DNA from: an uncultured Candidatus Saccharibacteria bacterium
GTDB lineage: Bacteria > Patescibacteriota > JAQUNI01
NCBI GenBank assembly: GCA_964555185.1
Contig: CAZKRD010000002.1
Coordinates: forward strand, 245,268-309,267
DNA length: 64,000 nucleotides
Reading direction: 5' to 3'
In this document: positions 1 through 64,000 of the stretch, one piece after another
How positions within the stretch are numbered: position 1 is the stretch's first letter
Layout of the letters: each line of letters begins with the position of its first letter
Program-made: the position numbers and the translations under genes
The notes under the pieces: model-generated
Database searches by the model: none
Told to the model about the DNA's origin: nothing
The model's input: the letters and a program-made list of their open reading frames with translations, nothing else

Positions 1-145
1 GCCAAAATTGAGAATACTTCTTATCTTTTATCTTTAATAAAATGATTGATTGAAAATAGTCCGGAAGCATTTCATTGTCCTGCACATAGTTTTTTAATTT
101 TTTCGCTGTGATTTTTTCCATATTTTTCTTATAATTTATTTAATG

Positions 146-1054
146 TTATATTATTGGCTTTAAAACTAAGTCTCTGCGAAAACGATAAACCGGATGAGAA
201 CGATCAAGGTAAACATCTTCAATATAGAAATGAGGAATAAGATATTCATAAACCTCACCCAAAGGCGGATCTACTTCAATATATTCTCCCAAAACATTAC
301 CCTTAAAATCGCCATGAAAAGGCCAAATTTGCGCGAGAATCTCTTTGGATATCTTATGCTTCTGGGTGTAATTAATAATTTTCTTGCGCAGGTCATGAAG
401 CACGCATCCTCGTTTTTCCCAGCTGTAGACATATTCGAGACATAATTGGTAAAAAATGTAAACTTTATTTTGAAAATTCAAAAAGAATTTAGGATTTTCT
501 TTGTACTTCTTAAAAGCTAAGTCAAAAGTTATCTTTTCTTGAAAATCCATACAAACCATCGCACAAAAATACAATCCGTCTTTTTTGAGAACTTTAAAAA
601 TATCCTGAAAGTTCTTTTTCCAAACAGTCAAGGCCATATTACACTGCGTCTCGTCACTAAAAATAATATCAAATTCATTTTCCTTAAAATACTCACCCAC
701 CTTTTCCCATTTACCGCGAACAAAGCTCTCTTGTCTAGGATCTTCACTCATAAACTCCTTCATTCCTTGATACATAGACTGATTAGAATCTAAGCAGGTA
801 ACTTGCAATTTCAACTTTGCGCAGATATCACGTGTTTCTGGAGTGGCGCCAAGAATCAAAACCTTTAATTTCGGGTTCTTTTTAGCTTGTTTCTTTAAAT
901 GTGCTCTATAAAAAGAAAGTTGATTTTTATTGGGTCGCCAAGGCGGGCCAATCCCTTTCCAGAGATTAACATATTTCGCCCATTCTGGATTGTATGCTTT
1001 ATCTTTTTTATTCATATTAGGATTATAAATTTTGTTATTCTTTCTCATAAACAA
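146..1054 (-). CDS. Class I SAM-dependent methyltransferase-fold protein, paralog 1 of 6 (W-rich N-terminal extension)
   Basis: Shares the motifs found in all six paralogs: N-terminal W..W....RP....YE, motif I-like 'LILGATPETRD', acidic beta2 end 'VTCLDSN', 'FDIIFSD', motif III-like 'VLKKDGLYF'. Overlaps the start of the upstream ATP-grasp gene (1035-1054), so likely translationally coupled. Confidence 0.55.
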   Translation of the reverse strand: MFMRKNNKIYNPNMNKKDKAYNPEWAKYVNLWKGIGPPWRPNKNQLSFYRAHLKKQAKKNPKLKVLILGATPETRDICAKLKLQVTCLDSNQSMYQGMKEFMSEDPRQESFVRGKWEKVGEYFKENEFDIIFSDETQCNMALTVWKKNFQDIFKVLKKDGLYFCAMVCMDFQEKITFDLAFKKYKENPKFFLNFQNKVYIFYQLCLEYVYSWEKRGCVLHDLRKKIINYTQKHKISKEILAQIWPFHGDFKGNVLGEYIEVDPPLGEVYEYLIPHFYIEDVYLDRSHPVYRFRRDLVLKPII

Positions 1055-2369
1055 AAATCATATTCGCGGCCGCGCCGCCGCGGGCAAAGTTAGTAATTAA
1101 AGTATCTGAAAACCTACTCCACAATCCGACAATTTTGTTGTCAACTAAAAAGGGTAAAAAATCCGCTACTTTGAAACTTTCTTCAAGCTTTCCTTCTCGC
1201 CAAAGCAAGGTCTTGTATTTGTTAATCTGAATCTTCTTTTGAATCAGCCAGCCAGTATCAATCTTTTTTAGAATATCCTGCCATTCTTGGGAATTGTAGT
1301 CCTCGCCAAAATGAATGTGTTCGGCGCGGCTGGAAACGCTTTTTTTCAAAATCCAATCCTGCCTATTTTTGACCAAACCATTTTTCACCCGATCATAACC
1401 TGCTCCCTGATAAATAAAGCTTGGCGGGATTAAGCCTTTGATCGTCTTACCTTCTTTTTTGTCTGTAAAATACTGATCAAAGTACCCATTATAAATCAAG
1501 GCAAGCAATGATTTTTCCCCAAACAGAGAGGAAACAAAAGGATTTAGCATTTTAAAAGACCTGTTTTGATAACTTTGGATAAATGCTTCGCGCTTGGAAT
1601 CTACTAGTAAATCATCTAAGTCAAAAAGACGGTAAACAAAATCTATTTTCTTATCTTTAAAATAACATTGATTATTTTTAAAAGTAACATCTTGAATATT
1701 GCCAATAAAAGAATTAGGGGCTTCAGGCTTTAAGTATCGTTCTAAAAAGTATTTTGACTCTGTAATGAAAAAATCATCGCGCTGATCTTTGATTGTTAAA
1801 AGTAAAATGTTATCATTTTGATTTACACTTCCTAATATTTTTTTGACAATCGCCAGATCAGGGAAGGGAGTAAACAAATTATAGTTTTTCTCCAGTTTAG
1901 AAAAATTCAAAAATTTTTGATACAAAACGCCATAATCTTCTAAAATCCCATGGCCATTCGGACAATTGGTATTAATCTCCATTAAATTCATCTTATTACC
2001 CTCAAAAGCAAAATCAAAACGAAGCAAAGGGAAGGGATCAACTAAGTTTAACTTTTGATCAAATTGGTATAAATCTTTTTCTTCTTTAGAAAACCCTAAA
2101 ACCCTTTGAAGCTCTCCTAAATCCGCCTCTTTGTATAAGCGTTTTAGAAATCGAGAAAAAGAAGCCAGATCTTGCTCTAATTTTTCAAAATATTTTTGAG
2201 CAATAAAAAACGGAGTCAAAACGAAAAATTTCTCAAAGCCTTTCAATTGAAAAAGATTATTTTGATCAATATGCTGGTTTATTTTCTGGAAAATTTTCGG
2301 ATAATCTTTTTCTTGCGATCGACAAATCTTAAGAAATTCTTGATCGATTTTTTTGTCTTGATTGATCAT
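1035..2369 (-). CDS. Glutathionylspermidine-synthase-like (circularly permuted ATP-grasp) amidoligase
   Basis: 'PLLRFDFAFEGNKMNLMEINTNCPNGHG' matches the RFDF...(L/M)E(Y/I)N(A/T)DxP signature of the GspS/YgiC/YjfC ATP-grasp family. 444 aa; 4-bp overlap with the upstream hydrolase gene. Confidence 0.5.
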   Translation of the reverse strand: MINQDKKIDQEFLKICRSQEKDYPKIFQKINQHIDQNNLFQLKGFEKFFVLTPFFIAQKYFEKLEQDLASFSRFLKRLYKEADLGELQRVLGFSKEEKDLYQFDQKLNLVDPFPLLRFDFAFEGNKMNLMEINTNCPNGHGILEDYGVLYQKFLNFSKLEKNYNLFTPFPDLAIVKKILGSVNQNDNILLLTIKDQRDDFFITESKYFLERYLKPEAPNSFIGNIQDVTFKNNQCYFKDKKIDFVYRLFDLDDLLVDSKREAFIQSYQNRSFKMLNPFVSSLFGEKSLLALIYNGYFDQYFTDKKEGKTIKGLIPPSFIYQGAGYDRVKNGLVKNRQDWILKKSVSSRAEHIHFGEDYNSQEWQDILKKIDTGWLIQKKIQINKYKTLLWREGKLEESFKVADFLPFLVDNKIVGLWSRFSDTLITNFARGGAAANMIFVYEKE

Positions 2370-3487
2370 TTTGCCTCAATAATTTTTTTAATCCAGCGGC
2401 GGATTTGGTTTAATTCTTTGCCTTGTTCCCTTTCTTCTTTAGTTGGTTTGCGCAAATGGTAATCATGAACATCAACTGCTCCTTCTCTATCGTCAATTTT
2501 ATCAGCTAACAAGCCTTCTTCATCTAAGGCTTTCAAAACAATATTGCCGACTTTTTCATGACCCTTTAATTGACTGAAAAAGCGATAAACCTCGCCGTCA
2601 GGATCCATAGTAACATCATTATCAGTTAAAGAATTGATTGCTGTAATCCTGATATCCTCTGAAAAATCTTTGGCTGTATAGGTTTTAAGTCTCTCAAGCA
2701 TTTCAAAAATATCATCCATCACCTTTTCAGTGTCCATGCCTTTAAAAATTTCAGCATCAGCATGGCCTTGAAAATATTCACGATAAGGCTCCACATTCTC
2801 CTTGATTGTTTCAAGCCAAGATCCCAAAAGAATCGCGTTGTTAATCTTTGCTTCAATTTTGCGAGAAAAATCATTGTCTTCTTTTTTAAGCGCGGCCAAT
2901 GATTCCACCGCGATCCGCGCACCCCAAGAATGACCCATAATATCAATATTCTTAATCTCGTCAATTTTTGAACCCAAAGATTTAAGAAAAGTCAAAACCT
3001 CTCGGTCTGCTGCTTTCCAAGAGAATTTTTCGTCTTTGCCTAAAAACTCTTGTCCTTTTCCTTTAGCGTGTTCAAGTTTTTGAGGACAATGTAAATATTT
3101 CTTCACATCCTCACCTTCAATCCTTAATCCATTGTGCCGCAAAACAACAAAAGCTCTCTTGTCACGCGCAAATTCATCAGCATATTCTGCTTCTTGCATT
3201 GCAAACCCGCCAGCATAACCCGGGGAAAGCACTAGCACATCTTCATAGTCTTTAACTCCTTTAGGTAAATATGCCTTACCTTCTACCACTTCTCCTGTTT
3301 CTGGATTTTGAAATTCAGTCCAAAAACATCTGTAATCCCCTAGCTCGCGTTCCTTATGGTTTTCATCATGATCTTTTTCAAGCTCGAATGTTTTCTCACG
3401 ATTAAAATTCTCTCCAAAGATTTTTTCTAATTCAGAGAAATCTTCTTTTGGTTCTGCTTCTGGTGAAGAAATTCCTTCTTTATTCAT
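2366..3487 (-). CDS. Alpha/beta-fold serine hydrolase
   Basis: Nucleophile elbow G-x-S-x-G in 'IDIMGHSWGARIAVESL'. Downstream D/H candidates are present. Embedded in the paralog operon. Confidence 0.55.
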   Translation of the reverse strand: MNKEGISSPEAEPKEDFSELEKIFGENFNREKTFELEKDHDENHKERELGDYRCFWTEFQNPETGEVVEGKAYLPKGVKDYEDVLVLSPGYAGGFAMQEAEYADEFARDKRAFVVLRHNGLRIEGEDVKKYLHCPQKLEHAKGKGQEFLGKDEKFSWKAADREVLTFLKSLGSKIDEIKNIDIMGHSWGARIAVESLAALKKEDNDFSRKIEAKINNAILLGSWLETIKENVEPYREYFQGHADAEIFKGMDTEKVMDDIFEMLERLKTYTAKDFSEDIRITAINSLTDNDVTMDPDGEVYRFFSQLKGHEKVGNIVLKALDEEGLLADKIDDREGAVDVHDYHLRKPTKEEREQGKELNQIRRWIKKIIEAK

Positions 3488-3500
3488 AATTTTTGTTTAA

Positions 3501-4355
3501 TTATTTCTTTTTTAAAATATAGATTGGATAACCCGGGATGAATTTATCATAATTTTTGCCAAATTCAATTTTAGCTACCTTATAATGGCTTTCATAAAGC
3601 TTAGTCATATCAGAAAGCAAAGGCACGGTCCAGGTTTTATTACTTCTATTATAGCTCTTTTCCATCTTTTGAATAATCCTTTGCAGTTTTTTTCTTTTTT
3701 CGCCCTTTACTTTTTTTAAGTGCAAGTCCATCACTTGATAAATCCCGTTTACCGAAACTTCAAATGTTTTTTGATCTACAGCAGAGCTAAAAAGAAACAA
3801 GGTTTCAAAAACAATATCTGGTTTTGGATCTTTTTGATTTAAATAATGTTCTAGAATCTCATGATCAGGTCGTAAATAGTCTTTGCGGCTGACCGCGGTT
3901 CTTTGAACAAACAAACCATCTTTTTTAAGCAATGATTTTGTTTTCTCTAAAAAAGCATTATGGAGTCTAGATGGCAATTGATTAATTGAACCGTCAGCTA
4001 AGATAATATCAAAATAATTATGCTGAAGCGGAACTGACAGCCAATCACTTCTCGCCCAAACCTCTTTTTCCGCTACCTTGTAATGGCAAAGACTAGTTAG
4101 GGCTAGAATCATTTCTAAACTTAGATCACAAACAACTGTTTTAACCTTATTTTTATAAAACAGATCACGGATTTGGACGGTCGCGCCAAAAACCAAAGCC
4201 CACGCCTCCTTATTCCTGGTCTTCACTCTCTTGATATATTTTTCGTAAATATCCTGTTCATCCTTGGACGGAATGTTGGGCACATCCATATTCTTCCAGT
4301 CTCGAGCAATCTTTTGCCAAGGTTTGGCAAATTTATCTTTAGGCATAGATTTCAA
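3501..4355 (-). CDS. Class I SAM-MTase-fold protein, paralog 2 of 6
   Basis: 'LVFGATVQIRDLF', 'VVCDLS', 'FDIILADGS', 'SLLKKDGLFV'. C-terminal 'PIYILKKK'. N-terminal 'KPWQKIARDWK...IPSKDEQDIYEKY'. Confidence 0.55.
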   Translation of the reverse strand: MKSMPKDKFAKPWQKIARDWKNMDVPNIPSKDEQDIYEKYIKRVKTRNKEAWALVFGATVQIRDLFYKNKVKTVVCDLSLEMILALTSLCHYKVAEKEVWARSDWLSVPLQHNYFDIILADGSINQLPSRLHNAFLEKTKSLLKKDGLFVQRTAVSRKDYLRPDHEILEHYLNQKDPKPDIVFETLFLFSSAVDQKTFEVSVNGIYQVMDLHLKKVKGEKRKKLQRIIQKMEKSYNRSNKTWTVPLLSDMTKLYESHYKVAKIEFGKNYDKFIPGYPIYILKKK

Positions 4356-5335
4356 ATCTTGTTATTAATTACTTTTTTCTTTAAAACATAGATTGGACAG
4401 TGTTTGGTCATAGACTGGTCTTTGGCATAGACCCTATCTTGAATCTCAAAATGTTCTCTCAATTCTTTTTCACTTTCCTTTTTTGATAATACATACCATT
4501 GGTAGTCACCGCACATTGGCAGGAAAACATCTTCGTAAAAATCTAATAGCTCATAAATAATCCTGCTGTATTTGTGGTTTTGAAAACTTTTTTTATTCTC
4601 ATCTCGCAAAACCATTACATGGCTTTGTACGGAGTTTTTAAAATTCTTGTCTGTGCTCGTCTGATAAAATATTTTTATGAACAAAAGATTAGCTGCCAGT
4701 TGGAAACAATACTCACCACTGTCAATTCTCTTCGCTAGCTCAAGAAGAATTTGTTTTATGCTTGTTTTCTTGGTTTCAGGCAAATAGAAATTATGACGAG
4801 TAATCCAAGCGCCTTGATTCTTTAAAACCCTGCTTACTTCCGAAAATAGTTTTTTGTGTTTTGTAGAGGCAACATTACAGATTACTTCATCGCCTAAAAC
4901 TAAATCAAAATATTGATCTGGGAAACCATTAGCAAGCCAGGAACCTTTCTTGAATTCTTCTCTCAAACCATCTGCTCTTGCTAAAAACTCAGTCATTGCT
5001 CTATACATTGCTGGATTAATATCTACACAATAAGCCTTGGCATTATTTAAGATTTCATAAGTATACAAAATCCTGCGCAATTCGGGGGTTGCGCCCATGA
5101 TCATAATCTTGGTATTTTTTTGACCTTTCAAAAAATTCGCGATCAATTCACCGTAATTTTGACATTCATCCAGACTAGGACGATTAGGCACTAAAAGTTT
5201 GCTATACTCCCGACTTATTTTTTGCCAAGTCGCGATTTTATTTTTTTGAACTTCTGATTTTTTCATTTTTAACTTCGTGCTTTTATAGCAAATCTGAATC
5301 AAATCCTTGCGTAAATTTTTAATTATTCTCCGCAA
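4352..5335 (-). CDS. Class I SAM-MTase-fold protein, paralog 3 of 6
   Basis: 'IMIMGATPELRRIL', 'AYCVDIN', 'FDLVLGDEV', 'RVLKNQGAWI'. C-terminal 'PIYVLKKK'. 4-bp overlap with paralog 2. Confidence 0.55.
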   Translation of the reverse strand: MRRIIKNLRKDLIQICYKSTKLKMKKSEVQKNKIATWQKISREYSKLLVPNRPSLDECQNYGELIANFLKGQKNTKIMIMGATPELRRILYTYEILNNAKAYCVDINPAMYRAMTEFLARADGLREEFKKGSWLANGFPDQYFDLVLGDEVICNVASTKHKKLFSEVSRVLKNQGAWITRHNFYLPETKKTSIKQILLELAKRIDSGEYCFQLAANLLFIKIFYQTSTDKNFKNSVQSHVMVLRDENKKSFQNHKYSRIIYELLDFYEDVFLPMCGDYQWYVLSKKESEKELREHFEIQDRVYAKDQSMTKHCPIYVLKKKVINNKI

Positions 5336-6161
5336 AATAGATACGACAAGCTTTGTAAACTCGATGTTCTTTGCTTGTATCTGAAGCTATAATCTTAAAA
5401 TCTTTTTCTAAAACATTCTCAAAATCAACTCGACGCGGAAGGATATAGATACAGCGCTTTGGGATGTAGATGTGATCAGTGATCTCTGATGCCTCTTCTA
5501 GGGAAAGTTCAATCTCTTTTTCCCAAGCCTGCGCCATCAATTCAAAAACCGAAAGCCAATAAGGCCCGTGTTTTTCTTCTTGATAAATATCTGTATTAAA
5601 CATTAAAGCATAAAGAAAATACCATTTCTCAAAATGATTTTTAAAACCCTTGCGGTATTTATCTAAAAAGTCTTTAAGAGTTGTCTTATCCTGAATCTCT
5701 CTTAAGACAATATTTGTAATCAAATACCCGGGACTCTTAAGGTGTCTTTTGATATTAGCGCTAAATTCTCGATGACGGTTAAAGGGAATATTACAATAAA
5801 TATGATCACCGCAAACAATGTCGAATTTCTCTTTTGCTCTAAATTTTAACCAATCACTATAAATAATCTTCTCTTTAGGATTTTTCTTTTTAACAAGTTT
5901 ATTCATTGCCCTAACCATTTCAGGATTAAGATCAACCATTGTTACTTCTAGATTGTATTTGGCAAATAAATCACGCAGTTCTGGGGTTGCCCCGAATAAC
6001 AAAATCTTTGGCTTTTTGCCGATTCTCTTTCTCACTTCTTTTAAAAATTTTTCATAAACTAAAATCTCACCAGGCGATGGCCGCATTGGCGGTTTTAAAT
6101 CTCCCCAAACTTGGGAAAGACTTTTCCAAGAATATGTCTGATTTTGGATTTTATTAGGCAT
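5319..6161 (-). CDS. Class I SAM-MTase-fold protein, paralog 4 of 6
   Basis: 'ILLFGATPELRDLF', 'VTMVDLN', 'FDIVCGDHI', 'RHLKSPGYLI'. N-terminal 'WKSLSQVWGDLKPPMRPSPGEILVYEKF'. Overlaps paralog 3 start. Confidence 0.55.
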   Translation of the reverse strand: MPNKIQNQTYSWKSLSQVWGDLKPPMRPSPGEILVYEKFLKEVRKRIGKKPKILLFGATPELRDLFAKYNLEVTMVDLNPEMVRAMNKLVKKKNPKEKIIYSDWLKFRAKEKFDIVCGDHIYCNIPFNRHREFSANIKRHLKSPGYLITNIVLREIQDKTTLKDFLDKYRKGFKNHFEKWYFLYALMFNTDIYQEEKHGPYWLSVFELMAQAWEKEIELSLEEASEITDHIYIPKRCIYILPRRVDFENVLEKDFKIIASDTSKEHRVYKACRIYFAENN

Positions 6162-6232
6162 ATTTTCAAACCCACTATTGTAAATTATATCAAAATTTTA
6201 GCTAAAAAGAAAGGATATTTCAAAACCATTTA

Positions 6233-7048
6233 TCAAATCTTCTTCAAAAAATAAACCGGTTCGAATTTGCAGTATTCAAACTTTTGAACATAAGAAATAG
6301 AAACAATCTTGAAATGTGTTTTAGCTAATTTCTCAAATTCATCTTTTGGAGGCAGAGTTGAAACGCCGGCAAAATGTTTGTATTTATTCAAAATTCCAAA
6401 ATCAGACCTTATTTCCCCATCTTCTTTTAATTTTTTTACTTTTTCTAAAAATCTCTGCCAAGAAAACTGATATGTTTTAGAATCCCACATGGTTGCTGCG
6501 GCTTGCACTAAAAAATCCTGTTCTGTTTTAATTTTCCCCATCTTGTATTTTTCAAAAACATTGACTATATCTTCACAAACCCAGCTATCTGGAAATTTAA
6601 CAATTAAGTGGGTAGAAACAAAACCATTGGGTTTTAATAGACTATGTAATTTTTTTAACATCTTACCCCAATCCCGCCAGAAAAGTACAGTCAAGACATC
6701 ATCACCAGCAATTAAATCATAATAATTATCTGGCAAGGGTAATTCTCGCCAGTCAGCACGTACAAATGTCTCCTTCTCTATATCTCCTCGAACGAGCAAG
6801 CTCATTGCTTGGTACATCAAAAGAGAATGATCAACACAAGTTACCTCAAATTTGTATTTATGAGCCAGTGTGCGTAATTCTGGGGTAGAACCTAAAATCA
6901 AAATTCGCGGATTCTTCCTCCGCGCTATTTTTTTGAAATGTTTTTCATAAATTTCTTCGTGTTCGGGCAACGGCCGCACGGTCGTATCTTTCCATTTTTC
7001 CCAATCTTGGGCAATCTTGCGAATGTTTTTGGTTAAAATATAAGGCAT
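6233..7048 (-). CDS. Class I SAM-MTase-fold protein, paralog 5 of 6
   Basis: 'ILILGSTPELRTLA', 'VTCVDHS', 'YDLIAGDDV', 'SLLKPNGFVS'. C-terminal 'PVYFLKKI'. Confidence 0.55.
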   Translation of the reverse strand: MPYILTKNIRKIAQDWEKWKDTTVRPLPEHEEIYEKHFKKIARRKNPRILILGSTPELRTLAHKYKFEVTCVDHSLLMYQAMSLLVRGDIEKETFVRADWRELPLPDNYYDLIAGDDVLTVLFWRDWGKMLKKLHSLLKPNGFVSTHLIVKFPDSWVCEDIVNVFEKYKMGKIKTEQDFLVQAAATMWDSKTYQFSWQRFLEKVKKLKEDGEIRSDFGILNKYKHFAGVSTLPPKDEFEKLAKTHFKIVSISYVQKFEYCKFEPVYFLKKI

Positions 7049-7060
7049 ATATTATAAACT

Positions 7061-7190
7061 GTCATTGCGAGGAGCGACCCCGAGCCCGCCGAGGGGAAGC
7101 GACGAAGCAATCTCCTTGAAAAAGGTATTGCTGCTCTACGAGATTGCTTTGGTCACCTCACCCCGAAGGGCAGGCTCCCTCGCAATGACA
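7061..7190. repeat. MITE-like palindromic element (family A), terminal inverted repeats GTCATTGCGAGGAGCGAC ... CCTCGCAATGACA with an internal hairpin (GCAATCTC/GAGATTGC)
   Basis: Seen directly in the sequence. Related copies lie at 22768-22921 and 34044-34149. GC-rich in an AT-rich background. Sits between paralogs 6 and 5. Confidence 0.7.
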
Positions 7191-7346
7191 ACGGGATTGT
7201 TATTTTCTCTCCAATTGCATAACATAACCCCAGTTATAACAGGTGGAGTTACGCGGTTCAGGTGACTTATCTTTAACTCTAAAATATTTTAAAAGCATCC
7301 ATTTGTCTTTTTCCCAATTAAAATAGGTCCATTCTTTATCCATCGG

Positions 7347-8039
7347 CTAAATCTCTTTTGCTTTTTTATAGGCCCTTTTTACTCTCGGATCTTTAATGTA
7401 TTTTTTTAATTCCGCGAAAAAAAGATTAGTGCCGATTTTGTAATTCTTGTTTAAATTCGAATAAAAAGTGCCCCTAGTCCAAAAATCTTCAAAATTCTGC
7501 ACGCTGTAACCTTTTTCTAAATACTCTTTTAAAAGCACATTAAAATTATGGGTTTTGCTCTCTGGGAAGTCAGCATAGAAGCGGGTCAGAAAATAGCCAT
7601 TAAACTTTAAGAGTCTATGTGCTTTTTTAAAAAACACAGGCTGGTTAGCTCTTAATACATTTTCCAAGATATAGTCGCCAAACAGAACATCATATTCGTT
7701 TTCTCTTAAAGGTGCGGAGAGCCAATTGCTTTTCACCCAAATCTCTTTATCTGTTTCCTTTTTATTGTGCATTAATTCTGTCATCGCGATAATCATCTCT
7801 AAATTAGAATCAACAATTGTTACTTTTACTTTAGGATAGCACGCCAGAAGATCACGGATTTCTGGTGTCGCGCCAAAGACCAAAGCCTTAGGACTCTTTT
7901 TCCCTTTAATTGCTTCTTTTAAATATTTTTCATAATCCTGAATGTTTTTGCGGCAAGGCCTGGTGGGATGCTTTAGTTTTTTCCACATCTTAGCCCATTC
8001 CTTCCATGGTTCAATGAATTTTTCTCGCTTTTTGGACAT
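7347..8039 (-). CDS. Class I SAM-MTase-fold protein, paralog 6 of 6 (shorter; lacks the C-terminal P-x-Y-x-LKK segment)
   Basis: 'ALVFGATPEIRDLL', 'VTIVDSN', 'YDVLFGDYI', 'RLLKFNGYFL'. N-terminal 'EPWKEWAKMWKKLKHPTRP...YEKY'. 230 aa versus 271-327 aa for the others. Confidence 0.5.
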   Translation of the reverse strand: MSKKREKFIEPWKEWAKMWKKLKHPTRPCRKNIQDYEKYLKEAIKGKKSPKALVFGATPEIRDLLACYPKVKVTIVDSNLEMIIAMTELMHNKKETDKEIWVKSNWLSAPLRENEYDVLFGDYILENVLRANQPVFFKKAHRLLKFNGYFLTRFYADFPESKTHNFNVLLKEYLEKGYSVQNFEDFWTRGTFYSNLNKNYKIGTNLFFAELKKYIKDPRVKRAYKKAKEI

Positions 8040-8511
8040 AAATTCACTTTAAGAACATATTTTTAATGAATTGTACTAATTAAAACCCTCATTTGATGGG
8101 AATTAAAGCTTTATGCCTTTTATCTTGGCCTATGTGTACAAATACTCTATAGTCGGAGAAACTTGGAAGAAGTCCTGTGAAGTCACAACGCACTTGTCAT
8201 TCACGTGAAAAAGCGGGAATCAGAGTATTCTTGCTCTAAAACCTGGATCTCCGATCAAGTCGGAGATGACAAATGACCTACGTTTGCTTATGAAGATGAC
8301 AACTAAAGGCTATGGAACCAACAAGCACAATAACTAGCACAATCCATATTTTTATAATAAAATTGTATCAAATTTGAGCGATAAAATAAAGGTTTGGTAA
8401 AAATTTATCAGGATATAAAAGTTGACGAAACAATGAAAAAGAGTTATCTTTATAATGAAATGCTGGATAACACGAAACGAAAACACAACCAAAGAGAGGA
8501 GATGACGATAA

Positions 8512-8751
8512 ATGAAGGAAGAGTCACAAGCCGTTTTGTTTATTATGTTGTTTATCTCGGGGATATTTTATCTTGTCGCGATGACCTTCCTTTATCCCAT
8601 TGAAGTCATCCAAGAAAAAAGGATGAGGCACTGCTACAAAAAGAGGCACAGTAAACAGGAGTCTGGTTGGGAAGACTGCTGTAATAAATCTTGCCTCGGA
8701 GCCTGCAACGCTCTCCGGGAAAGGGATTGTCTGGCAAATTTAGAACAGTGA
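8512..8751 (+). CDS. Small membrane protein with a Cys-rich C-terminal tail (6 Cys in ~36 aa)
   Basis: RBS GAGAGGAG ~10 nt upstream of the ATG. One predicted TM helix 'VLFIMLFISGIFYLVAMTFLY'. C-terminus 'HCYKKRHSKQESGWEDCCNKSCLGACNALRERDC'. A rho-independent terminator-like hairpin lies downstream (~8838-8862). Confidence 0.4.
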   Translation: MKEESQAVLFIMLFISGIFYLVAMTFLYPIEVIQEKRMRHCYKKRHSKQESGWEDCCNKSCLGACNALRERDCLANLEQ

Positions 8752-8932
8752 GCAAGAAATGGCGATAAAGAAGCGCTGGGCTCTCTGGAGTTCTATTATC
8801 GCTATGGATAAAGCTTCCCCCACAAGAGGTTCGAAAAACCTCTTTTTTTATATCAAGTATTTTTAACATTGAAAATAGAAAATAAAAAAAAGTTGCAGGG
8901 ATTGCTACAACTAAAGTAGAAATATATTCCAC

Positions 8933-9196
8933 TTAAGATTCCTCTTGTATCTCAAATTTTGTCCCTTGCACACAGTAACTAATTAATCTTTGCCCTCTTG
9001 GAACCCCTTTGCGGCGTATTTTTATCCGAAGAGACAAATAGCCAGGAATATATCGAAATTCTTCTATTCTCACTGGAGGTTCAGCGGGATCAGAACAAAA
9101 AGGTATAACCACTACCAAACAATTCTTTAACGCTTTATTTAATCTGTCTGCCTCCGCTTGAGTAATCTCTTTTATCCCAAAAACCTGATTAGACAT
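8933..9196 (-). CDS. Hypothetical 87-aa protein
   Basis: Strong RBS AAGGAGGA 5 nt before the ATG. No recognisable motif. Lies between the Cys-rich peptide gene and the subtilase. Confidence 0.45.
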   Translation of the reverse strand: MSNQVFGIKEITQAEADRLNKALKNCLVVVIPFCSDPAEPPVRIEEFRYIPGYLSLRIKIRRKGVPRGQRLISYCVQGTKFEIQEES

Positions 9197-9349
9197 ATGA
9201 TCCTCCTTGCGTGTTGTTTTTCTTGAAAAAATTAGACAAAATAAAAAAGATCAAATTAAAAAACTAAATTAATATCTTTTAATCTTGGTTGAAAATCCAA
9301 CTTTGTCAAATTTAACCCTCAAGATGAAAAGTTAATATAATAACAGTTC

Positions 9350-10627
9350 CTAGGGAGCGATCGGCAAACCAAAACCAGTGGCTGTGTCGTCACCAGTAGT
9401 CCAAATCTCTGCTGCTATGCCGTGCAAATAATTCCGAGTGTTATTGGCTGACCCTTGCCAGAGCTTAGCAGCCAGACCTGAAACATGCGGGGTGGCCATT
9501 GAAGTTCCAGACATATAGGCATAGCAACCATTTTTATAAGCAGACTCCACTGAAACTCCTGGAGTTGCTAGTTCCACTTCCCTTTCTTCGACTAGATAAT
9601 CGCCATCATTGACTCCGCGTGAACTCCAATCCGGAACTGCTTCACTGGAATTGATCGCACCAACAGCAACCGCCTTGTAATAAGCAGCCGGATAATTAAT
9701 ACTGTCGTAAGTTGGTCCATCATTGCCAGCCGCAACCACAACTAATACTCCTTTACTTACTGCATAATCAATGGCCGCAAGCTCTTGAGAATCAGGATCA
9801 TCACCGCCATAACTCATTGAAATAATATTTGCACCATGGTCAGCAGCATAACGAATACCAGCAGCAGAATCATCACCATAACAAGAACCACGCCGGTCAC
9901 AGACCTTAACTGTCATTAATTTTGCTTCTGGCGCTACACCATAAATCCCTAAACCATCTTCGCCGCTATTAGCTAAAATTGTGCCCGAAACATGAGTGCC
10001 ATGGCCGTGCGCGTCTTCACAACTCTTTCTATCTGGTTTGAAGTGAGTGACCTTACTCACACAATCCGTAAGATTACCCATCAAGTCCAAATGATCTTGA
10101 TCCACACCTGTGTCTAAAACCGCTACTGTAACTCCATTACCTCCTTCCCCGCCATTCACTTTATTGATACCCCATGGCTTTTGATCGCCGGGCAAACAAG
10201 TTCTATCTGGTTCAGGATCAGGATCAGAAGGACAATCTTGGGGACAACGCTTGGGCTCATTACCCTGACAGACGCTATCACCACAGACAGGCTTACCAGT
10301 GATCTTGCGGATGCCTACCTGTCTAACCTCTACCCCTAAATCCCTCAAAGATTGAACTTGCTTTTTGGTCAACATTGTTGAAAACGCTCCTGGAAATTCT
10401 TGATTGACACCAAAAAGCGTTTTCAAAACTGGATTCTCTGAACTAATATAATGAGGCTCTGGTGTTAATTCCCAACTATCACCAATCACTGGCGAGTTTG
10501 CAGGTGCTATTGCTTCTTCTTTGGCCTCCTCTGATGCTGGGATCAGGAAGCCCTTTACTTGAATTGCTCCAGAAAAAACTAAAATCCCTGCTACTAAGAT
10601 TCCTAATCCAATTTTAATTTTCTTCAT
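9350..10627 (-). CDS. Secreted subtilisin-like serine protease (S8 family)
   Basis: Catalytic triad motifs in order: 'VAVLDTGVD' (Asp), 'HGHGTHVSGT' (His), 'GTSMATPHVSG' (Ser). N-terminal signal peptide 'MKKIKIGLGILVAGILVFSGA'. Cys-rich insert 'CGDSVCQGNEPKRCPQDCPSD'. Confidence 0.85.
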   Translation of the reverse strand: MKKIKIGLGILVAGILVFSGAIQVKGFLIPASEEAKEEAIAPANSPVIGDSWELTPEPHYISSENPVLKTLFGVNQEFPGAFSTMLTKKQVQSLRDLGVEVRQVGIRKITGKPVCGDSVCQGNEPKRCPQDCPSDPDPEPDRTCLPGDQKPWGINKVNGGEGGNGVTVAVLDTGVDQDHLDLMGNLTDCVSKVTHFKPDRKSCEDAHGHGTHVSGTILANSGEDGLGIYGVAPEAKLMTVKVCDRRGSCYGDDSAAGIRYAADHGANIISMSYGGDDPDSQELAAIDYAVSKGVLVVVAAGNDGPTYDSINYPAAYYKAVAVGAINSSEAVPDWSSRGVNDGDYLVEEREVELATPGVSVESAYKNGCYAYMSGTSMATPHVSGLAAKLWQGSANNTRNYLHGIAAEIWTTGDDTATGFGLPIAP

Positions 10628-10688
10628 TTATTTACTCACCTCCTCGCTTTTATGTCTTTTATATTATTTTAAAACAAATTCGAACAAA

Positions 10689-10872
10689 ATGAAAGGCAAA
10701 GTGTGCCTGCACTCTGAGGCTTTGTCCTCCTTCGCCCTGACGAGCTTCAGAGGACACCCCTTCTTTCTTAGTCAGACAAATTATTGTTTGTTTTTAGAGT
10801 GCTGTGCACTCCGAAGCTCCAAACAAAGTGAGGAGCGAAGATGTGTTTGCACACCGAAGCCTTGGCGAAGGT
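10689..10872. repeat. GC-rich imperfect long palindrome (family B motifs CCGAAGCCTTGGCG / GAGCTTC(A/G)GAGG) abutting the 3' end of tRNA-Ala
   Basis: Left and right arms are imperfect reverse complements. Shares CGCCAAGGCTTCGG-type cores with 20811-20887, 32713-32850 and 55706-55762. Confidence 0.55.
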
Positions 10873-10873
10873 G

Positions 10874-10946
10874 TGGACCTGGGGAGAATCGAACTCCCTA
10901 CCTCAGCAATGCGAATGCTGCGCTCTACCAGATGAGCTACAGGCCC
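10874..10946 (-). tRNA. tRNA-Ala (anticodon CGC)
   Basis: Manual fold: acceptor GGGCCUG with a G3:U70 pair (Ala identity), D-arm GCUC/GAGC, anticodon loop UUCGCAU, T-arm GGGAG-UUCGAUU-CUCCC, discriminator A. No encoded CCA. Confidence 0.85.
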
Positions 10947-11216
10947 GTTTTTTAAATTCTCAATTCTCAATTCTCAATTTTAAAAACAATTTTAATGTTT
11001 TAATGTTGAATTTTCAAAAAATTTCGAGGATATAAGGATTTCTCAAAAACGATTTACTAATTTATTATAGAACAAACCATTAAATTAAGGAAATTCCTTG
11101 CTCAAATAAAAAATTTGTTGTAGGCTTAAATGTACTTCTAACTCTCAAGTTTGTTCTTTACCCATTCTTAATTCTAAAAACCAGAAACATTCAACCAAAC
11201 GAGAGGAGATTGAAAA

Positions 11217-12371
11217 ATGGGCAACACGCCAATTTGGCCTACCTGGCCCGTAACTTCCGGAGAAGATGAACTGCTGGGAGTCGTCGCAAGAAGCGGACGA
11301 TGGGATGTGAATAGTCGGATTACCGGACAACTAACAAAAAAGATGGCCAAATATATTGGAATGAGACACTGCGTCTTTTTCAATTCTGGCACATCAGCTC
11401 TCTATGCCGCGATAATGACAATTAGATCGTCCAAGTCAGACGAAATAATCACTGGTTCATTAACCTTTGAGGCGACTGGTGGCGCAATTTTGCTTTCAGG
11501 ACTCACGCCCGTTATCGTCGATCATGACATTAAGACCCTTACTCCGGACCTCGCGCAGATCAAAAAAGTGATCACGCCAAGGACAAAGGTGATCATGTCC
11601 CTTCCAATCTATGGTATGCTTCCCAATACTGCAGGAATTATAGAGATCATAGAAGAAGCAAACAAGGAAGGCTTGGCAGACATAAAATTGATCACTGATG
11701 CCTGCCAAGCAGTCGATGCCAGGGAAAACAAAAGCATAGTTGGCGCTGAAGGAGAAATTGTTTGCGGCAGTTTCCAGCAAAGCAAACAACTAACCGGTGG
11801 AACAGGCGGTTTTGCCGCCACTAACGATGACTGGACAGCGAAATGTCTTTCAGATTTCCATAACCACGGCAGAGTTGGATTCCCCGATGATACAGGGACC
11901 AACATTCATGGCGTAAACCTAAGACCCCACCCAGCCGCGCTGGCGATTGTTCTTTCTCAATTGGAAATTGTCCCAGGCCAAACAGAAGCGCGAAGAAGGA
12001 ACATGAAAATCCTTTCCGACTTGCTTCAGGATGAAAAAAGGATCATCTTGCCTCCGCTGACTAATGACTGCGGCCCGCACATATATGTAATCAGAGTTGT
12101 TGATGCTAACATCAAACTCGCCTTCTTGGCTGAATTGAAGAATCGAGGAATTCCCAGCATTTCTGGAGGATATCCTCAATTACTCAGTCAAAACCCAAAT
12201 TTCGCAGAAGGCACAATCTGTCTTTGTCCAAACGCGGAAATGATTCAAGCAAGCCAAATCTGGCTGATGCACTGGCTTTTCTTGGATCCAAAGGGTAACC
12301 CTGATCAAGCTAGGGTCAATATGCAATATCTCGCGCAAGCAATCCGCGAAGCCTTAGATAAAGTCTCCTAA
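11217..12371 (+). CDS. DegT/DnrJ/EryC1/StrS-family PLP-dependent sugar aminotransferase
   Basis: 'FFNSGTSALYAAIMTI' (DegT N-terminal motif). Lys-containing 'SFQQSKQLTGGTGG'. RBS GAGAGGAG upstream. Terminator stem AACGCCA/TGGCGTT plus T-run immediately after the stop. Confidence 0.7.
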   Translation: MGNTPIWPTWPVTSGEDELLGVVARSGRWDVNSRITGQLTKKMAKYIGMRHCVFFNSGTSALYAAIMTIRSSKSDEIITGSLTFEATGGAILLSGLTPVIVDHDIKTLTPDLAQIKKVITPRTKVIMSLPIYGMLPNTAGIIEIIEEANKEGLADIKLITDACQAVDARENKSIVGAEGEIVCGSFQQSKQLTGGTGGFAATNDDWTAKCLSDFHNHGRVGFPDDTGTNIHGVNLRPHPAALAIVLSQLEIVPGQTEARRRNMKILSDLLQDEKRIILPPLTNDCGPHIYVIRVVDANIKLAFLAELKNRGIPSISGGYPQLLSQNPNFAEGTICLCPNAEMIQASQIWLMHWLFLDPKGNPDQARVNMQYLAQAIREALDKVS

Positions 12372-12396
12372 ACGCCACCTTGGCGTTTTTTTTATT
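12372..12396 (+). terminator. Rho-independent terminator (stem AACGCCA..TGGCGTT + T8)
   Basis: Seen directly after the DegT stop codon. Confidence 0.6.
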
Positions 12397-12448
12397 ATTA
12401 AAAAGAACCCTAAAATAAAGAGGGTTCTGAAAGAATGAACTGCTCTAT

Positions 12449-13213
12449 TTATTGCTCTACTTGCTGCAATTTGCTTGCCGAAAAATCATCAATCTTCTTT
12501 GAGATCTTGGCCGCGTCCTCCTCTCTTCCCAATTTGTTGTAGAGCAACTCCTGATTATGCAAAACCAAAAGTTGAATCGTTGATATTTCCATATCTCTCA
12601 AGCAATCCTCAGAAGACTCAACAGGGCCCCAAAAAGCAAAAAGTCTATCAATACAATCAAGGCATTGGGTAAAATATCCTAGAGCCTCCTCTTCGTGACC
12701 TAGATCGAGATTATAGAAAGCAAGGTTACTGTAAACTATCATTAAACCTTCTTGCTCATCTGGGGTTTTTGTCTCTGTGGCTTCCAGAATCTTCTGGGCT
12801 TTTTGCCAATAAATCACTGCCTTTTGATAATACTCTTGGGCTATGTATAAATCAGCAAGATCAATATAGAGGCATGGATCTTCTATCCCATTATTCTGAT
12901 TAATATCAAGGGCTTTTTGATAATACTCTAAAGACTCTTTATAATCCCCCTGCTCTTGATAAACAAAAGCTTTAATATGTAATGCCTTGGTATTTTCAGG
13001 TTCCCAATCGAAAATCCTTTCGCAACAATATAATGCATCTTGATAGTTTCCCGTACGAGTATATTCACGAGCTCTAGATGTAAGACGACTAATCAGGTTT
13101 CTCCTTCGAATGGCTTCTTTTCTATTTAAAGCTAAGTGTCCAACAAGGAAAAGTAATAAAACAATTACAACTAACGGCCACTTTAAAAAGCTCCGCTTCT
13201 TACTGTCTGACAT
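12449..13213 (-). CDS. TPR-repeat protein with an N-terminal membrane anchor
   Basis: TM 'WPLVVIVLLLFLVGHLAL'. Repeated TPR-like W/Y-x-x-A-L-x-I motifs ('YYQKALDINQNN', 'AVIYWQKAQKIL', 'ALYCCERIFDWEP'). Confidence 0.6.
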   Translation of the reverse strand: MSDSKKRSFLKWPLVVIVLLLFLVGHLALNRKEAIRRRNLISRLTSRAREYTRTGNYQDALYCCERIFDWEPENTKALHIKAFVYQEQGDYKESLEYYQKALDINQNNGIEDPCLYIDLADLYIAQEYYQKAVIYWQKAQKILEATETKTPDEQEGLMIVYSNLAFYNLDLGHEEEALGYFTQCLDCIDRLFAFWGPVESSEDCLRDMEISTIQLLVLHNQELLYNKLGREEDAAKISKKIDDFSASKLQQVEQ

Positions 13214-13290
13214 AGCCTAAAACCCCCTTTCTTCTAATAAAGAGTTTTGTATTGAGGAATAAAAAAAGAACAAACAACTTAAGCCAAAAG

Positions 13291-13364
13291 TACGCTCAGG
13301 AGGATTCGAACCTCCGACCTCAAGCTCCGGAAGCTTGCGCTCTATCCAGCTGAGCTATGAGCGC
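13291..13364 (-). tRNA. tRNA-Arg (anticodon CCG)
   Basis: Manual fold: acceptor GCGCUCA/UGAGCGU, D-arm GCUC-AGCUGGAUA-GAGC, anticodon stem CAAGC/GCUUG with loop UUCCGGA, T-arm GGAGG-UUCGAAU-CCUCC, discriminator A. Confidence 0.85.
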
Positions 13365-13443
13365 TTTAATTCAAATAACGAATTTAATAATCACTAATAT
13401 CAAAAACAACCAGCCAATCTTAATCAATTGACTTGATTTCTAA

Positions 13444-13725
13444 TTACTCCAAGACTTTATAAACCACATCTCCTTCGTGCACTTTTTGATCCACTTTCAA
13501 ACCAATCACATCTCCTTTTTTCGCCTCCTGAATCTGATCGTGTTCAACCTGCATTGACTCCACTTTTTGGTCAAAATCTTCGCTGTGGCCCTTGATATGA
13601 ATCGTTTCACCGACTTTCAACCCGCCTTTAGTAATTTCAATAAGCCCCACCTTAATTTTATTGTAATAATGGGTTATTTTACCAATCTCTTCTTCTTTGC
13701 GTTCTTCTTGTTTTTTTTCTGCCAC
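13444..13725 (-). CDS. Small standalone protein with an EF-Tu domain-2-like beta-barrel (94 aa, GTG start)
   Basis: 'VGLIEITKGGLKVGETIHIKGH...VESMQVEHDQIQEAKKGDVIGLKVDQKVHEGDVVYKV' matches the EF-Tu domain-2 consensus (G.v..G.l.vGd.v.i.......V.si......v..A.aGd.vgl.l......i..Gdvl). RBS AGGAGGTG 7 nt before the GTG. The longer ORF in the track has no RBS. Confidence 0.4.
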   Translation of the reverse strand: MAEKKQEERKEEEIGKITHYYNKIKVGLIEITKGGLKVGETIHIKGHSEDFDQKVESMQVEHDQIQEAKKGDVIGLKVDQKVHEGDVVYKVLE

Positions 13726-13970
13726 TTTTTTCTCACCTCCTTTCGATTCTATTATACTAGAGTTTTCAAAAAATATAAAGCAAAGAGGCCAATATTGAAG
13801 ACTTTTACACCAAAAATTCAAAAAAATTGCTTCTGTGGATAACTCACTTGTATTCGGTTTTTGTTTGGTGTATAATATAAACCAGATGGGCCTCGCAAAA
13901 ACATTTTGAATTCTCCCTCGACCTCGATTAGCTAAAAAGGCGGCAAACCGCCTCTATAAAAAACATCTTT

Positions 13971-14573
13971 ATGCAGATAACCAAACGACAAAAACAAATA
14001 TTGGATTTCTTAGTCGAATTCATTGCCACCCATGACTATGCTCCCAGTTTACGCGAGATAGCCGATCATTTTGGTTTGTCTTCAACCGCGACCGTGCACG
14101 AACACCTTAGAAATTTAGAAGACTCTGGCTATATCCAATCCGTCAAAGGCGAAGCGCGTTCGATTAGCCCTTCAGGTAAGTTTATGCGCTTTAAAAAAGC
14201 AATTGAACTGCCTTTAGTCGGCTTAATCGCCGCTGGTGAACCGATTGAAGCAATTCAACAGAATGAAACCATCTGTGTCCCTTTGGGTTTAGTAGATAAA
14301 AAACCGAATTCTTTTGTTCTTCAAGTCAAAGGAAGCTCAATGATTGATGAGGGAATATTAAACGGGGATTATATTATCGCGGAAAGGACCTTTTCGCCTA
14401 AAAACGGCGATGTCGTGGTTGCTTTGCTCAACAATCAGTACGCCACCCTCAAAAAGTTTTTCAGAGAAAAAAACAGAATCAGACTCCAGCCAGCAAACAA
14501 AAATATGAAACCGATCTATTCAAAGAACCCGGCAATCCAAGGAATTGTCCGCGCGGTGATGAGGAAATTCTGA
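13971..14573 (+). CDS. lexA: LexA repressor (S24 peptidase)
   Basis: N-terminal wHTH 'LTKRQKQILDFLVEF...APSLREIADHFGLSS'. Cleavage-site region 'LPLVGLIAAGEP'. Ser in 'VKGSSMIDEGI', Lys in 'GDVVVALLNNQYATLKKF'. Promoter-like TTGTTT...TATAAT upstream. Confidence 0.85.
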   Translation: MQITKRQKQILDFLVEFIATHDYAPSLREIADHFGLSSTATVHEHLRNLEDSGYIQSVKGEARSISPSGKFMRFKKAIELPLVGLIAAGEPIEAIQQNETICVPLGLVDKKPNSFVLQVKGSSMIDEGILNGDYIIAERTFSPKNGDVVVALLNNQYATLKKFFREKNRIRLQPANKNMKPIYSKNPAIQGIVRAVMRKF

Positions 14574-14618
14574 TCATCCATTTTAAAATCTATTTATTCT
14601 TTATATATAAGGGGAGCA

Positions 14619-14660
14619 AAAATCGACCTAAAGTATTATTGGTCGATTTTTGTGTTTTCT
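14619..14660 (+). terminator. Rho-independent terminator (AAAATCGACC..GGTCGATTTT + T-rich tail)
   Basis: 10-bp perfect stem with a 12-nt loop, followed by TGTGTTTTCT, downstream of lexA. Confidence 0.6.
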
Positions 14661-14684
14661 AAAATAAAAAAAGAGGCCGTTATT

Positions 14685-15434
14685 TCAAGGTTTGGCCTCG
14701 CTTGATTCAAGTCGCCTAGAAAGCGCAGTGATCGTTTCACCTAAATAAAGATTTAGACTGATTATAAGCGCTTCCCTAGTAGTAGGCGGCCCACCAGTAG
14801 ATATCTGGGTTTTCAACGAAGGCTTAAGCATATCCAGAATGGCTTCCAGGGGTGACTGAGCGCCCTCTGCTGCTTTCTTTGTTGGGATAACCATTTTCTG
14901 TAAAATCTCACAGGCAATGATAAGACGCCCAACATTTTCATCGAGATCTAAGGCTCTTTCTTTTGGTATACCAACATTTGATGATTGTTCAGCAGCCGCA
15001 AAACCTGCTTGAACATAATTCACCATCAGCAAGTGCGCAGGTGGTAGTTTTTCGGTACCTGCGCGTCCAGAAAGGTTGGCAATCGTCTCAGTTAGAAGAA
15101 TCATCATCGGATTTGCAGCCGGGTCTTGCTGTAACTGATCACAATGCCCACGCAACCTTTCACTGCAACGATTCAGGGCTCTCAATGTTTCTTCCATTGG
15201 TGATGGCTTGTTCCCGCTCTTCTCTATCGGGATAGTCATTCCCTGTAATGCCTGGCAGCCAAAACTGAAGATTCTTTGGGCTGTCGTAAAATCCATGCCC
15301 TCGACAGCCTCGTGATCAGGTACAGAGCCTTCCAGGAGATTCACTGCAGCAGTGGCGTTTTCCACGCCTGTCTCAATACAATCAACCACCAGTAAATGTG
15401 CTGTTGACAACAAACCCTCTGATTCATTTTGCAT
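14685..15434 (-). CDS. Hypothetical protein with an internal duplication (AHLLVV.../AHLLMV...), visibly higher G+C than its surroundings
   Basis: Two ~110-aa halves both begin 'AHLL(V/M)V(D/N)..(E/Q)(T/A)G...A'. Codon and GC composition are distinct by eye. No family recognised. Confidence 0.4.
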   Translation of the reverse strand: MQNESEGLLSTAHLLVVDCIETGVENATAAVNLLEGSVPDHEAVEGMDFTTAQRIFSFGCQALQGMTIPIEKSGNKPSPMEETLRALNRCSERLRGHCDQLQQDPAANPMMILLTETIANLSGRAGTEKLPPAHLLMVNYVQAGFAAAEQSSNVGIPKERALDLDENVGRLIIACEILQKMVIPTKKAAEGAQSPLEAILDMLKPSLKTQISTGGPPTTREALIISLNLYLGETITALSRRLESSEAKP

Positions 15435-15618
15435 CGTAATCTCCCTCCTATATTGTTGAAAAGATCATGTTTAACAGCACCAAAAAAACTAACGAACAAC
15501 CAGCCCTTATTTATAATACACAAAATAATATATGTCAAATTGTTTATCTGATTTTCTAATTATTTTAAAAAAAATAACAACAAAAAAAGCCAGTCTTTAT
15601 AACTTGACTAGCATCGAA

Positions 15619-16041
15619 TTAAATATGACTCTCTGCTTGCTGAGGGGAAAGAGCACACGATCTTTCTAACTCTTTAGCAATATGCCAAAGCTCAAATAGT
15701 TGAGCATTATCAAAAAGGCAATGCAGCCGCTCCGCGATTCTCTTTTTTAATGCTTTACCGAATTGATAACACTCATAATCTGGGCCTTTTAACCACATGG
15801 ATATTGCTAAAATATTCATTGCTCTCTCAAGACTTTTAGAATAAAAATAAGCCTCGTTAGAAAATGCAAAGTGTCGTAAAATAGGATACCTATCCCGGAG
15901 CCAAAATATTGCGGGATGAAGTATTTTAGGATTACGCCAAATCAAAGTAGTCTCATCAGATGAACCCAGGAAACCAAAAATGACAGCAATGATATCACTC
16001 CTCGTAAACCTAACCTCTTCTTCTAAAGCACAATCTGCTTC
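15619..16041 (-). CDS. Hypothetical protein (141 aa)
   Basis: RBS GGAGGTGAAGG 5 nt before the ATG at 16041. The longer track ORF overlaps the upstream membrane-protein gene, so the internal start is preferred. Confidence 0.4.
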   Translation of the reverse strand, partial: EADCALEEEVRFTRSDIIAVIFGFLGSSDETTLIWRNPKILHPAIFWLRDRYPILRHFAFSNEAYFYSKSLERAMNILAISMWLKGPDYECYQFGKALKKRIAERLHCLFDNAQLFELWHIAKELERSCALSPQQAESHI

Positions 16042-16061
16042 CATATCCTTCACCTCCAATT

Positions 16062-16895
16062 CTAGAAAAACAAATAACCAACTAAGAAACCTAAAATTGA
16101 ACAAAGAACAATCGGCGGCAGAGCAGGCAGGCTCTTCCGCTTTTTTTGCAGATTGAAAATAAGGAAACTCATAATAATACCAATCAAACCTCCAATCGCG
16201 CAAGCAATAGTTTTAGAGAGTCCTGTGGGCAAAACAGAGATGCAAAAAAGCAAAGGGAAAGCTAGATCACCTGAACCCAAAAACATAAACCCTTTCCCTT
16301 TTTCTACCTTTGTAAGTTCAGTCTTCAAGGTAGAAAGATCTCCCGGAACAATCAAAGCGGGAAACACCTTGCGGGCAATTAAGCCCTCCGCCATCTTGAC
16401 CATATGTTTGGTCTTGTAAACCGCAATGATATCATACAAAGACAGAATACCCAAAAGCGCGAGCACCGTAATCCAATGAATGTTTAAGCCCAAACTGACT
16501 GCCAAACCAGACAAACCAATCGTTAAGACTAGATTCTGAATCCAAACTCGGGGATAAGCATAGCGCAGAACAATCAAAACAAGAGCGATAATTAAAGAAA
16601 AAATAAAAGGCAGGATCGCTGAAAAAATCAGCTGAATCCCCAAAAACAGGGCGAAAGAAAAAAAGATATGAAAAAAAATCCCCCGGCGGAAATACTTCAA
16701 AGCAATCAGGATAAAAATTGTCCCAATTGCAAAAGCAACTAAAGTCTGCCATAAGGGAATCTTTGGACCAGTCAATACTTCTGGGACAAAACTGACTAAT
16801 CTCAAGCTGGCGAGGATCGTAATCAGATAAGCAAACAGGGTATAAAAAATCTCAAGGAGAAGACTAATTGTGAATTCTTTTTTGTTCAGATTCAT
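16062..16895 (-). CDS. Presenilin/signal-peptide-peptidase-like intramembrane aspartyl protease (A22 family homolog)
   Basis: Polytopic membrane protein with the three hallmark motifs in canonical order: 'LSLYDIIAVY' (YD), 'FLGSGDLAFP' (GxGD), 'KSLPALPPIV' (PAL). Confidence 0.55.
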   Translation of the reverse strand: MNLNKKEFTISLLLEIFYTLFAYLITILASLRLVSFVPEVLTGPKIPLWQTLVAFAIGTIFILIALKYFRRGIFFHIFFSFALFLGIQLIFSAILPFIFSLIIALVLIVLRYAYPRVWIQNLVLTIGLSGLAVSLGLNIHWITVLALLGILSLYDIIAVYKTKHMVKMAEGLIARKVFPALIVPGDLSTLKTELTKVEKGKGFMFLGSGDLAFPLLFCISVLPTGLSKTIACAIGGLIGIIMSFLIFNLQKKRKSLPALPPIVLCSILGFLVGYLFF

Positions 16896-19473
16896 ATTTT
16901 GTCAAACCGCGCTTGTGCTTCATCTTAATCACCCTTTTTTTGCCATTCTTTGGCTTTGATTTTGCTTTGAGTTTGGTCTCTTGGACCCCTTTCTTTTTGG
17001 ACAGTGTTTTGTCTTGTTTGCTCAAAGTCAAAGCATAATCTAGGACGCCGTCCATATTGGCAACCGGAATAAACTTCAGCTCCTTGCGCGCCTCTTTAGG
17101 CACCTCGGTTAGATCTTTTTTATTATCAGCCGGCATAATAATTATTTTCGCGCCAGCTCTGTGCGCGGCCAAAGCTTTTTCTTTTAAGCCCCCGATCTCC
17201 AAAACATTGCCGCGGAGCGTAACCTCGCCGGTCATTGTAATTGCTCTTTTTACTGGGCGGCGAGCAATCGCCGAGACCAGCGCGGTTGCAATCGCAATCC
17301 CGGCTGATGGTCCGTCTTTAGGGATTGCGCCGGCCGGCACATGAACATGAATATCATTCTTTTGGAAAAACTTCTCATCAATACCCAAAACCTTGGCCCG
17401 ACTGCGCGCGTAAGACAAAGCGGCCTGGGCTGATTCCTTCATCACATCCCCGAGTTGCCCGGTCAAAATCAAATCACCCTTACCGCTCATTGTGGTCGCT
17501 TCAATGGACAACACCTCTCCACCAGCCTGGGTCCAAGCAAGCCCTGTAACCACGCCGATCTCGTTCTTCTTTTCGGTCAAAGCAAGAGCAAACCTGGAAG
17601 GTCCTAGGTATTTCGCCAAATCCGCCAAGGTAATCCGGTAGGACTTTTTCTTGCCGTTTCCTGCTAGCTTGCGCACGACCTTGCGGCACAAGGTGGCGAG
17701 CTCGCGCTCCAAATTCCTGACCCCCGCCTCGCGGGTATACTCATTGATTACTGTCCGTACAACTGCATCGCTGATATACAAATCTTTTCTTTTTAAACCG
17801 TGGGATTTATATAATTTAGGCAAGAGATGTTTTTTGGCAATCCGCAGCTTTTCCTCTTCGGTATAACCCGGAAAATGGATCACTTCCATCCGGTCGCGCA
17901 AAGCAGGCGGGATTGTATCCAAGACATTAGCGGTGGTGATAAACATTACTTTGGATAAATCAAAAGGCACTTCTAAATAATGATCAGAAAATTCACTGTT
18001 TTGTTCTGGATCCAAGGCCTCTAAAAGGGCAGAAGTGGGATCGCCGCGAAAATCCTTGCCCACCTTGTCAATCTCATCAAGCATAAACACCGGATTCTTC
18101 TCGGTTGCCGTGTTAATCCCCTGGACGATCCGGCCGGGCAGAGCGCCAACATAGGTGCGGCGGTGCCCCCTGATCTCTGCTTCATCCCGGATCCCCCCTA
18201 AACTCATTCGGAAAAATTTTCGGCGCATGGCGCGCGCAATTGATTTGCCGATTGAGGTCTTGCCAGTGCCTGGCGGCCCGACAAAACAGAGAATCGGCCC
18301 CCTGATCTTACCTACCATCTTATGGACCGCTAAATACTCCAAAACCCTTTCTTTCACTTTTCTCAAACCAAAATGATCTTGGTTTAAAATCCGACTCGCT
18401 TTTTTAATATCAATCTGGCTCTTGCTTTCTCGTGACCAAGGCAGATCAATCAACCAATCTAAATAAGTACGGAGATAAGAAACCTCGGGAGAAAAAGAAG
18501 GCATTTTCTCCATCCGGGCCAGCTCTTTTAAGGCCACCTTTTCCACATTGGAGGGCATCTTTGTTTTTTTGATCTGAGTCTCTAGGTCTTCGCCTTTTTC
18601 TCCTTCACTGTCTCCCAACTCCTTCTGAATACTCTTCAACTGCTCACGTAAAAACATCTCTTTCTGCATTTTGCCAAGTTCCTTGTGGGTCTTTTTCTCA
18701 ATCTTCTTACCTGTTTCCAAGATTTGCTTCTCATGAGCGATGTGTTTGGAGAGTAGTTCCAGCCGTTTTTGGAGATCAGTACTCTCTAAAATCTCCTGCC
18801 GCTTTTCTAAAGATAAATCCAGATTAAAAACCATCAAATCAATCATCTGATCCGGGGTTTCGGCGTTGAAAATCGCAACCAGAACATCCAGAGGCACCAT
18901 TTTGCCAATCGAAACACACTCCTTGAATTGGGCTAAAATATTCCTGATCAGCGCCTTGACTGCCAAGGTTTCCTTTTCTTTGGTTTCTAAAATTTTAGTT
19001 CTGACCTTAAAATAGGGGGACTCTTGGATAAACCCAAGAACACGCGCCCTCTTAATCCCCTCGACAATAATCTTGACTGAATTATCAGGCAAATTTAAAT
19101 CCTGGGCAATCATCGCCACCGTGCCTACCTTGTAAAGGTTTTGAGGGGTTATTGGTCTTGCTTTACCTTCTTCTTCAACTTCTTCTTTCTTATTTTTAAC
19201 TTGTTTCTCTGAAACAAAAATAGCTAAACGGTCGCTTTTCACGGCCTCTTGGACAGCGATCGCGCTTTTTTGATCGCGGATAATCAAAGGCAGGACCAGA
19301 CGGGGAAAAACCACCAGATCCCGAACGGCAACTAAGGGCAACTCTTTCTTTATTTTAGGTTTGGGAGGCTTTTGGGCGACAATTTCCCTGTTGCCTCCAA
19401 ATGGAAAATCCAGCTCTTTTGCCTCATCTTGATCATCCTCTTGTTCTTCTGGTCTATTGTTTTGCTTAATCAT
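16864..19473 (-). CDS. lon: ATP-dependent protease La (Lon)
   Basis: Lon N-domain 'LPLVAVRDLVVFPRLVLPLIIRDQKS'. Walker A 'GPPGTGKTSIGKSIA'. Catalytic Ser 'PKDGPSAGIAIATALVS'. Unusual Lys-rich ~50-aa C-terminal tail. Confidence 0.9.
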   Translation of the reverse strand: MIKQNNRPEEQEDDQDEAKELDFPFGGNREIVAQKPPKPKIKKELPLVAVRDLVVFPRLVLPLIIRDQKSAIAVQEAVKSDRLAIFVSEKQVKNKKEEVEEEGKARPITPQNLYKVGTVAMIAQDLNLPDNSVKIIVEGIKRARVLGFIQESPYFKVRTKILETKEKETLAVKALIRNILAQFKECVSIGKMVPLDVLVAIFNAETPDQMIDLMVFNLDLSLEKRQEILESTDLQKRLELLSKHIAHEKQILETGKKIEKKTHKELGKMQKEMFLREQLKSIQKELGDSEGEKGEDLETQIKKTKMPSNVEKVALKELARMEKMPSFSPEVSYLRTYLDWLIDLPWSRESKSQIDIKKASRILNQDHFGLRKVKERVLEYLAVHKMVGKIRGPILCFVGPPGTGKTSIGKSIARAMRRKFFRMSLGGIRDEAEIRGHRRTYVGALPGRIVQGINTATEKNPVFMLDEIDKVGKDFRGDPTSALLEALDPEQNSEFSDHYLEVPFDLSKVMFITTANVLDTIPPALRDRMEVIHFPGYTEEEKLRIAKKHLLPKLYKSHGLKRKDLYISDAVVRTVINEYTREAGVRNLERELATLCRKVVRKLAGNGKKKSYRITLADLAKYLGPSRFALALTEKKNEIGVVTGLAWTQAGGEVLSIEATTMSGKGDLILTGQLGDVMKESAQAALSYARSRAKVLGIDEKFFQKNDIHVHVPAGAIPKDGPSAGIAIATALVSAIARRPVKRAITMTGEVTLRGNVLEIGGLKEKALAAHRAGAKIIIMPADNKKDLTEVPKEARKELKFIPVANMDGVLDYALTLSKQDKTLSKKKGVQETKLKAKSKPKNGKKRVIKMKHKRGLTKYESEQKRIHN

Positions 19474-19786
19474 TTTTGTTTTTATTCTAAAATCACAAAA
19501 TACATCTAAATCTCACGAATTTCATAATTTAGAAATCTTTATTTAAAAATTTAATCTACACCTTACCTCTAATGATAGCATTGTTTTAGAAAATCAAAAA
19601 GGCCCTGGTTAATGTCAGTGGGCATAATAAATAATTGTCAAGAAAAAATCAAAATCTTGTCTTTTTTAATCCAAGGGTTTTCTTGATTTTTTTGCTTTTG
19701 ACCACCCTTTCAGCGATAAACCGCGATGCGGTGCGATAACGGGTGTTCTTTTTTTTGTATTGATGACGTTTATAAGGCACAAAAAA

Positions 19787-20605
19787 TTATTTCACAATAA
19801 TCATTGCCTTCCTGCCTCGCTCAATCTCTTCCTTAGACCCAGGAAAATCATGAATCGCGTTATCTAATATGTGGTAAGGATAAAAATAATTCTCGCCGCG
19901 CCGGGTTCCCGGGTCATTAGTGATAAAACCACTCTCATTAAAACCGGTTAAAACCAAATTATGATAGAGGGGCCCAGGCGAGGTGAAATTAGGATTGCCC
20001 AAAAGCCTGCCTGCGGCTGGAACAATCACCGGATAGCCAGCAACGATTCTCTCTTTTAAATCATCTATCGTAATATCATAAACAACCTCCACATTCTGAT
20101 AACCATAATAATCTTGGGCAAGCTTAGCGGTTTCTTTGACATCCGTATCCTTATAATCGCCATAACGTGACATTTGAAAATCAATTAGGCGATCAAGTTC
20201 CTCTCTCATCCTCTCTTTGTTTAAATCTTTTTTCTGCCAGAAATAATGGACAATCACCAGGCTTGCCTCTTCGCACGACTCTTCGTCCCGCTCGTCCCAA
20301 AGAGCATATGGCGACTGCGGAGCAAAAGGAACTTCAAGTAAAAAATCGGGGGGAATCTCCTGATCTTTAGACTCTGACACCTCTAGTTCTTGAAGTGAGT
20401 CACCACCTTCTAAAGCTAGATTTTCTGGCTCTAAATCAACAACTGTTGTCTGCTCCTGGTTCTCTGGGAGATAATTAATATTTCTCTGTTCCCCTTGTGC
20501 CTGTTTAAATTCCACCTCAAATCCGCTTAGGTAAAAAATCAATGCGATCAGCAAAATAAAAAAAGGGGTGAAGAGAAACAAAAATTTTCTCAATGACAAC
20601 GCCAT
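19787..20605 (-). CDS. Membrane-anchored protein with a C39-like (papain-fold) cysteine peptidase domain
   Basis: N-terminal TM 'FLFLFTPFFILLIALIFYL'. Putative nucleophile region 'CEEASLVIVHYFW' and downstream His ('YHILDNAIHDF') resemble Peptidase_C39_2 proteins. ATG at 20605 is preferred over the upstream TTG. Confidence 0.4.
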   Translation of the reverse strand: MALSLRKFLFLFTPFFILLIALIFYLSGFEVEFKQAQGEQRNINYLPENQEQTTVVDLEPENLALEGGDSLQELEVSESKDQEIPPDFLLEVPFAPQSPYALWDERDEESCEEASLVIVHYFWQKKDLNKERMREELDRLIDFQMSRYGDYKDTDVKETAKLAQDYYGYQNVEVVYDITIDDLKERIVAGYPVIVPAAGRLLGNPNFTSPGPLYHNLVLTGFNESGFITNDPGTRRGENYFYPYHILDNAIHDFPGSKEEIERGRKAMIIVK

Positions 20606-20810
20606 AAAGTTACCCCTGGTCAAACTTCTGAACAAGCTCGTTAATAAGCCTTTTTTGTTCCTTTAAATCCAAAACTTCGCGGCGGATCCGCGCTTTTTCT
20701 TTACGGATGAATTGCTTGATTCCTTTAGATAATCTTTTTGATCTATTCATTACCATCATCATAACATAACCCCCTGAAAAATAACAAAAAAATTAATTTT
20801 AATACCAAAA

Positions 20811-20887
20811 TCTTCCGCCTACGCTCACGAGCTTCGGCGGACAGGTCCGCTCTCGCGCCAAGGCTTCGGTGGACAGACAAACAGTGG
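20811..20887. repeat. GC-rich repeat (family B) with direct repeats GAGCTTCGGCGGACAG / AGGCTTCGGTGGACAG
   Basis: Seen in the sequence. Shares CGCCAAGGCTTCGG with 10855-10872. Confidence 0.5.
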
Positions 20888-20982
20888 ATAACTCTCTATT
20901 CCTTATTTTAAAAATGTGCTATAGTGATATGATTTAAAAAATCTTGAATAATTTATATCAAAAAAGAAGGGAGGTGATAATC

Positions 20983-21765
20983 TTGGACAACAATACCTTA
21001 TTTAATGAAGAGGACGACAAAAAAGACAAGAAAGAAGATGAAATGGATGAATTAGACCTCGAGGATGATGATGAAGACATCATCCCGATCGAGGAAACAG
21101 GCGGAGGCGGCCGCAAGATTCTCTGGACGATTGTGGTGTTGATTATTATCGGCTTGGGAATTTACTCTTTTGCTAAAAGAGAACAAATCCGAGAAGGCCT
21201 ACAAACACCAGAAGAGGAAACCGGAGAAATCGGCGAAGCCGCCTCCGACACCCTAGAAGAATTCACTTGGGAAGGTGAAGAAGGAGAAACCACGATAGAA
21301 GAAGAAGGGGAACAAATCGTGATCAAAGAATCTGAAATGCCCGAGCTTGAAGAATTCACGATCACAGATGAAGGAGAAGCGATTGCCGGACAAGAAGAAG
21401 CAACCACTCCTGAAATAGAAAAGCCAGAAGAGATTATTCTTGAACCCAAAGTTGCAAGCGATGACGAAAAAATTACGGCCACGGCTCAACCCGGTGAAGG
21501 GATCACCCATCTGGCCCGGAGAGCGCTCGCTGAATACCTAGAAAAAAATAATCTCACCGGGGAGTTGAGTGCCGAACAAAAAATATACATTGAAGACTAT
21601 CTCCAAAATCGGACAGGGACCGAAATGCTTGCTTTGGGCGAAACCCGCACCTTCAGCAATGCCTTGATCGCAGAAGCAGTTGATGCTTCAAAACAGCTTG
21701 ATGAAAAACAACTCAAAAACTTAGAAAAATACGTTGTGATAGTATTTGGTTCAGCTGGCTCTTAA
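20983..21765 (+). CDS. Highly acidic single-pass membrane protein (hypothetical)
   Basis: RBS GGGAGGTGA 6 nt before the TTG at 20983. Asp/Glu-rich N-terminus, TM 'ILWTIVVLIIIGLGIYSFA', E-rich ectodomain. The start codon is uncertain. Confidence 0.4.
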   Translation: MDNNTLFNEEDDKKDKKEDEMDELDLEDDDEDIIPIEETGGGGRKILWTIVVLIIIGLGIYSFAKREQIREGLQTPEEETGEIGEAASDTLEEFTWEGEEGETTIEEEGEQIVIKESEMPELEEFTITDEGEAIAGQEEATTPEIEKPEEIILEPKVASDDEKITATAQPGEGITHLARRALAEYLEKNNLTGELSAEQKIYIEDYLQNRTGTEMLALGETRTFSNALIAEAVDASKQLDEKQLKNLEKYVVIVFGSAGS

Positions 21766-21997
21766 AAAAGCAAAATAAAAATTCAAAACAAAAATAAAAA
21801 GCAAACAAAAACAAAATAAAAAGACCGCCTCTTTTCAAGAAAAAGCCAAGCATGCAGCTTTCTAAAAAAGGGCGGTTTTATTTTCTAGAATCGAACACCT
21901 AATCTATGCATGATCCAGCAAAAAGCAAAAAGTGAAATAATTGCTCCAAAAATTCCAAAGACGAGATGCCTAAAACCTATCTTATTCTCAGCTGTTT

Positions 21998-22645
21998 TCA
22001 TTCTATTCTCCTCCCAAGTTGTCCTTTTGCATAAAGCGAAAATTTCCGCAAAGACTGGAAGATGTCAATTTCTGGCACACCAAGACTTTGAAAGTCTGCA
22101 GAATCTAAATCACCTGTACAAATCACTATCGACTGTATACCCACAGTAATTGCTTCTCGATAATGTTTGATCGAATCGGTAACAAAAAGCGCGTGGGCTG
22201 GTCTATTTGATAATCCCGTTTGCTCTAAGGCAGAAATAAACAATTCACTTTTAGAATCGTTCTGTTTGCCTTTTCCATTAACAATGACTGTAAACCAATG
22301 CTTAAGAATTCCGAGTCTGCGCATATGACGCTCCAGGATTCCTTGCTTACGATTGGTTACGATTCCTAAATCAAAGCCCATATCTCGAAGCTCCTGAATC
22401 GCTCGGAATGTGTCAGGAACTAGATCTCTCGCGCTATTACTGCGTCTAAATCTGCCGAAAAAAGGTAGAGAAGTCATAGCTTCCTGCCGAAAAAGATAAA
22501 ACACAAATTCCGCTTTCTCTATCGTCTCGAGAAATCCCAAGCTTCTGGCTTTCTGAAAATAAAGAGAGACCTTTAAGGGTAGAGTCCTCCGCAAAGGACC
22601 ATCAAAGTCAAGCAGAATCAAAACTAAAGACCCGATATCAGGCAT
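21998..22645 (-). CDS. HAD-superfamily hydrolase
   Basis: Motif I 'LILLDFDGPL'. Motif II 'GIVTNRKQ'. Motif IV region 'LFVTDSIKHYREA'. Confidence 0.65.
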   Translation of the reverse strand: MPDIGSLVLILLDFDGPLRRTLPLKVSLYFQKARSLGFLETIEKAEFVFYLFRQEAMTSLPFFGRFRRSNSARDLVPDTFRAIQELRDMGFDLGIVTNRKQGILERHMRRLGILKHWFTVIVNGKGKQNDSKSELFISALEQTGLSNRPAHALFVTDSIKHYREAITVGIQSIVICTGDLDSADFQSLGVPEIDIFQSLRKFSLYAKGQLGRRIE

Positions 22646-22767
22646 AGAATCACTCCCCCCGGTCCGTCTTAAATTTTAAACAAAGAACACAAGCTAAAGC
22701 CACTATAAACCGTATAAAAAATATTAAAAAAAGTCAATAAAAAATACGCGAACCAAAACCCCCTCCT

Positions 22768-22921
22768 GTCATTGCGAGCGACCGGAGGGAGCGAAGCCAT
22801 CCTACGGGTGGTCACCCGTAGGGTGACAATTTCGTGAAAGTCTTATTTGACTCTTAGGAATGAGGTTGCTTCAGTTCACAGCGAGCTGTCTCCCCCTTCG
22901 GGGGAACTCCTCGCAATGACA
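22768..22921. repeat. MITE-like palindromic element (family A copy 2) carrying an internal CCTACGGGTGGTCACCCGTAGGGTGAC hairpin
   Basis: Terminal repeats GTCATTGCGAGCGACC ... CCTCGCAATGAC. Compare 7061-7190. Confidence 0.65.
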
Positions 22922-22967
22922 CTAGAGTCTTTGGATCACGCTAAATGGTCTCGATTTATCCCAAATC

Positions 22968-24074
22968 TCACTCCGGCTTTTTTATCCTGCCCAAAACAAC
23001 ACCAAGTACAATCAAGGCGATAGCGACAACCACTACCGCGCCGCTCTCAATCATCTTATACAAAGTAAATTTGGAAACTAAATCACTGAAAATTGAGCTA
23101 ATCCCGTCAAATATTGCCGGATCTACTGCTTTCTCTAGTTGGGGGCCAGCTAATTTCAAAAAACTGGAAGGTTTCGAAAAACGAGAAAAAAGAAGCAAAA
23201 CAACAGAGCTAAGTAAAACTAATAGGCCCGGTACTAAAATCGTTGTTCCGACTTTTTTGAAAACAGAAGAAAGCGGCTTCCAGACTAGAAGGCCAATGAA
23301 AATCAACAAAACAAACACAGCGGCAGTAGCAATATAAAGGATAAAAAAGGCAAGATGAGTATAATCGCGCACTTTGCTTAAAGTTGCAAGCGGCGATTCT
23401 GCGTCTCCTGCTTTTTTAGGAACGGATTCTTTTTGCCCTAAATTTAAAAGGTCAATTTCGTCAGGCAAACCTTCAAACATTTTGTCAAGCACCCCTTCCT
23501 GTTCAAAAGCCTCGCTGAATTTTTCCACATCCTCTTGGCTCATCCCCGGAGGCAAACAAAATATATTCTGATCACCCTGCTGTAGTTTCCTAACTTGATC
23601 TTCAGTACATTTAGGCATATCACTAAAAGCTTCTCCAATCAATTCGCCAAAAGAAGATCCTAGACTCTGCTTGACCTCTTCTAAAGAAATAGTGAGTTCT
23701 AGCTCCTCTTCGTCAGAGTAAAACCAAACAAAAAAATCATCAACCAAGCCACCTAACTCTTCTTCCATCCAGGTTTGGGGAAAAGCCTGCTCCACAATCC
23801 TGTTTAAGGCATCAGGAGAAATCCCAGGTAAAGGAGAAGCGCTCTGGCCCGGGCTTTTGTCGCCCTGCGCAGCTGTTTTAAACATACCACTTAAAAAAGA
23901 ACTTAAAGCTTGGGTGATCTGCCCCTCTTCAATCAATGCTTTATAGACCGCGGGCCGCAAAAAAACAAGCTTAAAATTGTGGATATAAAGGACAGTAGTA
24001 AAACTCAAACAGAAAAGAATGGCCAGAAGAGTAGCGAGTAGTTTGCGACACATAATTTTTAAATCAAAATGCAA
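22968..24074 (-). CDS. Hypothetical membrane protein
   Basis: N-terminal and C-terminal hydrophobic helices. No family recognised. Confidence 0.35.
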   Translation of the reverse strand: MHFDLKIMCRKLLATLLAILFCLSFTTVLYIHNFKLVFLRPAVYKALIEEGQITQALSSFLSGMFKTAAQGDKSPGQSASPLPGISPDALNRIVEQAFPQTWMEEELGGLVDDFFVWFYSDEEELELTISLEEVKQSLGSSFGELIGEAFSDMPKCTEDQVRKLQQGDQNIFCLPPGMSQEDVEKFSEAFEQEGVLDKMFEGLPDEIDLLNLGQKESVPKKAGDAESPLATLSKVRDYTHLAFFILYIATAAVFVLLIFIGLLVWKPLSSVFKKVGTTILVPGLLVLLSSVVLLLFSRFSKPSSFLKLAGPQLEKAVDPAIFDGISSIFSDLVSKFTLYKMIESGAVVVVAIALIVLGVVLGRIKKPE

Positions 24075-24325
24075 ATCTCAAAATGCAAAATGAAAGTTCA
24101 AAGATCAAAAATAATTCCCTGTTAAATTCCTCTGCGCATTTCGTATTTTGGTTTTGATTTTTGATGGTTAATTTAAATATATTATACCACAACTTACAAA
24201 AAATATACAAATTAAAAAAACTCCTCGAATAAACTATCGAAGAGTTAACCTAGGCATTAATAATAATCCCTCTTTGCTTTCTCAAATCTCGCGAAAACGG
24301 CATCTGCGGCTAAACAAAGAGTGCT

Positions 24326-25573
24326 TTACTCATACCGTAAAGCTTCAATCGGATCTAATTTCGCTGCACGGCGAGCAGGATAAAGACCAAAGACTAAGCC
24401 CACGCAAGCTGAAACGCCAACTGCTAAAATAATTGATATTGCGGGTAGAGAAAAAACCCAGTCTTCATAGCCCAAACTTTTAATGACCACTGATGCTAAA
24501 TAAGAAAGGCTGGCAGCCAGAATAATACCACCAATCCCGCCTAAAATAGTCAGCATCACTGATTCTAATAAAAATTGAGTTAAGATATTACTATTGGTTG
24601 CACCTACTGATTTACGCAGACCAATTTCGCGTGTTCTCTCAGTTACGGAAACTAACATAATGTTCATAATCCCAATCCCACCAACAACTAAAGAGATTGC
24701 CGCGATTGAAGAAAGCAGGATTGAAAGTACGCCCATTATTTGCGAAAGCATATCTTGCGCTTGCTCTTGGGTTCCTGTGTGGAAATCATCTTTGGAAATA
24801 TCGCCTTCAGGGTTATCAATATCATGCTGATCGCGCAGTAACCACTGGATTTCATTTTCTGCTTCTGCGACTAAGTCATCGCTTTTGGCTCGCGCTACAA
24901 TCGCAATAATATAATCAATACCTAAAAGACTTTTTTGTCCAGTAGTTACGGGGGTGAAAAATAATTCATCTTGATTCTGGAAAGCAACTGTGCCTACTTC
25001 CTCTAAGACGCCAATGACCTCAAAACTTTTTTGATCGATTTTAACCTTCTTACCAATCGCTTCATTGTCTTCAAATAAATCCTCTTTGACCTTACTGCCT
25101 AAAACCACAACCTGCGCTCTCGCTTTTACTTCCTCTTCAGTAAAAGGACGACCCTCTCCTAAGTCAACATCCATAATTGCAAAATAGGAAGCATCAATCC
25201 CATAGAAAGTCGCATCACGGTTATTATTTTTGTAAACTAATTTCCCTTTGCCAATAATCATCGCAGAGACTAAATCAACTAAACTTGATTTCTTCACTGC
25301 TTCAACATCTTTGTATTTTAAGGTAGTCAAATTAATCCCCATCATCTGATCAGGAGGGCCTTCTTTATTCATTGCTCCTGGTTCAATGAATATATTATTA
25401 GAACCAACGCCCTGGACTTGATTGATAATAAAACCTTCAGCGCCAGAGCCCAAAGACATAATTAAAATTACAGCCATGATCCCAATAACAATGCCAAGCA
25501 TAGTTAATATGCTTCTCATTTTGTTGCGCCGGAGCGCGGTTGACGAAGTTTTCAAAATATCTAAAAGTTTCAT
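24326..25573 (-). CDS. ABC transporter permease, FtsX/MacB family
   Basis: N-terminal TM 'MRSILTMLGIVIGIMAVILIMSLG', large periplasmic loop, C-terminal FtsX 3-TM bundle ending '...YPARRAAKLDPIEALRYE'. Confidence 0.8.
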   Translation of the reverse strand: MKLLDILKTSSTALRRNKMRSILTMLGIVIGIMAVILIMSLGSGAEGFIINQVQGVGSNNIFIEPGAMNKEGPPDQMMGINLTTLKYKDVEAVKKSSLVDLVSAMIIGKGKLVYKNNNRDATFYGIDASYFAIMDVDLGEGRPFTEEEVKARAQVVVLGSKVKEDLFEDNEAIGKKVKIDQKSFEVIGVLEEVGTVAFQNQDELFFTPVTTGQKSLLGIDYIIAIVARAKSDDLVAEAENEIQWLLRDQHDIDNPEGDISKDDFHTGTQEQAQDMLSQIMGVLSILLSSIAAISLVVGGIGIMNIMLVSVTERTREIGLRKSVGATNSNILTQFLLESVMLTILGGIGGIILAASLSYLASVVIKSLGYEDWVFSLPAISIILAVGVSACVGLVFGLYPARRAAKLDPIEALRYE

Positions 25574-25575
25574 AT

Positions 25576-26268
25576 TTAGTTATTCTTATTATCGCTTTCT
25601 ACTTTCCCGTCTCTTAATTTAATCAATCTCTTCGCGTGTTTCGCGTCATCCGCGTCATGGGTAACCATAATAATCGTATGGCCCTCTTGATTTAATTGTT
25701 GCAAAAGATGCAAAATCTGCTCTGAATTTTTGCTGTCCAAATTACCAGTCGGCTCATCAGCAAAAATTACACTAGGGTTTAAAACCAAGGCGCGGGCAAT
25801 CGCCACCCGCTGGCTCTCGCCGCCTGAAAGCTGGTTGGAGAGATTGTCTAGACGGTGTGATAACCCGACTTTTGAAGCCGCTTTACGCGCCAACCGGTCC
25901 TTGTCCTTTACGTTTGCATAAACCAGGGGCAATTTAATATTATCCAAAACCGAAGTCCTTGAAAGAAGATTAAAGGTCTGAAAAACAAAACCTACTTTTT
26001 TGTTACGCAGCTTGGCAAGTCCATCCTCGTCAAACTCACGATTGTTTTTACCTTGAAAAAAATAATCACCATCTGACTGACAATCCAGAAAACTTAAAAT
26101 GTGCATTAAAGTAGACTTGCCTGAACCAGAAGGGCCCATAATCGCCACGAACTCGCCTTCGGCAATTCTCAAACCAACGCCGTTTAGAGCATAAGTCTTA
26201 ACGCCGTCATGATCATAAACTTTTTTCAAATTTCTAACCTTAATTAAAGACATAAAGGAAACAACCAA
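25576..26268 (-). CDS. ABC transporter ATP-binding protein (MacB/LolD-like)
   Basis: Walker A 'GPSGSGKST'. Signature '[15 protein letters not shown]'. Walker B '[11 protein letters not shown]'. Confidence 0.9.
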
Positions 26269-26342
26269 TAATCCTGCCTACCCTGCCTGCCGGCAGGCAG
26301 GGAATTTGGTTACTGGCACAATTGGTGATTTCAAAAAGAATC

Positions 26343-27680
26343 TTACTTCTGCTCCTTAATAAATGTCACAACCTCATCCTCTTCCTTTAAACCATCGATG
26401 ATCTCAATAGTCCCGCCATCTCCCCGCAAGCCGACAACGACATCAACCTCGCGAATTTCTTCACCCTCTAGAATCTCCACGTACTTGCGGCCGTCTTTCT
26501 CTTTGACCGCGCGATGGGGAGCGATCAGGACATCATTTTTTGTATATATTTTAATTGACAAATCAGCAGTCATTCCGGAACGGACCAAGCCTTCCGGGTC
26601 AGAAAATTTAATCTTGATTTGGTAATAGGTTACACCTTCAATAATTGTTTCGGTCGGCTCCATCGCTGACACCTTGCCAGTAAGCTCCTCGTCAGAAAGC
26701 GCATCTAAGGTAATCTCGATTTCTTGATCTAATTTAACTTGACTAATATCGGATTCTGGAATCTTGACTTCAATTTCAAGCTCTTTGCTCGCAAGCTGGA
26801 TTAGAGGAGAATAAGCAAGCGCGCCCTCGCCCTCTTCAATATTAATTTTGCTCACAATCGCAGACAAAGAACTTGTTAACCAACTTTTAGCTAAAGAGTT
26901 GCGAACTAAATCTAAACCGGCCTTGCTGTAATCAACCTGATTGATTAAATTTGATTTCTGGGGATCAAACCCGAGCGCTTCTTGCCTTTTTACTGCTTGA
27001 CGCGCCTGTTCCTGCAGATACCAAGCCGCGTCTTCCGTCTGCTTATTGCTTACTTTAAGCGACTCTAACGCCTCTTTTACTTTGCGTTCATTGCCTTGCG
27101 CTTGAGTTAGAGCCGCGCGGGCTAGATCTCGCGTGTATTGCGCTAAATTACCGGCATCATGCTCACTGTTCACTTCATCAAAATATTCTTGATAATCTTT
27201 GGTGTAATTTTTGGCTTCATCTAAAGCAACTTCCGCATCAAGAAGTGCGCGCTCGTTAGCCGCTTTAGTATTAAGATAAGTCTGATAGCTTTGATTATAG
27301 GCGGTTTGCGCCGCTCTTAAGTCGTGGGTTTCAGCCATCTTGAGATTGCTTTGGGCTAAATTTAAACTCGCCTCGGCCTGTGTTACTTGTAGCCTTTGCG
27401 TGCTGGAATCAAGGCTTAATAGCAGATCCCCTTTGCTTACTTCTTCTCCGACCCTAACATTAATCTTCCCTACAACCCCGTTTTGTTCCAACACCAAATC
27501 AATCACTTTTTTGGGCCTGACCGTACCAATTACAGAGACTGTTTGTTTTAATTCGCCGCGATAAACTTTACTTGTCGAATATTCCGGCTTTTTCTCTGGA
27601 CGTAAAAGCACAGAGGCCACAATCCCTCCGACAATTAAAACCGCGATAATGATCAAAATCCGTTTAGTCCGCTTTTTCAT
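26343..27680 (-). CDS. HlyD/MacA-family periplasmic adaptor (membrane fusion protein)
   Basis: N-terminal anchor 'ILIIIAVLIVGGIVASVLL', long coiled-coil region, beta-barrel C-terminus. Forms an operon with the ABC ATPase and permease. Confidence 0.75.
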   Translation of the reverse strand: MKKRTKRILIIIAVLIVGGIVASVLLRPEKKPEYSTSKVYRGELKQTVSVIGTVRPKKVIDLVLEQNGVVGKINVRVGEEVSKGDLLLSLDSSTQRLQVTQAEASLNLAQSNLKMAETHDLRAAQTAYNQSYQTYLNTKAANERALLDAEVALDEAKNYTKDYQEYFDEVNSEHDAGNLAQYTRDLARAALTQAQGNERKVKEALESLKVSNKQTEDAAWYLQEQARQAVKRQEALGFDPQKSNLINQVDYSKAGLDLVRNSLAKSWLTSSLSAIVSKINIEEGEGALAYSPLIQLASKELEIEVKIPESDISQVKLDQEIEITLDALSDEELTGKVSAMEPTETIIEGVTYYQIKIKFSDPEGLVRSGMTADLSIKIYTKNDVLIAPHRAVKEKDGRKYVEILEGEEIREVDVVVGLRGDGGTIEIIDGLKEEDEVVTFIKEQK

Positions 27681-27829
27681 TGAATTTTAGAGTTTAATAA
27701 CGAATAAATATTATAATACTTTTTAATAATTTAGTCAATGGTTTAAATATCCAATATAATAGAATATAATGCCGCAAATAAAAAAAACCCAAGCTTCATT
27801 TCTTTAGGTCTTATCATATCCTCACAATC

Positions 27830-28309
27830 CTATAATCTAACAAAATGATCAACAGCCGGCTTAATATTGGGAGCACAGTCTGGGGGTAAATTATCAGCTG
27901 GATGCCAAGCATGTTCCCGAACATATTTACCCGGCTTAATTTTCTTACTTAACTTTTTTGCTAAATAATGAATGAGGATAACATACTCTAAAACTCCCTT
28001 CTTCTCTCTTTTAAGAACTAGGACGAAAGGCTTACTTAGAATCTTAATATCAATCCCAAGCTCTGCTTTTGCTTCTAAAATCGCATTCTTTCGAATTGAA
28101 CAATTCTCTTTTTGCGCGCCGCCTGGAAACTTCCAAAAAGAATCTTCACCGTGCTTATCCAAAAGCACCTTACCATTCTCAATAATCACTGGACCAGAAG
28201 CAATAGTCAGCTTCACTGATTTTCCGTCTTTATCAGTGCTATTGTAATGCCTAAATTCAGTCATAAATTTTCTCTCACTATTTCTGTTCTCAAGAATAAC
28301 ACAAATCAA
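27830..28309 (-). CDS. NUDIX hydrolase
   Basis: Nudix-box-like 'GGAQKENCSIRKNAILEAKAELGIDI' (G-x5-E-x7-[RK]-x-xEAxGI). Confidence 0.5.
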   Translation of the reverse strand: MICVILENRNSERKFMTEFRHYNSTDKDGKSVKLTIASGPVIIENGKVLLDKHGEDSFWKFPGGAQKENCSIRKNAILEAKAELGIDIKILSKPFVLVLKREKKGVLEYVILIHYLAKKLSKKIKPGKYVREHAWHPADNLPPDCAPNIKPAVDHFVRL

Positions 28310-28334
28310 AAAAAATCAAAAGTGGAACTCCTTG

Positions 28335-29375
28335 TTATTCCTCGGTCAAAAATTCGGCCAGTTCTTCCCGTGCTGACCTACTTTTCAAAAATAAAAATCC
28401 TAGGCAAAACATCGCCTTGGCCGCTATCTTGCTGGTCTGATAAACCTCTAAAACCTTTTCCTCTAGTTTTTTGCTTTCAAGCAATTCGGAAAGCTCCTCG
28501 AGATCATACTTGGGATTCAAGATTTTGCGGGCAGCTTCTCTACCCGAAACAAAGCCTGGATGAATCCCTTCTCCGGTTAAGCCAGAAGCCAGGCCGGCCG
28601 CGTCACCTGTTAAAAAAATATTGCCAAATTCTAGGCCTTGAAAATCATAATTGATCGGAGCTGCCTGTAACTTGTATTCTCCCGGGTTAAGACCAATCTC
28701 TTTGCACCAAGTGTCAAAATGCCTCCTGAATTTTGCGGCATTGATAAATCTCAAATCAGCGCCAGCGCCGACAGAATTATATTTTTTATGCGGAAAGATC
28801 CAGGCATAATTCGGACCGAATTTTTTTAACTCAAAGAATACCTCCAATGCATCAAATTTTTCCCTGGGAATATGATATTGAACGGCGAGTATAATTTTTT
28901 TTACGGGAAGACCTAAAAATTTCCTAACAATAGAACTGCTTCCGTCCGCGCCAATTAAATATTTAAAAGACAATTTCTCTCCATCTTTAGTCACGACATA
29001 ATTCTTTTGAACCTCTATGACCTCTAAATTGAGCCTCACTTCTGCCCCTTTATTTCTTGCCTGCTCTAATTGCCATTTTCCCAAACTCTTGCGGCTGCAG
29101 GTCCAAATCCAAGGCTGATCTAGTTCAAGTTTGTACTTTTTGCCTCTGAAATAGAGATTGGCACAACTAAACTCTTCTTCAACAAGAGATTTTGGGATGT
29201 GCAGATCTTCAAAATCTTTAACCGTCAACCCGCCAGCGCAGACCTTATCACCGACTATTTTCTTTCTCTCCAAAACTAAAACTTTCTTCTTTGGGGCAAG
29301 CACAGTGGCAGCCGAAAGCCCAGCCGGTCCCGCGCCAACAATAATTACGTCATAGGTTTTGTTTTTTGTTTTCAT
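28335..29375 (-). CDS. FAD-dependent oxidoreductase, geranylgeranyl-reductase family
   Basis: 'YDVIIVGAGPAGLSAATVLA' dinucleotide-binding motif. 'LIGADGSSSIVRK' and 'GDAAGLASGLTGEGI' motifs typical of GGR-family flavoproteins. Confidence 0.7.
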   Translation of the reverse strand: MKTKNKTYDVIIVGAGPAGLSAATVLAPKKKVLVLERKKIVGDKVCAGGLTVKDFEDLHIPKSLVEEEFSCANLYFRGKKYKLELDQPWIWTCSRKSLGKWQLEQARNKGAEVRLNLEVIEVQKNYVVTKDGEKLSFKYLIGADGSSSIVRKFLGLPVKKIILAVQYHIPREKFDALEVFFELKKFGPNYAWIFPHKKYNSVGAGADLRFINAAKFRRHFDTWCKEIGLNPGEYKLQAAPINYDFQGLEFGNIFLTGDAAGLASGLTGEGIHPGFVSGREAARKILNPKYDLEELSELLESKKLEEKVLEVYQTSKIAAKAMFCLGFLFLKSRSAREELAEFLTEE

Positions 29376-29397
29376 TTATTTGAAAAAATAGACTACC

Positions 29398-30090
29398 CTA
29401 ACCTAAATAATATGTTCCTATAATTCTTCTAGTCTTTGGGTTGCACACCAAATTACAAACAACCAAATTAACTTCTCTTATTGAAAATTTTCCAATCGAA
29501 ATATTCTCTAGTTCTTTAATCTTGACAATCAATTCTCTTTTTGGTCGTCCTTTAAAACGACACAAGGTAATGTTGCCAAAAAATACTTCGTCAGAAAAAT
29601 ATTTCTTGTCATCAGATAAACCAATATCTTTCAATCCAGCATCTAAGGTTTGAACCAATCTTCCTAATGTTTCATTAGAATATCCGATCAAAGAAACGGT
29701 TTTAGGAAATAACATAAGATTCTGTAAATCAAAACTGAAAGAACTAAATTTAGGGGTTACTTCTCGGAACAATTTATCTGCCTTCATCACATCGTCTTTG
29801 CTAAACCGTGGCGGCTTGTGGATAATTCGAATATTCTTAATTGTTAAGTGCAATGATTCGAGGGGATAATAATAATGGTCAGGATCTATCTTCTTTAAGG
29901 GTTCAATTATATCTCGGGAAATCTTCTGGCCAATCTTGGAAGGAATAAACGTTAATGAAGAAAGACAAAGCCTATCGTCATTCTGATCCACATAATCACT
30001 CTGAATCTGGACTCCATTTTTTTGACTACTAATAATAGACTTAATTTTCTGAATAAGCTTTTTTTGCTTTTTACTATAATTGTTTTTCAT
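29398..30090 (-). CDS. Hypothetical protein
   Basis: One 'LHLTIK' H-x-T motif but no convincing second one, so not called a 2H phosphoesterase. Confidence 0.35.
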   Translation of the reverse strand: MKNNYSKKQKKLIQKIKSIISSQKNGVQIQSDYVDQNDDRLCLSSLTFIPSKIGQKISRDIIEPLKKIDPDHYYYPLESLHLTIKNIRIIHKPPRFSKDDVMKADKLFREVTPKFSSFSFDLQNLMLFPKTVSLIGYSNETLGRLVQTLDAGLKDIGLSDDKKYFSDEVFFGNITLCRFKGRPKRELIVKIKELENISIGKFSIREVNLVVCNLVCNPKTRRIIGTYYLG

Positions 30091-30107
30091 TCTTTTAATA
30101 AGTCTGC

Positions 30108-31016
30108 TTATCTTTCTCTTAAACGTTTTATTCGCTCGCCGGGTGAAGGATGGGTTAGGAAAAGACGATTAAACCAATTTGTCCCTTGCCGGCCGCGAAA
30201 GGGAGAGATGATAAAAAGATGGGCATTGTAATTGCGGGCAACTTTCATTGAAGCGGGATCTCTCGAAACTTTTTCTAAAGCGCTGGCTAACCCTTCAGGA
30301 TACCGCGTCAATAAAGCTCCAGTAGCATCAGCTAGAAACTCGCGCTTGCGCGAAATCGCCAGCCGAATCAAGGTCGCGGCAATCGGCGCTAAAATCGCGG
30401 TCGCAATTCCGATCAACATAAAAATCGCTCCCACCTGTCCTCCGCGCGAATCGCGCGATCTTCTGCTGCGGCCTCCGCCAAAAAAACTAAAACGTAAAAA
30501 AATATTAGAGGCGATCGCGATCACACCAGCTAGAACTACAGCGACAGTCTGTAAAAGCGTATCCCGGTTTTTGATATGAGCAATCTCATGGGCAATCACG
30601 CCTTGAAGCTCTAAACGGCGCAATTTCGCTAAAAGCCCGGTGGTTACCGCGATCACCGCGCGTTTTTCATTGCGGCCCGTGGCAAAAGCATTGGGCTGGG
30701 ACTCGTTTAAAATATAGATACGAGGCATTGGCATTCCAGCGGTAATGCATAAATTCTCAACAGTTCGATACAGTTCCCGCGCGTCCTTTTCGGCAATCGG
30801 CTTAGCCCGAGTTAAAGCCAAGATTATTTTATCCGAATACCAATAACTTAAAAAACTGGTAATCACACTGAATAGAACCGCGAAAATCAAAATAAATTGA
30901 TTTTCCAGAATATAGCCAAAAAGCCAGCCAAAACCAATAATTAGGACTAAAAAAACCGTCATTAAAAACCAAGTCCTGCGAATATTAGAATCTTTGTGGG
31001 TATAAAGCGTGGCCAT
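30108..31016 (-). CDS. htpX: Zinc metalloprotease HtpX (M48)
   Basis: Two N-terminal TMs. 'VIAHEIAHIKNRD' HEXXH zinc-binding motif. Confidence 0.85.
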   Translation of the reverse strand: MATLYTHKDSNIRRTWFLMTVFLVLIIGFGWLFGYILENQFILIFAVLFSVITSFLSYWYSDKIILALTRAKPIAEKDARELYRTVENLCITAGMPMPRIYILNESQPNAFATGRNEKRAVIAVTTGLLAKLRRLELQGVIAHEIAHIKNRDTLLQTVAVVLAGVIAIASNIFLRFSFFGGGRSRRSRDSRGGQVGAIFMLIGIATAILAPIAATLIRLAISRKREFLADATGALLTRYPEGLASALEKVSRDPASMKVARNYNAHLFIISPFRGRQGTNWFNRLFLTHPSPGERIKRLRER

Positions 31017-31250
31017 ATATTATAATTCTAACAAAAAACCGCCTGCCTCGCTAGTCCTTGCCTGTTGTGGATTTGTGCAAAATTTAAAAAAGGGCGGCCA
31101 CTTGGGGCCGCCCCTACAAACATTTTTTCTAAAACAAGTAAGTATTTACAAAAATCAAAATTTAAGCTATGTTGGCTGGAGCTGCACTTTGCGGCTCAAC
31201 TGTTGGTTCTTAAAACTCAACCCAAATATCCAAACAAGGAGGAAATAGCA

Positions 31251-32669
31251 ATGGATATGAAAGTAACTCTAGGGGTAATAATGGGCAACCGGGGATTCTT
31301 TCCTAACCATCTGGTTGAGGAAGGCCGGAAAGAGGTTTTGAAAGTGCTGGCGGATGAAGGTATAGATGTGGTGGCTCTTACGCCGGAAGATACGAACTTG
31401 GGCAGCGTGGAAACACTTGAGGAAGCGGTGAAGTGCGCGGAGCTATTCAAGAAAAACCGAGAGAAGATTCAGGGCGTCCTGGTTAGTCTCCCCAATTTCG
31501 GCGATGAACGCGGCGTTGCCAACACCTTGAAGATGGCGAATCTGGATGTTCCGGTGCTCGTGCAGGCATTCCCGGATGCTGTAGACGCGATGGATCTTGC
31601 TAACCGTAGGGACAGCTTCTGCGGCAAGATGTCAATTTGCAATAACTTAAGACAATACGGCATCGACTATTCTCTCACCGCACTGCATACGGTATCCCCT
31701 GATTCTAATGCGTTCAAGGAAGATCTCCGGTGGTTTACCGGTGTATGTCGAGTTGTCGGGGGGCTACGAACTGCCCGAATAGGCGCGATTGGTGCGCGAC
31801 CTTCAGCTTTTAACACAGTCAGATATAGCGAAAAACTCCTGCAAGCATCTGGCATCACTGTCGAAACTATTGACCTGTCGGACATATTCGGCCTCGCGTG
31901 GAAGCTGGATGACGATGATTCTGCGGTCAAGAGCAAACTTGATAGTGTCAAATCCTATATCAATGCAGAAGGCGTGCCGACGAAATCCTTCGTCAAAATG
32001 GCGAAGCTGGCTGTGGTGATCGAGAATTGGATGGAGGAGAATCGTCTGGACGCCAGCGCGGTTCAGTGCTGGACTTCCGTGGAAGAGAACTACGGTATCG
32101 TGCCATGCACGATCATGAGCATGATGACTGAAGGGCTGATGCCTTCAGCATGTGAGGTGGATGTCTGCGGCGCAGTCGCAATGTACGCCCTTCAACTGGC
32201 ATCCGGCGTTCCGTCAGCGCTTGCTGACTGGAACAATAACTACGGCGATGATCCGGACAAGTGTGTCGCCTTCCACTGCTCAAACTGGCCCAGGAGCTTA
32301 TTTCGAAAAGTTCCAGATATGGTTTATCAGGACATAATTGCCGGTACTGTAGGGGCAAAAAACGCGTACGGAACGTGTGTAGGACGAGCTGCAGCAGGAC
32401 CGATGACTTTCGCGTGTGTGTCCACGGATGATACGGTAGGAAAGATACGGACATACATAGGCGATGGTTTATTCATAAATGATCCGCTGGATACCTTTGG
32501 CGGACACGGTGTGCTGAAAATCGAAAACATGCAGGAGTTGCTTCGCTTCATTTGCAAGAACGGGTTCGAGCATCACGTTGCTATCAATCCATCTTTTCAG
32601 GCGGATGTACTCTACGAAGCCTTCGACAACTATTTGGATTGGGATGTCTACTACCACGGGCAAGAATAA
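31251..32669 (+). CDS. L-fucose/L-arabinose isomerase-family protein (COG2407-like), in a high-GC island
   Basis: RBS AGGAGG 8 nt before the ATG at 31251. N-terminal 'KVTLGVIMGNRGFFP' and C-terminal 'HHVAINPSFQADVLYEAFDNYLDWDVYY' resemble FucI/AraA-type sugar isomerases. G+C is visibly higher than in neighbouring genes. Confidence 0.55.
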   Translation: MDMKVTLGVIMGNRGFFPNHLVEEGRKEVLKVLADEGIDVVALTPEDTNLGSVETLEEAVKCAELFKKNREKIQGVLVSLPNFGDERGVANTLKMANLDVPVLVQAFPDAVDAMDLANRRDSFCGKMSICNNLRQYGIDYSLTALHTVSPDSNAFKEDLRWFTGVCRVVGGLRTARIGAIGARPSAFNTVRYSEKLLQASGITVETIDLSDIFGLAWKLDDDDSAVKSKLDSVKSYINAEGVPTKSFVKMAKLAVVIENWMEENRLDASAVQCWTSVEENYGIVPCTIMSMMTEGLMPSACEVDVCGAVAMYALQLASGVPSALADWNNNYGDDPDKCVAFHCSNWPRSLFRKVPDMVYQDIIAGTVGAKNAYGTCVGRAAAGPMTFACVSTDDTVGKIRTYIGDGLFINDPLDTFGGHGVLKIENMQELLRFICKNGFEHHVAINPSFQADVLYEAFDNYLDWDVYYHGQE

Positions 32670-32683
32670 TTATCACTTGCCAA

Positions 32684-32713
32684 CCCCGCAAATCAAAACG
32701 CGGGTTTTTTTTA
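32684..32713 (+). terminator. Rho-independent terminator (CCCGC..GCGGG + T9)
   Basis: Directly after the isomerase stop codon. Confidence 0.55.
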
Positions 32714-32850
32714 TAATTTATTGTCATTACCCGTAGGGGCAACCCTTGTGGTTGCCCGTTATTGGTAAACCAAAAACAGGGCGACCACCCACCTACGCCA
32801 AGGCTCTGGCGGGCGGGCACGGGGTCGCCCCTACGAATTGTTCCATCCAA
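32713..32850. repeat. GC-rich palindromic element with CCGTAGGGGC(A/G)ACC inverted termini and a CGCCAAGGCTCTGGCG core
   Basis: Left 'CATTACCCGTAGGGGCAACC', right 'GGGGTCGCCCCTACGAATTG'. Related to the hairpin inside the A2 element at 22800-22830. Confidence 0.55.
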
Positions 32851-32947
32851 AAACAAAAATTTCAAATTTGTTTATAATTCGCAGTGAGGAGAAAGTGAAA
32901 TTCCTTTTCACTTTATCCGAACAAGAATTTCAAGCTTGCTTATTTCC

Positions 32948-33508
32948 CTAAAACACAAAAGAAAACAAGAGAGCTAAGATTGCTAAAACAAAAGAAATAA
33001 TTGCCCACAAAAGATCCTTATTCTTTCTTATCACTTTGGCATAAACTAAAGCTGTAATTCCAAGCAAAACCGCAGGAATCACTGCTCTTCTTGTTGTATT
33101 GTAAAACAAAAGTTTAGCCGGAGAATTTGGAGTATAACCAAATACTTTAAAAAGAAGCAAAACCCAAGCACTAAAAACAGACACAAGCAGACTCAGAAAA
33201 GTAAAATAACTCAATCTCTTCTTATCGCTTTTTTCTATCTTTTTAGGAGCCTCTTTTCTAACCAGTGGCGGGGCCAGTGGTTTTTTCGTCTCTTTCTTAT
33301 AAACCTTCTTTTCTGGAATTCCTTGTTCCGGCTTTTTCTTCCTGCGCGCCTTGCGATAAATCCATCGGATTAAAAAAAACATACCCAAGATAAACAACAA
33401 AAACAGAGGAAAAAGCACGCCGCGCGTATCTCGGATGAAAAGTTGAAAACTCAAAACCAAAAACAAAACCATTGAAAAAGCTAACCAAATCACTTTTTTC
33501 TTTCTCAT
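32948..33508 (-). CDS. Hypothetical membrane protein with a Lys-rich linker
   Basis: Hydrophobic N- and C-terminal segments. 'RKARRKKKPEQG...KKETKKP' basic stretch. Confidence 0.35.
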   Translation of the reverse strand: MRKKKVIWLAFSMVLFLVLSFQLFIRDTRGVLFPLFLLFILGMFFLIRWIYRKARRKKKPEQGIPEKKVYKKETKKPLAPPLVRKEAPKKIEKSDKKRLSYFTFLSLLVSVFSAWVLLLFKVFGYTPNSPAKLLFYNTTRRAVIPAVLLGITALVYAKVIRKNKDLLWAIISFVLAILALLFSFVF

Positions 33509-33522
33509 ATCTTGATTTTTAT

Positions 33523-33981
33523 TTAATTATCTGAACTTTTTCTAAATGATTTATAGATAAAAATTCCAGATAAAATCGCAATTAGGGCATAATAGGTTAA
33601 AATCAAATACCATCGCGGCGTGCCATACCAAGAAGTTTCGGGAAACCATCTTTTAAAAAGAAGGATTACCCAAGATAAAGCGCCCCAGCTATGGCAAAGC
33701 AGAAGAAACAAAACGAAGATTAAATTTAAAGACCTCTTTAAGACAAGAACCAAAAGCAGACAGAACAAAAGATAACCAAAAATAGCCACAATAAAAATTG
33801 CAGGATGAATCTTTAAAAAATACTCAGCAATCGGATTGAGTTCGTTGACTTGGGTATAATCACGCCAATAATTCTGATTTTGGCCAACCAAAGTTAAGCC
33901 AAAATCTAAAACAATCACAATCCCAGCCAAAATCATTAAGTATTTAGATTTAAAACCAAATCTTTCCTGATCTTGAGACAT
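33523..33981 (-). CDS. Hypothetical polytopic membrane protein
   Basis: Four predicted TM helices. No motif recognised. Confidence 0.35.
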   Translation of the reverse strand: MSQDQERFGFKSKYLMILAGIVIVLDFGLTLVGQNQNYWRDYTQVNELNPIAEYFLKIHPAIFIVAIFGYLLFCLLLVLVLKRSLNLIFVLFLLLCHSWGALSWVILLFKRWFPETSWYGTPRWYLILTYYALIAILSGIFIYKSFRKSSDN

Positions 33982-34043
33982 AAAATCCTGTTTTTTACTT
34001 TTAGTTTTTATTTTAGCCCGAATTACAGAACCATCTAGGCTGT

Positions 34044-34149
34044 CTATTAGCGAGCGACGGGAAGGAGCGAAGCAATCTCGTGAGAATCCACATAATTACT
34101 CTGTAACGAGATTGCTTCGTTCGGGCAGCAGCCCTCCCTCGCAATGACA
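34044..34149. repeat. MITE-like palindromic element (family A copy 3, left terminus degenerate)
   Basis: '...AGCGAGCGACGGGAAGGAGCGAAGCAATCTCGT ... ACGAGATTGCTTCG ... CCCTCCCTCGCAATGACA'. Perfect internal 14-bp hairpin. Confidence 0.6.
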
Positions 34150-34307
34150 AATGGTTTTTCGTAATTTAGGGTATTTTAGATTTGTTTTAATTGTAACAAA
34201 AATCTTTACAAAAGACAAAAAATGTGAAATAATATGGTGTTAGTAATTTCTGTTCTTTTTTTGAATCTACCGTTATCCCCAAAAATCCCAATAAGGAGGA
34301 ATATCTG

Positions 34308-35105
34308 ATGAAAAAGTATGTTTTTATTGTGGTGGTGGCTACTCTGTGCGCCTTGTTAGTCCTTGGACTTATACAAAAAGAAAAGGAAACCCCTTGGGAA
34401 GTTAGCGTAATTACTACTCTTGGCTTTTGGTTCGCTGTGATTGCTTTCCTTTCCTTTATGGAAAATGAAAATTTCGCCGAAATCTACATTAAGAAAGCAT
34501 GGATAAACCGCGTCCTCTTCTCTGTTGCATTTTTGGCCTGGGTGGTAATACTCAGTTTTGGATCGCTCTCGTTCCTCGGAATTTACGGAAAGGCAGTATT
34601 CCTCATTGATGTGATTTGCTTAGGTTATATAGTTCTGTACATATTAATCTTTTGGAATCCACAAAGAGTCCCCGAGAATACAATCGCAGTCAAAGGAACG
34701 AAAATCCATTACACCGGCGAAAGGCTTTGGATGTTCAGCTTCCTTCTAGAAAGAACCACGTTTATCCTAAAAGACGAGGGCCTCCCTCTACCAAAAATTC
34801 AACACACCATTCAGACAGGAGAAGGAGCCTTTGATCTCTGGATCACAAGTTCTGTAATAATCAAAGAAGGAAGAGGCGGAGGAGTAGGTGTGATTAAATC
34901 AAGAGAGATAAATCTCAGGCATATTAAAAAAATCGTAGTAGAAAAAATCAAACGTCGAATCAGGGGGCTTGATCTCTCTGACAAAACTATTGGAGAAGCA
35001 ATAGACCTGCTACGTGGCATAGGGATCTCGACCTTTCAAACAACAAGTTTGCCACTGTTGTGGGTAGGTCAAGATGCAAAGATAACAATCGAGCCCCAGC
35101 CCTAA
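34308..35105 (+). CDS. Hypothetical membrane protein (N-terminal 4 TM + soluble C-domain)
   Basis: RBS AAGGAGGA upstream. No family recognised. Confidence 0.4.
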   Translation: MKKYVFIVVVATLCALLVLGLIQKEKETPWEVSVITTLGFWFAVIAFLSFMENENFAEIYIKKAWINRVLFSVAFLAWVVILSFGSLSFLGIYGKAVFLIDVICLGYIVLYILIFWNPQRVPENTIAVKGTKIHYTGERLWMFSFLLERTTFILKDEGLPLPKIQHTIQTGEGAFDLWITSSVIIKEGRGGGVGVIKSREINLRHIKKIVVEKIKRRIRGLDLSDKTIGEAIDLLRGIGISTFQTTSLPLLWVGQDAKITIEPQP

Positions 35106-35239
35106 ATCCGCACCTAGAAATTTCAACCTGCGGATTTTTTTAATTCTTGTTTTATTTGTCAAAAAAATAGGGGAAGATTTTAGTCTTCCCCAGACAAGAA
35201 CCGTGCGGCCCTGTACCGCCAAAAGAACGATGATAAGAT

Positions 35240-35920
35240 CTAAGATACACGACAAACCTCCAGTTCTTCCAGGGTTTCAAAAAAATCAACAAACCCCTGA
35301 ACATTACGCGAATAATGTAGAGCAAAATCCTTTCGAATCTCCGAATTTTCAATAAAGGTCGCAAGAGAATTGATCGCCACCCTTCCCTTGTTCCCTTTAA
35401 CTAAAAAACTAGTAAAAATATTCTGATAACAACTCAACAGATTATCTCTTGGGTCCTGCATAAGCCAAACAGCCAAAGATGCTTTATTAAAATCGCCTTG
35501 ATCGAAAACCTCTTTAGCTGTAACACCACTGCAAACGACATCATCAATAACCACGACACTCTCAGATTGAGGACAATAAAACTTCTCCACCTCTGCTCGA
35601 GGATTTCTCAAACCAATCCGTTTTGCTCTAACATCTATTCCTCTTATTAAGCCCAAACTCGCTTTTACAGTCTGCGCCCCTCTCCCCGGGAAAATCAAAA
35701 CATCAAAATCGTCAGGCTTAAAAACACTCAAAAGTTTTTCATTCAGAAAACTCAAGTCCAGAATTTGGGCTGAATAACCAAATATCTCTAATAAATCTGA
35801 CACAAAGCCTAACCTACCAAGACCAATATCATCAATGAATATGTTTGCGTCATAGACAAACCAATACTCTCCAACGACAAGCTTGGGCAGTTTATTTGCC
35901 ACTCTCTCTTTCCAAGACAA
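35240..35920 (-). CDS. Type I phosphoribosyltransferase-family protein
   Basis: PRPP-binding motif 'VVVIDDVVCSGVTAKEV'. Confidence 0.55.
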   Translation of the reverse strand: MSWKERVANKLPKLVVGEYWFVYDANIFIDDIGLGRLGFVSDLLEIFGYSAQILDLSFLNEKLLSVFKPDDFDVLIFPGRGAQTVKASLGLIRGIDVRAKRIGLRNPRAEVEKFYCPQSESVVVIDDVVCSGVTAKEVFDQGDFNKASLAVWLMQDPRDNLLSCYQNIFTSFLVKGNKGRVAINSLATFIENSEIRKDFALHYSRNVQGFVDFFETLEELEVCRVS

Positions 35921-35936
35921 AGCAATCCCTCCTATC

Positions 35937-36446
35937 TTATCTCTTTGCGACCTTTAGTGCTGACTTGACTGCTTCTTTAGCTGAATTCACGATAAAATAC
36001 GGATATGTTTTCCTCTTGTTAAACTCAAGTTTCTCCAAGATATCTTCCTGGAATCCTTTAATAAAAATCAATGGCTTTCGGTTCCGATAAGCAATGGCTA
36101 ACTCCGCTAAAGTACCCGCGTCTCCTGGAATTACGATAATAGCATCGCAACTTAAAACCCCGGCAAAAAGATAATCACCAATATCAATAGGCGTACAGAT
36201 CTCTACAGTCGTCCAAGGGATAGCCGTTCCTCTTTCCCTGCCTGGTGTACCCACAACAATACCCCCGTTCTGATAAGCGGCCTTGCTCGCTGCCGCCACT
36301 ACGCCACTGCAGCCACCGGTAATTAAGATTGCCTTCTCCTTTGCGACTCCTCTGCCAATTTCCCCTGCTAATTTTAAAATCTTTCTTTGCTCTCCCTTGT
36401 TTTTCGGCAAGTTCTTTCGCTCTGGCCCAATAATGCCAATTTGCAT
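35937..36446 (-). CDS. LOG-family (TIGR00725-type Rossmann) protein
   Basis: 'ILITGGCSGVVAAASKAAYQNGG' and 'AIIVIPGDAGTLAELAIAY' match LOG/TIGR00725 motifs. The start is trimmed to the ATG of 'MQIGIIG' (weak AAGGT RBS) because the longer track ORF runs into the upstream terminator T-run. An alternative start is 36461. Confidence 0.5.
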   Translation of the reverse strand: MQIGIIGPERKNLPKNKGEQRKILKLAGEIGRGVAKEKAILITGGCSGVVAAASKAAYQNGGIVVGTPGRERGTAIPWTTVEICTPIDIGDYLFAGVLSCDAIIVIPGDAGTLAELAIAYRNRKPLIFIKGFQEDILEKLEFNKRKTYPYFIVNSAKEAVKSALKVAKR

Positions 36447-36469
36447 TTTACCTTTTTTCATAATTTTAT

Positions 36470-36516
36470 TGATTAAAAACAAAAACCCCTTCCCATATAT
36501 TCTCTCTGGGAAGAGG
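36470..36516 (-). terminator. Rho-independent terminator for the TrpR-like gene (CCTCTTCCCA..TGGGAAGGGG + TTTTTGTTTTT, read on the minus strand)
   Basis: Seen in the sequence. Confidence 0.55.
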
Positions 36517-36544
36517 TCAGGTTGATCTTTAATTTTCTATAATA

Positions 36545-36868
36545 TCAAAGCAACCTTTTCCCAAAAAGAGAAGGGTTGCGATGATGGATTTTTAATCTTT
36601 TTAACATTAATTGATAACCGCCCATTCCAGACTTAAGCCACTTAGCCACTCGCGCTACAGTGCGCGAACTCAATCCTGTTTCTTTTTCAATTTGGGAATA
36701 GGGAATTTTCACTTTGAGCATTTGCGCTGCCTGCCAGCGCTTGCCAAACTCAATAATCTCGGCTTCGGTTAAAAGATCACGAAAAAACTTCTTCGCTTCG
36801 CTCACATTCTTTAAAGCCAAGATTGCTTTGAATAAGTCTTCAGTTTTTTGATTGTCCCATTTGGGCAT
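36545..36868 (-). CDS. TrpR-like YerC/YecD-family DNA-binding protein
   Basis: 'LSSRTVARVAKWLKSGMGGYQL' HTH typical of the YerC/YecD family. Confidence 0.55.
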   Translation of the reverse strand: MPKWDNQKTEDLFKAILALKNVSEAKKFFRDLLTEAEIIEFGKRWQAAQMLKVKIPYSQIEKETGLSSRTVARVAKWLKSGMGGYQLMLKRLKIHHRNPSLFGKRLL

Positions 36869-36903
36869 GTATTTGATATCACTTTACTTAAATAAAGTAT
36901 ATC

Positions 36904-36929
36904 AAAACAAAAAAACCCTGTCAAGGGTT
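36904..36929 (-). terminator. Rho-independent terminator (AACCCT-GTCA-AGGGTT flanked by A/T runs; bidirectional geometry)
   Basis: Downstream of the YkgJ-like gene on the minus strand. Confidence 0.5.
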
Positions 36930-36956
36930 TAAAAAATGACTTGAATATTCAAACCA

Positions 36957-37493
36957 TTAGTAAGTAACTAAAGCACTCTTTTCTTTATTCGATAAAGCAA
37001 GAAAAGTATCAAGCTCTATTGCATAATCTAGCCAGCCAAGATAATGATCAAGCCAGTGTTGATAAGCTGCCGGGTCAAAACGGTCGATCGACTGGAAAGC
37101 CACCTCTTTAGCCGCTTTAATAAAATCCGAAGTTAAACGCTTAGAAGCTGGGCATTTGGGGTCAATGACAAGTATAACTTCGCCATTCCGCCGGATCGCT
37201 TTAATCGGATAGGATCGGCAATCAAGAGGCTTGTAATCTTGGATCAGGCATTTTCCTTTACGCAAAAATCGACAATCCCTCTTATTAAGCCATCTTTTTC
37301 CAATAATATAATAAGTCCCCTTTCCCAAAACCCTTATCTTTTCAAATCTCTTCTGAAAGAAAAGAATTCCCGTCATGATCCTAATCTTGCTCTTTTCAAA
37401 CCAAGTTAAGATCGGTGACCCGATTTCACCACTCGATCTACAACACTCGCTGCCACATTCCTTGCAAAATTCCAATAAAGACAGTCTATCCAT
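36957..37493 (-). CDS. YkgJ/UPF0153-family Cys-cluster (putative Zn/Fe-binding) protein
   Basis: 'CKECGSECC' C-x2-C-x3-CC signature. A further 'CRFLRKGKC' motif. Confidence 0.55.
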   Translation of the reverse strand: MDRLSLLEFCKECGSECCRSSGEIGSPILTWFEKSKIRIMTGILFFQKRFEKIRVLGKGTYYIIGKRWLNKRDCRFLRKGKCLIQDYKPLDCRSYPIKAIRRNGEVILVIDPKCPASKRLTSDFIKAAKEVAFQSIDRFDPAAYQHWLDHYLGWLDYAIELDTFLALSNKEKSALVTY

Positions 37494-37758
37494 CTCTGTT
37501 TCTCCTCTCTGAATCTAAAATATCCATCTGACTATGTCTACTATTTTCCAGATTGTAAGCCCTGTTATAGTAGCTCCCACAACTATCACAAACCACTCAA
37601 GAGCATTAAGTTTTGCTTTATCTTCCTCCTCCATCTCTTCTCCCTCCTTTCATAAAAAGAACATCCCCTTGCCCCTATTTTTTGACAAGGGAATCAATAT
37701 ATACTTTTCCTTGACCTATTTCAACTTTTATGTTAAATTTAATAGGTTTTTAAAATAA

Positions 37759-38607
37759 TTGTTTAATAAATCAATGATTTTCAGCCAAAAACAAGGGATT
37801 GATGAGCTAATTATCCGGGAATTATCCCATTCCCCGCATTTAGAATTAAAGGAATTAATTAAAAAAATATCACCCAAACTTAAGAAAAAAATCAGTCTTC
37901 AAGCTTGGTACAAAATAATCAAAAAACTCCTAGATCAAGGGGTAATCATTAAGCAAAACAAAAAATACACCCTGAATGTATCTTGGCTTGCCCAAGTGAT
38001 TAAATGGGCAAATATGCTCAAAACCATCTATGTTGAACGCGCACGCGATAAAATCATCAAACTCCCCAAAAAACAAAAAGAGAAGGTTAAATTCACCTTC
38101 CCGGATTTATTGTCTTTAAACGCTTTCTGGGCTCACATCCTAGTCCATCTGGGCTCTCTAACCCCTGAAGGATCAACTGTCTATGCCTACAACCCTCATT
38201 TCTGGTTTTATTTAGCGCATGGAGATTTTGAAAAGCAATACAATCAGAGCATGAAAGACTACAAGGTCAAAACCCAAATTATTATTGGCTCAAATACTTT
38301 CTTAGATCAGTGGAATGCAAAATTCTTTGATTCTAAAATTATTGAGCACTGGTTATCACCAAAACCTCTATACCCTGATCAAAAAAAATATATTAATTAT
38401 TTAAATGGCTATTATCTTGAAATAAAATTAGAGAAACAGATGGCTGAAAAAATCGACAAGCTGTTCAAAAAAACAGAATCCTTAGCTGATATTTCGCAAC
38501 TCGAACTTTTAGCCCTATTTTCCGAAAAATCAATCTGCACAATGATGGTTTCCTGTAATAAACAAAAAGGCGAGGCCTTTGCCCGCAAAATCAAAAGACA
38601 TTTTTAA
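37759..38607 (+). CDS. Hypothetical protein
   Basis: 282-aa ORF. No motif recognised. Confidence 0.35.
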   Translation: MFNKSMIFSQKQGIDELIIRELSHSPHLELKELIKKISPKLKKKISLQAWYKIIKKLLDQGVIIKQNKKYTLNVSWLAQVIKWANMLKTIYVERARDKIIKLPKKQKEKVKFTFPDLLSLNAFWAHILVHLGSLTPEGSTVYAYNPHFWFYLAHGDFEKQYNQSMKDYKVKTQIIIGSNTFLDQWNAKFFDSKIIEHWLSPKPLYPDQKKYINYLNGYYLEIKLEKQMAEKIDKLFKKTESLADISQLELLALFSEKSICTMMVSCNKQKGEAFARKIKRHF

Positions 38608-38630
38608 TTTTGACTATATCTTCAAAAAAA

Positions 38631-39020
38631 TCAAAGAACATCCAGCTCTTTGATTTTTTGATACTGTTTCGGCGATAAAAATTTGCCCTTGCGCACTGTT
38701 TCAACCATTATCCTGCATGGTCTCCTTCGTCTTTTGGTTTGCCAATCACCTATCTTCTTCTCTTGAAGCAATGTTTCTAATTTCTTAAGTATTTTGTCGC
38801 TAAGGGCTAGGCTTTTACCGAACTTATCTCTCATTTCATTTTTAAATTCATACCTAAAATCTTCTAAGTCTTGTTTAGTCGCGAAAACCTTAAGAGCATC
38901 TTCCTTGGTCAGGAATTTCTCTAAATCCTTTTTGGTCGCAAAAACCTTTTCCATTGCTGGAATCAAAACTCCTCGAATATCCTTAATCGTTAATGGCTTA
39001 CTGTTGATATTTCCCGGCAT
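38631..39020 (-). CDS. Hypothetical protein with tandem 'FATK(K/Q)DLE(K/D)F' repeats and an Arg-rich tail
   Basis: 'KVFATKKDLEKFLTKEDALKVFATKQDLEDF' internal repeat. 'KRRRRP' near the C-terminus. Confidence 0.35.
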   Translation of the reverse strand: MPGNINSKPLTIKDIRGVLIPAMEKVFATKKDLEKFLTKEDALKVFATKQDLEDFRYEFKNEMRDKFGKSLALSDKILKKLETLLQEKKIGDWQTKRRRRPCRIMVETVRKGKFLSPKQYQKIKELDVL

Positions 39021-39062
39021 ATGGCTTTAATATAACACAATCGAAAGGATATTTAAACATTC

Positions 39063-40838
39063 TTACTCCATAAAATTCCCGGCCTGGATCTCCCAGAGTT
39101 TTTTGTATTTTCCTCGGGCTTTTTCAATCAATTCCTGATGGCTTCCTTCTTCGACAATCTTACCCTTGTCAATTACAATAATCCGATCCATTTTGCGGAT
39201 TGTAGAGAGACGATGGGCAATCACGATTACGGTTTTTTTCTCCATCAGTCTATCGATTGCCTCCTGAATCAGTCTTTCTGATTCAGAATCCAAACTGGAA
39301 GTTGCTTCGTCTAAAACCAGAATCGGAGCGTTGCGCAAGATTGCCCGAGCAATCGCGACCCGCTGGCGCTCGCCGCCAGATAACTTTATCCCCCGCTCAC
39401 CAACATAGGTATCATAACCCTCTGCAAACTCGGAGATAAATTCATGGGCATGCGCCGCCCTGGCTGCTTTCACTATTTCAGCATTCGAAGCCCCTGGTTT
39501 GCCGTAACGAATATTCTCACGTAAACTGCGATGAAACAACATTGGGTCTTGCGGCACTAAACTGATCTTGCGCCATAAACTCTCTTGAGTCACCCGACTT
39601 ATATCTTGACCATCAATCAAAATTTGACCGCGAGATACATCATGCATCCGTAAAAGCAGCTTAACAACCGTGGTTTTACCAGAACCTGACGGCCCAACTA
39701 AAGCCAAACGTTCATTGCTCTTAATCTTCAAATTAAACCCTTTAAATATCTCACGAGTCTTACGGTAATAAAAATCAATATTTTTAAACTCTATTGCTCC
39801 TTCTGAAACAAGCAGGACTTTAGCGCCTTTTATGTCAGCAATCCCATGCGGGGTGTCTAGGATCACGGTCATCTCTTCAGCGTCAGCTAAGGATTCATAG
39901 ATTCTCCTTAAAATCTTGCCAAAATCCCAAAGCTGCATAAAGAGGATCGCAAGATAGCTTTGAATCAAAACAAAATCACCAACCGACAAAATTCCTTTTT
40001 GCCAAAGACGGATCGCTAAATACAGAATCCCTACTTCTAAAAATAGAAACAGGAGACCTTGAAAAGCTTCAAAAAAATTATTTAAATCCCAAGTAAAGCG
40101 GCGCAATTTACGCAATTCCTCTAAGATTCTCTTAAAAGCATTAGATTCTCGAGTAAAACCGTTAAACAATTTTATATTCTTACTATTTGTAACCGTATCT
40201 GCCAACCGTCCTGTTGTTTCTGTTTCTTTTGCTGCTTTTTGGATGTCATATTTCAACTTATACCTGCTAAAAATGACATTGATTAATAGAAAAACAAAAA
40301 CCCATGCTAAAATACCGACTCCTAATATATAATTTTGCTTATACAAAATAATAATAATCAATGTGAGCTGGGTGATTAAAGGCAGGATGCGCCAAGTGAT
40401 CTGATCGGCAATCACCTCAAAAGCGCGTTCAAACCATTTTACTCTTTTAACTAATGATCCGACAAAACTATTCTCAAAAAAAGCAAAGGAATGCTTGTGC
40501 AGGTAATCAAAAGACTTGCTCGTCAAACTGACCATTGCTTTTGGCTGGAAATAGCTCGTGGCAAAAGTAACTATTCGCCAGACGGCCCAACTAGCTGACT
40601 TGATTAGAGCAATGATAACTAATAAGCGAAAAAGGTTAATGCTGATTGACTCAAGATCACTGCCGCCTGCTAAAACATCAATAAACTTCTTTAAATAAAC
40701 AGGCGTAATGACGCGCAATACCGAAGCCCCAATCACCGAGAAAAAAATAAGGAGGGCAGAAAGTTTGTAATCTAAAACTGCCCGCCAATAGAATTTGAGA
40801 GTTTTTTTAGTATGATTTTTCATAAAAGATGAAAACAA
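39063..40838 (-). CDS. ABC exporter, fused permease/ATPase (MsbA/type I exporter-like)
   Basis: 6-TM N-domain. Walker A 'GPSGSGKTTVVKLL'. Signature '[16 protein letters not shown]'. Walker B 'ILVLDEATSSLD'. Confidence 0.85.
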   Translation of the reverse strand: MFSSFMKNHTKKTLKFYWRAVLDYKLSALLIFFSVIGASVLRVITPVYLKKFIDVLAGGSDLESISINLFRLLVIIALIKSASWAVWRIVTFATSYFQPKAMVSLTSKSFDYLHKHSFAFFENSFVGSLVKRVKWFERAFEVIADQITWRILPLITQLTLIIIILYKQNYILGVGILAWVFVFLLINVIFSRYKLKYDIQKAAKETETTGRLADTVTNSKNIKLFNGFTRESNAFKRILEELRKLRRFTWDLNNFFEAFQGLLFLFLEVGILYLAIRLWQKGILSVGDFVLIQSYLAILFMQLWDFGKILRRIYESLADAEEMTVILDTPHGIADIKGAKVLLVSEGAIEFKNIDFYYRKTREIFKGFNLKIKSNERLALVGPSGSGKTTVVKLLLRMHDVSRGQILIDGQDISRVTQESLWRKISLVPQDPMLFHRSLRENIRYGKPGASNAEIVKAARAAHAHEFISEFAEGYDTYVGERGIKLSGGERQRVAIARAILRNAPILVLDEATSSLDSESERLIQEAIDRLMEKKTVIVIAHRLSTIRKMDRIIVIDKGKIVEEGSHQELIEKARGKYKKLWEIQAGNFME

Positions 40839-40899
40839 TGATTCTATTCTACCAAAAAATCGCCAAAAAGGCGATTTTTTGGATAAATATCACCAAGAA

Positions 40900-42170
40900 T
40901 CAATTCGACTTAGCCTTCTTCCGCCGCTTAAGTAAAATCACAATCACGACAATAACAACGATCACGAACAATAAAAAGAGACCAACAATCACACCTAAAA
41001 TAACCCAAATCTTTTTTGACTTAGACTTAGTCGGAGTTCCGCCAATGATCGGATCAGCAGCAGCCTTTTCCGGCCCGCCCACGGTTAAAACAAACGGCAT
41101 ATTCTGATAAGGAATATCTTCGCCCTTAACTTCTATTGTGTATTTACCCTTTTCCGCTGTTATTTTTTGAGAAAAAGGCGGACTGCTAACCTCTTTCGTG
41201 ATTATTGCATTGCCGTTGGGGTCTGTTATTGCCAATGAAACCGCGCTCCCGTCAAAATTCAAAATCACGGAAAAGTCTTCTTCGCCTGTCGCGTTAAAGT
41301 AATAAATTTTTTCTTCCCCTTGGTCAATCCCGTCCACAATTTCCTGTAAAACCTGATCACCGCCTTGAGTAGCCAGCTCTTGAGCTTTGCGCGCGATCTT
41401 GCCGCCCTTGGCGCGGACAGCAAACCAATTCAGAACGCTCTGGACATCAGAAGAAACCTGGGCTTCATTATGAAAGCTGGTGTACAAGACCTCTCCATCG
41501 CCTTCAGAGAAAGAAACAACATAAGGCTTATCCTGCAATGTCCCCTCTTCTCCACCATAACCAAGCGATACAGGCCCGGTCATATGGACCTTTGTCCCTG
41601 AACCCGGACTATCCATCACGACCCAAGAACCCATATCATAATTGATTTCTATCGTACTTTTACCGATTACCGAGGCTAGACCAGGATCAACTATCTGCGC
41701 CTGGACCACTCCTACTTCGCCGATTCGAGAACTGTAATAATCCGTAGCTTCATCTTCGTCATAATATTCACGGTCGCTGTAAAAATTGATTTTACCCGGG
41801 AAAGCCTCAATAATAATTGAATTAGCATAATCCGAAGCGTAAACAATTCCGCCGCCTTTAACATAAGAGGCAATTGCCGGCCCGGCTTCCTCTGCCACAT
41901 AATCCGCGTCCGAGGAACAATTAATATAGACAACATCATACTCTTTTAATTTCTCTTCTGATTTTAATTCTTCAAATTGGATCTCGTCATAAGCAAATCC
42001 CAAACCCTCCAAAACCGCGCCGATATCATCAAAATCAGGCGGGGTCACCGCGATCTTCCCCGTGGTCGCGCCCAAGACTGTCGGTTCGGCCCGAATAACA
42101 GAAGGCGCTAAAAGCAAAATAGTGGTCAGGACGCAAAAAACAGAAATAAAAAATCTTTTTGTTTTCATTT
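40900..42170 (-). CDS. Secreted protein with a C-terminal TM anchor and basic tail (hypothetical)
   Basis: RBS AAGGAGGTG 4 nt before the ATG at 42170. Signal peptide 'MKTKRFFISVFCVLTTILLLAPSVIRA'. C-terminal 'IWVILGVIVGLFLLFVIVVIVVIVILLKRRKKAKSN'. Confidence 0.45.
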
Positions 42171-42251
42171 TCACCTCCTTTCTTTTGGTTTTATTATACC
42201 AAAAAATTATTTTTTGTGAAAAAAATCCCATCAAACAAAAAATGGCAAACG

Positions 42252-42533
42252 CTAAATTAAAACAACAAACAAAATAACAATCAAGATAATCCCCAGACAA
42301 TAGAGGAATGTATAACCTAAAACCTTAAGCGCTTCCTTGATTTTCTTGTTTAGAACCAGATAAACTGGATAGCCAAAAACAAGCAAACCAGTTACTGCTG
42401 CCGAGAAAACAAGCAAGAAAAGCATTAAGATCCAGCCTAAAATATTAGGCCGTTTCGACATCACTCTCTCCATCAACAGGAAAAATCCTGAAAGCAGAGC
42501 GCAATACAAAAGCACGGCTAAAGACTGCAGCAA
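42252..42533 (-). CDS. Small membrane protein (hypothetical)
   Basis: Three hydrophobic helices in 93 aa. Confidence 0.3.
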   Translation of the reverse strand: MLQSLAVLLYCALLSGFFLLMERVMSKRPNILGWILMLFLLVFSAAVTGLLVFGYPVYLVLNKKIKEALKVLGYTFLYCLGIILIVILFVVLI

Positions 42534-42629
42534 ACCTACTATTTCTAGTCTGATTTTTTTTATACGTTTTTATGAAAAAAATACAAAGCAATTCTTTATT
42601 AACTCCATCTTCCTAAATTTTCCAATTGA

Positions 42630-43202
42630 TTATTGTTGCTCGTAGCCTGCTTCCTTGGGAAACAGCAGCAGAAAAGGATAGCCGCGATAATTTCTCTTAA
42701 TCTTTCCGCAGCCAATGCCTTTCAATAATTCTATCATCCCCTCTGTAATTTTCTCGGGATTAACATCTTTTCCCGAACCAATATATTCAACCTCAACAAA
42801 ATCACCAAGCCCGGAAACAGAATCAATAGAAATTTTGTAATCCTTATAGATCCAATTCTCTCTTTGTTTATCCACGGTCACGATCGGTTTTAAATCAAGG
42901 GCTTTAAAAATCTTACTCATTTGCTCTTTATCCTTAATCCGTGTTTCGTATTCATCACAATAATGACCTTTCCCTTCTTTGTTTGTATGCCAATTCTTGT
43001 AATTAATAAAATAAACCCCATCCGTGTTTCTTAATCTTAACCATTCTTTGGCTGGCCGGACATTAATAAAATTACGATGAGCAGGCACGAAGTATTCATC
43101 GATCTGGTGTTTTTGGGAGTCAAGATGGGCATTCTTTTTCAAAAATTCCTTCAGCGCTTTTTTGTCTTCAATATTAACTTGAATTTCAATTTCCTTGTCC
43201 AT
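42630..43202 (-). CDS. CYTH-domain protein (CyaB/ThTPase-like triphosphate tunnel metalloenzyme)
   Basis: N-terminal 'EIEIQVNI' ExExK-type motif. 'DEYETRIKD' and 'DFVEVEY' acidic strands typical of CYTH. Confidence 0.5.
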   Translation of the reverse strand: MDKEIEIQVNIEDKKALKEFLKKNAHLDSQKHQIDEYFVPAHRNFINVRPAKEWLRLRNTDGVYFINYKNWHTNKEGKGHYCDEYETRIKDKEQMSKIFKALDLKPIVTVDKQRENWIYKDYKISIDSVSGLGDFVEVEYIGSGKDVNPEKITEGMIELLKGIGCGKIKRNYRGYPFLLLFPKEAGYEQQ

Positions 43203-43345
43203 AAATTAAAAAACTTTTTTTATTTTGAATCATTAAAAAAATCTGCCTTCTTTTAAAATTATACCAAACCTTGGCAGTGAACGGCAAGGCTGAATGAATA
43301 AAAAAACCGACGAGAATCTCGCCGGAAAGGAAGTAAGGAACTTAC

Positions 43346-44569
43346 CTAGGCTTTCTTGAAAAGCGCTTCAGGACTTCTGGTGACTAAACAGCGAATCCCC
43401 GCATAACACAAAACTGGAAACAGTTCAATAGGAATCGGTGTTTGATGAATCTTACCCTCACCAACAATATTAGCAACTGTCTCCGCGACAGGGTCATCGC
43501 CTGCTGTCATTAACACGCGGCCGTCAGAAAATTGCACGAGATTTAAAGAATAAGGAATCTGCATCTTCTTAGGATAATGCACCTTAATCTCTAAAGATTC
43601 GCATCGGCGCTTTATTAAATCTATTGAATCATAAGGCAAACGAGGAATCCAAGGATACCCTCCGCCTCCCTGCCAATCCGCAGTACAGATTAACGGATCT
43701 ACCACTAGGTGCAAACCCCCATCCTTGCCTTCAAGCAAACAGCCCACTCTGTCTAAATGATCATTGCAGATGAGTTTCTCCGCTTTCTTGCTTCTGGAAA
43801 ATACTTGAGCAAGAAGCAAAGGAATGATGCCAACCTTTATTCCTAATGCTCTGATTCTCTCTATCTCTTTTTGGGGATCGGTTGAATCCCCTTTCTCAAG
43901 AATCAATCTCTCGCCAACCAACATTGTCTTACGGCGCGACAAGACCCGTCCCCCTTCTCCATAAGGAGAAGAAATGATCTGATGTCCCTTGGCCTCTGTC
44001 ACTTGCAGTTCTACTACTTTAGAGTTCACTAAAATAATATTAGGGAAAACAGTAGCAAAATCACGAGGATAGATAACAGAAGGAGGAACAAATTCTGGAG
44101 GAAAACCCACCAAACGACAGTTTAATCCTTGTATACAAGCACCAAGAGAGGTTTGATCAATCATATCTTCGTGAGCATAGATGATGCGGAAATTAATCCC
44201 CATCTCCGTTAGGGCATAAACAATCGCGACATATTCCTCGCGCAGCTTTTGCAAAGCTTCGCATTCACTTTGAATCTCATGTAAGATTCGAAAAGCAAGA
44301 TCAGCCTGACCAACTGGTGCGTAATAGCTCTCTCTGAATTTTTTCCCAAACAAAGGTTCACCAACTAAATATGAATCTGTCATTGCTCCTGCCTCCTGCA
44401 TATCAGTAATAAAACCCGATTTCTTAAAGATCAGAAAGTAAAACGAATTGGACTCAATATAATAGAAGATTTTTGCAAAAATAGCAATAATCCAGCTTAA
44501 AAAAACAGAGCAGCCGTATTTTCCTGCCAAATCAAGAAATAATAGCTGACCCTTATCTTCTAATTTCAA
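43346..44569 (-). CDS. Amidinotransferase-superfamily protein (agmatine/arginine deiminase-like)
   Basis: C-terminal 'YAGIRCLVT' resembles the GGGIHC(I/M)T catalytic-Cys motif of deiminases. Overlaps surE by 4 bp. The N-terminal start is uncertain. Confidence 0.35.
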   Translation of the reverse strand: MKLEDKGQLLFLDLAGKYGCSVFLSWIIAIFAKIFYYIESNSFYFLIFKKSGFITDMQEAGAMTDSYLVGEPLFGKKFRESYYAPVGQADLAFRILHEIQSECEALQKLREEYVAIVYALTEMGINFRIIYAHEDMIDQTSLGACIQGLNCRLVGFPPEFVPPSVIYPRDFATVFPNIILVNSKVVELQVTEAKGHQIISSPYGEGGRVLSRRKTMLVGERLILEKGDSTDPQKEIERIRALGIKVGIIPLLLAQVFSRSKKAEKLICNDHLDRVGCLLEGKDGGLHLVVDPLICTADWQGGGGYPWIPRLPYDSIDLIKRRCESLEIKVHYPKKMQIPYSLNLVQFSDGRVLMTAGDDPVAETVANIVGEGKIHQTPIPIELFPVLCYAGIRCLVTRSPEALFKKA

Positions 44570-45354
44570 ATTCTAATTTTTAAACCCTTTAATTTACGAT
44601 AAATCTTCTCGTCCGTGAAAGTAGATCTAAAAGGTGAGATGGAAATCTCACCCCTCTGCATTGCGCCAGCATCAAAAGAGGGTTCGAGTTTATTCCTCAT
44701 AATCCCCGGAGGCAGAATATAGTTTTTGGCTTTGCGGTTAATCTTAATCTTGCAGTTATAAAAATCAGTAACATAAGGGCAAAATTTCGTGAAGCGAATC
44801 TTGCGAGTAGGTTTATAAGGAAAATTGATATTCAAAAGCCGAGCGCCCCAAAGGTCATTCTTTAAAGCTAAATTAAAAATCTTGAAAAACTCTTTGCCCG
44901 GATATTCCAAGCATCGATTGATCGCGCGCATACTCTTATCTTCCGTCCACCAATCTTCAGGAGAACAGTTATAGCTTGCTACCATACCCCTGGGAGCGAG
45001 TCTTAAAGAAATTGCCCGCAAGGCCGCAGCTAGGGTGCCTGAGCTAAAGATGCCCATAGTCATATTCGCGCCCCAATTAATTCCGGCAATCACTAGATCA
45101 AATTTTTCTTTAAAATGATTCCAAGCAAAGCCAATCGCGTCTACGGGCGTCCCCGCAACCCAAATCGCGGGAACACCAGAAACTGAAGTCTCGCCCCAAG
45201 CTACCTTTTTGTTAAAATTGATCTTGCCGCCAATCCCGCTTTGCTTGGTTTTAGTGCCCGCGATTTTAAGCTTATGTTCTTTTTTTAAAAAATGGATCAA
45301 AAGACGAATCCCAATCGCGTCATACCCATCATCACCAGTTAAAAGAATTTTCAT
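44566..45354 (-). CDS. surE: 5'/3'-nucleotidase SurE
   Basis: 'MKILLTGDDGYDAIGIRLL' matches the SurE N-terminal DDG motif. Length 262 aa. Confidence 0.65.
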   Translation of the reverse strand: MKILLTGDDGYDAIGIRLLIHFLKKEHKLKIAGTKTKQSGIGGKINFNKKVAWGETSVSGVPAIWVAGTPVDAIGFAWNHFKEKFDLVIAGINWGANMTMGIFSSGTLAAALRAISLRLAPRGMVASYNCSPEDWWTEDKSMRAINRCLEYPGKEFFKIFNLALKNDLWGARLLNINFPYKPTRKIRFTKFCPYVTDFYNCKIKINRKAKNYILPPGIMRNKLEPSFDAGAMQRGEISISPFRSTFTDEKIYRKLKGLKIRI

Positions 45355-45399
45355 AGTTTAAATATAAATAATCAACATTCAACTTCTCATTTCCCATCT

Positions 45400-46386
45400 T
45401 CATGATCTGATCTCCTTTTCCAGCCAAGGAATATTCTGGGTTTTTCTTTTCCAAAAAATATCCTCCCAAATGTAATGGAACGCTAATTTTTCCCAACCGG
45501 GATAGTTCGATCTAAAAAATTTAAGAATTTTCTGAACGGATACTAATTTTTTATCAAATAATAGTCGCGACATTATTTTCTGCTCCCAAGGCGGAATTGT
45601 TTCTAAAGAACCGCAATGGTAAAAATCTTCAAACAAAAGATACTCAACAGAGGCAGGGCCAATGCCGTAGAGTTTTAACGCCTCTTTTTTAAGTTCACCC
45701 CTCCCCATTTTTCGCATCTGAAACTCATTAATTTCTCCACAAACAAACTGTTCACTAATTCTTTTCAAAAATTTAGCCCGATAACCTAACTTTAAATCTC
45801 TTAAAACCTGCTCGGCTGTCTTAGCTATAATTTGCGGACTCCAAAAAGAAAATAAAATTTTATGGTCAAATTCAACTTGCTGGCCGAATTTATTGAAAAG
45901 ATTCTCAAGCATTTGAGAAGTACGGCGGACAGTGGCATTTTGCAAAACAATATAAATGATCAAGGTCTCATAGAACGAATTAGCAGCCACCGGCTTCATC
46001 CCTTTCCATTTTTTAAACAAAGGCCCTAACACTTTATCGTTTTTGAACTTCTTACTGAATTCCGCGATATCGGATTTAATATTAAACCGCCACTCTATCT
46101 CGGGAATAATTTCTTTTTTAATCTCCGGCTTGATTGGTTTTCGAGAATAGACAGTTAATTTTACTTTGGGATTAGCGACCGTGCCCTTGTTTTCTAACTT
46201 CAATCCAAAAATATCATCTTTCCAAAACATCATGATCCAATAGTTATCCTGCTCCCAAACATTATCCGAGGACGGAAAATGCGAGGGCTTATGGATCGTA
46301 GCGTTGAAATTATAAAGCGGTGTTGGTTTTAGCAACACCGAGAACTTTTTATTTAGTTTAATAATCTTACTTTTCATCTTCATCAA
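45400..46386 (-). CDS. HhH-GPD superfamily DNA glycosylase-like protein
   Basis: Helix-hairpin-helix 'LKLYGIGPASVEYLLF' followed by a Gly/Pro/Asp-rich region. Confidence 0.45.
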   Translation of the reverse strand: MMKMKSKIIKLNKKFSVLLKPTPLYNFNATIHKPSHFPSSDNVWEQDNYWIMMFWKDDIFGLKLENKGTVANPKVKLTVYSRKPIKPEIKKEIIPEIEWRFNIKSDIAEFSKKFKNDKVLGPLFKKWKGMKPVAANSFYETLIIYIVLQNATVRRTSQMLENLFNKFGQQVEFDHKILFSFWSPQIIAKTAEQVLRDLKLGYRAKFLKRISEQFVCGEINEFQMRKMGRGELKKEALKLYGIGPASVEYLLFEDFYHCGSLETIPPWEQKIMSRLLFDKKLVSVQKILKFFRSNYPGWEKLAFHYIWEDIFWKRKTQNIPWLEKEIRS

Positions 46387-46499
46387 ATATTTTCACAACT
46401 GGTTTGGATTTTTGAGATTTTATCCTAGACATAAGTTTAGAATCAAAATAAAGTTGGCTCCATTCTCCCTCTTCCAAGACCTGATTTATCTATCTCTCT

Positions 46500-46925
46500 T
46501 TATTTCATCCTATTAAAATTTCCGTTAAGAATCACATCGGTCACGGCTTTTATCTCATCAGTATAAGAAACCTTTTCTGGTATTGGATTTAGAAGAAAAA
46601 CCTTTTTATCCTTGACGTGAGCAAAGCCCATTTCCATTAAAGTATTTCCGCCAATATAATTCTTAATGCCGTCTTTGTCATAATTTAAAACCAAAATAGC
46701 ATTGCTGTCCGCAATCGCTTTGTAATACCACTTGATATAACCTTCTTTTCTTTTGACTTGACCGTGGTCTTCTTTAATTCTCTTCATTAACTCTGGATTT
46801 CTACCAAGGGCTAAATCTTCCATTACAGGACAAATGATCCCCTTATGCCCCATCTTATTTAATTGATCTCTCACTTCAACCATTTCTTTTCTAAATCTTA
46901 CGCTTCCGCAAATTGTTATTTTCAT
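46500..46925 (-). CDS. Nucleoside 2-deoxyribosyltransferase-like protein
   Basis: 'KITICGSVRF' (IYLAGP-like) and 'IGGNTLMEMGFAHVKDKKVFLL' (GT.fE.G.A...gKpv) match NDT-family motifs. Confidence 0.5.
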   Translation of the reverse strand: MKITICGSVRFRKEMVEVRDQLNKMGHKGIICPVMEDLALGRNPELMKRIKEDHGQVKRKEGYIKWYYKAIADSNAILVLNYDKDGIKNYIGGNTLMEMGFAHVKDKKVFLLNPIPEKVSYTDEIKAVTDVILNGNFNRMK

Positions 46926-47074
46926 AGTTTTATTTTTGTTAGATCTAAACTTTATATATTGCTGCGAGGGTGAAACTCTCTCAAACTCTTTATTATCACT
47001 ATACCAAATTTAGTTGATCAATCCAAGGAAAACAAAAAAGAGCCATTTCGCAATGTCATCTACGAAATGGCTGT

Positions 47075-48601
47075 CTAGGACATCTGTCCCAGTGTTTTTT
47101 CTCTTTTGTCTAAATCATCTAAGACTAAAGAAAATCCTCTGAAACTGTCTTCAGGTCTCCAGACGGGATTGCCTGCTATTCTAGGAATCCCATCCATAAT
47201 AAACTGAAACGGCTTGCCTCTCGCCAACTTCCCCCATTCGGCAATCACTCTACTATACAGATTGTTCTGAAATACTCTTTGTCTCAACCCAGGAACGCCT
47301 GCCAATATATGCCTAACGCTATGGTTGATAGAAAAAGCTCTACAGCAAGCGGCCTCGGCCTCTTCTTTAGTCATCATAGATAACTTCCTCACGAAGTGCG
47401 CGGTGTCATAGTTGTTCGGGTCCCAATCTACAATTTCACCATTACGCACCGCTTCATAGAAGTCAACTGTTTCAGGAAAAGGAACAACACGAAATAGAGC
47501 GACCAGATCAAAAAGCTGAGCCATCGCACGCGCCTCTTTGAGTATAGCGGGCGCACATTGGTCGGGGAATCCAACCATCCAGCCAGCATTAACAAGAATG
47601 CTATATCTATGGAACTCATCAACTATTAGGCGATATTGCTCTGGCTTATTGTGCGTTTTTCCCTCATCAGCCAGTCTTTGAGAATCCAATGTCTCAATCC
47701 CCAAAAAGACCTGCCTAACTCCCATTCGAGCAAGCGCAGAAACTTCTTTAATCACATCGGGAGTCGCATCTAGTTGAATGAAAAGATAAAATGTATCGCC
47801 CAGTTTTTCATTCAATCTGATGAGCTGTTCGGATAAGGTCCTATAAATGGGTGAACGCCGAAAATTATCATCCAGCAACATTATGGGCAAACCGACCCGA
47901 TGTGTTTTCTCTATCCATTCTAGAACGCCCTCGGGGTCTCTTGCTCTCGATCTAGTCATCTGACGACCACGCAAAGTAGTCACACAACAAAAAGAACAGT
48001 TGTGAGGACACCCTTCGGAAGTGTCGATGCCGGCAAGCCTATTAAGCGTTAAGCCATAGCCATCAGAAATCACATCTGGCACATCTGGCAGAGGCGCCTC
48101 TCTCAAATCGACATAATTCCTCTGCCAATACAAGATCTTTAGGCTGTTGTTGAGAGCATCTTCAATAATCTTGCCTACAGTTTCCTCGCCCTCTCCGACA
48201 TTAAAAGAAATTCCTTTGTCGCGAAGCAGCTCGTAAGTTTTATAATCCGCCAAAGTAACACCCGCCCCGCCAATCACGACATCCACACTGTCAAGGCGCT
48301 TCAGGTAAACAGCTATATCTATCGCCCTCGGCAGCTCAAAAGTTTTGGCGCTTATCAAAACCAATTTCTTGCCGCAATCGTTGCGTGCGATAATCTTCCT
48401 TAGGTATTCATCGCCATTCTCCGTCCTTTCATTAACACAAGTTATATTCACTTTACATTCTAGCCTTTCAGTTGCCTGAAGCAATAAAGATTTAAGAACT
48501 AAAAACACTGCCGGAGGCATTGATACTCTTCTATACTGCATCAATCTACCATTGTCCTCATAAGAAGACGCGGAAATAATCCAAACCCCCAAATCATTCA
48601 T
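47075..48601 (-). CDS. Cobalamin-binding radical SAM protein
   Basis: 'EGCPHNCSFCCV' CxxxCxxC cluster motif. N-terminal B12-binding-like Rossmann 'VVIGGAGVT'. Confidence 0.7.
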   Translation of the reverse strand: MNDLGVWIISASSYEDNGRLMQYRRVSMPPAVFLVLKSLLLQATERLECKVNITCVNERTENGDEYLRKIIARNDCGKKLVLISAKTFELPRAIDIAVYLKRLDSVDVVIGGAGVTLADYKTYELLRDKGISFNVGEGEETVGKIIEDALNNSLKILYWQRNYVDLREAPLPDVPDVISDGYGLTLNRLAGIDTSEGCPHNCSFCCVTTLRGRQMTRSRARDPEGVLEWIEKTHRVGLPIMLLDDNFRRSPIYRTLSEQLIRLNEKLGDTFYLFIQLDATPDVIKEVSALARMGVRQVFLGIETLDSQRLADEGKTHNKPEQYRLIVDEFHRYSILVNAGWMVGFPDQCAPAILKEARAMAQLFDLVALFRVVPFPETVDFYEAVRNGEIVDWDPNNYDTAHFVRKLSMMTKEEAEAACCRAFSINHSVRHILAGVPGLRQRVFQNNLYSRVIAEWGKLARGKPFQFIMDGIPRIAGNPVWRPEDSFRGFSLVLDDLDKREKTLGQMS

Positions 48602-48650
48602 CGTATCACCTCCATGATAATAGCGAAAATAAAGTACAGAGGAAAAATGG

Positions 48651-48677
48651 GAGAAAAGGTTCCTGACACCTTTTCTC
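48651..48677. repeat. REP-like hairpin (family C) GAGAAAAGGT-tcctgac-ACCTTTTCTC, solo copy
   Basis: Perfect 10-bp stem. The same unit flanks the IS200-like transposase in inverted orientation. Confidence 0.7.
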
Positions 48678-48691
48678 TATTTTGAATAACT

Positions 48692-49408
48692 TTATAGTTG
48701 TATTAGATATTTTATAAGATATTGTAAATAATAAATACCAGTAATTAAAAATACTGAAGCGACTGCGTATCTCATAACTTTTTCAACTTTTTGCACAATT
48801 CGAAAGGCCCGACTTACCTTTTGCATACTGAAAGCAATCAGAAACGAAAAAATAATTACAGGTAATCCTGTGCCAAGAGCAAATAATGGTGGGAGTAATA
48901 AACTTTCAGTTGACTTAAGAACCAAAGGGATCAAAACACCAAAAAACAAAACTCCGCTGTATGGACAGAAAGCCAAAGCAAACAAAACGCCTAAAAGCAA
49001 AGAGCCGATATAACCTTTTGAAGATAGCCATTCTTTTAATTTTTCTATTCTCTCGTTCTTTGATCCTATGTTAATCTTTATAACCCCGAACATCATCAAA
49101 CCGATCACAATTAAAATAGGCCCCAGAATTTTATCACCCCAGCCTTGAAAAATACTTGAAATCTGGAAAGATGATAAGCCAAAATATATTAAAGTGGCTA
49201 AAAGAGTGTAACTGATTCCTCGTCCAATCGTATAAAACAGGCCATTCAGTAATGTGTTTTTAGTAGTTTTAATCTCTTTAGAGATATAAGCTATGGCGGT
49301 GATATTGGTAGCCAAGGGGCAGGGGCTAATGGAAGTTAAAATACCGAGCAAAAAAGCGGTTAAAAGTGGAATATTGTAGTTATCTATTAGAACATTAATG
49401 AAATCCAT
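48692..49408 (-). CDS. CcdA/DsbD_2-like thiol-disulfide membrane transporter
   Basis: 6 TM helices with single Cys in TM1 ('SISPCPLAT') and TM4 ('FCPYSG'). Confidence 0.5.
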   Translation of the reverse strand: MDFINVLIDNYNIPLLTAFLLGILTSISPCPLATNITAIAYISKEIKTTKNTLLNGLFYTIGRGISYTLLATLIYFGLSSFQISSIFQGWGDKILGPILIVIGLMMFGVIKINIGSKNERIEKLKEWLSSKGYIGSLLLGVLFALAFCPYSGVLFFGVLIPLVLKSTESLLLPPLFALGTGLPVIIFSFLIAFSMQKVSRAFRIVQKVEKVMRYAVASVFLITGIYYLQYLIKYLIQL

Positions 49409-49409
49409 A

Positions 49410-49913
49410 TTATTTGCCCAACAACGAATTTAATTTATCTTCTAAATAGATTTTAAATTGGTTCTCGTTCCCTGCTAGCCGCCACACATTTGTATCTTGA
49501 CTAATATTATCTTGGTTGTTTCTGATGGCATTGATAAACAATGAGGAGCCGCTGGCTTTGAATTTTGCGGCCAACTCCCTATTTTCTGGCAATTCAACAT
49601 TTATTTCCTGAAAATCAACAGTTCCATTTTTGATCTCATCAGCGAAGTTATTCTCAATTGTTTCCTTTATATATTTGCCGATTGTCAGGCAGGAAGAACA
49701 CCTCTGTGTTCGGTGAAAATAATATACCTGCAATTTGTCAGCCGCTATATCTGTGTTGGCTATTGGAACATTGCTGTTGTTTTTATTTTGGCTTGCGCTG
49801 ATATCAGCCGTTTGATTGTCGCTTGGTTGTTGGTTTATAAACTTTTTACCGCACCCCACTAATACTAAAACACCAATGATTAGAATAGATATTAATAATG
49901 TTTTTTTGCTCAT
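49410..49913 (-). CDS. Lipoprotein with a CxxC motif (thioredoxin-like?)
   Basis: Lipobox 'LVGCG'. 'QRCSSCLTIGKY'. Confidence 0.4.
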   Translation of the reverse strand: MSKKTLLISILIIGVLVLVGCGKKFINQQPSDNQTADISASQNKNNSNVPIANTDIAADKLQVYYFHRTQRCSSCLTIGKYIKETIENNFADEIKNGTVDFQEINVELPENRELAAKFKASGSSLFINAIRNNQDNISQDTNVWRLAGNENQFKIYLEDKLNSLLGK

Positions 49914-49938
49914 AAGTTTTAATTTTGATTTATATTAT

Positions 49939-51051
49939 TTAAACCAATCTGCCGAAGATCAAACCGGCGATTGTTGAATAAAATATTACTAATAATACGT
50001 AAACAGCTGTTTTTTTATTGCCCAAAACGCGCCTGACTACCAGCATATTAGGCAAGCTCAACGAAGGTCCAGCCAGAAGCAGGGCCAAAGCAGGCCCTTG
50101 GCTCATACCTTTTGCAATTAAAGCCTGAAGTATTGGGATTTCCGTTAAGGTAGAAAAATACATAAAAGCACCAAAGATAGAAGCTACCAAATTGCCTATA
50201 ATAGAGTTTGATCCGACTATCTTTTGAATCAGTTCTTGGGGCAGGAATGGCATAATAAATCCAGCCACAAATACGCCGATAAAAAGAATTGGGAGGAGCA
50301 TTTTGGTAAAAGACCAAGTTTCTTTCATCCATTCCTTATTAGTTTGCTTTTGGAATTTAACAGTAGCAATAACAATCGCCACTAATGAGAGAACCACCAT
50401 TAATACATATTTGAGTATTTGATTGATCTGTAATCCATTAACGACCAAAACACTGACCATAGCCAACATAAATACTAAAATCGTGATTTTACCATACAGC
50501 GGTTGGTCAGATTTCTCGATAATTAACTCTCCGTCTTCTGTTTTTTCTCTAAATATCCCCTGCATACTAAGACCGACTAAAATAGAAAGAAAAATCGCTG
50601 AAACGATTCTAGCCAGTCCAATTTTTACGCCTAAAACTGACATTGTTAGAAATATGGCCGCGATATTTATTGCCGGGCCTGAAAAAAGAAAAGTAACAGC
50701 CGGGCCAAGTCCAGCCCCTCTTTTTCTAATGCCAGCAAACAAGGGTAAAATAGTGCAAGAACAAACCGCCAAAATAGCCCCTGAAACAGAAGCTAAAGAA
50801 TAAGAAATGACTTTTTTAGCTCGTCCGCCCAGATATTTCAAAACAAAATCTTTTTTAATAAAAACAGAAATCGCCCCAGCAATAAAAAACGCAGGCAAGA
50901 GACAGGTTAAAATATGATCTCTGGCATATTCATGAAGCAGTTTAACGCCTGAAAGAATAGCGCCCGTGAATAGAACCGACTGCATAGGCATAAAATAGAA
51001 AAACAAAAATAGCCCAAGTAACAGAATAAAAATTTTAATTTCTTTATTCAT
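49939..51051 (-). CDS. Permease (DUF318/YraQ-like)
   Basis: 8-10 TM helices. Conserved with ArsR/thioredoxin neighbours in many anaerobes (established operon architecture). Confidence 0.5.
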   Translation of the reverse strand: MNKEIKIFILLLGLFLFFYFMPMQSVLFTGAILSGVKLLHEYARDHILTCLLPAFFIAGAISVFIKKDFVLKYLGGRAKKVISYSLASVSGAILAVCSCTILPLFAGIRKRGAGLGPAVTFLFSGPAINIAAIFLTMSVLGVKIGLARIVSAIFLSILVGLSMQGIFREKTEDGELIIEKSDQPLYGKITILVFMLAMVSVLVVNGLQINQILKYVLMVVLSLVAIVIATVKFQKQTNKEWMKETWSFTKMLLPILFIGVFVAGFIMPFLPQELIQKIVGSNSIIGNLVASIFGAFMYFSTLTEIPILQALIAKGMSQGPALALLLAGPSLSLPNMLVVRRVLGNKKTAVYVLLVIFYSTIAGLIFGRLV

Positions 51052-51137
51052 AAAACTACATAATCATCAATAGATATTGATATTATGGTTAAAATTTTAT
51101 CTCTGCCGCAAAAACAGAGATAAAGTATGGTTAACTT

Positions 51138-51371
51138 TTATTTAAGCCAGCCCTTGATTTCTTCCACATCAGGAATTCGACCCGACGCTTTGACTTCTTG
51201 ATCAATCACAATGGCAGGTGTTGACATAACTCCATATTCAGTAATTTTAGCAATGTCATGTTCATGTTCAATTTTAATATCCTTTAAACCAAGTTCTTCG
51301 ACGGCCTTTTTAGCGTTGTTTTCTAATGTCTGACAATTAGGGCAGCCAGAGCCCAAAATTTTGATAATCAT
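51138..51371 (-). CDS. Thioredoxin-fold 'redox-active disulfide protein 2'
   Basis: 'KILGSGCPNCQTL' CxxC. 77 aa. Confidence 0.65.
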   Translation of the reverse strand: MIIKILGSGCPNCQTLENNAKKAVEELGLKDIKIEHEHDIAKITEYGVMSTPAIVIDQEVKASGRIPDVEEIKGWLK

Positions 51372-51375
51372 AGCT

Positions 51376-51681
51376 TTACTTTAAAAACTTGTTTAATAAC
51401 TTTAAATGTTTTTCTACGACCATTTGATTCAACTTATAAAAAATCTTCAAACTTTCTTTTCTTGAAGAAATTAAATCAAAATCTTTCAAGACCTTTAAAT
51501 GATGGGAAACAAGATTCTGTGGAAGTTCCAAATATTGCCATATATCACAAACGCATTTTTCGCCGTTTCTCAAAATACAAATAATTTTTAACCGATTTTG
51601 TTCAGCAATGATTTTTAAAAACTCGGCGGTTTTTAACAATTCATCAGCGAACTTCTTATTTTTACAACATTTTGGCTTCAT
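51376..51681 (-). CDS. ArsR/SmtB-family metalloregulator
   Basis: 'CVCDIWQYLELPQNLVSHHLKVLKDFDLI' HTH with an upstream Cys pair. Confidence 0.7.
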   Translation of the reverse strand: MKPKCCKNKKFADELLKTAEFLKIIAEQNRLKIICILRNGEKCVCDIWQYLELPQNLVSHHLKVLKDFDLISSRKESLKIFYKLNQMVVEKHLKLLNKFLK

Positions 51682-51757
51682 ATTATTTCATCAATTATGA
51701 TTAGTATAGTTTATATTGATATAATATAAAATTATTAAAAGATTATCAAGAGGCTTA

Positions 51758-51787
51758 GAGAAAAAGGTGTCAGGAACCTTTTCTGGG
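51758..51787. repeat. REP-like hairpin (family C), inverted orientation, at the 3' flank of the transposase
   Basis: AGAAAAAGGT-gtcagga-ACCTTTTCT. Overlaps the tnpA stop codon. Confidence 0.65.
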
Positions 51788-52444
51788 CCTACCCCGCTGT
51801 CTTAGGGTTGTTTCAAGACCAAACTTTTTGACCGTTTCATTCATCCAATGGTCGTCGCCATAAGGACGGCTTTTTGAGATTGACGTCCTAATGCATTCCA
51901 ACTCCTTTCCGACTAGAGAATCATTCACTTGCTTCCAATAATCATACGGAAGTTCAATTGGCCAGGGAGATAGAAGTTCTTTTTGTTTATTGTCCCCATA
52001 CTCTCTTCTCCAAAGACTAGACCACTTCCAGTCTTCCGCCCTTTGGACTAGTTTAGCACGTAAGGTATTGCTTTCAATATAACGGCAAAGTTGTAAGAAA
52101 TAATTATCTTTCTGAATTAGAAATGATTTATACCTGCCTTGATATAGATGACCAGTGCCCATTGAACGATAAGAAGCATGCCAGCGTTGAGTGTGGGTAA
52201 GCGTTAACCATTGTATAAACCTCGTCATATCGCCATCATTTTTAGGGCATAAACAAAAATGCCAATGATTAGGCATTATTTGATAGGAAAATATTTGTAT
52301 TGGATAATGATCTTTTGCTTCTTCTAGGATCGTTTCAAAAACTTGATAATCATTCTCTTTCTCAAAGAGTACCATACGGGCATTGGCACGATTTAAGACG
52401 TGATAAATCTCATTGCCTATGTTTATACGTGACACTCTTCCCAT
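51770..52444 (-). mobile_element. tnpA: IS200/IS605-family Y1 (HuH) transposase, REP-associated (RAYT-like)
   Basis: 'YHVLNRAN' N-terminal motif. HuH 'MPNHWHFCL'. Catalytic Tyr 'GHLYQGRYKS'. Flanked by inverted family-C hairpins. Confidence 0.75.
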
Positions 52445-52462
52445 ACGAGTATTATATCACAA

Positions 52463-52498
52463 TAAAAGGTTCCTGACACCTTTTCTCCCACCTTTTCT
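52463..52498. repeat. REP-like hairpin (family C) at the 5' flank of the transposase, plus a CCTTTTCTCC reiteration
   Basis: AAAAGGT-tcctgac-ACCTTTTCTC, then CCACCTTTTCTCCCCC. Confidence 0.65.
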
Positions 52499-52529
52499 CC
52501 CCCTTATTTCGCTTTAAATAGTTAAGGAA

Positions 52530-52745
52530 TTATTCAATTTCGGTTTCGATATCTTTTTTAATCTCTTCAAACTCATTTTCAATCTTTTTTAACCTATCTT
52601 TGCTTTGTTTGATTAGTAGAGCAGCTTTTTTGATTTTCACTAAACCATCTTCAACATCTAATTCTTGCTGGTTTTCAAACCAATTTGATATTTCTGCCAA
52701 TTCTTTTAAAAGAGGTTTAAGATTTGTTTTTTTCATATTTTTCAA
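52530..52745 (-). CDS. xseB: Exodeoxyribonuclease VII small subunit
   Basis: 71-aa helical protein ('LKELAEISNWFENQQELDVEDGLVKIKKAALLIKQ'). Overlaps the 3' end of xseA. Confidence 0.6.
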   Translation of the reverse strand: MKNMKKTNLKPLLKELAEISNWFENQQELDVEDGLVKIKKAALLIKQSKDRLKKIENEFEEIKKDIETEIE

Positions 52746-53970
52746 TTATTTTTGAATTTATTTTTCCGTCCTTTAATTGCAAATTAACTATTTCATTAAT
52801 TTTAACTTGTTTAACACTTTTTATTACACCCTTTTGCCCCCGCATTATACAATAACCCAGAGAGAAATTCTTTTGGGGGTCGTTGGCTTTAATTGTTTTT
52901 TCGATAAAAACCAACCGCTGTTTGATATCCAACAATCCTTCTTTAAATCTTTTTAAGACTGTATCTCTTCCTTGCTCTATCTCTTTTTTCTTGTCTTTTA
53001 AATACTGGTGTAATTGTTCTAAATTCTTTTTTAATTCAGATTCAAATGCATAAAAAGAAGCAAAGATTTTATTCAAATAAGAGGCCATACTCACAAATCT
53101 TTGGGAAAACTCTTTATTTTTTTTCTGCAATATTCCTTGAAAAGAATTAATAATCGTTCTTTCTTGTCTTTCTATACTCAAGGAGGCCTTTTCCCAGTTA
53201 GAAGAAACTAATTTAGCCGCAGCCGTAGGTGTGGAGCAGGTAGCATCACTAGCCAAAGAAACCAGAGGAACATCTCTTTCATGCCCAATAGCTGCTATAA
53301 CTGGAAAGGGTAAACTGGTCACCTTCCTAACAATGCTTTCGTTATTGAAAGCCTGCAAGCTTTCCAATGATCCTCCCCCTCTAGTAAGAACTAATAAATC
53401 AATATCTTTTTTCTCAAAACTTTTAATTGCTGAAAGAATATCTTTCACAGCCTCCATGCCTTCAACTCTAGCATCTATAAACTGAATTTTAAAGCCAAAC
53501 TTTCCTAGGTTGGCGCGGAAATCTCCAATAGCCGCGCCTGACTTTGAAGTGATTAGCCCTATTTTTTGAGAATATATTGGAAGGGGTTTCTTTTTTTCAA
53601 ATATACCCTCCTTCCGCAAGGATTCTTTCAGTTTGAGATACGCTTTTCTTAATTCTCCTTCTCCTTGTAAAGAAACGCTCTCTGCTTTAAAGCTAAATCT
53701 GCCCTGTGGTTTATAAATATTCCCTACTCCTAATAGTACTACTTTCATGCCTTTTTCCAATTTAACCCCTGAAATACTGTAGTTATACTTCCAAATGATA
53801 CAGTCCAAAACACTTTCCTCAGCGTCCTTAATTGTGAAGTAAACATGACCACTAGTTGGAATATTTACTTGGGTAACTTCCCCAGTGACTTTCACTTTAA
53901 AACGATCTAAGGCTGTATTTACAGTCCCGATGTATTCAGTAACAGTGAATATTTTTTCAGGATTTTCCAT
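52717..53970 (-). CDS. xseA: Exodeoxyribonuclease VII large subunit
   Basis: N-terminal OB-fold 'FTVTEYIGTVNTALDRF...VKVTGEVTQVNIPTSGHVYFTIKD'. Length 417 aa. Confidence 0.75.
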   Translation of the reverse strand: MENPEKIFTVTEYIGTVNTALDRFKVKVTGEVTQVNIPTSGHVYFTIKDAEESVLDCIIWKYNYSISGVKLEKGMKVVLLGVGNIYKPQGRFSFKAESVSLQGEGELRKAYLKLKESLRKEGIFEKKKPLPIYSQKIGLITSKSGAAIGDFRANLGKFGFKIQFIDARVEGMEAVKDILSAIKSFEKKDIDLLVLTRGGGSLESLQAFNNESIVRKVTSLPFPVIAAIGHERDVPLVSLASDATCSTPTAAAKLVSSNWEKASLSIERQERTIINSFQGILQKKNKEFSQRFVSMASYLNKIFASFYAFESELKKNLEQLHQYLKDKKKEIEQGRDTVLKRFKEGLLDIKQRLVFIEKTIKANDPQKNFSLGYCIMRGQKGVIKSVKQVKINEIVNLQLKDGKINSKIIEKYEKNKS

Positions 53971-54031
53971 ATTTCAGTTTTCCTGGCGAGTTTTTAACGA
54001 GTTTATGACGCGTCACGGTCGCCCTTGAGTG

Positions 54032-54102
54032 CTGCCGGGCCAGGGATCGAACCTGGATCAGAGGAGTCAAAGTCCTCGGTGTTACCATTACACCACCCGG
54101 CA
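54032..54102 (-). tRNA. tRNA-Gln (anticodon TTG)
   Basis: Manual fold: U1:A72 acceptor UGCCGGG/CCCGGCA (typical of bacterial tRNA-Gln), D-arm GUGU-AAUGGUA-ACAC, anticodon loop CUUUGAC, T-loop UUCGAUC, discriminator G. Confidence 0.8.
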
Positions 54103-54153
54103 TTATTTATAAAATTAATTCTTTAATCCATTAACTCGTTAATTCGCAAATGA

Positions 54154-55665
54154 TTATTTAACCACCTCTCCGCCAAAGACTTCTAGGGCTTCGCGGGTTA
54201 AGTGGTTTTCTTGTTTCTGCTCTTCTTCTTGAACCTTCTTACACTGAACCCGCCATTTACCACCCAAAACATTATCTAAAACCCCTTCTATGGTTCTCCT
54301 GTTCGCGTCTTGAGAGACAATATTTTTATGAAAATCACGCGGGAAGCCCAAGATCAAAGCGCCGTTTTGAACCGCGATTGGGCGACACAGCTTTAAAAAA
54401 GCGCAAAGAGAATAATTCAAGGGCTGAACCGCTCCGATCACATCGCCCCATTTTTCCTTAACCCTGCCTAAGTCAGCAGGCACAATTTTGCAAGTAATTT
54501 CACTTATCGCTTCCTTAGCTGTAACTCTCTCTTCTTTTGCTTCCTCTTTTTTTTCTTGAGGTATCCCGCAATAATCTATAATACAAAGCTCTAAAGGTAA
54601 TTGAGCGATCGCGGAGCTGGTTAAGTCATTTTTCGCTGAAACAAAAAGCTTGATCAGATAAGCCAATTCTTTTAGAGAAAACTTTAGGGTCAAACTTGAT
54701 AATTCTTCTTTTTGATTTTCAGAAAAATTCACTCCTCCATAGTCAACTAAATCAAGGTTGACTCTAGCCAGCATTATCCTCCGTAAATAATCTATCGCGT
54801 ATTCGGTAAAATTCCGCAAATCGTGGCCCTGGGTCATGAGCTTGTTAACCAACTTGATCGCTCTCGCGCTTTCTTTCTTGGCGAGTAAATTGACAAACTC
54901 AAAAATTAAATTCCAATCTACGGCTCCTAAAAAATCAGAAACATTCTCTACCTTAATCTCTTTGCGCGGCCAAACCAGAATCTGACCAAGTAAACTCTCG
55001 GCATCCCGGATCGCGCCATCAGCTTTGGCCGCAATCAGCCTTAAAATTTCGCCGTCAACCTTCCGCTTCTCCAGTTTCAAAAGCCTCTTGAGTCTATGGG
55101 TAATCTGATCAACGGTCAACTTCTTAAAATCAAAACGTTGACAGCGAGAAAGGATCGTCGGCAGAACTTTGTGAACCTCTGTTGTCGCTAAAATAAAAAG
55201 GGTATGAGCAGGCGGCTCTTCCAGGGTTTTTAAGAGGGCGTTGAACGCCTCTTTGGTCAGCATATGAACCTCATCAATAATCAAAACTTTATGGGCTGCT
55301 TTTCTGGGCGCGAAACGAACGTTCTCCCGTAACGACCGAATCTCATCAATCCCTCGGTTCGAAGCGGCATCAATCTCAATTAAATCTAGGGAGCTCCCCG
55401 CCACAATCTCCTGACAGCTGACACAGCGGTTGCAGGGCTCTATCTTGCCTTGACGGCGTTCCCGCGCGTCTTTTTTGCTGAGGCAATTTACGGCCTTAGC
55501 CAAAAGCCGGGCGACGGTTGTTTTCCCGGTCCCGCGAGGCCCGGCAAAAATATAGGCATGGGCAACCTTATCCAGAGCGAGCTCATTCTTTAGGGTTTTT
55601 ACAACATGCTCCTGTCCCTCCATCTCGGAGAACTTCTGGGGTCTGTATTTACGGTATAGGGTCAT
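54154..55665 (-). CDS. dnaX: DNA polymerase III subunit gamma/tau
   Basis: 'LYRKYRPQKFSEMEGQEHV' start. Walker A 'GPRGTGKTT'. Zn-module 'CNRCVSCQEI'. SRC motif 'LSRCQRFDF'. Confidence 0.9.
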   Translation of the reverse strand: MTLYRKYRPQKFSEMEGQEHVVKTLKNELALDKVAHAYIFAGPRGTGKTTVARLLAKAVNCLSKKDARERRQGKIEPCNRCVSCQEIVAGSSLDLIEIDAASNRGIDEIRSLRENVRFAPRKAAHKVLIIDEVHMLTKEAFNALLKTLEEPPAHTLFILATTEVHKVLPTILSRCQRFDFKKLTVDQITHRLKRLLKLEKRKVDGEILRLIAAKADGAIRDAESLLGQILVWPRKEIKVENVSDFLGAVDWNLIFEFVNLLAKKESARAIKLVNKLMTQGHDLRNFTEYAIDYLRRIMLARVNLDLVDYGGVNFSENQKEELSSLTLKFSLKELAYLIKLFVSAKNDLTSSAIAQLPLELCIIDYCGIPQEKKEEAKEERVTAKEAISEITCKIVPADLGRVKEKWGDVIGAVQPLNYSLCAFLKLCRPIAVQNGALILGFPRDFHKNIVSQDANRRTIEGVLDNVLGGKWRVQCKKVQEEEQKQENHLTREALEVFGGEVVK

Positions 55666-55705
55666 CTTATTTTACGATTAATTTCTTTTTATTGATTACC
55701 TTGAT

Positions 55706-55762
55706 TTCGGGCGGGTCACACCTGTCCGCCAAAGCCTTAGTAAAGGAGGGATCCGCCCCTAC
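55706..55762. repeat. GC-rich repeat (family B): GGGCGGGTCACACCTGTCCGCCAAAGCC...GGGATCCGCCCCTAC
   Basis: Shares CTGTCCGCC and GCCAAAGCC cores with 20830-20880. Confidence 0.45.
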
Positions 55763-55765
55763 TTA

Positions 55766-56224
55766 TTATTTCTTTTTATTAAAAACAATAAACTTGTAAC
55801 CGGCAAAATTCCAAATCAGAGAAATGGCGGTAGCCAATATCTTAATTCCATTGGCCCATAATGGCGGGGAAAGGTCGAAAAGCGGATTAACAAAAGTTGT
55901 GCCTAAATAAACAATACTGCTGTTAATCCCGAGGCCGATCGCGGTGACAATAATAAATTGGACATATTGGAAACCAGCCCGCTCTCCGTCTTTGGACTTA
56001 AAAGTCCAAAAACGGTTCCAGAAAAAGCTGTTGGTGGAAGCGATCATAAAGGAAATGCCATTAAAGACAAGGATCGGCCAGCCGGCATAAATCTTAAAAA
56101 TCCACATCTCCAAATTGATAACGCCAAAATCCAAAGCCGTATTAAATCCGCCGATAAGAGCGAACTTTAAAAACTGACCAATCACCGGATACTTCTCTAA
56201 AAGCTTTTTGTTTTCTTTTTGCAT
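55766..56224 (-). CDS. GtrA-family membrane protein
   Basis: 'FLKFALIGGFNTALDFGVINL' GtrA signature. 4 TM. Confidence 0.65.
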   Translation of the reverse strand: MQKENKKLLEKYPVIGQFLKFALIGGFNTALDFGVINLEMWIFKIYAGWPILVFNGISFMIASTNSFFWNRFWTFKSKDGERAGFQYVQFIIVTAIGLGINSSIVYLGTTFVNPLFDLSPPLWANGIKILATAISLIWNFAGYKFIVFNKKK

Positions 56225-56358
56225 GATTTTTTTAAATAATAAATAACCTATTCATCATTCATGATTCTAAACAAATTGTAACAAAAAAAAAGAATCCTGA
56301 CAATTCGGAACTTCTGCTGTTGCTGATTTCAGTATTATTTGAGCGAAGTCTGGCAATC

Positions 56359-57072
56359 TTACTCGTCTTCCTCCACTAAACCCTCCAAGCTGTCTTCTAA
56401 GTCCAGGTCCAAGTTATCAATCACCTGTCCGGGAACCACCTCTTTTTCTTCTTCTTTTTTCTTGGAAGCGGTTATCTCTTCTTGGCTCATTTCTTTCTCA
56501 GCAACCATATCCTTCAAATCGCTTTTTTTGATAATATTCTCAATCGCCGCCCATTCTGACTCGCCTTTAACCGGCACAACCAGGGTAACCTCATCGCCAA
56601 CCTCACCCTTAAAATAGGTGATACTGGCAAGCAACACCTTATAGGTCTTGCTGTCCGCGACAACCTGATACTCGCCGTTTTCGTCCTGGGAGAGCACGCC
56701 CATAATTTTCTTCCTTGGTATAGGCCCGATCTGTTTGTAAATAAAGGATCCGTCTTCAGAAATAGTCAGCTTTAAGGTATCACCCTGAACAATTTTAGAT
56801 TTAGAGGCGTAATTCGCCGGCACTGGATATTCACTGCCGTCTGATCCAACCATATTTTGACCATTAAAAACACCTTGAACAATCCGGGATTTGCCTGTTT
56901 CCACGGCAAGCTCCTGGGCTTTTTGTAATATCTCTTTTTTGTCCACTTTCGGCTTTTGGGACCCCAAATCAGCTCCGGTTAATTCAGATATGATTTTTTT
57001 GGCCTGGGCTAAACTGGATTCAGCCTGCCCTAAAATTTCCCTAATTAAGCCTAATTTTTCTAAATCCGCCAT
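56359..57072 (-). CDS. Hypothetical protein with an acidic C-terminus
   Basis: No motif recognised. C-terminal 'DNLDLDLEDSLEGLVEEDE'. Confidence 0.35.
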   Translation of the reverse strand: MADLEKLGLIREILGQAESSLAQAKKIISELTGADLGSQKPKVDKKEILQKAQELAVETGKSRIVQGVFNGQNMVGSDGSEYPVPANYASKSKIVQGDTLKLTISEDGSFIYKQIGPIPRKKIMGVLSQDENGEYQVVADSKTYKVLLASITYFKGEVGDEVTLVVPVKGESEWAAIENIIKKSDLKDMVAEKEMSQEEITASKKKEEEKEVVPGQVIDNLDLDLEDSLEGLVEEDE

Positions 57073-57348
57073 TTTCTTTAATTTTCCTCTTTTTGTTTTA
57101 TCCCCCTGTTTTTACTAAGGAGAGAGGAATGTTTCTTTTTAATTAAAGTATATAAAGAAAGTATATCAAAAAATGAAATAAAAGTCAAATAAAGTTGCTT
57201 GACTTCTCTTCGCTTGAAAGCTATAATAAAAATAAGAGTGGCTTTCCTATGCTAAAAACAAAAATGAACCCAGTTAAAATCTTATTATTATCAAGTTACG
57301 AGAACATGTCAAGAAATAATAAAATTTCTAACTGAAGCTAAAAAACCA

Positions 57349-58311
57349 ATGAAAAACCCTAATCGGGTAAAAACAAAAAAAGTTACGATTATCAAAAATC
57401 AAGATCTGACCTGGTATGACCTTGAAAAACCCCAAAAAGAAGAATACGATATGCTCCGGAGAAAATTTCAGTTCCATCCTCTTGATATTCAAGACTGTAT
57501 CTCGCCCGTCCAAAGACCGAAAATTGACGAATACGATGATTATATTTTCTTAATCATCCGCCTGCCTTACTACAAAGAGAAAGAAAAGGTGATTATGGCG
57601 TCAGAATTGGATATCTTTATTGGTAAAGATTATCTGGTCACGATTCACCGCGGCAAGGTAAGCACCCTGAAAAGCTTTGTGGAAGAATGTAAATCTTATC
57701 AAAAAATCCGCGAAAAATATCTCCAATACGGACCGGGGTTCCTGCTCTATGAAATCCTGAAAAGAATGTTTGACCGCTGTTATCCCCTGCTTGATTCAAT
57801 CGGAGAAGAAATCGATCGTATGGAAAACAAAATGTTCCGCGGACACGAAAGAGAAACCGTAAAAACCATTGCCAATATCAAAAGGAACGTGATCAACTTC
57901 CGCAAGATAATGAAAGCCCACCGCCAAGTGATCAAAAAAATAATGGAGAGCGATAAATTCTTTCTCAACTTAAACGGGGCGCGCCTGCATCACCAAGCGA
58001 TCACCTTTAAATATGTCTTGGAAGAAATCGAAAACATCTGGGACATCCTAGACGGCCACGCCGAAACGATTTTCGCTCTGGACCGCACTAATGAGAGCTT
58101 AATCTCGCACCAGTTAAATAAAGTGATGAAAGCTCTAACCATTATCTCCGCGATCTTCCTGCCCGCGGCCTTGATCACTCAATTCTTCGGGATCTCCTTT
58201 GGTGATGCGCCCTTCACTCAAAACACAATCGGCATCCTCGCTATTCTTTTCGCGATTATTTTGACTTCGGCTTTGATGATCTTATTTTTCCGGAGAAAAA
58301 AATGGTTGTAA
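57349..58311 (+). CDS. corA: CorA-family divalent cation transporter
   Basis: CorA-like soluble N-domain, two C-terminal TMs with 'FFGISF' in place of the canonical YGMNF, C-terminal 'FFRRKKWL'. Confidence 0.65.
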   Translation: MKNPNRVKTKKVTIIKNQDLTWYDLEKPQKEEYDMLRRKFQFHPLDIQDCISPVQRPKIDEYDDYIFLIIRLPYYKEKEKVIMASELDIFIGKDYLVTIHRGKVSTLKSFVEECKSYQKIREKYLQYGPGFLLYEILKRMFDRCYPLLDSIGEEIDRMENKMFRGHERETVKTIANIKRNVINFRKIMKAHRQVIKKIMESDKFFLNLNGARLHHQAITFKYVLEEIENIWDILDGHAETIFALDRTNESLISHQLNKVMKALTIISAIFLPAALITQFFGISFGDAPFTQNTIGILAILFAIILTSALMILFFRRKKWL

Positions 58312-58424
58312 AATTTGAATATTTATACTATACTCAATAGCCAAACCTTTGGCTGTTTTTTATTCTGCTGCACTAGTGATAAACTACAAAATTGGGAAGA
58401 CATGAAACATAAGGAGAGGAAATT

Positions 58425-59129
58425 ATGCCGAAAAGAACTACTAAAGTACTGGATACTGGTTCAGGTATGATTAGTAAATTTGACAAAGCGCGAGACGGCT
58501 GGCTCATGAAAATTATACGCCGAGTACGCAAATGGCCCATTATAAGACACATTAGGGCAGATTGGCTGTCTGTCGGACGTATGATCATCGCTGTTGTCAA
58601 TATTATTCTATTCGCTCTTTTTATCAAATCAGGCGAAGAAAAATTTATTAGTCTGATTTTAGTCTTTACTATTAGTGCCTATTTATCAGATCTTATCGAT
58701 GGATCATGGGCGCGCGTAGAGATAGAGGATGGAACAAAAGATGAAAACTCAAGTTTTGGTGCTCTGATTGACAACGCGGCTGACAAAGCCATCTGTATTC
58801 CCAGTATGCTCTTTGTAATGTATTTGCTAAAAGTGTATTGGGTGCCGATTGTGATTATAGCACTAGAGGGCGTTTTAGGTTTATTGAGGATCATTATTGT
58901 CCGGAAATACAAGATCGAGGTTCGAGCTAATCATTACGGACAAATGAAAAATTGGGCGCATGGTTTTGGGATCTGCTTTATACTACTAGAGCTGACGGTC
59001 CCCGGAATGGCCTATATTGGTTACAACATGCTAAAATGGGTAGCCATTCCTATAACCATTATTAGCCTTGTAAATCACATAGGGAATGTACGACCTCAAA
59101 TAAGAGAACTCAAACGGGCTTCAAATTAA
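58425..59129 (+). CDS. CDP-alcohol phosphatidyltransferase-family protein
   Basis: 'DLIDGSWARV...SFGALIDNAADK' matches D-G-x2-A-R-x7-8-G-x3-D-x3-D. Confidence 0.7.
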   Translation: MPKRTTKVLDTGSGMISKFDKARDGWLMKIIRRVRKWPIIRHIRADWLSVGRMIIAVVNIILFALFIKSGEEKFISLILVFTISAYLSDLIDGSWARVEIEDGTKDENSSFGALIDNAADKAICIPSMLFVMYLLKVYWVPIVIIALEGVLGLLRIIIVRKYKIEVRANHYGQMKNWAHGFGICFILLELTVPGMAYIGYNMLKWVAIPITIISLVNHIGNVRPQIRELKRASN

Positions 59130-59192
59130 AAGCCCTTTTTTTTATTCATTTTTCAAGGTAGAATAAGAATAGTTTAAAATAAAGCTTAATTT

Positions 59193-60626
59193 ATGTCATT
59201 TGAACTCTATAACACCCAAACCAAAAAAAAAGAGAAGTTCAAGTCGCGAAATAGAGGAAAAGTGAATATGTACACCTGCGGGCCGACCGTCTATGACTAT
59301 GCTCATATCGGCAACTTCCGCTCTAACTTGACTGCAGATATCCTAAGGCGCTGGCTTGCTTATTTGGGATATGAAGTAACTCAAATCAAAAACATCACGG
59401 ATGTCGGCCATCTAGTTTCAGACGCGGACACAGGCGAAGACAAAATTGAAGCGGCGGCTAAAAAGAAAAAGGTTGACCCTTTTGAAATCTCACTGTTTTA
59501 TACCAAAAAGTTTTTTGAGGATGAACAAAAGCTCAATATCCTTCCTGCCCATAAATTCCCGCGCGCCACCAAACACATCAAGCAGATGATCAAAGCTGTT
59601 AAAACCTTGCTCAAAAAAGGACTTGCTTACGAAAAGCGAGGAAATGTTTTTTATGAAATCGCTAAATTTCCCGGATACGGGAAACTGTCCGGCAATACTT
59701 TAGAGAAACTAAAACAAGAAGCAAGAGTCCAAAAACATCCGGATAAAAAAAATCCTTTTGACTTCGCGCTTTGGAAGAAATCAGAACCAGGACACATTAT
59801 GAAATGGGATTCACCCTGGTCAGAAGGATATCCTGGCTGGCATATTGAATGTTCAGTGATGAGCATGGAATATCTGGGCGATACTCTGGATATTCATACT
59901 GGCGGGGAAGATAATATCTTTCCTCATCATGAAAACGAAATTGCTCAATCTGAAGGAATCACGGGTAAGCCTTTCTGCACTTTTTGGGTGCACACAAGCT
60001 GGCTTTTAGTTGACAATGCAAAAATGAGCAAATCCAAAAGTAATTTCTATACTCTGCGCGATCTTGAAAAAATGGGCTACTCCCCGCTTGCTTTCCGAAT
60101 GCTCGTTCTGCAGTCGCATTACAAAAAACACCTTAATTTCACGAAAGGCGCTATTACAGCAACCCAAGTAGGTTTGCAAAAAATTTACGATTTTATTGAA
60201 ACTCTGCTTCTCGATAAAGGCTATGAAAAAGGCGGCGCTCCACCGCGAGAAATCGATAAATTGATCAGAGAATACAAAGAAAAATTTGAGACAGCAATGA
60301 ATAATGATCTGAATACGCCGCAGGCAGTTGCCTCTCTTTTTGAATTTATTCGGAAAATAAACAGCCTTGCTCCTTTGCGCAAAAAAGAGGCAAAGCCGAT
60401 TTATGATTTCCTAATCCAACTCGATCAAGTTTTAGGTCTAAACTTAGACAAAATCGGGAAGCAAAAGCCCGCAATTCCCGTGAAAATAAAAAGCTTAATT
60501 CAAAAAAGAGAAGAAGCGCGGCAAAAAAAAGATTTTAAAAAAGCAGACGAGTTGAGGATAAAAATTGAAAAATTAGGATATCAATTAAAAGATTCTAAAA
60601 AAGAAACAGTTGTAAAAAAGAAATAA
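59193..60626 (+). CDS. cysS: Cysteine--tRNA ligase
   Basis: HIGH 'YAHIGNFRS'. KMSKS 'KMSKSKSN'. Zinc/Cys-binding 'HIECS'. Confidence 0.9.
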   Translation: MSFELYNTQTKKKEKFKSRNRGKVNMYTCGPTVYDYAHIGNFRSNLTADILRRWLAYLGYEVTQIKNITDVGHLVSDADTGEDKIEAAAKKKKVDPFEISLFYTKKFFEDEQKLNILPAHKFPRATKHIKQMIKAVKTLLKKGLAYEKRGNVFYEIAKFPGYGKLSGNTLEKLKQEARVQKHPDKKNPFDFALWKKSEPGHIMKWDSPWSEGYPGWHIECSVMSMEYLGDTLDIHTGGEDNIFPHHENEIAQSEGITGKPFCTFWVHTSWLLVDNAKMSKSKSNFYTLRDLEKMGYSPLAFRMLVLQSHYKKHLNFTKGAITATQVGLQKIYDFIETLLLDKGYEKGGAPPREIDKLIREYKEKFETAMNNDLNTPQAVASLFEFIRKINSLAPLRKKEAKPIYDFLIQLDQVLGLNLDKIGKQKPAIPVKIKSLIQKREEARQKKDFKKADELRIKIEKLGYQLKDSKKETVVKKK

Positions 60627-60832
60627 AAAAGACGTTAGGTTGTCTTCTAATGTCCAAAATAAACCTAACGCCATACTAATCAGGACCATTCTTAAAAATC
60701 TTATCAGGATCCGCTCCTTTCCAAGAGATGACGATCAGCAAAATAAATCCGAGCAAAGAAGCCAAGGGGTGACGAAGAACATCCTTTAACGTCCACGTGT
60801 CCTCTGTGGTCCAACTACTTTTACCTTTGATC

Positions 60833-61066
60833 TTAATCAACTCCCTCCAAATCGACAATATTGATAAGCAACTGCCCTTTCGTGGACATATCCTGCGTCC
60901 CTACTATTAGCTTCATCATACAGATTACAGGTGCTGCTATTATCACCGCAATTAAAAAGATTATAGCCATAATCAAATGCCTTACCAAAAAGGCATTTAA
61001 AATTCTTTCTGTCATTGCACTCACTTCCTTCTCCTTCAACATATTCTGATTATTCGTACGCCACAA
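60833..61066 (-). CDS. Small membrane protein (hypothetical)
   Basis: One TM 'LIMAIIFLIAVIIAAPVICMM'. Overlaps the upstream small gene end. The start is uncertain. Confidence 0.3.
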   Translation of the reverse strand: MWRTNNQNMLKEKEVSAMTERILNAFLVRHLIMAIIFLIAVIIAAPVICMMKLIVGTQDMSTKGQLLINIVDLEGVD

Positions 61067-61290
61067 GAACCATATTGAAAATGGATATCCAGATGCGGTA
61101 ATTCCGGATCCCGAACCGCCCTTATTACACTATTTATTCCTATTGTTAAAGATACGATCCCGACGACTATACCTGCCACATCTATCCTTTCAGGACGATA
61201 CAAAAATACCCACAACATAATTACTCCCGCTACCAGAAACGTAAGAATGGAAATCCAAATCAAACAAAAGTAACCAACATTCTTCAGCAT
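61036..61290 (-). CDS. Small two-TM membrane protein (hypothetical)
   Basis: Strong RBS GAGGAGGA 6 nt before the ATG at 61290. Confidence 0.4.
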   Translation of the reverse strand: MLKNVGYFCLIWISILTFLVAGVIMLWVFLYRPERIDVAGIVVGIVSLTIGINSVIRAVRDPELPHLDIHFQYGSCGVRIIRIC

Positions 61291-61525
61291 ATCTATCCTC
61301 CTCGTCTCACGAAAATTCTAAATATTCAATAGTTCTATACCTTAAACTCCTTTATTTTACCACCTTCTTCCTAATCTGTCCAATTTTTTGGAAAATAAAA
61401 AAGGCATTGCGAAGCAATGCCATACAGTCTACAAAGAACAATTGGTCACACTAATTTCGGCGGCAAACAGGTCACTACCTCCAGTCTAAACTCTTTACAC
61501 TTCAGCTTATAATACAATCTAACAG

Positions 61526-62533
61526 ATGTCTAACTTTTCCTGGCTTAAAATCAAAAAGCCTTTTTTATGTTTAGCGCCTTTAGCAGGGATTTCTGATTCG
61601 CCTTTCCGTCAAATCGCAAAAAACTTTGGCGCAGATCTTGTTTTTACGGAAATGGTTTCGGCAAAAGGTTTAGTGCACAACAGCGAAAAAACTTTTGATC
61701 TAATGCGCTTTACTCAAAAAGAAAGGCCAATCATCCTTCAGCTTTTCGGCAAGGAACCAAGGGCTTTTGCTAAAGCCGCTGAAATAATTGACAAATTGAA
61801 AGACTCCCAAAAACCTGACGGTCTTGATCTTAACTTGGGCTGTCCCGCGCGCAAGGTTAAGGCGCACGGTTCAGGCGTGAGTTTGATGAAAAAACCCAAA
61901 CTAGTCAATCAAATTATTGAAGCCATTGTTTTGAACACCGGCCTGCCTCTTTCAATTAAAATCCGCGCTGGCATTGCGAAAGAAAAAATCACTGCCTCCG
62001 ACTTTATCTCTAAAATCAACTGGCAGAAACTCTCCGCGATCACGATTCACGGCAGAACCCTAGGACAGGGTTTCTCGGGACCAATAGATTATCAACAAAT
62101 TAAAAAAGTGAAACAAGGGGCAAAAGGCAAGATAATTATTGCCAATGGCGGTATTTGTGATTCTGAAAGCGCCAAAACAATGCTCCGAGAGACAGATGCT
62201 GACGGTTTGATGATTGGCCAGGCCGCTTTTGGCAACCCCTGGGTTTTTTCTGAAATAAAGTACCCCAAAAAATCTTCGATTTTCCGGGGACCTCAAGTAA
62301 TAAAAAAGAGGGAGAAATACCAACCGCCTGCTTTGGAGGATAAAACAAAAATCGCCTTAAAACATACTAAGCTGATGATAGAATACAAGGGTGAAGAAAA
62401 GGGCGTCCGTGATATGCGCAAACACCTTCTTTGGTACTTCAAGGCTTTTCAAGGCGCGCGTAAATTAAGAAAAAAACTAACGGCCGTTTCGACTTATCGA
62501 GAACTTAAATCTGTTCTCTCTATCTTGAATTGA
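61526..62533 (+). CDS. tRNA-dihydrouridine synthase
   Basis: 'LAPLAGISDSPFRQIAKNFGADLVFTEMVSAKGL' Dus N-terminal motif. 'LNLGCPARKV' catalytic-Cys motif. Confidence 0.85.
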   Translation: MSNFSWLKIKKPFLCLAPLAGISDSPFRQIAKNFGADLVFTEMVSAKGLVHNSEKTFDLMRFTQKERPIILQLFGKEPRAFAKAAEIIDKLKDSQKPDGLDLNLGCPARKVKAHGSGVSLMKKPKLVNQIIEAIVLNTGLPLSIKIRAGIAKEKITASDFISKINWQKLSAITIHGRTLGQGFSGPIDYQQIKKVKQGAKGKIIIANGGICDSESAKTMLRETDADGLMIGQAAFGNPWVFSEIKYPKKSSIFRGPQVIKKREKYQPPALEDKTKIALKHTKLMIEYKGEEKGVRDMRKHLLWYFKAFQGARKLRKKLTAVSTYRELKSVLSILN

Positions 62534-62546
62534 ACATCGCATACTG

Positions 62547-63956
62547 GTGTGTTATACTAAAATGACTCAAAAAATAAATCTACAAATGAAAAATCGTATG
62601 GCAGATAATAAAAATCAAAAAATCAGCGGCCGCGTTCCGCCACAAAATCTGGAAGCGGAAAAATCAGTCTTGGGAGCGATTATGTTGGATAAAGACGCTT
62701 TAATCAAAATTGCCGACCGTCTGGGCGCCCGCGATTTCTATAGCGAAAAGCACAAAGAGATTTATGAATCCTGCCTCGAGCTTTATGAAGAACGAGAACC
62801 GATTGATGTTTTGAGTCTTTCCAATAAACTAGAGAACAAAAAGCTTACTGAAAAGTTGGGCGGTTCAAGTTATTTGACCAATCTTGTTAATGCCGTGCCT
62901 AGTGCGGCAAATGTCCTGCATTACGCGAAAATTGTAAGAGACAAAGCTACCTTGCGCCGTTTGATCCAGGCTGGCCAAAAAATTACAGAAGCGGGCTACC
63001 GCGAAGAAGAGGAAGACCTTGAAAAGATGATTGATCAAGCAGAGCAAAAATTGTTCGCAGTTTCCCAAAAATATTTAAAACAGAACTTTATCCCAATCCA
63101 AGACGTCCTAATCGAAGCCTTTGACCGAATTGACGAGTTACACAAAGACAAAGGCAAACTGCGAGGAATCCCGACTGGTTTTGCTGATCTTGACAACATT
63201 TTGGCTGGACTGCAAAGATCAGACCTGGTTATTTTAGCCTCCCGACCCTCTATGGGCAAGACCTCTTTAGCGCTTGATATTGTCCGTCAAGTAGCGACCC
63301 AAAGCAAGGTGCCGGTTGGACTCTTTAGCCTCGAAATGGGTAAAGAACAGCTCGTTGATCGTCTGCTTTGCGCTCAGGCTAATGTCGATCTTTGGAAAAT
63401 GCGTACTGGCAAAATCGGCGAAAGTGAATTCCCCAAAATCGGCGAAGCGATGGGAATATTAGCCGAAGCACCGATTTTTATTGACGATTCCGCAACCAGC
63501 AATATTATGGAAATGCGCACCAAAGCGCGACGGTTACAAGCTGAACACAAAATCGGACTTTTGATTGTTGATTATTTACAACTGATGGAAGGCCGCACAA
63601 CCGACAACCGCGTCCAAGAGGTTTCTGAAATCTCGCGTAATTTAAAGGCGCTCGCGAGAGAACTCGATATCCCCGTACTCGCTCTTTCCCAGCTGTCGCG
63701 CGCGGTTGAATCCCGCTCGCCCGCTATTCCTCAGCTTTCAGATCTACGCGAATCTGGATCGATCGAGCAGGACGCGGACGTGGTGATGTTTATCTATCGG
63801 GAAGTAATGTATAAGCGGGAAACCGATCGCGCGCATATCGCGGACATCTTCATTAAAAAACACCGCAATGGCCCGACCGGCCAAATTGAACTCTATTTTG
63901 ATGAAAACCGCGCCTCTTTTCGAAATCTGGATAGAACCCATGCCAAAAAAGGTTAA
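62547..63956 (+). CDS. dnaB: Replicative DNA helicase DnaB
   Basis: 'PPQNLEAEKSVLGAIM' N-terminal motif. Walker A 'ASRPSMGKTSLALDI'. 'IDYLQLM' and 'LSQLSRAVE' motifs. The exact start among several ATGs is uncertain. Confidence 0.9.
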   Translation: MCYTKMTQKINLQMKNRMADNKNQKISGRVPPQNLEAEKSVLGAIMLDKDALIKIADRLGARDFYSEKHKEIYESCLELYEEREPIDVLSLSNKLENKKLTEKLGGSSYLTNLVNAVPSAANVLHYAKIVRDKATLRRLIQAGQKITEAGYREEEEDLEKMIDQAEQKLFAVSQKYLKQNFIPIQDVLIEAFDRIDELHKDKGKLRGIPTGFADLDNILAGLQRSDLVILASRPSMGKTSLALDIVRQVATQSKVPVGLFSLEMGKEQLVDRLLCAQANVDLWKMRTGKIGESEFPKIGEAMGILAEAPIFIDDSATSNIMEMRTKARRLQAEHKIGLLIVDYLQLMEGRTTDNRVQEVSEISRNLKALARELDIPVLALSQLSRAVESRSPAIPQLSDLRESGSIEQDADVVMFIYREVMYKRETDRAHIADIFIKKHRNGPTGQIELYFDENRASFRNLDRTHAKKG

Positions 63957-64000
63957 AACTTAAAAATATGCTCCCAAATCTCAAAGACTTAAACAAATTA

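Follow-up and report, generated by a model that had tools for sequence, protein, structure and literature searches.

The question raised by this locus is what six divergent methyltransferase-like genes, packed together with a ligase gene and a hydrolase gene, may do for an uncultured Candidatus Saccharibacteria bacterium. The stretch of DNA analysed (the window) is 64,000 nt in length, and the ORFs lie where a sequence-only reading had put them, on the minus strand throughout. In the direction of transcription they are the methyltransferase-fold paralogs MT-A (7347..8039; 230 codons, ending at an in-frame TAG at 7349-7347), followed in the same frame by a C-terminal remnant (7200..7346; 48 codons, then TAA at 7202-7200); MT-B (6233..7048; 271 aa); MT-C (5319..6161; 280 aa); MT-D (4352..5266; 304 aa from the ATG at 5266); and MT-E (3501..4346; 281 aa from the ATG at 4346). 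These are followed by an alpha/beta hydrolase (2366..3487; 373 aa), a GspS-type ATP-grasp carboxylate-amine ligase (1035..2369; 444 aa) and the paralog MT-F (146..1015; 289 aa from the ATG at 1015).

Several of the gene overlaps reported earlier had to be corrected. The ATGA overlap at 2366-2369, where the ligase start overlaps the hydrolase stop, is genuine; at 4352-4355, however, the sequence is TTGA, and MT-E more probably starts at ATG 4346, with a gap of 5 nt between it and MT-D. The overlaps at 1035-1054 and 5319-5335 were artefacts of choosing the longest TTG ORFs, since both the family alignment and the source contig's gene calls point to ATG 1015 rather than TTG 1054 for MT-F (19-nt gap) and to ATG 5266 rather than TTG 5335 for MT-D (52-nt gap). 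The genes are still closely packed after these corrections, and the cluster does not end at position 146 but continues beyond the left edge of the window, with the 5' part (40 codons, 2..121, minus strand) of a conserved 58-aa ORF that runs past the edge and precedes a glutamate-cysteine-ligase-like (GCL-like) protein. From this spacing, we infer that the array and its neighbours form one operon-like cluster.

The six paralogs share 25-39% identity in pairwise BLASTP (E 8e-12 to 6e-31) and are 28-35% identical to the first sequence in a MAFFT alignment, in line with the estimate by eye of far below 50%. Such similarity reflects homology rather than chance, and the divergence of the paralogs is ancient. 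The shared motifs described before were recovered on the six-sequence alignment and in 131 family members, except that the C-terminal P[IV]Y[IVF]LKK, previously counted in four copies, matches strictly in only three. The family signature consists of an N-terminal W...W...R-P extension, whose R-P is kept in 94-97% of the family alignment; a near-invariant motif I, L-G-[AS]-T-P-E-[LI]-R-D, that replaces GxGxG; an Asp ending beta2; and the invariant E93, W100, D111 and D116. Conservation among the 131 members was 100% for G53 and W100, 99% for T55 and D73, 98% for R59 and D116, 95% for E93, 93% for P56 and D111, and 85% for E57. The cofactor-binding core is conserved, and the lid of about 80 residues between beta5 and beta6 varies most (column entropy 1.5 bits in motif I versus 3.3 bits in the lid).

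The class I methyltransferase fold proposed earlier was confirmed by Pfam Methyltransf_11/25 matches and by an AF2 model of MT-B with a pLDDT of 93.2. MT-A, MT-D and MT-F scored 26.1, 36.3 and 29.9 bits, respectively, with Methyltransf_11 (cut-off 21.2) and MT-C also has a Pfam match; MT-E, whose motif I is the variant G-A-T-V-Q-I-R, scored 20.8 bits, slightly below the cut-off, and matched the family HMM at E 2e-78. A PDB profile search put phosphoethanolamine N-methyltransferases on top (2e-11), and ordinary methyltransferases were the best matches both by sequence and by structure. The Pfam search gave no LCMT match among the paralogs and nothing more specific than the generic Methyltransf_11/25 models, and no NCBIfam model came near its cut-off. 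The six are genuine genes and belong to one uncharacterised family within the small-molecule methyltransferases of class I (SAM-dependent, Methyltransf_11/25-type). The literature searched contained no paper on the family or the gene combination, and the combination has neither a curated NCBIfam family nor a Pfam model beyond the generic ones, which supports the earlier view of it as undescribed. Because motif I has neither the canonical glycines nor the acidic residue upstream of it, and lies outside both the Pfam matches and the PDB profile alignment, the usual pose of bound SAM is an assumption here.

The family is widespread: it occurs among Patescibacteria and DPANN archaea and in certain uncultured bacteria beyond these, and a search at E<1e-30 gave about 413 cluster representatives. 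Its 140 loci gave 118 non-redundant groups after de-duplication, 57 of them with at least two copies and 30 with at least four. The typical layout is a head-to-tail array of 2 to 19 copies, the largest being 19 consecutive domains on contig CAZQVF010000001.1, and copies can also be fused into six-domain (P0007/L045) or two-domain (P0008 and P0010) proteins. The family divides into 51 clusters and 46 singletons, and subfamilies are shared across bacterial and archaeal phyla. For 98% of copies the best match lies outside their own array, with a median best identity of 31% within the array versus 73% to another locus. Each copy of an array comes from a different old subfamily, and the subfamilies are conserved and not recent expansions. 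The order of orthologs is retained in L001 and L046, and the order cluster 9 (MT-C), cluster 3 (MT-D), hydrolase recurs in L001 and L107/L011; three lineages show it.

Most paralogs have orthologs elsewhere. MT-C has them at 60% identity in both L001 and L011 and at 88% in L046; those of MT-D are 59-65% identical in L001 and L046 and 45% in large arrays of MAGs labelled Gammaproteobacteria; and the L001 ortholog of MT-F (56%) occupies the corresponding place, following the hydrolase. Read side by side, the sequences of P0009 and MT-E look orthologous. The L046 ortholog of MT-A (82% identity) is full-length, with 284 aa and Leu at the TAG position, and in tblastn it aligns unbroken across the MT-A stop codon. 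Over the last 47 codons after the TAG, dN was 0.046 and dS 0.77 relative to L046, so that purifying selection acted here until recent times. The dN/dS values against L046 were 0.04-0.10 for MT-A (0.09), the hydrolase, the GspS-type ligase (0.07), the 58-aa ORF (0.044), the GCL-like gene and a GATase gene; for MT-D, dS was saturated and pN was 0.21 versus a pS of 0.76. Amino-acid changes are therefore few relative to silent ones in both paralogs compared, MT-A and MT-D. Array copies decay in close relatives: besides the nonsense codon in MT-A, copies B and C are broken by frameshifts in L046, where the second ATP-grasp gene is degraded.

Both non-methyltransferase genes of the array carry the motifs ascribed to them. 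The hydrolase has the GHSWG nucleophile elbow, and a fold search confirmed a serine alpha/beta hydrolase; the ligase has RFDF...EINT and matches PF03738 (GSP_synth) with 35.7 bits (gathering cut-off 29.3), and is paralogous to a downstream CP_ATPgrasp_2 gene (E 1.5e-20). The analogy drawn earlier with glutathionylspermidine synthetase/amidase (GspSA) was not supported. The amidase of GspSA is a CHAP cysteine peptidase; the cluster has none, and the adjoining hydrolase is carboxylesterase-like. Past the left edge follow the 58-aa ORF (complete at L004 12249-12425; 88% aa identity in L046), the GCL-like protein (TIGR01436, E 1e-7), a second ATP-grasp protein that weakly matches glutathione synthetase, a class I GATase-type hydrolase with GICLGHQ and HPE motifs, and a split rifampin-phosphotransferase-like dikinase, whose swivel protein matches rifampin phosphotransferases across about 240 residues (E 1e-30). 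The G+C content of the cluster is low (0.348 versus 0.400 +/- 0.015).

The idea of a dedicated methyltransferase, ligase and hydrolase system was not borne out by co-occurrence. Among the 118 groups the ligases occur in 2, this contig and one close relative, and are hence limited to this lineage; the hydrolase occurs in 9, a Met-gamma-lyase-like PLP enzyme in 20, the rifampin-phosphotransferase-like swivel protein in 18 and MTAP in 4. Many arrays open with the PLP enzyme as the first gene, and the swivel protein is itself multiplied in L092, in six tandem copies. Nearly all other arrays lack the ligase module; it may be a neighbour independent of the array that takes no part in its pathway.

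The reading that we favour, with a probability of about one half, is that this is an accessory cluster building or tailoring a small molecule, the paralogs being SAM methyltransferases; combinatorial tailoring is plausible. Each paralog would bind SAM and methylate its own position or its own related substrate, with the copies of one array sharing a scaffold or pathway, on the model of the sequential N-methylations by two-domain phosphoethanolamine methyltransferases (PMTs), which among relatives of known structure are nearest in sequence. The array of this genome would lie within one long, low-G+C, operon-like accessory cluster. Its GspS-type ATP-grasp, GCL-like protein and second ATP-grasp, as ATP-dependent carboxylate-amine ligases, would make a short amide-linked scaffold, a gamma-glutamyl peptide or a conjugate of peptide and amine. 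The GATase-type enzyme and the hydrolase would trim the product or strip protecting groups, perhaps a methyl ester, in the manner of BioC/BioH or LCMT/PME, and the split dikinase would phosphorylate the product. The ligases would be a lineage-specific addition, and the PLP enzyme, swivel-histidine kinase, MTAP and esterase the family-wide partners. Arrays of up to 19 copies are hard to explain by one single product.

Known systems resemble this cluster in part. The PMTs of Plasmodium, nematodes and plants and the glycine/sarcosine N-methyltransferases share with this family the class I fold and a lid that follows beta5. PMTs carry out successive methylations by tandem domains, which parallel the two- and six-domain fusions of this family. 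However, identity to these enzymes is about 15-19%, with the G-A-T-P-E motif I unaligned and not GxGxG, and the family differs by its N-terminal extension and its arrays of up to 19 copies from dozens of subfamilies. In an alignment with a P. knowlesi PMT, the family consensus has Asn at the position that we take to match the catalytic His of PfPMT. Generic Methyltransf_11/25 relatives include BH2331, PH0226, BelI, toxoflavin N1-methyltransferase, UbiE/Coq5 and BioC, but no particular subfamily matches and this family has a motif I signature of its own. The ligase trio mirrors the enzyme types (GshA/GshB/GspS) that make glutathione and its spermidine conjugate, but these are only partial matches that score far below the equivalog level, and sequence search found no solved relative. 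As in RPH and PigC/RedH, the two downstream genes jointly supply an ATP-grasp (PPDK_N, 350 bits) and a swivel phospho-histidine domain, and the rifampin-binding domain of RPH aligns with about 140 further residues; the differences are that the enzyme here is split in two genes, outside the window, and that most of the N-terminal ~300 residues have no match. A Methyltransf_11-type enzyme adjoining an alpha/beta-fold esterase also recalls BioC-BioH/BioJ and LCMT-1/PME-1, and BioC and BioJ were both among the fold matches. The resemblance is an analogy only; the BioC model gives 21 bits (cut-off 185), and there is no acyl-carrier or PP2A context.

Two other explanations are unlikely. The arrays could be a detoxification or resistance toolkit rather than a biosynthetic pathway, each enzyme inactivating different exogenous toxins or antibiotics that ultrasmall cells living attached to surfaces encounter. 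Esterases, rifampin-phosphotransferase-like kinases and diversified methyltransferases all belong to classic drug-modifying classes, and published surveys of CPR count rifampin-phosphotransferase-like genes and methyltransferases among resistance-like genes; the match of the swivel protein to rifampin phosphotransferase, part of the substrate domain included, its six copies in L092, the numerous subfamilies with a variable lid, the patchy distribution and the decaying copies also fit. However, six different domains in one polypeptide and a recurring subfamily order point to joint action in one pathway, the first-gene PLP enzyme and the ligases here would have no obvious role in detoxification, and the subfamilies are old and conserved. 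Scarcely less probable is that the paralogs are MTA-forming SAM users on a methyltransferase scaffold, such as 3-amino-3-carboxypropyl/aminopropyl transferases or SAM cyclases/lyases (cf. MccD, nicotianamine synthase, AzeJ), with the gamma-family PLP enzyme processing the transferred homoserine-like moiety and MTAP clearing MTA. The near-invariant Glu and Arg of G-[AS]-T-P-E-[LI]-R could grip SAM by its amino-acid end, in an atypical pose, and the AzeJ paper describes a methyltransferase-fold SAM cyclase with a non-canonical GxxxG loop and homologs in CPR. With equivalog-level MTAP genes inside arrays of 4 groups and so many arrays beginning with the PLP enzyme, such chemistry would fit these partners as well as methyl transfer does. 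Yet the top matches are ordinary methyltransferases, AzeJ, VioH and MccD were all missing among the PDB profile matches with E<=1, MTAP occurs in only a minority of loci and may be a mere purine-salvage gene there, and the gamma-lyase-like enzyme equally suits homocysteine disposal after methyl transfer.

Methylation of macromolecules, with each paralog serving one specific site on a protein, an RNA or a polymer of the cell surface and with unrelated neighbours, seems improbable: the nearest sequence matches are small-molecule N-methyltransferases, nucleic-acid-binding or protein-recognition domains are lacking, the recurrent partners are metabolic enzymes, and no curated RNA or protein methyltransferase family in NCBIfam matches. 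Least probable of all is that the copies are catalytically dead binding proteins or the array decaying junk. The non-canonical motif I, the premature stop in MT-A and the frameshifts in L046 would suit it, but purifying selection is strong where measurable, as in MT-A, the core, including the beta2 Asp and D116, is near-invariant in the 131 members, and subfamilies have been kept across both bacterial and archaeal phyla.

An ORF listing of window positions 146-8039 shows the eight co-directional genes that the sequence-only reading had reported; all lie on the minus strand. In the direction of transcription they comprise five methyltransferase (MTase)-fold genes, MT-A (7347-8039, 230 codons), MT-B (6233-7048, 271 aa), MT-C (5319-6161, 280 aa), MT-D (4352-5266, 304 aa) and MT-E (3501-4346, 281 aa), followed by an alpha/beta hydrolase (2366-3487, 373 aa), a GspS-type ATP-grasp protein (1035-2369, 444 aa) and a sixth MTase-fold gene, MT-F (146-1015, 289 aa). 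The six are indeed divergent paralogs of one family, with identities of 28-35% in a MAFFT alignment and of 25-39% in BLASTP pairs (E values from 8e-12 to 6e-31). Of the two ATGA overlaps claimed between neighbouring genes, that at 2366-2369 stands; the sequence at 4352-4355 is TTGA, with an ATG at 4346 as the probable start. Two longer overlaps (1035-1054 and 5319-5335) vanish with the ATG starts of the source-contig gene caller. With the corrected starts the intergenic gaps range from -4 to 71 nt, except for a gap of about 150-300 nt after MT-A.

The paralogs belong to an uncharacterised family of the class I MTase fold with a distinctive cofactor loop and conserved subfamilies. Five of the six copies match Methyltransf_11 above its cut-off of 21.2 bits (MT-A 26.1, MT-B 35.9, MT-C 28.8, MT-D 36.3 and MT-F 29.9), MT-E falls 0.4 below this gathering score with 20.8 bits, and the paralogs are predicted to have the Rossmann-like alpha/beta fold with a seven-stranded sheet expected of class I MTases, which bears out the fold assignment made earlier. 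None of the NCBIfam models came near its cut-off. The Pfam and PDB alignments begin downstream of motif I, where the classical glycine-rich E/D-x-G-x-G-x-G is absent and L-G-[AS]-T-P-E-[LI]-R-D stands in its place. The motifs claimed for the six paralogs are real and are held family-wide in 131 aligned members: within motif I, G is conserved in 100%, T in 99%, P in 93%, E in 85% and R in 98%; D73, E93, W100, D111 and D116 are conserved in 93-100%, and the N-terminal W...W...R-P in 85-97%. In class I MTases the ribose hydroxyls are bound by an acidic residue that ends beta2; its counterpart here, D73, occurs in 99% of the members and in each of the six copies of the window. The top solved relatives of the family profile in the PDB are phosphoethanolamine N-methyltransferases (2e-11). 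In one alignment with these, the family consensus has an Asn at the position which we take, from the residue numbering of PfPMT, to be that of the catalytic His, and the N-terminal Tyr is not alignable. The proposed likeness to the leucine-carboxyl-methyltransferase/TcmP family is unsupported, because that family is missing from every match list, structural neighbours included, and PF04072 gave zero Pfam matches.

Genome and metagenome collections were searched with a back-translated L-G-A-T-P-E-L-R-D-L pattern, and 140 loci with family members were obtained, or 118 groups after de-duplication. An exhaustive HMM search returned 2,953 cluster representatives at E<=1e-3, of which 413 remained at E<=1e-30. 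By their record titles the loci come from Falkow-, Moranii-, Doudna-, Buchanan-, Parcu- and Saccharibacteria among the Patescibacteria and from Woese-, Micr- and Nanoarchaeota among the DPANN archaea; further loci, the largest arrays among them, lie in low-G+C MAGs which are bacterial by GroEL, RpoC and LepA, and whose label, Gammaproteobacteria, comes from the record titles only. Tandem arrays are the rule for the family: even on short fragments, 57 of the 118 groups carry at least two copies and 30 at least four. The longest run described here, on contig CAZQVF010000001.1 (three consecutive 8-kb chunks, L027, L019 and L026) of a MAG labelled Gammaproteobacteria and confirmed as bacterial only, has 19 head-to-tail domains within about 17 kb, two of them in one ORF. 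A PLP enzyme stands before the run; behind it come a NIF3-like gene, one more MTase-fold gene, a radical SAM gene and, at a greater distance, a PPDK_N gene. Fused forms among the HMM matches are one 1,704-aa protein with six domains, encoded by a single ORF that joins six different family domains (locus L045, 1125-6239), and two proteins with two domains each. The C-terminal part of another family member, P0034 (394 aa), looks riboflavin-kinase-like by eye and starts with its own Met, so that this protein may be a read-through of two genes.

The copies within an array are old. The best identity that a copy reaches within its own array has a median of 31%, versus 73% for copies elsewhere, and for 98% of copies the best match lies in another locus; recent lineage-specific amplification was rejected on these values. 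Clustering of 293 near-full-length domains at 42% identity gave 51 clusters and 46 singletons. All window paralogs except MT-E have orthologs of 46-88% identity in the related locus L001 or in L046, a close relative of the source contig, with their order kept. Subfamily order recurs in short runs, for example that of cluster 9 (which includes MT-C), cluster 3 (which includes MT-D) and the hydrolase in this contig, in L001 and in a Doudnabacteria contig. The family motif had no match in 2.9 million viral contigs, and a tblastn search with MT-D had none in collections of 72,556 plasmids and 50,697 phages; these results speak against mobile-element cargo. An anti-phage defence system was rejected as well, since the sole PADLOC signal was an overlap with mad2 (E 2e-9) in the generic methyltransferase domain, and the partner proteins had zero matches to its models.

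The window is part of a Patescibacteria metagenome scaffold of 355,555 bp. The cluster extends on the same strand past window position 1, as seen in the longer source-contig locus L004, where its full extent is 4331-19735. A conserved ORF of 58 aa, orf58 (minus strand, L004 12249-12425), whose first 40 codons occupy window 2-121, abuts the start of a 466-aa protein with a glutamate-cysteine-ligase (GCL)-like C-terminus (TIGR01436, E 1e-7). Also past the window edge and on the same strand are a 457-aa CP_ATPgrasp_2 ligase, paralogous (E 1.5e-20) to the product of the GspS-type gene; a class I GATase-type protein of 377 aa that carries the motifs GICLGHQ and HPE and is followed by a small ORF of 69 aa; a 435-aa swivel-histidine protein with a PEP-utilizers swivel domain at its end; a 320-aa PPDK_N ATP-binding protein; and a PRPP synthetase. 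A histidine-phosphatase-like gene lies there on the strand opposite to the array. Compared with L046, dN/dS is 0.04-0.10 for MT-A, the hydrolase, the GspS-type gene, orf58, the GCL-like gene and the GATase. Purifying selection is thus observed on MT-A, the sole MTase-fold copy for which a ratio can be computed; for MT-D dS is saturated. With 88% amino acid identity in L046 and a dN/dS of 0.044, orf58 encodes a genuine small protein, which may be a subunit of a ligase, a carrier or a precursor.

The enzyme identities first read for the two genes inside the array were upheld. The GspS-type protein matches GSP_synth (PF03738) with 35.7 bits, above the cut-off of 29.3, over profile positions 89-266 of 371. 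The hydrolase has the fold, G-x-S-x-G elbow and conserved His and Asp of alpha/beta serine esterases; GHSWG (S187) and H341 are invariant and D289 near-invariant among its 13 detectable homologs, all of which occur in the same type of context. Searches of PDB sequences with either protein gave no significant match. The parallel drawn with the bifunctional synthetase/amidase of the GspS type has to be given up: the neighbouring hydrolase is carboxylesterase-like and is not a CHAP-type cysteine amidase, and a role as a GspSA-like amidase was rejected.

Partners were counted per de-duplicated group; the short length of many fragments makes these counts lower bounds. A divergent Cys/Met-metabolism PLP enzyme, nearest to methionine gamma-lyase (E 1e-17), is present in 20 of the 118 groups, the swivel protein in 18, an esterase in 9, PPDK_N in 6, MTAP and a NIF3-like protein in 4 each, and a radical SAM enzyme in 3. 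The module of GspS, GCL-like, CP-ATP-grasp and GATase genes was found in 2 groups, this contig and its close relative L046, and an obligatory ligase/hydrolase partnership is not borne out. A frequent operon runs from the PLP enzyme through n methyltransferases to the swivel protein. In locus L092 (1032-6896 and 12664-14139) six tandem swivel-protein paralogs flank five MTase-fold genes, so that the kinase partner, too, can be multiplied into an array. The MTAP genes are at equivalog level (TIGR01694, 306 bits versus a cut-off of 275) and lie inside or at the end of arrays (L012 2000-2809; L030 2439-3761), in L030 adjoined by a phosphoribosyltransferase; PRPP synthetase is downstream of the cluster in both L004 and L001. 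Purine and nucleoside salvage genes stand repeatedly beside arrays, and the six-domain fusion sits near genes for AMP phosphorylase, ribose-1,5-bisphosphate isomerase and the RuBisCO large subunit, which we read as a nucleotide-salvage set.

We propose, with a probability of about 0.5, that the arrays carry out SAM-dependent methylation on a shared scaffold or pathway, in the following way. To judge from sequence, each copy would bind SAM and methylate its own position or substrate, and the copies of one array would share one scaffold or pathway. Such joint action is suggested by the six-domain fusion and the conserved sub-orders, and its nearest precedent is found in the two-domain phosphoethanolamine methyltransferases. 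In this lineage an amide-linked scaffold would come from the three carboxylate-amine ligases; its trimming would fall to the GATase-type enzyme and the esterase, and its phosphorylation to the split dikinase. Column entropy in the family has its minimum at motif I (1.5 bits) and peaks in the lid of about 80 residues between beta5 and beta6 (3.3 bits), and this combination of a conserved cofactor core and a variable substrate cap is the pattern expected where the chemistry of enzymes stays and the substrate changes. A reading of the copies as pseudoenzymes appears highly improbable, and one of methylation of macromolecules improbable.

Two other explanations are unlikely to a similar degree. 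Over about 240 residues, part of the drug-binding domain included, the profile of the swivel protein aligns with that of rifampin phosphotransferases (E 1e-30), and the arrays could form a toolkit for modifying toxins. Alternatively, the same fold could support SAM chemistry that forms MTA, for which the odd motif I, the MTAP partner and the gamma-family PLP partner speak; the paper on AzeJ, which with VioH makes up the azetidine-2-carboxylate synthases (MTase-fold SAM cyclases), shows no specific link. Going beyond methylation on a shared scaffold, we tentatively consider a wider idea, itself rather doubtful: that an ancient, hyper-diversified family (at least 50 subfamilies, a unique G-[AS]-T-P-E-[LI]-R loop, batteries of 2-19 enzymes) common to ultrasmall, host-dependent Patescibacteria and DPANN archaea might, with a Met-gamma-lyase-like PLP enzyme and a rifampin-phosphotransferase-like kinase, make or remodel a new class of SAM-derived or polymethylated metabolites for the symbiotic lifestyle, by a chemistry that might be non-methyl and MTA-forming.

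Every component belongs to a known superfamily. The lack of a prior description holds for curated families, for Pfam beyond the generic Methyltransf_11/25, and for the literature, in which our search found no paper describing the family or its arrays; two surveys of resistance-like methyltransferases and rifampin-phosphotransferase-like genes in CPR touch these enzyme classes in general terms only. The observation made in the sequence-only reading is confirmed, and its interpretation is partly supported. The six window genes illustrate on a modest scale a habit that is widespread among ultrasmall symbionts, the keeping of long arrays of this enzyme. Patescibacteria and DPANN archaea have genomes of about 1 Mb and have shed most biosynthesis, and some retain tandem MTase-fold genes of ancient divergence that take up 5 to 16 kb; this investment argues for an important, unrecognised function in uncultured symbionts. 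The function could lie in a family of metabolites, in salvage or remodelling, or in defence against host chemistry, and the altered cofactor loop may mark a new SAM chemistry. The small soluble proteins and compact operons of a PLP enzyme, n methyltransferases and a kinase offer a concrete, testable entry point.

MT-A is cut by an in-frame TAG (7349-7347, minus strand), where an ortholog of 82% identity has Leu. The 47 codons after it (within window 7200-7349, minus strand) continue in the same frame with 94% protein identity to the ortholog, a dN of 0.046 and a dS of 0.77 (dN/dS about 0.06), which suggests that the TAG is a nonsense mutation of very recent origin, is read through or stems from an error in the assembly. 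In L046 the orthologs of MT-B and MT-C are split into fragments (6506-8232), the second ATP-grasp gene survives only as two ORFs with 65 and 55 aa (14088-14449), and MT-F and the dikinase genes are absent. That cluster is decaying or poorly assembled; its split MTase-fold genes and degraded ATP-grasp gene make the cluster accessory and in flux.

The G+C content is 0.348 in the cluster (window 1-8039) versus a mean of 0.400 (sd 0.015, minimum 0.368) in 8-kb windows of 8040-64000, and the ligase and kinase genes past the window edge are also low (0.36). In its composition the segment stands apart, and it may have been acquired. No riboswitch that could hint at the substrate reached the gathering score in the window or in 17 related loci, upstream of any array or elsewhere, the only matches being tRNAs, and promoter and terminator scans gave no informative excess over the shuffled expectation. 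The region of about 1.3 kb upstream of the array (window 8040-9349) contains no convincing gene: its two ORFs (87 and 108 aa) are without a Pfam match and the region is without one in Rfam; it could hold a promoter or leader, or a decayed gene.

Follow-up and report, generated by a model that had tools for sequence, protein, structure and literature searches.

The window, the 64,000-nucleotide stretch of DNA analysed here, carries near its first position a pair of adjacent genes flanked on both sides by methyltransferase genes, six paralogues in all (146-8039; Table 1). We confirmed both open reading frames of the pair, which encode a ligase and a hydrolase. The stop codon of the hydrolase gene and the start codon of the ligase gene overlap in the tetranucleotide ATGA, an arrangement consistent with the translational coupling that the earlier note had reported. 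The operon extends beyond the window's first position; neither this nor the surrounding methyltransferase genes had been recognised in the note. When the coordinates of the corresponding locus (L009) are mapped onto the window, genes for a GCS2-like ligase, a CP_ATPgrasp_2 ligase and a class I glutamine amidotransferase (GATase) lie just outside it, past a conserved 58-aa ORF. This small ORF was considered as a LysW-type carrier and rejected, as the acidic C-terminus is absent. Both genes of the pair evolve under purifying selection, with dN/dS values of ~0.075 (ligase) and ~0.08 (hydrolase) against orthologues of 83-84% identity. Upstream of the operon, Rfam revealed no riboswitch or other RNA, and promoter-like sites were not enriched (30 vs 29.3 in shuffled sequence). 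PADLOC assigned no defence system and returned only generic methyltransferase-domain matches, and the reading of the locus as a defence system was therefore rejected.

Table 1. Features of the operon within the window.
Feature	Positions	Strand	Evidence or remark
Conserved 58-aa ORF, 5' part	1..121	-	L009 coordinates mapped onto the window
MT1, class I SAM methyltransferase, G-A-T-P-E-x-R motif I	146..1054	-	Pfam Methyltransf_11, Methyltransf_25
Circularly permuted ATP-grasp carboxylate-amine ligase, 444 aa	1035..2369	-	R117-F-D119, E131-x-N133, K286, K342, Q377, R419
ATGA overlap, hydrolase stop/ligase start	2366..2369	-	Sequence read directly
DUF900-like alpha/beta hydrolase, 373 aa	2366..3487	-	Pfam DUF900, alignment invariants, dN/dS
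MT2, paralogous methyltransferase	3501..4355	-	Family profile match; Pfam below cut-offs
MT3, paralogous methyltransferase	4352..5335	-	Gene call begins at 5266
MT4, paralogous methyltransferase	5319..6161	-	
MT5, paralogous methyltransferase	6233..7048	-	
MT6, paralogous methyltransferase, in-frame TAG	7199..8039	-	

The 444-aa protein had been assigned to the circularly permuted ATP-grasp enzymes by its RFDF and (L/M)EINTxxP signatures. Both are present, at residues 117-120 and 130-137 (MEINTNCP), and the protein passes the gathering threshold of Pfam GSP_synth (PF03738; 35.7 vs 29.3 bits), in a partial match that aligns residues 117-298 with profile positions 89-266 of 371. GSP_synth is its only Pfam match, and a CHAP amidase domain is absent. 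Of 70 relatives, 53 match CP_ATPgrasp_2, 35 GSP_synth and 24 CP_ATPgrasp_1. The ATP-binding residues proved intact on alignment: R117, D119, E131, N133, K286, K342, Q377 and R419 do not vary across 70 sequences of 16-83% identity, and individual residues of this set probably bind Mg or ATP. An AF2 model, computed with the 70-sequence alignment as input, shows the circularly permuted ATP-grasp fold in Foldseek comparisons, with eukaryotic-type glutathione and homoglutathione synthetases and the fungal ligase Cp1B as best matches (E 1e-17 to 1e-18, TM 0.63-0.70). The ligase retains its catalytic residues and belongs to the GspS/YgiC/YjfC structural group of circularly permuted ATP-grasp amidoligases. 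GspS is not nearer to it than YgiC, Cp1B or the eukaryotic glutathione synthetases. PDB sequence searches gave nothing significant, the sole marginal profile match being Cp1B (E 0.038); phmmer found no match to YgiC, YjfC, GspS or trypanothione synthetase, and NCBIfam holds no equivalogue. It has been reported that YgiC and YjfC lack glutathionylspermidine synthetase activity (PMC11762307), so the substrate of the ligase cannot be deduced from family membership.

The 373-aa protein is a predicted serine alpha/beta hydrolase, as previously described. Its nucleophile elbow reads GHSWG, and the triad follows the canonical order S187, D289, H341; in the family alignment S187 and H341 are invariant and D289 nearly so, with R117-H-N119 and Cys134 likewise conserved. 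Pfam DUF900 (PF05990) matches above its cut-off (24.0 vs 20.5 bits), as it does in 14 of 15 family members, and several lipase/esterase families (DUF676, LCAT, PGAP1, PAF-AH) match weakly, below theirs. Pfam and NCBIfam gave no BioH or methylesterase family match, and neither BioH nor CysE nor any solved structure was matched significantly in PDB and profile searches.

The flanking methyltransferases share an atypical motif I, G-[A/S]-T-P-E-x-R, which lies outside their Pfam and PDB matches, together with an invariant acidic residue after beta-2 (D89), W116, D134 and G160. Five of the six pass a Pfam Methyltransf_11/25 cut-off. The remaining one, MT2 (L009 8015-8869), scores 294.8 bits against the methyltransferase family profile and has an orthologue of 72% identity in L010. 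MT1, which probably starts at the ATG at 1015, is the paralogue placed after the hydrolase or the ligase in other lineages, and its orthologues directly follow the hydrolase in L002, L006 and L017 (52-56% identity). In MT6 an in-frame TAG occurs after codon 230, and the other 47 codons (7199-7342) stay in frame. Because the paralogues form 1:1 orthologues across genomes, each of them is specialised. The top PDB profile matches of the family are phosphoethanolamine N-methyltransferases (PMTs; E 2e-8 to 4e-7). LahSB, which methylates C-terminal carboxyl groups, gave a weak match (E 0.024). The BioC model (TIGR02072; cut-off 185 bits) matched MT5 only, with a score of 21.1 bits. A word-indexed search with the family alignment returned 20 proteins with names never more specific than methyltransferase, and a cluster look-up found no names.

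A census of gene neighbourhoods revealed which partners are constant. All 13 hydrolase neighbourhoods contain at least one adjacent class I methyltransferase with the variant motif. Eight of the 13 lack a ligase of this clade, including five whose sequence extends over 8-21 kb; some of these eight loci lie on contigs of just 4.6-6 kb, and in those genomes the ligase could sit elsewhere. The clade is found in four hydrolase neighbourhoods (the window itself with L009, L005, L001-4 and L030), and in L010 the hydrolase adjoins a different, CP_ATPgrasp_2 paralogue. Ligases of this clade always lie beside both a hydrolase and a methyltransferase; two further ligase relatives (P0018 and P0019) lack an adjoining hydrolase, and the methyltransferase occurs without the hydrolase in L021 and L024. 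Occurrence is thus nested: the methyltransferase may stand alone, the hydrolase is invariably accompanied by a methyltransferase, and the ligase of this clade by both. A metagenome scan with low-complexity patterns returned two loci. Gene order varies, from hydrolase-ligase-MT1 in the window to ligase-hydrolase-MT1 in L001-4 (ligase 51% and hydrolase 21% identical) and hydrolase-methyltransferase-ligase in L030 (ligase 26% identical); the diverged hydrolases of L001-4 and L030 belong to the same superfamily as that of the window. The genes are tightly packed or overlapping, with overlaps of 20 nt in L002 and 8 nt in L030, and the methyltransferase, hydrolase and ligase are intact enzymes. The recurrence of the trio in three ligase lineages, diverged down to 26% identity, and in three gene orders points to a three-part module. 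Several loci also have PPDK_N, PRPP synthetase and Bac_transf genes in common, a wider synteny that reflects common descent; nevertheless, adjacency merely arising from compact, closely related genomes is extremely improbable, given that rearranged trios persist at 21-51% identity in unrelated surroundings and that the hydrolase-methyltransferase pair occurs in differing housekeeping contexts.

Tentatively, and as somewhat less than an even call, we propose that the pair represents two thirds of an operon module restricted to Patescibacteria and dedicated to carboxyl protection and amidation. The module would comprise one to six variant-motif methyltransferases, the DUF900-like hydrolase and, in some lineages, the ATP-grasp ligase, all three directed at the carboxyl groups of a single small metabolite that is probably peptide-like. 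The methyltransferases would mask carboxylates as methyl esters, the hydrolase would be the matching methylesterase, and the ligase would turn a carboxylate that is free or has been deprotected into an acyl phosphate and then join an amine to it. [quoted passage not shown] Immediately downstream, the module is extended in this genome by the GCS2/plant-GCL-like ligase, the second circularly permuted ATP-grasp ligase and the class I GATase-like protein, which suggests an NRPS-independent, multiply methylated oligo-amide product. Ergothioneine biosynthesis, a route with a GCL-like ligase, an amidotransferase and a methyltransferase, was considered and rejected, as no EgtB-like gene is present.

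Stepwise methylation of an amine is the alternative that fares best, although we consider it unlikely. The methyltransferases would build a quaternary amine or methylated polyamine, the hydrolase would free or trim an amine or alcohol substrate (e.g., from a scavenged host lipid or peptide), and the ligase would conjugate the methylated amine to a carboxylate. Patescibacteria depend on scavenging, several specialised paralogues would suit successive methylations, and both the PMT profiles and the lipase/esterase-like matches of the hydrolase are in line with this scheme. However, the similarity to PMTs covers the generic Rossmann core only and the PMT catalytic His is not conserved, whereas the lipase-like matches fall under their cut-offs. 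Moreover, the scheme offers no specific reason for the hydrolase to accompany the methyltransferases.

The earlier note had proposed a split GspS-like pair, in which the Ser hydrolase, a non-orthologous replacement for the CHAP amidase of GspSA, catalyses the reverse reaction. On this reading the ligase would make an amide conjugate (e.g., of a peptide or thiol with a polyamine), and the methyltransferases would be incidental. Half of the co-occurrence that it called for is borne out, since the ligase clade always lies beside the hydrolase. The converse does not hold: with eight ligase-free neighbourhoods, the hydrolase occurs broadly in the absence of the ligase, which the note itself had named as evidence that would refute a reverse-reaction amidase. 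In these neighbourhoods the hydrolase orthologues (45-53% identity) always stand beside methyltransferases, and the census suggests that ligase-free genomes maintain an active hydrolase by selection. The ligase relatives without an adjoining hydrolase and the lack of GspS activity in YgiC and YjfC, which shows that family does not imply substrate, also speak against an amidase, and the methyltransferase is as constant beside the ligase as the hydrolase is. Since the constant partner of the hydrolase is the methyltransferase family, present in six copies in the window, the pair looks like part of a small-molecule pathway rather than a split GspSA, and we regard a dedicated amidase as decidedly unlikely.

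Modification of a protein or ribosomal peptide is more improbable still. Here the ligase would attach residues or an amine to a carboxylate at the C-terminus or on a side chain, in the manner of TTL or RimK, the methyltransferases would esterify or N-methylate, and the hydrolase would erase the mark, as PME-1 does for LCMT-1, or cut a leader. Compatible with such a role are the conserved small ORFs (58 and 69 aa) and the S8 peptidase located within the cluster or close by, a 1970-aa surface protein ahead of the ligase in L001 and the weak LahSB match. Nevertheless, the 58-aa ORF encodes a Lys-rich helical protein whose C-terminus is neither acidic nor like a core peptide, and it goes with the GCS2-like gene rather than with the trio. 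No small ORF is conserved in the minimal trios (L002, L030), which also lack the GCL-like gene, or in the hydrolase-methyltransferase pairs (L013, L019), and in structure the ligase resembles small-molecule ligases.

If the carboxyl protection module works as proposed, it would provide a first function for three uncharacterised families restricted to Patescibacteria, namely the rare clade of ATP-grasp ligases, the DUF900-like hydrolases and the expanded methyltransferases, whose SAM motif is non-canonical. Reduced symbionts would then be seen to devote ~20 kb to one dedicated small-molecule pathway. Patescibacteria are generally regarded as biosynthetically poor. A bolder and rather doubtful extension is a lineage-restricted, NRPS-independent pathway in Patescibacteria to a multiply methylated gamma-glutamyl-type pseudopeptide, serving as a glutathione- or trypanothione-like cofactor or as an inter-organism effector, with the hydrolase-methyltransferase pair as a widespread system of a new kind by which these symbionts write and erase carboxyl methylation. 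The enzymes counted in this pathway are the GCL-like ligase, two glutathione-synthetase-fold ATP-grasp ligases, the GATase-like enzyme, the DUF900 hydrolase and up to six methyltransferases of the new motif type. For annotation, a "GspS-like" label combined with adjacency would spread a glutathionylspermidine synthetase/amidase call that the comparative evidence does not support.

Compared with known systems, the ligase has only 10-15% identity to the E. coli peptide-spermidine ligases YgiC and YjfC and to the synthetase domain of GspS and trypanothione synthetase. Unlike the bifunctional GspSA, with its N-terminal CHAP fusion, the 444-aa protein has no CHAP domain and is partnered instead by a Ser hydrolase and methyltransferases. 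Its best fold matches, the glutathione/homoglutathione synthetases and the fungal E-64 ligase Cp1B, share ~14-16% identity with it. The plant-GCL-like protein downstream of the module recalls the two-step gamma-glutamyl peptide pathway, but use of gamma-Glu-Cys or epoxysuccinate is unsupported. Amidoligase-plus-peptidase neighbourhoods with GCS2, circularly permuted ATP-grasp and class I GATase genes were reportedly described by Iyer, Abhiman, Burroughs and Aravind (in Mol Biosyst, 2009), and the downstream GCS2-like, CP_ATPgrasp_2 and GATase genes resemble these systems, which are predicted to synthesise peptides or metabolites; to our knowledge, neither the G-A-T-P-E methyltransferase array nor a DUF900-like hydrolase figures there as a partner. 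The closest functional parallel is with BioC/BioH and CysG/CysE (BelI/BelR), in which a class I SAM methyltransferase, an alpha/beta-hydrolase and carboxylate-activating ligases share one cluster. CysG methyl-esterifies one carboxylate of a diacid before amidation, a precedent for a methyltransferase/methylesterase pair acting with an ATP-grasp enzyme on a polycarboxylate (PMC10776993). The module does not belong to these families by sequence, and the likeness is one of functional analogy. Whereas cystargolide and belactosin are made by actinomycetes, the module described here resides in Patescibacteria and carries up to six methyltransferase paralogues.

Eight closely spaced ORFs occupy the minus strand between positions 146 and 8039 of the window, which belongs to a 355-kb scaffold. 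The two ORFs that the earlier note flagged as a split GspS-like synthetase and hydrolase are real, and both proteins had been correctly identified. The hydrolase stop and the ligase start share the sequence ATGA. Measured against their orthologues in locus L005 (83-84% identity), the ligase has a dN/dS of ~0.075 and the hydrolase one of ~0.08, so that both are functional genes under purifying selection. Named relatives elsewhere come from Patescibacteria MAGs (Doudnabacteria, Parcubacteria, Moraniibacteriota, Falkowbacteria and Moranbacteria).

Genes of the cluster, in window positions
Feature	Position	Strand	Size	Remark
Class I GATase-like protein	beyond window start (L009)			GICLGHQ and RHPE motifs
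CP_ATPgrasp_2 ligase	beyond window start (L009)		457 aa	
GCS2/plant-GCL-like protein	beyond window start (L009)		475 aa	TIGR01436 E 1e-7, far below cut-off
Conserved ORF	first 40 codons at 121-1	-	58 aa	translationally coupled to GCS2/plant-GCL-like gene
Methyltransferase MT1	146-1054	-		
Ligase	1035-2369	-	444 aa	
Hydrolase	2366-3487	-	373 aa	
Methyltransferase MT2	3501-4355	-		
Methyltransferase MT3	4352-5335	-		
Methyltransferase MT4	5319-6161	-		
Methyltransferase MT5	6233-7048	-		
Methyltransferase MT6	7347-8039	-		up to in-frame TAG; 7199-8039 with readable continuation

The ligase is a circularly permuted ATP-grasp amidoligase that forms its own clade within that group. It matches Pfam GSP_synth at 35.7 bits (cut-off 29.3) over residues 117-298 only, and no NCBIfam family. 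Both motifs quoted previously can be found in it, RFDF spanning residues 117-120 and MEINTNCP residues 130-137. An alignment of 70 relatives (16-83% identity) shows R117, D119, E131, N133, K286, K342, G355, W363, Q377 and R419 to be invariant. The residues that bind ATP and Mg are therefore still in place; the earlier note had named their loss as grounds for refuting its reading. Pfam matches among these relatives were to CP_ATPgrasp_2 (53), GSP_synth (35) and CP_ATPgrasp_1 (24). AlphaFold2 reached a pLDDT of 44.6 from four sequences; the 70-sequence input used instead gave a pLDDT of 93.8 and a pTM of 0.92. Foldseek matched this model in the PDB, at E 1e-11 to 1e-18, to eukaryotic glutathione and homoglutathione synthetases, the E-64 ligase Cp1B, YgiC, YjfC, 3n6x, GspS and trypanothione synthetase. 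The family is rare, with only four proteins of at least 51% identity among 5.8 billion clusters. When 1.8 billion representatives were searched exhaustively with HMMER, just 5 proteins scored E <= 1e-30, and distant relatives at E <= 0.001 numbered 634, ~400-470 aa long in most of the matches listed.

The hydrolase matches Pfam DUF900 (24.0 bits, cut-off 20.5), as do 14 of the 15 members of its family; DUF900 has no known function (PMC11878206). No significant match was found among PDB sequences. In the 15-sequence alignment S187 (within GHSWG) and H341 are invariant and D289 nearly so. These three follow one another in the canonical Ser-Asp-His order, and conservation extends to R117-H-N119 and C134. 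Two hydrolase types can be distinguished. H-type members share 43-84% identity. The H' type is confined to two ligase-linked loci, L002 and L030, and its two representatives share 30% identity with one another and 21-27% with H. A second hydrolase paralogue, 32% identical to that of the window, lies within the methyltransferase array of L010 (2336-3379).

The earlier note recognized the pair but overlooked its surroundings: the ORFs that flank it, six in all, encode class I SAM methyltransferases that are paralogues of one another (23-39% pairwise identity). They share an unusual, non-canonical motif I, G-[A/S]-T-P-E-x-R (hereafter G-A-T-P-E), and invariant D89, W116, D134 and G160. Other genomes hold a 1:1 orthologue of every one of the six, which makes the array an old one with specialised members. 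Arrays comprise 1-6 copies, and named relatives come from Patescibacteria only. In MT6, a TAG follows codon 230, after which the frame runs on (P-M-DKEWTY...); this continuation matches the C-terminal end of L005's orthologue, which is intact and 284 aa long. Upstream of the stop, dN/dS is still ~0.09. Either the TAG is a recent nonsense mutation or an assembly error, or MT6 is a pseudogene.

In a census of 13 independent hydrolase neighbourhoods, at least one G-A-T-P-E methyltransferase directly adjoins the hydrolase in all 13. A ligase of the same clade is present in four: the window (L009), L005, L001-4 (ligase, H', MT1; ligase 51% identical, hydrolase only 21%, pairwise E 1e-9) and L030 (H', methyltransferase, ligase; ligase 26% identical). 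In L010 the main hydrolase is followed by the other ATP-grasp paralogue, CP_ATPgrasp_2, in place of the GSP_synth-like ligase. The remaining eight lack such a ligase (L006, L017, L019, L011 and L013, spanning 8-21 kb, and L016, L018 and L020). G-A-T-P-E methyltransferases also occur without the hydrolase (L021, L024), and the distant ligase relatives P0018 and P0019 adjoin AMP-binding/CapK-like genes, with neither hydrolase nor methyltransferase there. Occurrence thus forms a nested series running from methyltransferase to hydrolase to ligase. Three gene orders preserve the trio in deeply diverged lineages, which rules out chance adjacency. The obligate partner of the hydrolase is the methyltransferase.

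The metagenome assembly that yielded the window also contains the L030 trio (scaffold_28, 4083-7254), a second and very divergent one, from the same or another organism. L005, the 83% relative, keeps its ligase and hydrolase intact, while its CP_ATPgrasp_2 gene and two of its methyltransferase genes are broken into pieces (5370-7096 and 12952-13313); the cluster is decaying in some lineages. A Cys_Met_Meta_PP gene (PLP-dependent Cys/Met metabolism) stands beside methyltransferase arrays in two lineages (L006 4866-5927; L024 10893-12263), and may be linked to SAM/homocysteine turnover or a sulfur-containing substrate.

The operon continues past the window start (L009 12249-16372). With the GCS2-like protein, CP_ATPgrasp_2 and the window ligase, the cluster of this genome contains three carboxylate-amine ligases. 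Neither the 58-aa ORF nor the GCS2-like, CP_ATPgrasp_2 and GATase-like genes are part of the minimal trios of L002 and L030. At the other end, the ~850 nt between MT6 and an 87-aa ORF (8933-9196, minus strand; strong AAGGAGG ribosome-binding site, terminator-like hairpin after it at 8912-8891) contain no convincing gene or Rfam match. Positions 9350-10627 encode an S8 subtilase whose N-terminal segment is signal-like. No RNA element was found upstream of the operon, promoter-like sites were no more frequent than in shuffled sequence, and no defence-system assignment of the cluster was obtained.

Altogether, the pair is a real feature and belongs to a known enzyme superfamily, in which it represents a clade both new and rare, and the methyltransferase-hydrolase-ligase module around it is previously undescribed and restricted to Patescibacteria. 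A shared ability to act on a carboxyl group would unite the three enzyme classes most economically: the methyltransferase would form a methyl ester, the Ser hydrolase would be a methylesterase, and the ATP-grasp enzyme would proceed via an acyl phosphate to an amide. This carboxyl methylation, deprotection and amidation, which we infer by analogy, would explain the nested occurrence, but six methyltransferases are many for a protecting role and count against it. A rival reading is a stepwise N-methylation pathway; the best PDB profile matches of the methyltransferases are PH0226 and phosphoethanolamine N-methyltransferases (E ~1e-8), covering the generic core only. Another is peptide or protein modification. 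Family membership does not fix the substrate of the ligase; YgiC and YjfC are devoid of GSP synthetase activity and ligate peptides to spermidine (PMC11762307; PMC12568646). A third is a true synthetase/amidase pair. Unlike GspSA, the ligase has no CHAP domain. The earlier proposal that the Ser hydrolase replaces that amidase for the reverse reaction is contradicted by the widespread hydrolases without ligase, a finding that the note itself had named as refuting it, so that its mechanistic reading is only partly supported.

For the carboxyl-group reading, the methyl-ester protection and deprotection logic of BioC/BioH is established. The window proteins differ from that system in sequence, only MT5 drawing a BioC score, 21 bits against a cut-off of 185, and the hydrolase matching no BioH or methylesterase family in Pfam or NCBIfam. 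The same logic is found in cystargolide and belactosin biosynthesis, in which CysG, a SAM methyltransferase, converts one carboxylate of 3-isopropylmalate into a methyl ester. The alpha/beta-hydrolase CysE is homologous to methylesterases, and three ATP-dependent carboxylate-activating enzymes, among them the ATP-grasp ligase CysD, are proposed to form the two amide bonds and the cyclic ester (PMC10776993).

Follow-up and report, generated by a model that had tools for sequence, protein, structure and literature searches.

Three hairpin-forming repeats of a Candidatus Saccharibacteria contig as probable inverted doublets of a REP-like unit akin to the CGTC/TGTC-tagged repeats

Described palindromic repeats and the place of family A

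The CGTC/TGTC-tagged REPs comprise families CGTC-1 to CGTC-4 and include Neisseria dRS3 and Rickettsia RPE-4 and RPE-6, and their units are described, in the accessible text of Di Nocera, De Gregorio and Rocco (BMC Genomics 2013, PMC3733652), as having an unpaired terminal CGTC (or TGTC/CCTC) at one end, an uninterrupted 8-9 bp stem with A-T and T-A pairs first, a 4-5 nt loop, and a short unpaired 3' tail, mostly CCA. According to the same text, inverted dimers with the tags outward and spacers of 20-100 bp prevail, other arrangements are rare, and the repeats are commonest in Alphaproteobacteria, occur also in other phyla, and have no associated transposase. Intragenic copies of the four CGTC families yield the peptides VIPAKAGI, VMPGLDPGI, VIPWLDHGI, and others (PMC3733652).

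We analyzed a 64,000-nt stretch of a Candidatus Saccharibacteria contig (the window), in which a reading made from the sequence alone had singled out three GC-rich elements, A1, A2, and A3, as family A. Among described repeats, the CGTC/TGTC-tagged REPs, as far as their accessible description goes, are the closest kind to family A. Shared features are a (C/T)GTC tag, a stem starting AT, a short 3' tail, both homo- and hetero-dimers, some copies inside genes, and the lack of a transposase gene, and the dimers that give the paper's peptides (PMC3733652) have the same orientation as those of family A. In contrast to the 8-9 bp stem of those REPs, family A has a 5-bp stem, an internal loop, and a separate apical mini-hairpin; the tail of the window copies is CTC rather than the prevailing CCA, and family A would read VIASEAKQS, which matches none of the peptides given for the four CGTC families. 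The exact family A sequence was not found in these four families, as compared by description and peptides, or in the searchable literature.

The REP/BIME sequences and REPINs of E. coli and Pseudomonas resemble family A in being extragenic palindromes, mostly arranged as inverted doublets able to form one long hairpin, without target-site duplication and located in operon intergenic spacers. The predominance of hetero-doublets in family A recalls the Y and Z REP types of BIMEs. However, REPs carry a GTAG tag, are species-specific in sequence, and flank a cognate RAYT gene, whereas the tag of family A is GTC, its boxes persist across phyla, and it never flanked a Y1 transposase in the loci examined. 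Bacterial MITEs such as the Correia elements of Neisseria are likewise small, non-coding elements of ~100-150 nt that lie between genes, end in inverted repeats, and are often co-transcribed. Correia elements have a TA target-site duplication. MITEs show target-site duplications, descend from an insertion sequence (IS) that has the same ends, and are fairly uniform within a genome, and family A has none of these three features. Cyanobacterial small dispersed repeats, which Elhai and coworkers reportedly described in 2008, are said to be very small, hairpin-forming, and nested inside other repeats; a 30-nt hairpin nested in A2 resembles them in arrangement, but the sequences differ.

The window elements and the structure of the repeat unit

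The positions and composition of the three doublets are given in Table 1, where the boundaries of all three take in the paired T...A at the flanks. The sequence-only reading had called them GC-rich and intergenic, and both properties were confirmed, with all three lying between ORFs and with GC contents of 0.58, 0.55, and 0.51 for A1, A2, and A3, respectively, against 0.36, 0.41, and 0.35 in their 500-nt flanks.

Table 1. Family A doublets and their parts in the 64-kb window
Feature	Position	Length	Strand	Composition and context
Doublet A1	7060-7190	131 nt, including paired flanking T/A		Between the start of methyltransferase ORF 6233-7048 (-) and the end of methyltransferase ORF 7347-8039 (-)
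A1 left unit	7060-7114		+	TGTC tag, ATTGC...GCAAT basal stem, CTC tail; apical segment enlarged and GC-rich, GAGCGA-CCCCGAGCCCGCCGAGGGG-AAGCGAC
A1 spacer	7115-7139	25 nt		AT-rich, separates the two tails
A1 right unit	7140-7190		-	TGTC, ATTGC, GAG, CCC-TTCG-GGG apical hairpin, CAA, GCAAT, CTC
Doublet A2	22767-22921	155 nt		Between the stop of ORF 22968-24053 (-) and the promoter and start of HAD hydrolase ORF 21998-22645 (-)
A2 left unit	22767-22833		+	Inner box GAAGC/AAT, split by nested hairpin
A2 nested insertion	22798-22827	30 nt		Perfect 10-bp hairpin, CCTACGGGTG GT CACCCGTAGG
A2 right unit	22862-22921		-	TGTC, ATTGC, GAG, CCCCC-GAA-GGGGG apical hairpin, second hairpin, GAA, GCAAC, CTC
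Doublet A3	34041-34149	109 nt		Divergent spacer between ORF 33523-33981 (-) and ORF 34308-35105 (+)
A3 left unit	34041-34079		+	Head decayed (TGTCTATTAGCGAG), GAAGCAATCTC box intact
A3 right unit	34108-34149		-	TGTC, ATTGC, GAG, GGGC-TGCT-GCCC apical hairpin, GAA(C)GAA, GCAAT, CTC

The exact 11-mer GTCATTGCGAG occurs 5 times in the window, with one copy at each end of A1 and of A2 and one at the right end of A3, compared with 0.73 occurrences expected by chance, and none of 100 shuffles reached 5. All 5 intact heads carry TGTC. The left end of A3 is degenerate with two 1-nt insertions. The internal hairpin that had been taken as common to the copies is formed by the inner inverted box GAAGCAATCTC / GAGATTGCTTC and is intact in A3, carries one mismatch in A1, and in A2 is interrupted by the nested hairpin in one arm and mutated in the other. 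The tag and both boxes are common to A1-A3, the spacers inside the doublets are AT-rich and 25-28 nt long, and the interiors are unalignable. With such interiors and a decayed A3 head, the copies in the window are either old or evolving fast, and they give no sign of recent activity in this genome. A relaxed scan of the 64-kb window gave no other credible family A unit. The nested hairpin of A2, already pointed out from the sequence, is unique in the window and has no copy among the viral contigs, and a mere local expansion could therefore account for it. Short-read contigs from the same population start within A2 and immediately beside A3.

Folding, which had been suggested as a check, showed that A1-A3 fold far better than shuffles on both strands (z -4.9 to -7.6). 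With RNA parameters, the whole doublets A1, A2, and A3 fold at -62, -71, and -48 kcal/mol, and their two halves folded apart at -30, -51, and -17 kcal/mol, respectively. Because the two units of a doublet lie tail to tail with their tags outward, one strand can form a single long hairpin.

The family A unit is 30-60 nt long and consists, in order, of a Y-GTC tag, ATTGC, GA(G), an apical mini-hairpin, GAA, GCAAT, and a C(C/T)N tail. ATTGC and GCAAT are the two arms of the basal stem, with 5 contiguous Watson-Crick pairs, above which GA(G) and GAA make a purine-rich internal loop. Canonical copies have GC-GNA-GC as the apical mini-hairpin, and those of this genome a longer, GC-rich one; across family A, the length of the mini-hairpin ranges from 6 to >40 nt. 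Position -1 of 56 full elements is C in 29 and T in 24, and the flanking bases (Y at -1, R at +1) are mutually paired, as C-G in 30, T-G in 8, and T-A in 4; within a doublet, this pairing joins the tag Y of one unit to the R of the other. The tails of 415 units include CCA (157), CTC (130), and CCC (44), and the tails of a doublet pair together.

Covariation between subfamilies was identified in the basal stem, where GC goes with GC in 415/483, CT with AG in 12/18, and CC with GG in 8/12. Compensatory changes were also found in the apical stem, for example, from GAGCGAAGCGAC to GAACGAAGTGAC or GAATGAAATGAC, and apical segments of 17-25 nt had a median fold z of -2.9. RNAalifold reported compensatory changes in 6 of 26 pairs. 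As judged from these sequence comparisons, the fold of the unit is under selection. The loci were gathered by an exact pattern for one arm, so the invariance of the boxes in that arm is partly an ascertainment effect. The commonest apical loops are GNA triloops in which the middle N varies freely. The sequence d(GCGNAGC) forms a DNA mini-hairpin of unusual stability, which would favor a single-stranded DNA stage.

Spread, arrangement, and insertion of family A

Copies beyond the window, which the sequence-only reading had proposed to look for, were found in scans of viral contigs and of genome contigs, with at least 120 loci in each scan, and 240 of these loci (1.9 Mb) were listed. This outcome goes plainly against the case named there as refuting, in which further copies would be lacking. 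The matches listed include Alpha-, Gamma-, and Deltaproteobacteria, Chloroflexi, Cyanobacteria, Bacteroidota, Patescibacteria, Zixibacteria, Planctomycetota, Helicobacter, and Sporomusa, along with viral contigs, and 45.7 kb of a Helicobacter canis prophage hold at least 24 units. The 240 loci listed contain 586 units, with 143 tag-outward pairs (median gap 26 nt), 187 singles, 31 head-facing pairs, and 53 tandem pairs, so that most pairs are tag-outward, as described for the CGTC/TGTC-tagged REPs. Doublets that join a short and a long arm (6 vs. 12-14 nt middle) outnumber equal-arm doublets, 37 vs. 9, an excess that matches the REP dimers in the accessible part of PMC3733652. Since the unit also occurs single, in tandem, and head to head, the building block is the unit and not an element bounded by terminal inverted repeats. 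What had been called "terminal inverted repeats" are the 5' heads of a pair of inverted REP-like units, and we rejected them as ends of a transposon.

The spacer that holds A2 has an orthologue without A2 in two relatives (L333 and L334), in which the flanking protein is 80% identical and the same HAD gene lies downstream, and A2 therefore behaves as a discrete insertion. This spacer is 322 nt long in the window and 166-178 nt in the relatives. With positions 22767-22921 (exactly 155 nt) removed, the window stretch measures 221 nt against 220 nt in the relatives and aligns colinearly, the spacer length being restored with no leftover duplication, though at ~80% protein identity the junction is too diverged to set the boundary to the nucleotide. 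On this alignment, A2 appears to be an insertion, or a precise loss in the relatives, of exactly the doublet. Related phage contigs differ in length by ~87-90 nt at element-bearing sites. The target-site duplications suggested as a check were absent, as 56 complete elements gave 0-1 matches for each length from 2 to 9 nt, at or below chance. No transposase was present between or beside units in the 240 loci listed, and none of 71 end pairs lying 350-3000 nt apart enclosed an autonomous IS with family A ends (TGTCATTGCGAG).

Competing explanations and biological meaning

We consider it probable that A1-A3 are inverted doublets of a REP-like unit, comparable to BIMEs and REPINs, and that this unit represents an unnamed family in the CGTC/TGTC-tagged superfamily. 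As selfish, non-autonomous DNA, the doublet would spread by way of a single-stranded hairpin on which an enzyme without a gene nearby acts in trans. Phages may help to carry doublets between lineages, and a doublet placed in an operon spacer would be co-transcribed and tolerated after insertion.

Some E. coli REPs have been shown to act on mRNA protection or relative gene expression, and family A could similarly be a cis-acting RNA, whose transcribed hairpins shield upstream mRNA from 3' exonucleases or tune the expression of neighbors. A1 and A2 lie between co-directional genes, elements of phage contigs follow a stop codon and precede the next ribosome-binding site, the predicted RNA folds have very high stability (-48 to -73 kcal/mol), and the stems show compensatory changes. 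However, A3 lies in a divergent promoter spacer, neither tandem nor convergent spacers are enriched over control gaps (tandem 68.6% vs. 67.5%, divergent 15% vs. 16%), and the orientation of hetero-doublets relative to gene direction is unbiased (20 vs. 14). Intrinsic terminator-like sites do not overlap A1-A3, which have no T-run terminator, and promoter-like matches within them are at chance level. The suggestion that the repeats produce structured RNAs found no support, as the covariance models of Rfam 15 at gathering score matched neither the window elements nor 17 loci from at least 8 lineages, and permissive filters gave only sub-threshold matches to miRNA-precursor and other generic hairpin models. 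A cis-acting role would also account for persistence and not for spread, and we regard it as unlikely.

The window harbors a RAYT-like gene at 51773-52456, 17 kb from A3 (PF01797, E 3.6e-16), and in a strict REPIN scheme, this Y1 HUH transposase would mobilize the doublets, whose architecture, lack of target-site duplication, and DNA-type GNA mini-hairpins suit HUH enzymes. The gene is flanked, however, by inverted copies of AAAAGGTGTCAGGAACCTTTT and not by family A, and related flanking hairpins were identified at 45 of 80 loci of RAYT homologues. True family A units are absent from these 80 loci (332 kb), whose 7 head-like matches are due to chance, and no Y1 transposase was found in the 240 family A loci listed (1.9 Mb). 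The RAYT of the window is thus an unlikely mobilizer of family A, and the strict REPIN scheme as a whole is quite improbable.

The invariant boxes might instead be a conserved DNA site, bound or cleaved by a widely conserved host or phage protein in recombination, replication priming, or nucleoid organization, with copies kept for that function. The boxes are constant across phyla and everything between them is variable, unlike in classic REPs, and this conservation could reflect a conserved host or phage function; some prophages, such as that of H. canis, are very dense in units. In one locus (L168), an IS is inserted between two doublets, from which it follows that the elements can also be insertion targets. 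Nevertheless, no neighboring protein family recurs except phage structural genes, and the distribution is patchy, with differences even between close relatives, which speaks against an essential role. We regard such a site as very unlikely.

The classic MITE, an IS deletion derivative with 12-nt terminal inverted repeats bound by a DDE transposase for cut-and-paste movement, would fit the perfectly inverted termini, the size of 109-155 nt, and the presence/absence differences between related genomes but is largely refuted and most improbable, given the lack of target-site duplications, the supposed repeats that stand singly, in tandem, and head to head, paired ends that enclose no transposase ORF (portal, Hsp33, or PriA fragments and similar instead), a sole nearby transposase (in L168) with different terminal inverted repeats of its own, and interiors very dissimilar among copies of one genome. 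What stands of the non-autonomous mobile elements proposed in the sequence-only reading is that they are dispersed, non-coding, and hairpin-forming, with A2 insertion-like; their identity as MITEs with terminal inverted repeats does not.

For genome annotation, the REP-like doublets A1-A3 should be masked as REP-like repeats and not treated as RNA genes or transposon relics, and short ORFs that cross them, such as ORF 7065-7265 (+), which starts inside A1, are likely spurious. The family bears on an old puzzle, namely, how tagged palindromic repeats with ~20 conserved bases occur across distant phyla and phages without a transposase of their own. Its signature is easy to search for and its distribution very wide, so that looking for the missing partner by phylogenetic profiling would be feasible. 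Tentatively, and with more doubt than confidence, family A, perhaps together with the whole (C/T)GTC-tagged superfamily, may be a pan-bacterial, phage-borne single-stranded DNA element whose boxes are recognized by a broadly conserved non-RAYT enzyme that is never encoded alongside. If true, this would represent a route of palindromic-repeat mobilization distinct from the DDE and RAYT/IS200 systems.

The three window copies and their hairpin unit

All 3 copies of family A, a GC-rich repeat built of hairpins, were identified where the sequence-only reading had put them, each between ORFs; the window, with lon, dnaX, cysS, dnaB, and xseA, is chromosomal DNA of a bacterium. Element spans include one flanking T and one flanking A, positions that form a pair throughout family A. 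The end sequence GTCATTGCGAG was found 5 times in the window, at either end of A1 and of A2 and at the right end of A3 (0.73 expected by chance; 0 of 100 shuffles reached 5). The left end of A3 has decayed to TGTCTATTAGCGAG. The copies, reported as GC-rich against an AT-rich genome, indeed contained 51-58% G+C compared with 35-41% in their flanks, and both strands beat shuffles by far in the folding check that had been proposed (z -4.9 to -7.6). The nested hairpin of A2 was likewise confirmed as a 30-nt insertion that splits the inner box (GAAGC|AAT); it forms a perfect 10-bp hairpin (CCTACGGGTG GT CACCCGTAGG) and is single-copy, with no second copy in the window or in viral contigs. A relaxed scan identified no further units in the 64-kb window.

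Positions of family A copies and of other features in the window and in 2 comparison contigs
Feature	Position	Strand	Description
A1	7060-7190		spacer of two co-directional methyltransferase genes
47-aa ORF	7200-7343	-	public annotation; between A1 and a methyltransferase gene; without Pfam match
Methyltransferase gene	7347-8039
Inverted match, arms	10844-10881, 20842-20879		38 nt, GC-rich, 79% complementary
tRNA gene	10874-10946		3' part overlapped by one arm of the inverted match
Spacer downstream of A2	22646-22766		promoter-like stretch
A2	22767-22921		flanked by a function-unknown gene and a HAD hydrolase gene, both on one strand
A2 nested insertion	22798-22827		30 nt
A3	34041-34149		divergent spacer
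RAYT-flanking hairpin, third copy	48652-48677
RAYT locus	51759-52487		gene with flanking inverted hairpins
RAYT-like gene	51773-52456	-	Pfam PF01797, E 3.6e-16
L168 insertion sequence (IS)	661-1727		JBBTVC010000013.1, Patescibacteria MAG contig
L324 giant ORFs	17770-23376, 33949-40893		BK070053.1, Helicobacter canis prophage
L324 doublet	29645-29741		adjoins a retron-type reverse transcriptase gene

When aligned, A1, A2, and A3 shared only 2 boxes per arm, TGTCATTGCGAG and GAAGCAATCTC, and their interiors were unrelated, which is explained by the unit structure of related sequences elsewhere. The building block is one arm and not the whole element: in the 240 loci listed from viral contigs and from a one-genome-per-species collection, 586 arms formed 143 tag-outward doublet pairs, 31 head-to-head pairs, and 53 same-strand tandem pairs, with 187 single arms, part of which may have a partner too decayed for detection. 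In the collected loci, the canonical element spans 75-90 nt and reads Y GTCATTGCGAG [CGNAGC or GAGCGNAGCGAC] GAAGCAATCC - variable loop - GGATTGCTTC [...] CTCGCAATGAC R, with YGTCATTGCGAG...GAAGCAATC as the searchable unit signature.

Each arm is a small hairpin in which ATTGC pairs with GCAAT, and the pairing is kept with other bases in sister subfamilies of the same loci (ATTCT/AGAAT, 12/18; ATTCC/GGAAT, 8/12). Between the halves of this basal stem lies a GC-GNA-GC mini-hairpin with a free middle base (A 55, C 24, T 15, G 13) and compensatory substitutions in its stem, for example, GAGCGAAGCGAC to GAACGAAGTGAC or GAATGAAATGAC. Apical segments of 17-25 nt folded with a median z of -2.9, GNA triloops being the commonest loops. 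For 46 unequal-armed doublets, RNAalifold predicted a long hairpin with a side hairpin, and 6 of the 26 pairs showed compensatory changes. The window copies and the Helicobacter canis prophages carry longer GC-rich hairpins (for example, CCCCC-GAA-GGGGG, CCC-TTCG-GGG, GGGC-TGCT-GCCC) in place of the apical mini-hairpin, and these explain why the elements are so GC-rich compared with the AT-rich genome around them.

Other features of the window were noted beside these copies. The 47-aa ORF next to A1 may be spurious or a leftover of the upstream gene's C-terminus, and the GC-rich inverted match may derive from a tRNA or belong to another repeat family. Short-read Logan contigs of the same population begin inside A2 (L328, at approximately window position 22795) or 80 nt beside A3 (L330/L331); family A repeats, or the fact that they are palindromic, seem to interrupt assembly.

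Insertion, function, and candidate mobilizers

An empty site for A2 was identified in 2 metagenomic relatives (L333/L334), which share the downstream HAD gene and promoter with the window and whose flanking protein is 80% identical to that of the window. The spacer measured 166-178 nt in these relatives and 322 nt in the window, and the window minus exactly the A2 span aligned end to end with theirs (221 nt vs 220 nt), at a junction too diverged for nucleotide-exact breakpoints. The difference could formally also stem from a precise loss in the relatives rather than from insertion in the window. The spacer downstream of A2 holds a well-conserved promoter-like stretch (TTGACT...TATACGGTTTATAGTG) common to these A2-less relatives, and A2 therefore lies upstream of the likely promoter of the HAD gene and leaves it intact. 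Related phage contigs differed by approximately 87-90 nt at element-holding sites, as a rule in the gap that separates a stop codon from the following ribosome-binding site. Contigs with flanking proteins identical to the A1 or A3 neighbors all belonged to the same population and carried the element or broke at it, and no homologue of the A3 neighbor protein was identified in the database. In a comparison of H. canis prophages, the intergenic regions were too mosaic to yield precise empty sites.

Inverted doublets of tagged hairpins, the lack of target duplication, and DNA-type GNA mini-hairpins together suggest that a doublet would move as a single-stranded hairpin, the type of intermediate that HUH (Y1) enzymes process. 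The sequence d(GCGNAGC) is exceptionally stable, and a doublet that is single-stranded throughout was predicted to fold far more stably as one hairpin than as 2 separate units.

An E. coli RayT probe identified in the window itself a RAYT-like gene, that is, a Y1 transposase of the type associated with REPs, with inverted copies of an AT-rich hairpin, AAAAGGTGTCAGGAACCTTTT (AAAAGGT-GTCAGGA-ACCTTTT), on either side in the classic 'REPtron' layout. This hairpin differs from family A, and a third copy lies nearby. The protein belongs to a very large family (at least 7945 homologues at E <=1e-5, mostly 224 aa and 55-90% identical), many of them on contigs of approximately 1 kb, as would be seen with an element present in several copies. 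Of the 80 homologue loci examined, 45 had related hairpins (AAAGGTGTCA... or AAATGGGGTCAG...) at their flanks, and all 80 loci (332 kb) held no true family A unit, their seven 11-mer head matches being at chance level with no unit behind them. Conversely, no Y1 transposase was identified in the 240 listed family A loci (1.9 Mb). The window RAYT is thus an unlikely mobilizer of family A; judged from sequence, it has its own repeats and gives no sign of serving family A, and it could still act in trans.

Units inserted in operons may passively affect mRNA stability, which would account for their tolerance and not for their spread. Spacer types were tandem, convergent, or divergent in 68.6/16.5/15% of elements and 67.5/16.2/16.3% of control gaps (crude ORF calls), and unequal-armed doublets had no orientation preference relative to genes (20 vs 14). 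The suggestion of structured RNA-producing repeats found no backing, with no Rfam match at gathering score in the window and 17 loci of diverse lineages and only sub-threshold matches to generic hairpin models in permissive scans. Promoter-like matches in the 3 elements were at chance level. A terminator role was rejected, as no T-run follows any copy and no intrinsic terminator-like site overlaps A1, A2, or A3.

The proposed MITE identity fails on its defining tests, namely, target-site duplication, enclosed transposase, and common neighbor gene. No duplication of any length from 2 to 9 nt was identified at 56 complete elements, and ends lying 350-3000 nt apart enclosed no transposase, only ordinary genes or gene fragments. 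When the 2395 ORFs lying up to 1.2 kb from units were compared with one another by BLASTP, the sole recurring products were phage structural proteins, which reflects sampling. The one transposase that turned up, a 308-aa MULE/IS256-like (MULE/Mutator-like) protein in L168, was set aside because it belongs to an independent IS of approximately 1.07 kb with its own different 27-nt terminal inverted repeats (GGTAATTAGTACCCTAATGGTTGATGA). This IS is inserted between 2 family A doublets and truncates the end of the first and the start of the second; family A repeats may thus serve as IS landing sites. Of the H. canis prophage proteins considered as partners, only a terminase-like one had counterparts in other family A loci, and the candidates, including the reverse transcriptase, were rejected.

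Spread and relation to described repeats

A pattern joining both boxes identified at least 120 loci in viral contigs and at least 120 in the one-genome-per-species collection. Hosts named among the matches listed included Alpha-, Gamma-, and Deltaproteobacteria (many Bradyrhizobium), Chloroflexi, Cyanobacteria, Bacteroidota, Patescibacteria, Zixibacteria, Planctomycetota, Helicobacter, and Sporomusa. Novosphingobium megaplasmids carry at least 40 copies, none annotated, and the 45.7-kb H. canis prophage L324 has at least 24 units compared with approximately 8 in a related prophage; loci L325 and L326 were also examined. Three L324 units, from a subfamily whose basal stem covaries (ATCGC/GCGAT), lie within its 2 giant ORFs.

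The closest described kind is that of the CGTC-tagged REPs (Di Nocera et al., PMC3733652). In that paper, the repeats carry CGTC, often TGTC, at one terminus, their stem opens with AT, and their tail has 3 bases; they form homo- and hetero-dimers that are mainly tag-outward with spacers of 20-100 bp, are distributed mostly in Alphaproteobacteria with outliers in other phyla, and have no associated transposase. Family A shares these features, the agreement being less clear for the tail, which in doublets pairs with the tail of the partner unit. It departs from the 8-9 bp stem and 4-5 nt loop given there because its own stem is interrupted, and the authors state that bulged variants may have escaped them. 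The peptides listed in that paper for intragenic copies of 4 CGTC families do not correspond to family A sequence. In the searchable literature, the family A strings TCATTGCGAG, CTCGCAATGAC, and GCGAAGCAATC gave unrelated primer matches only.

On the basis of the shared features, the differing geometry, and the non-corresponding peptides, we file the window elements as putative members of an unnamed family in the CGTC-tagged REP superfamily that would work like REP doublets. They are provisionally placed outside CGTC-1 to -4, set apart by the stem and loop geometry and the listed peptides, and are filed neither as REPINs in the strict RAYT-linked sense nor as MITEs. The finding is real, the elements are ordinary in kind, and family A is remarkable mainly for the breadth of its spread and the puzzle of its mobilizer.
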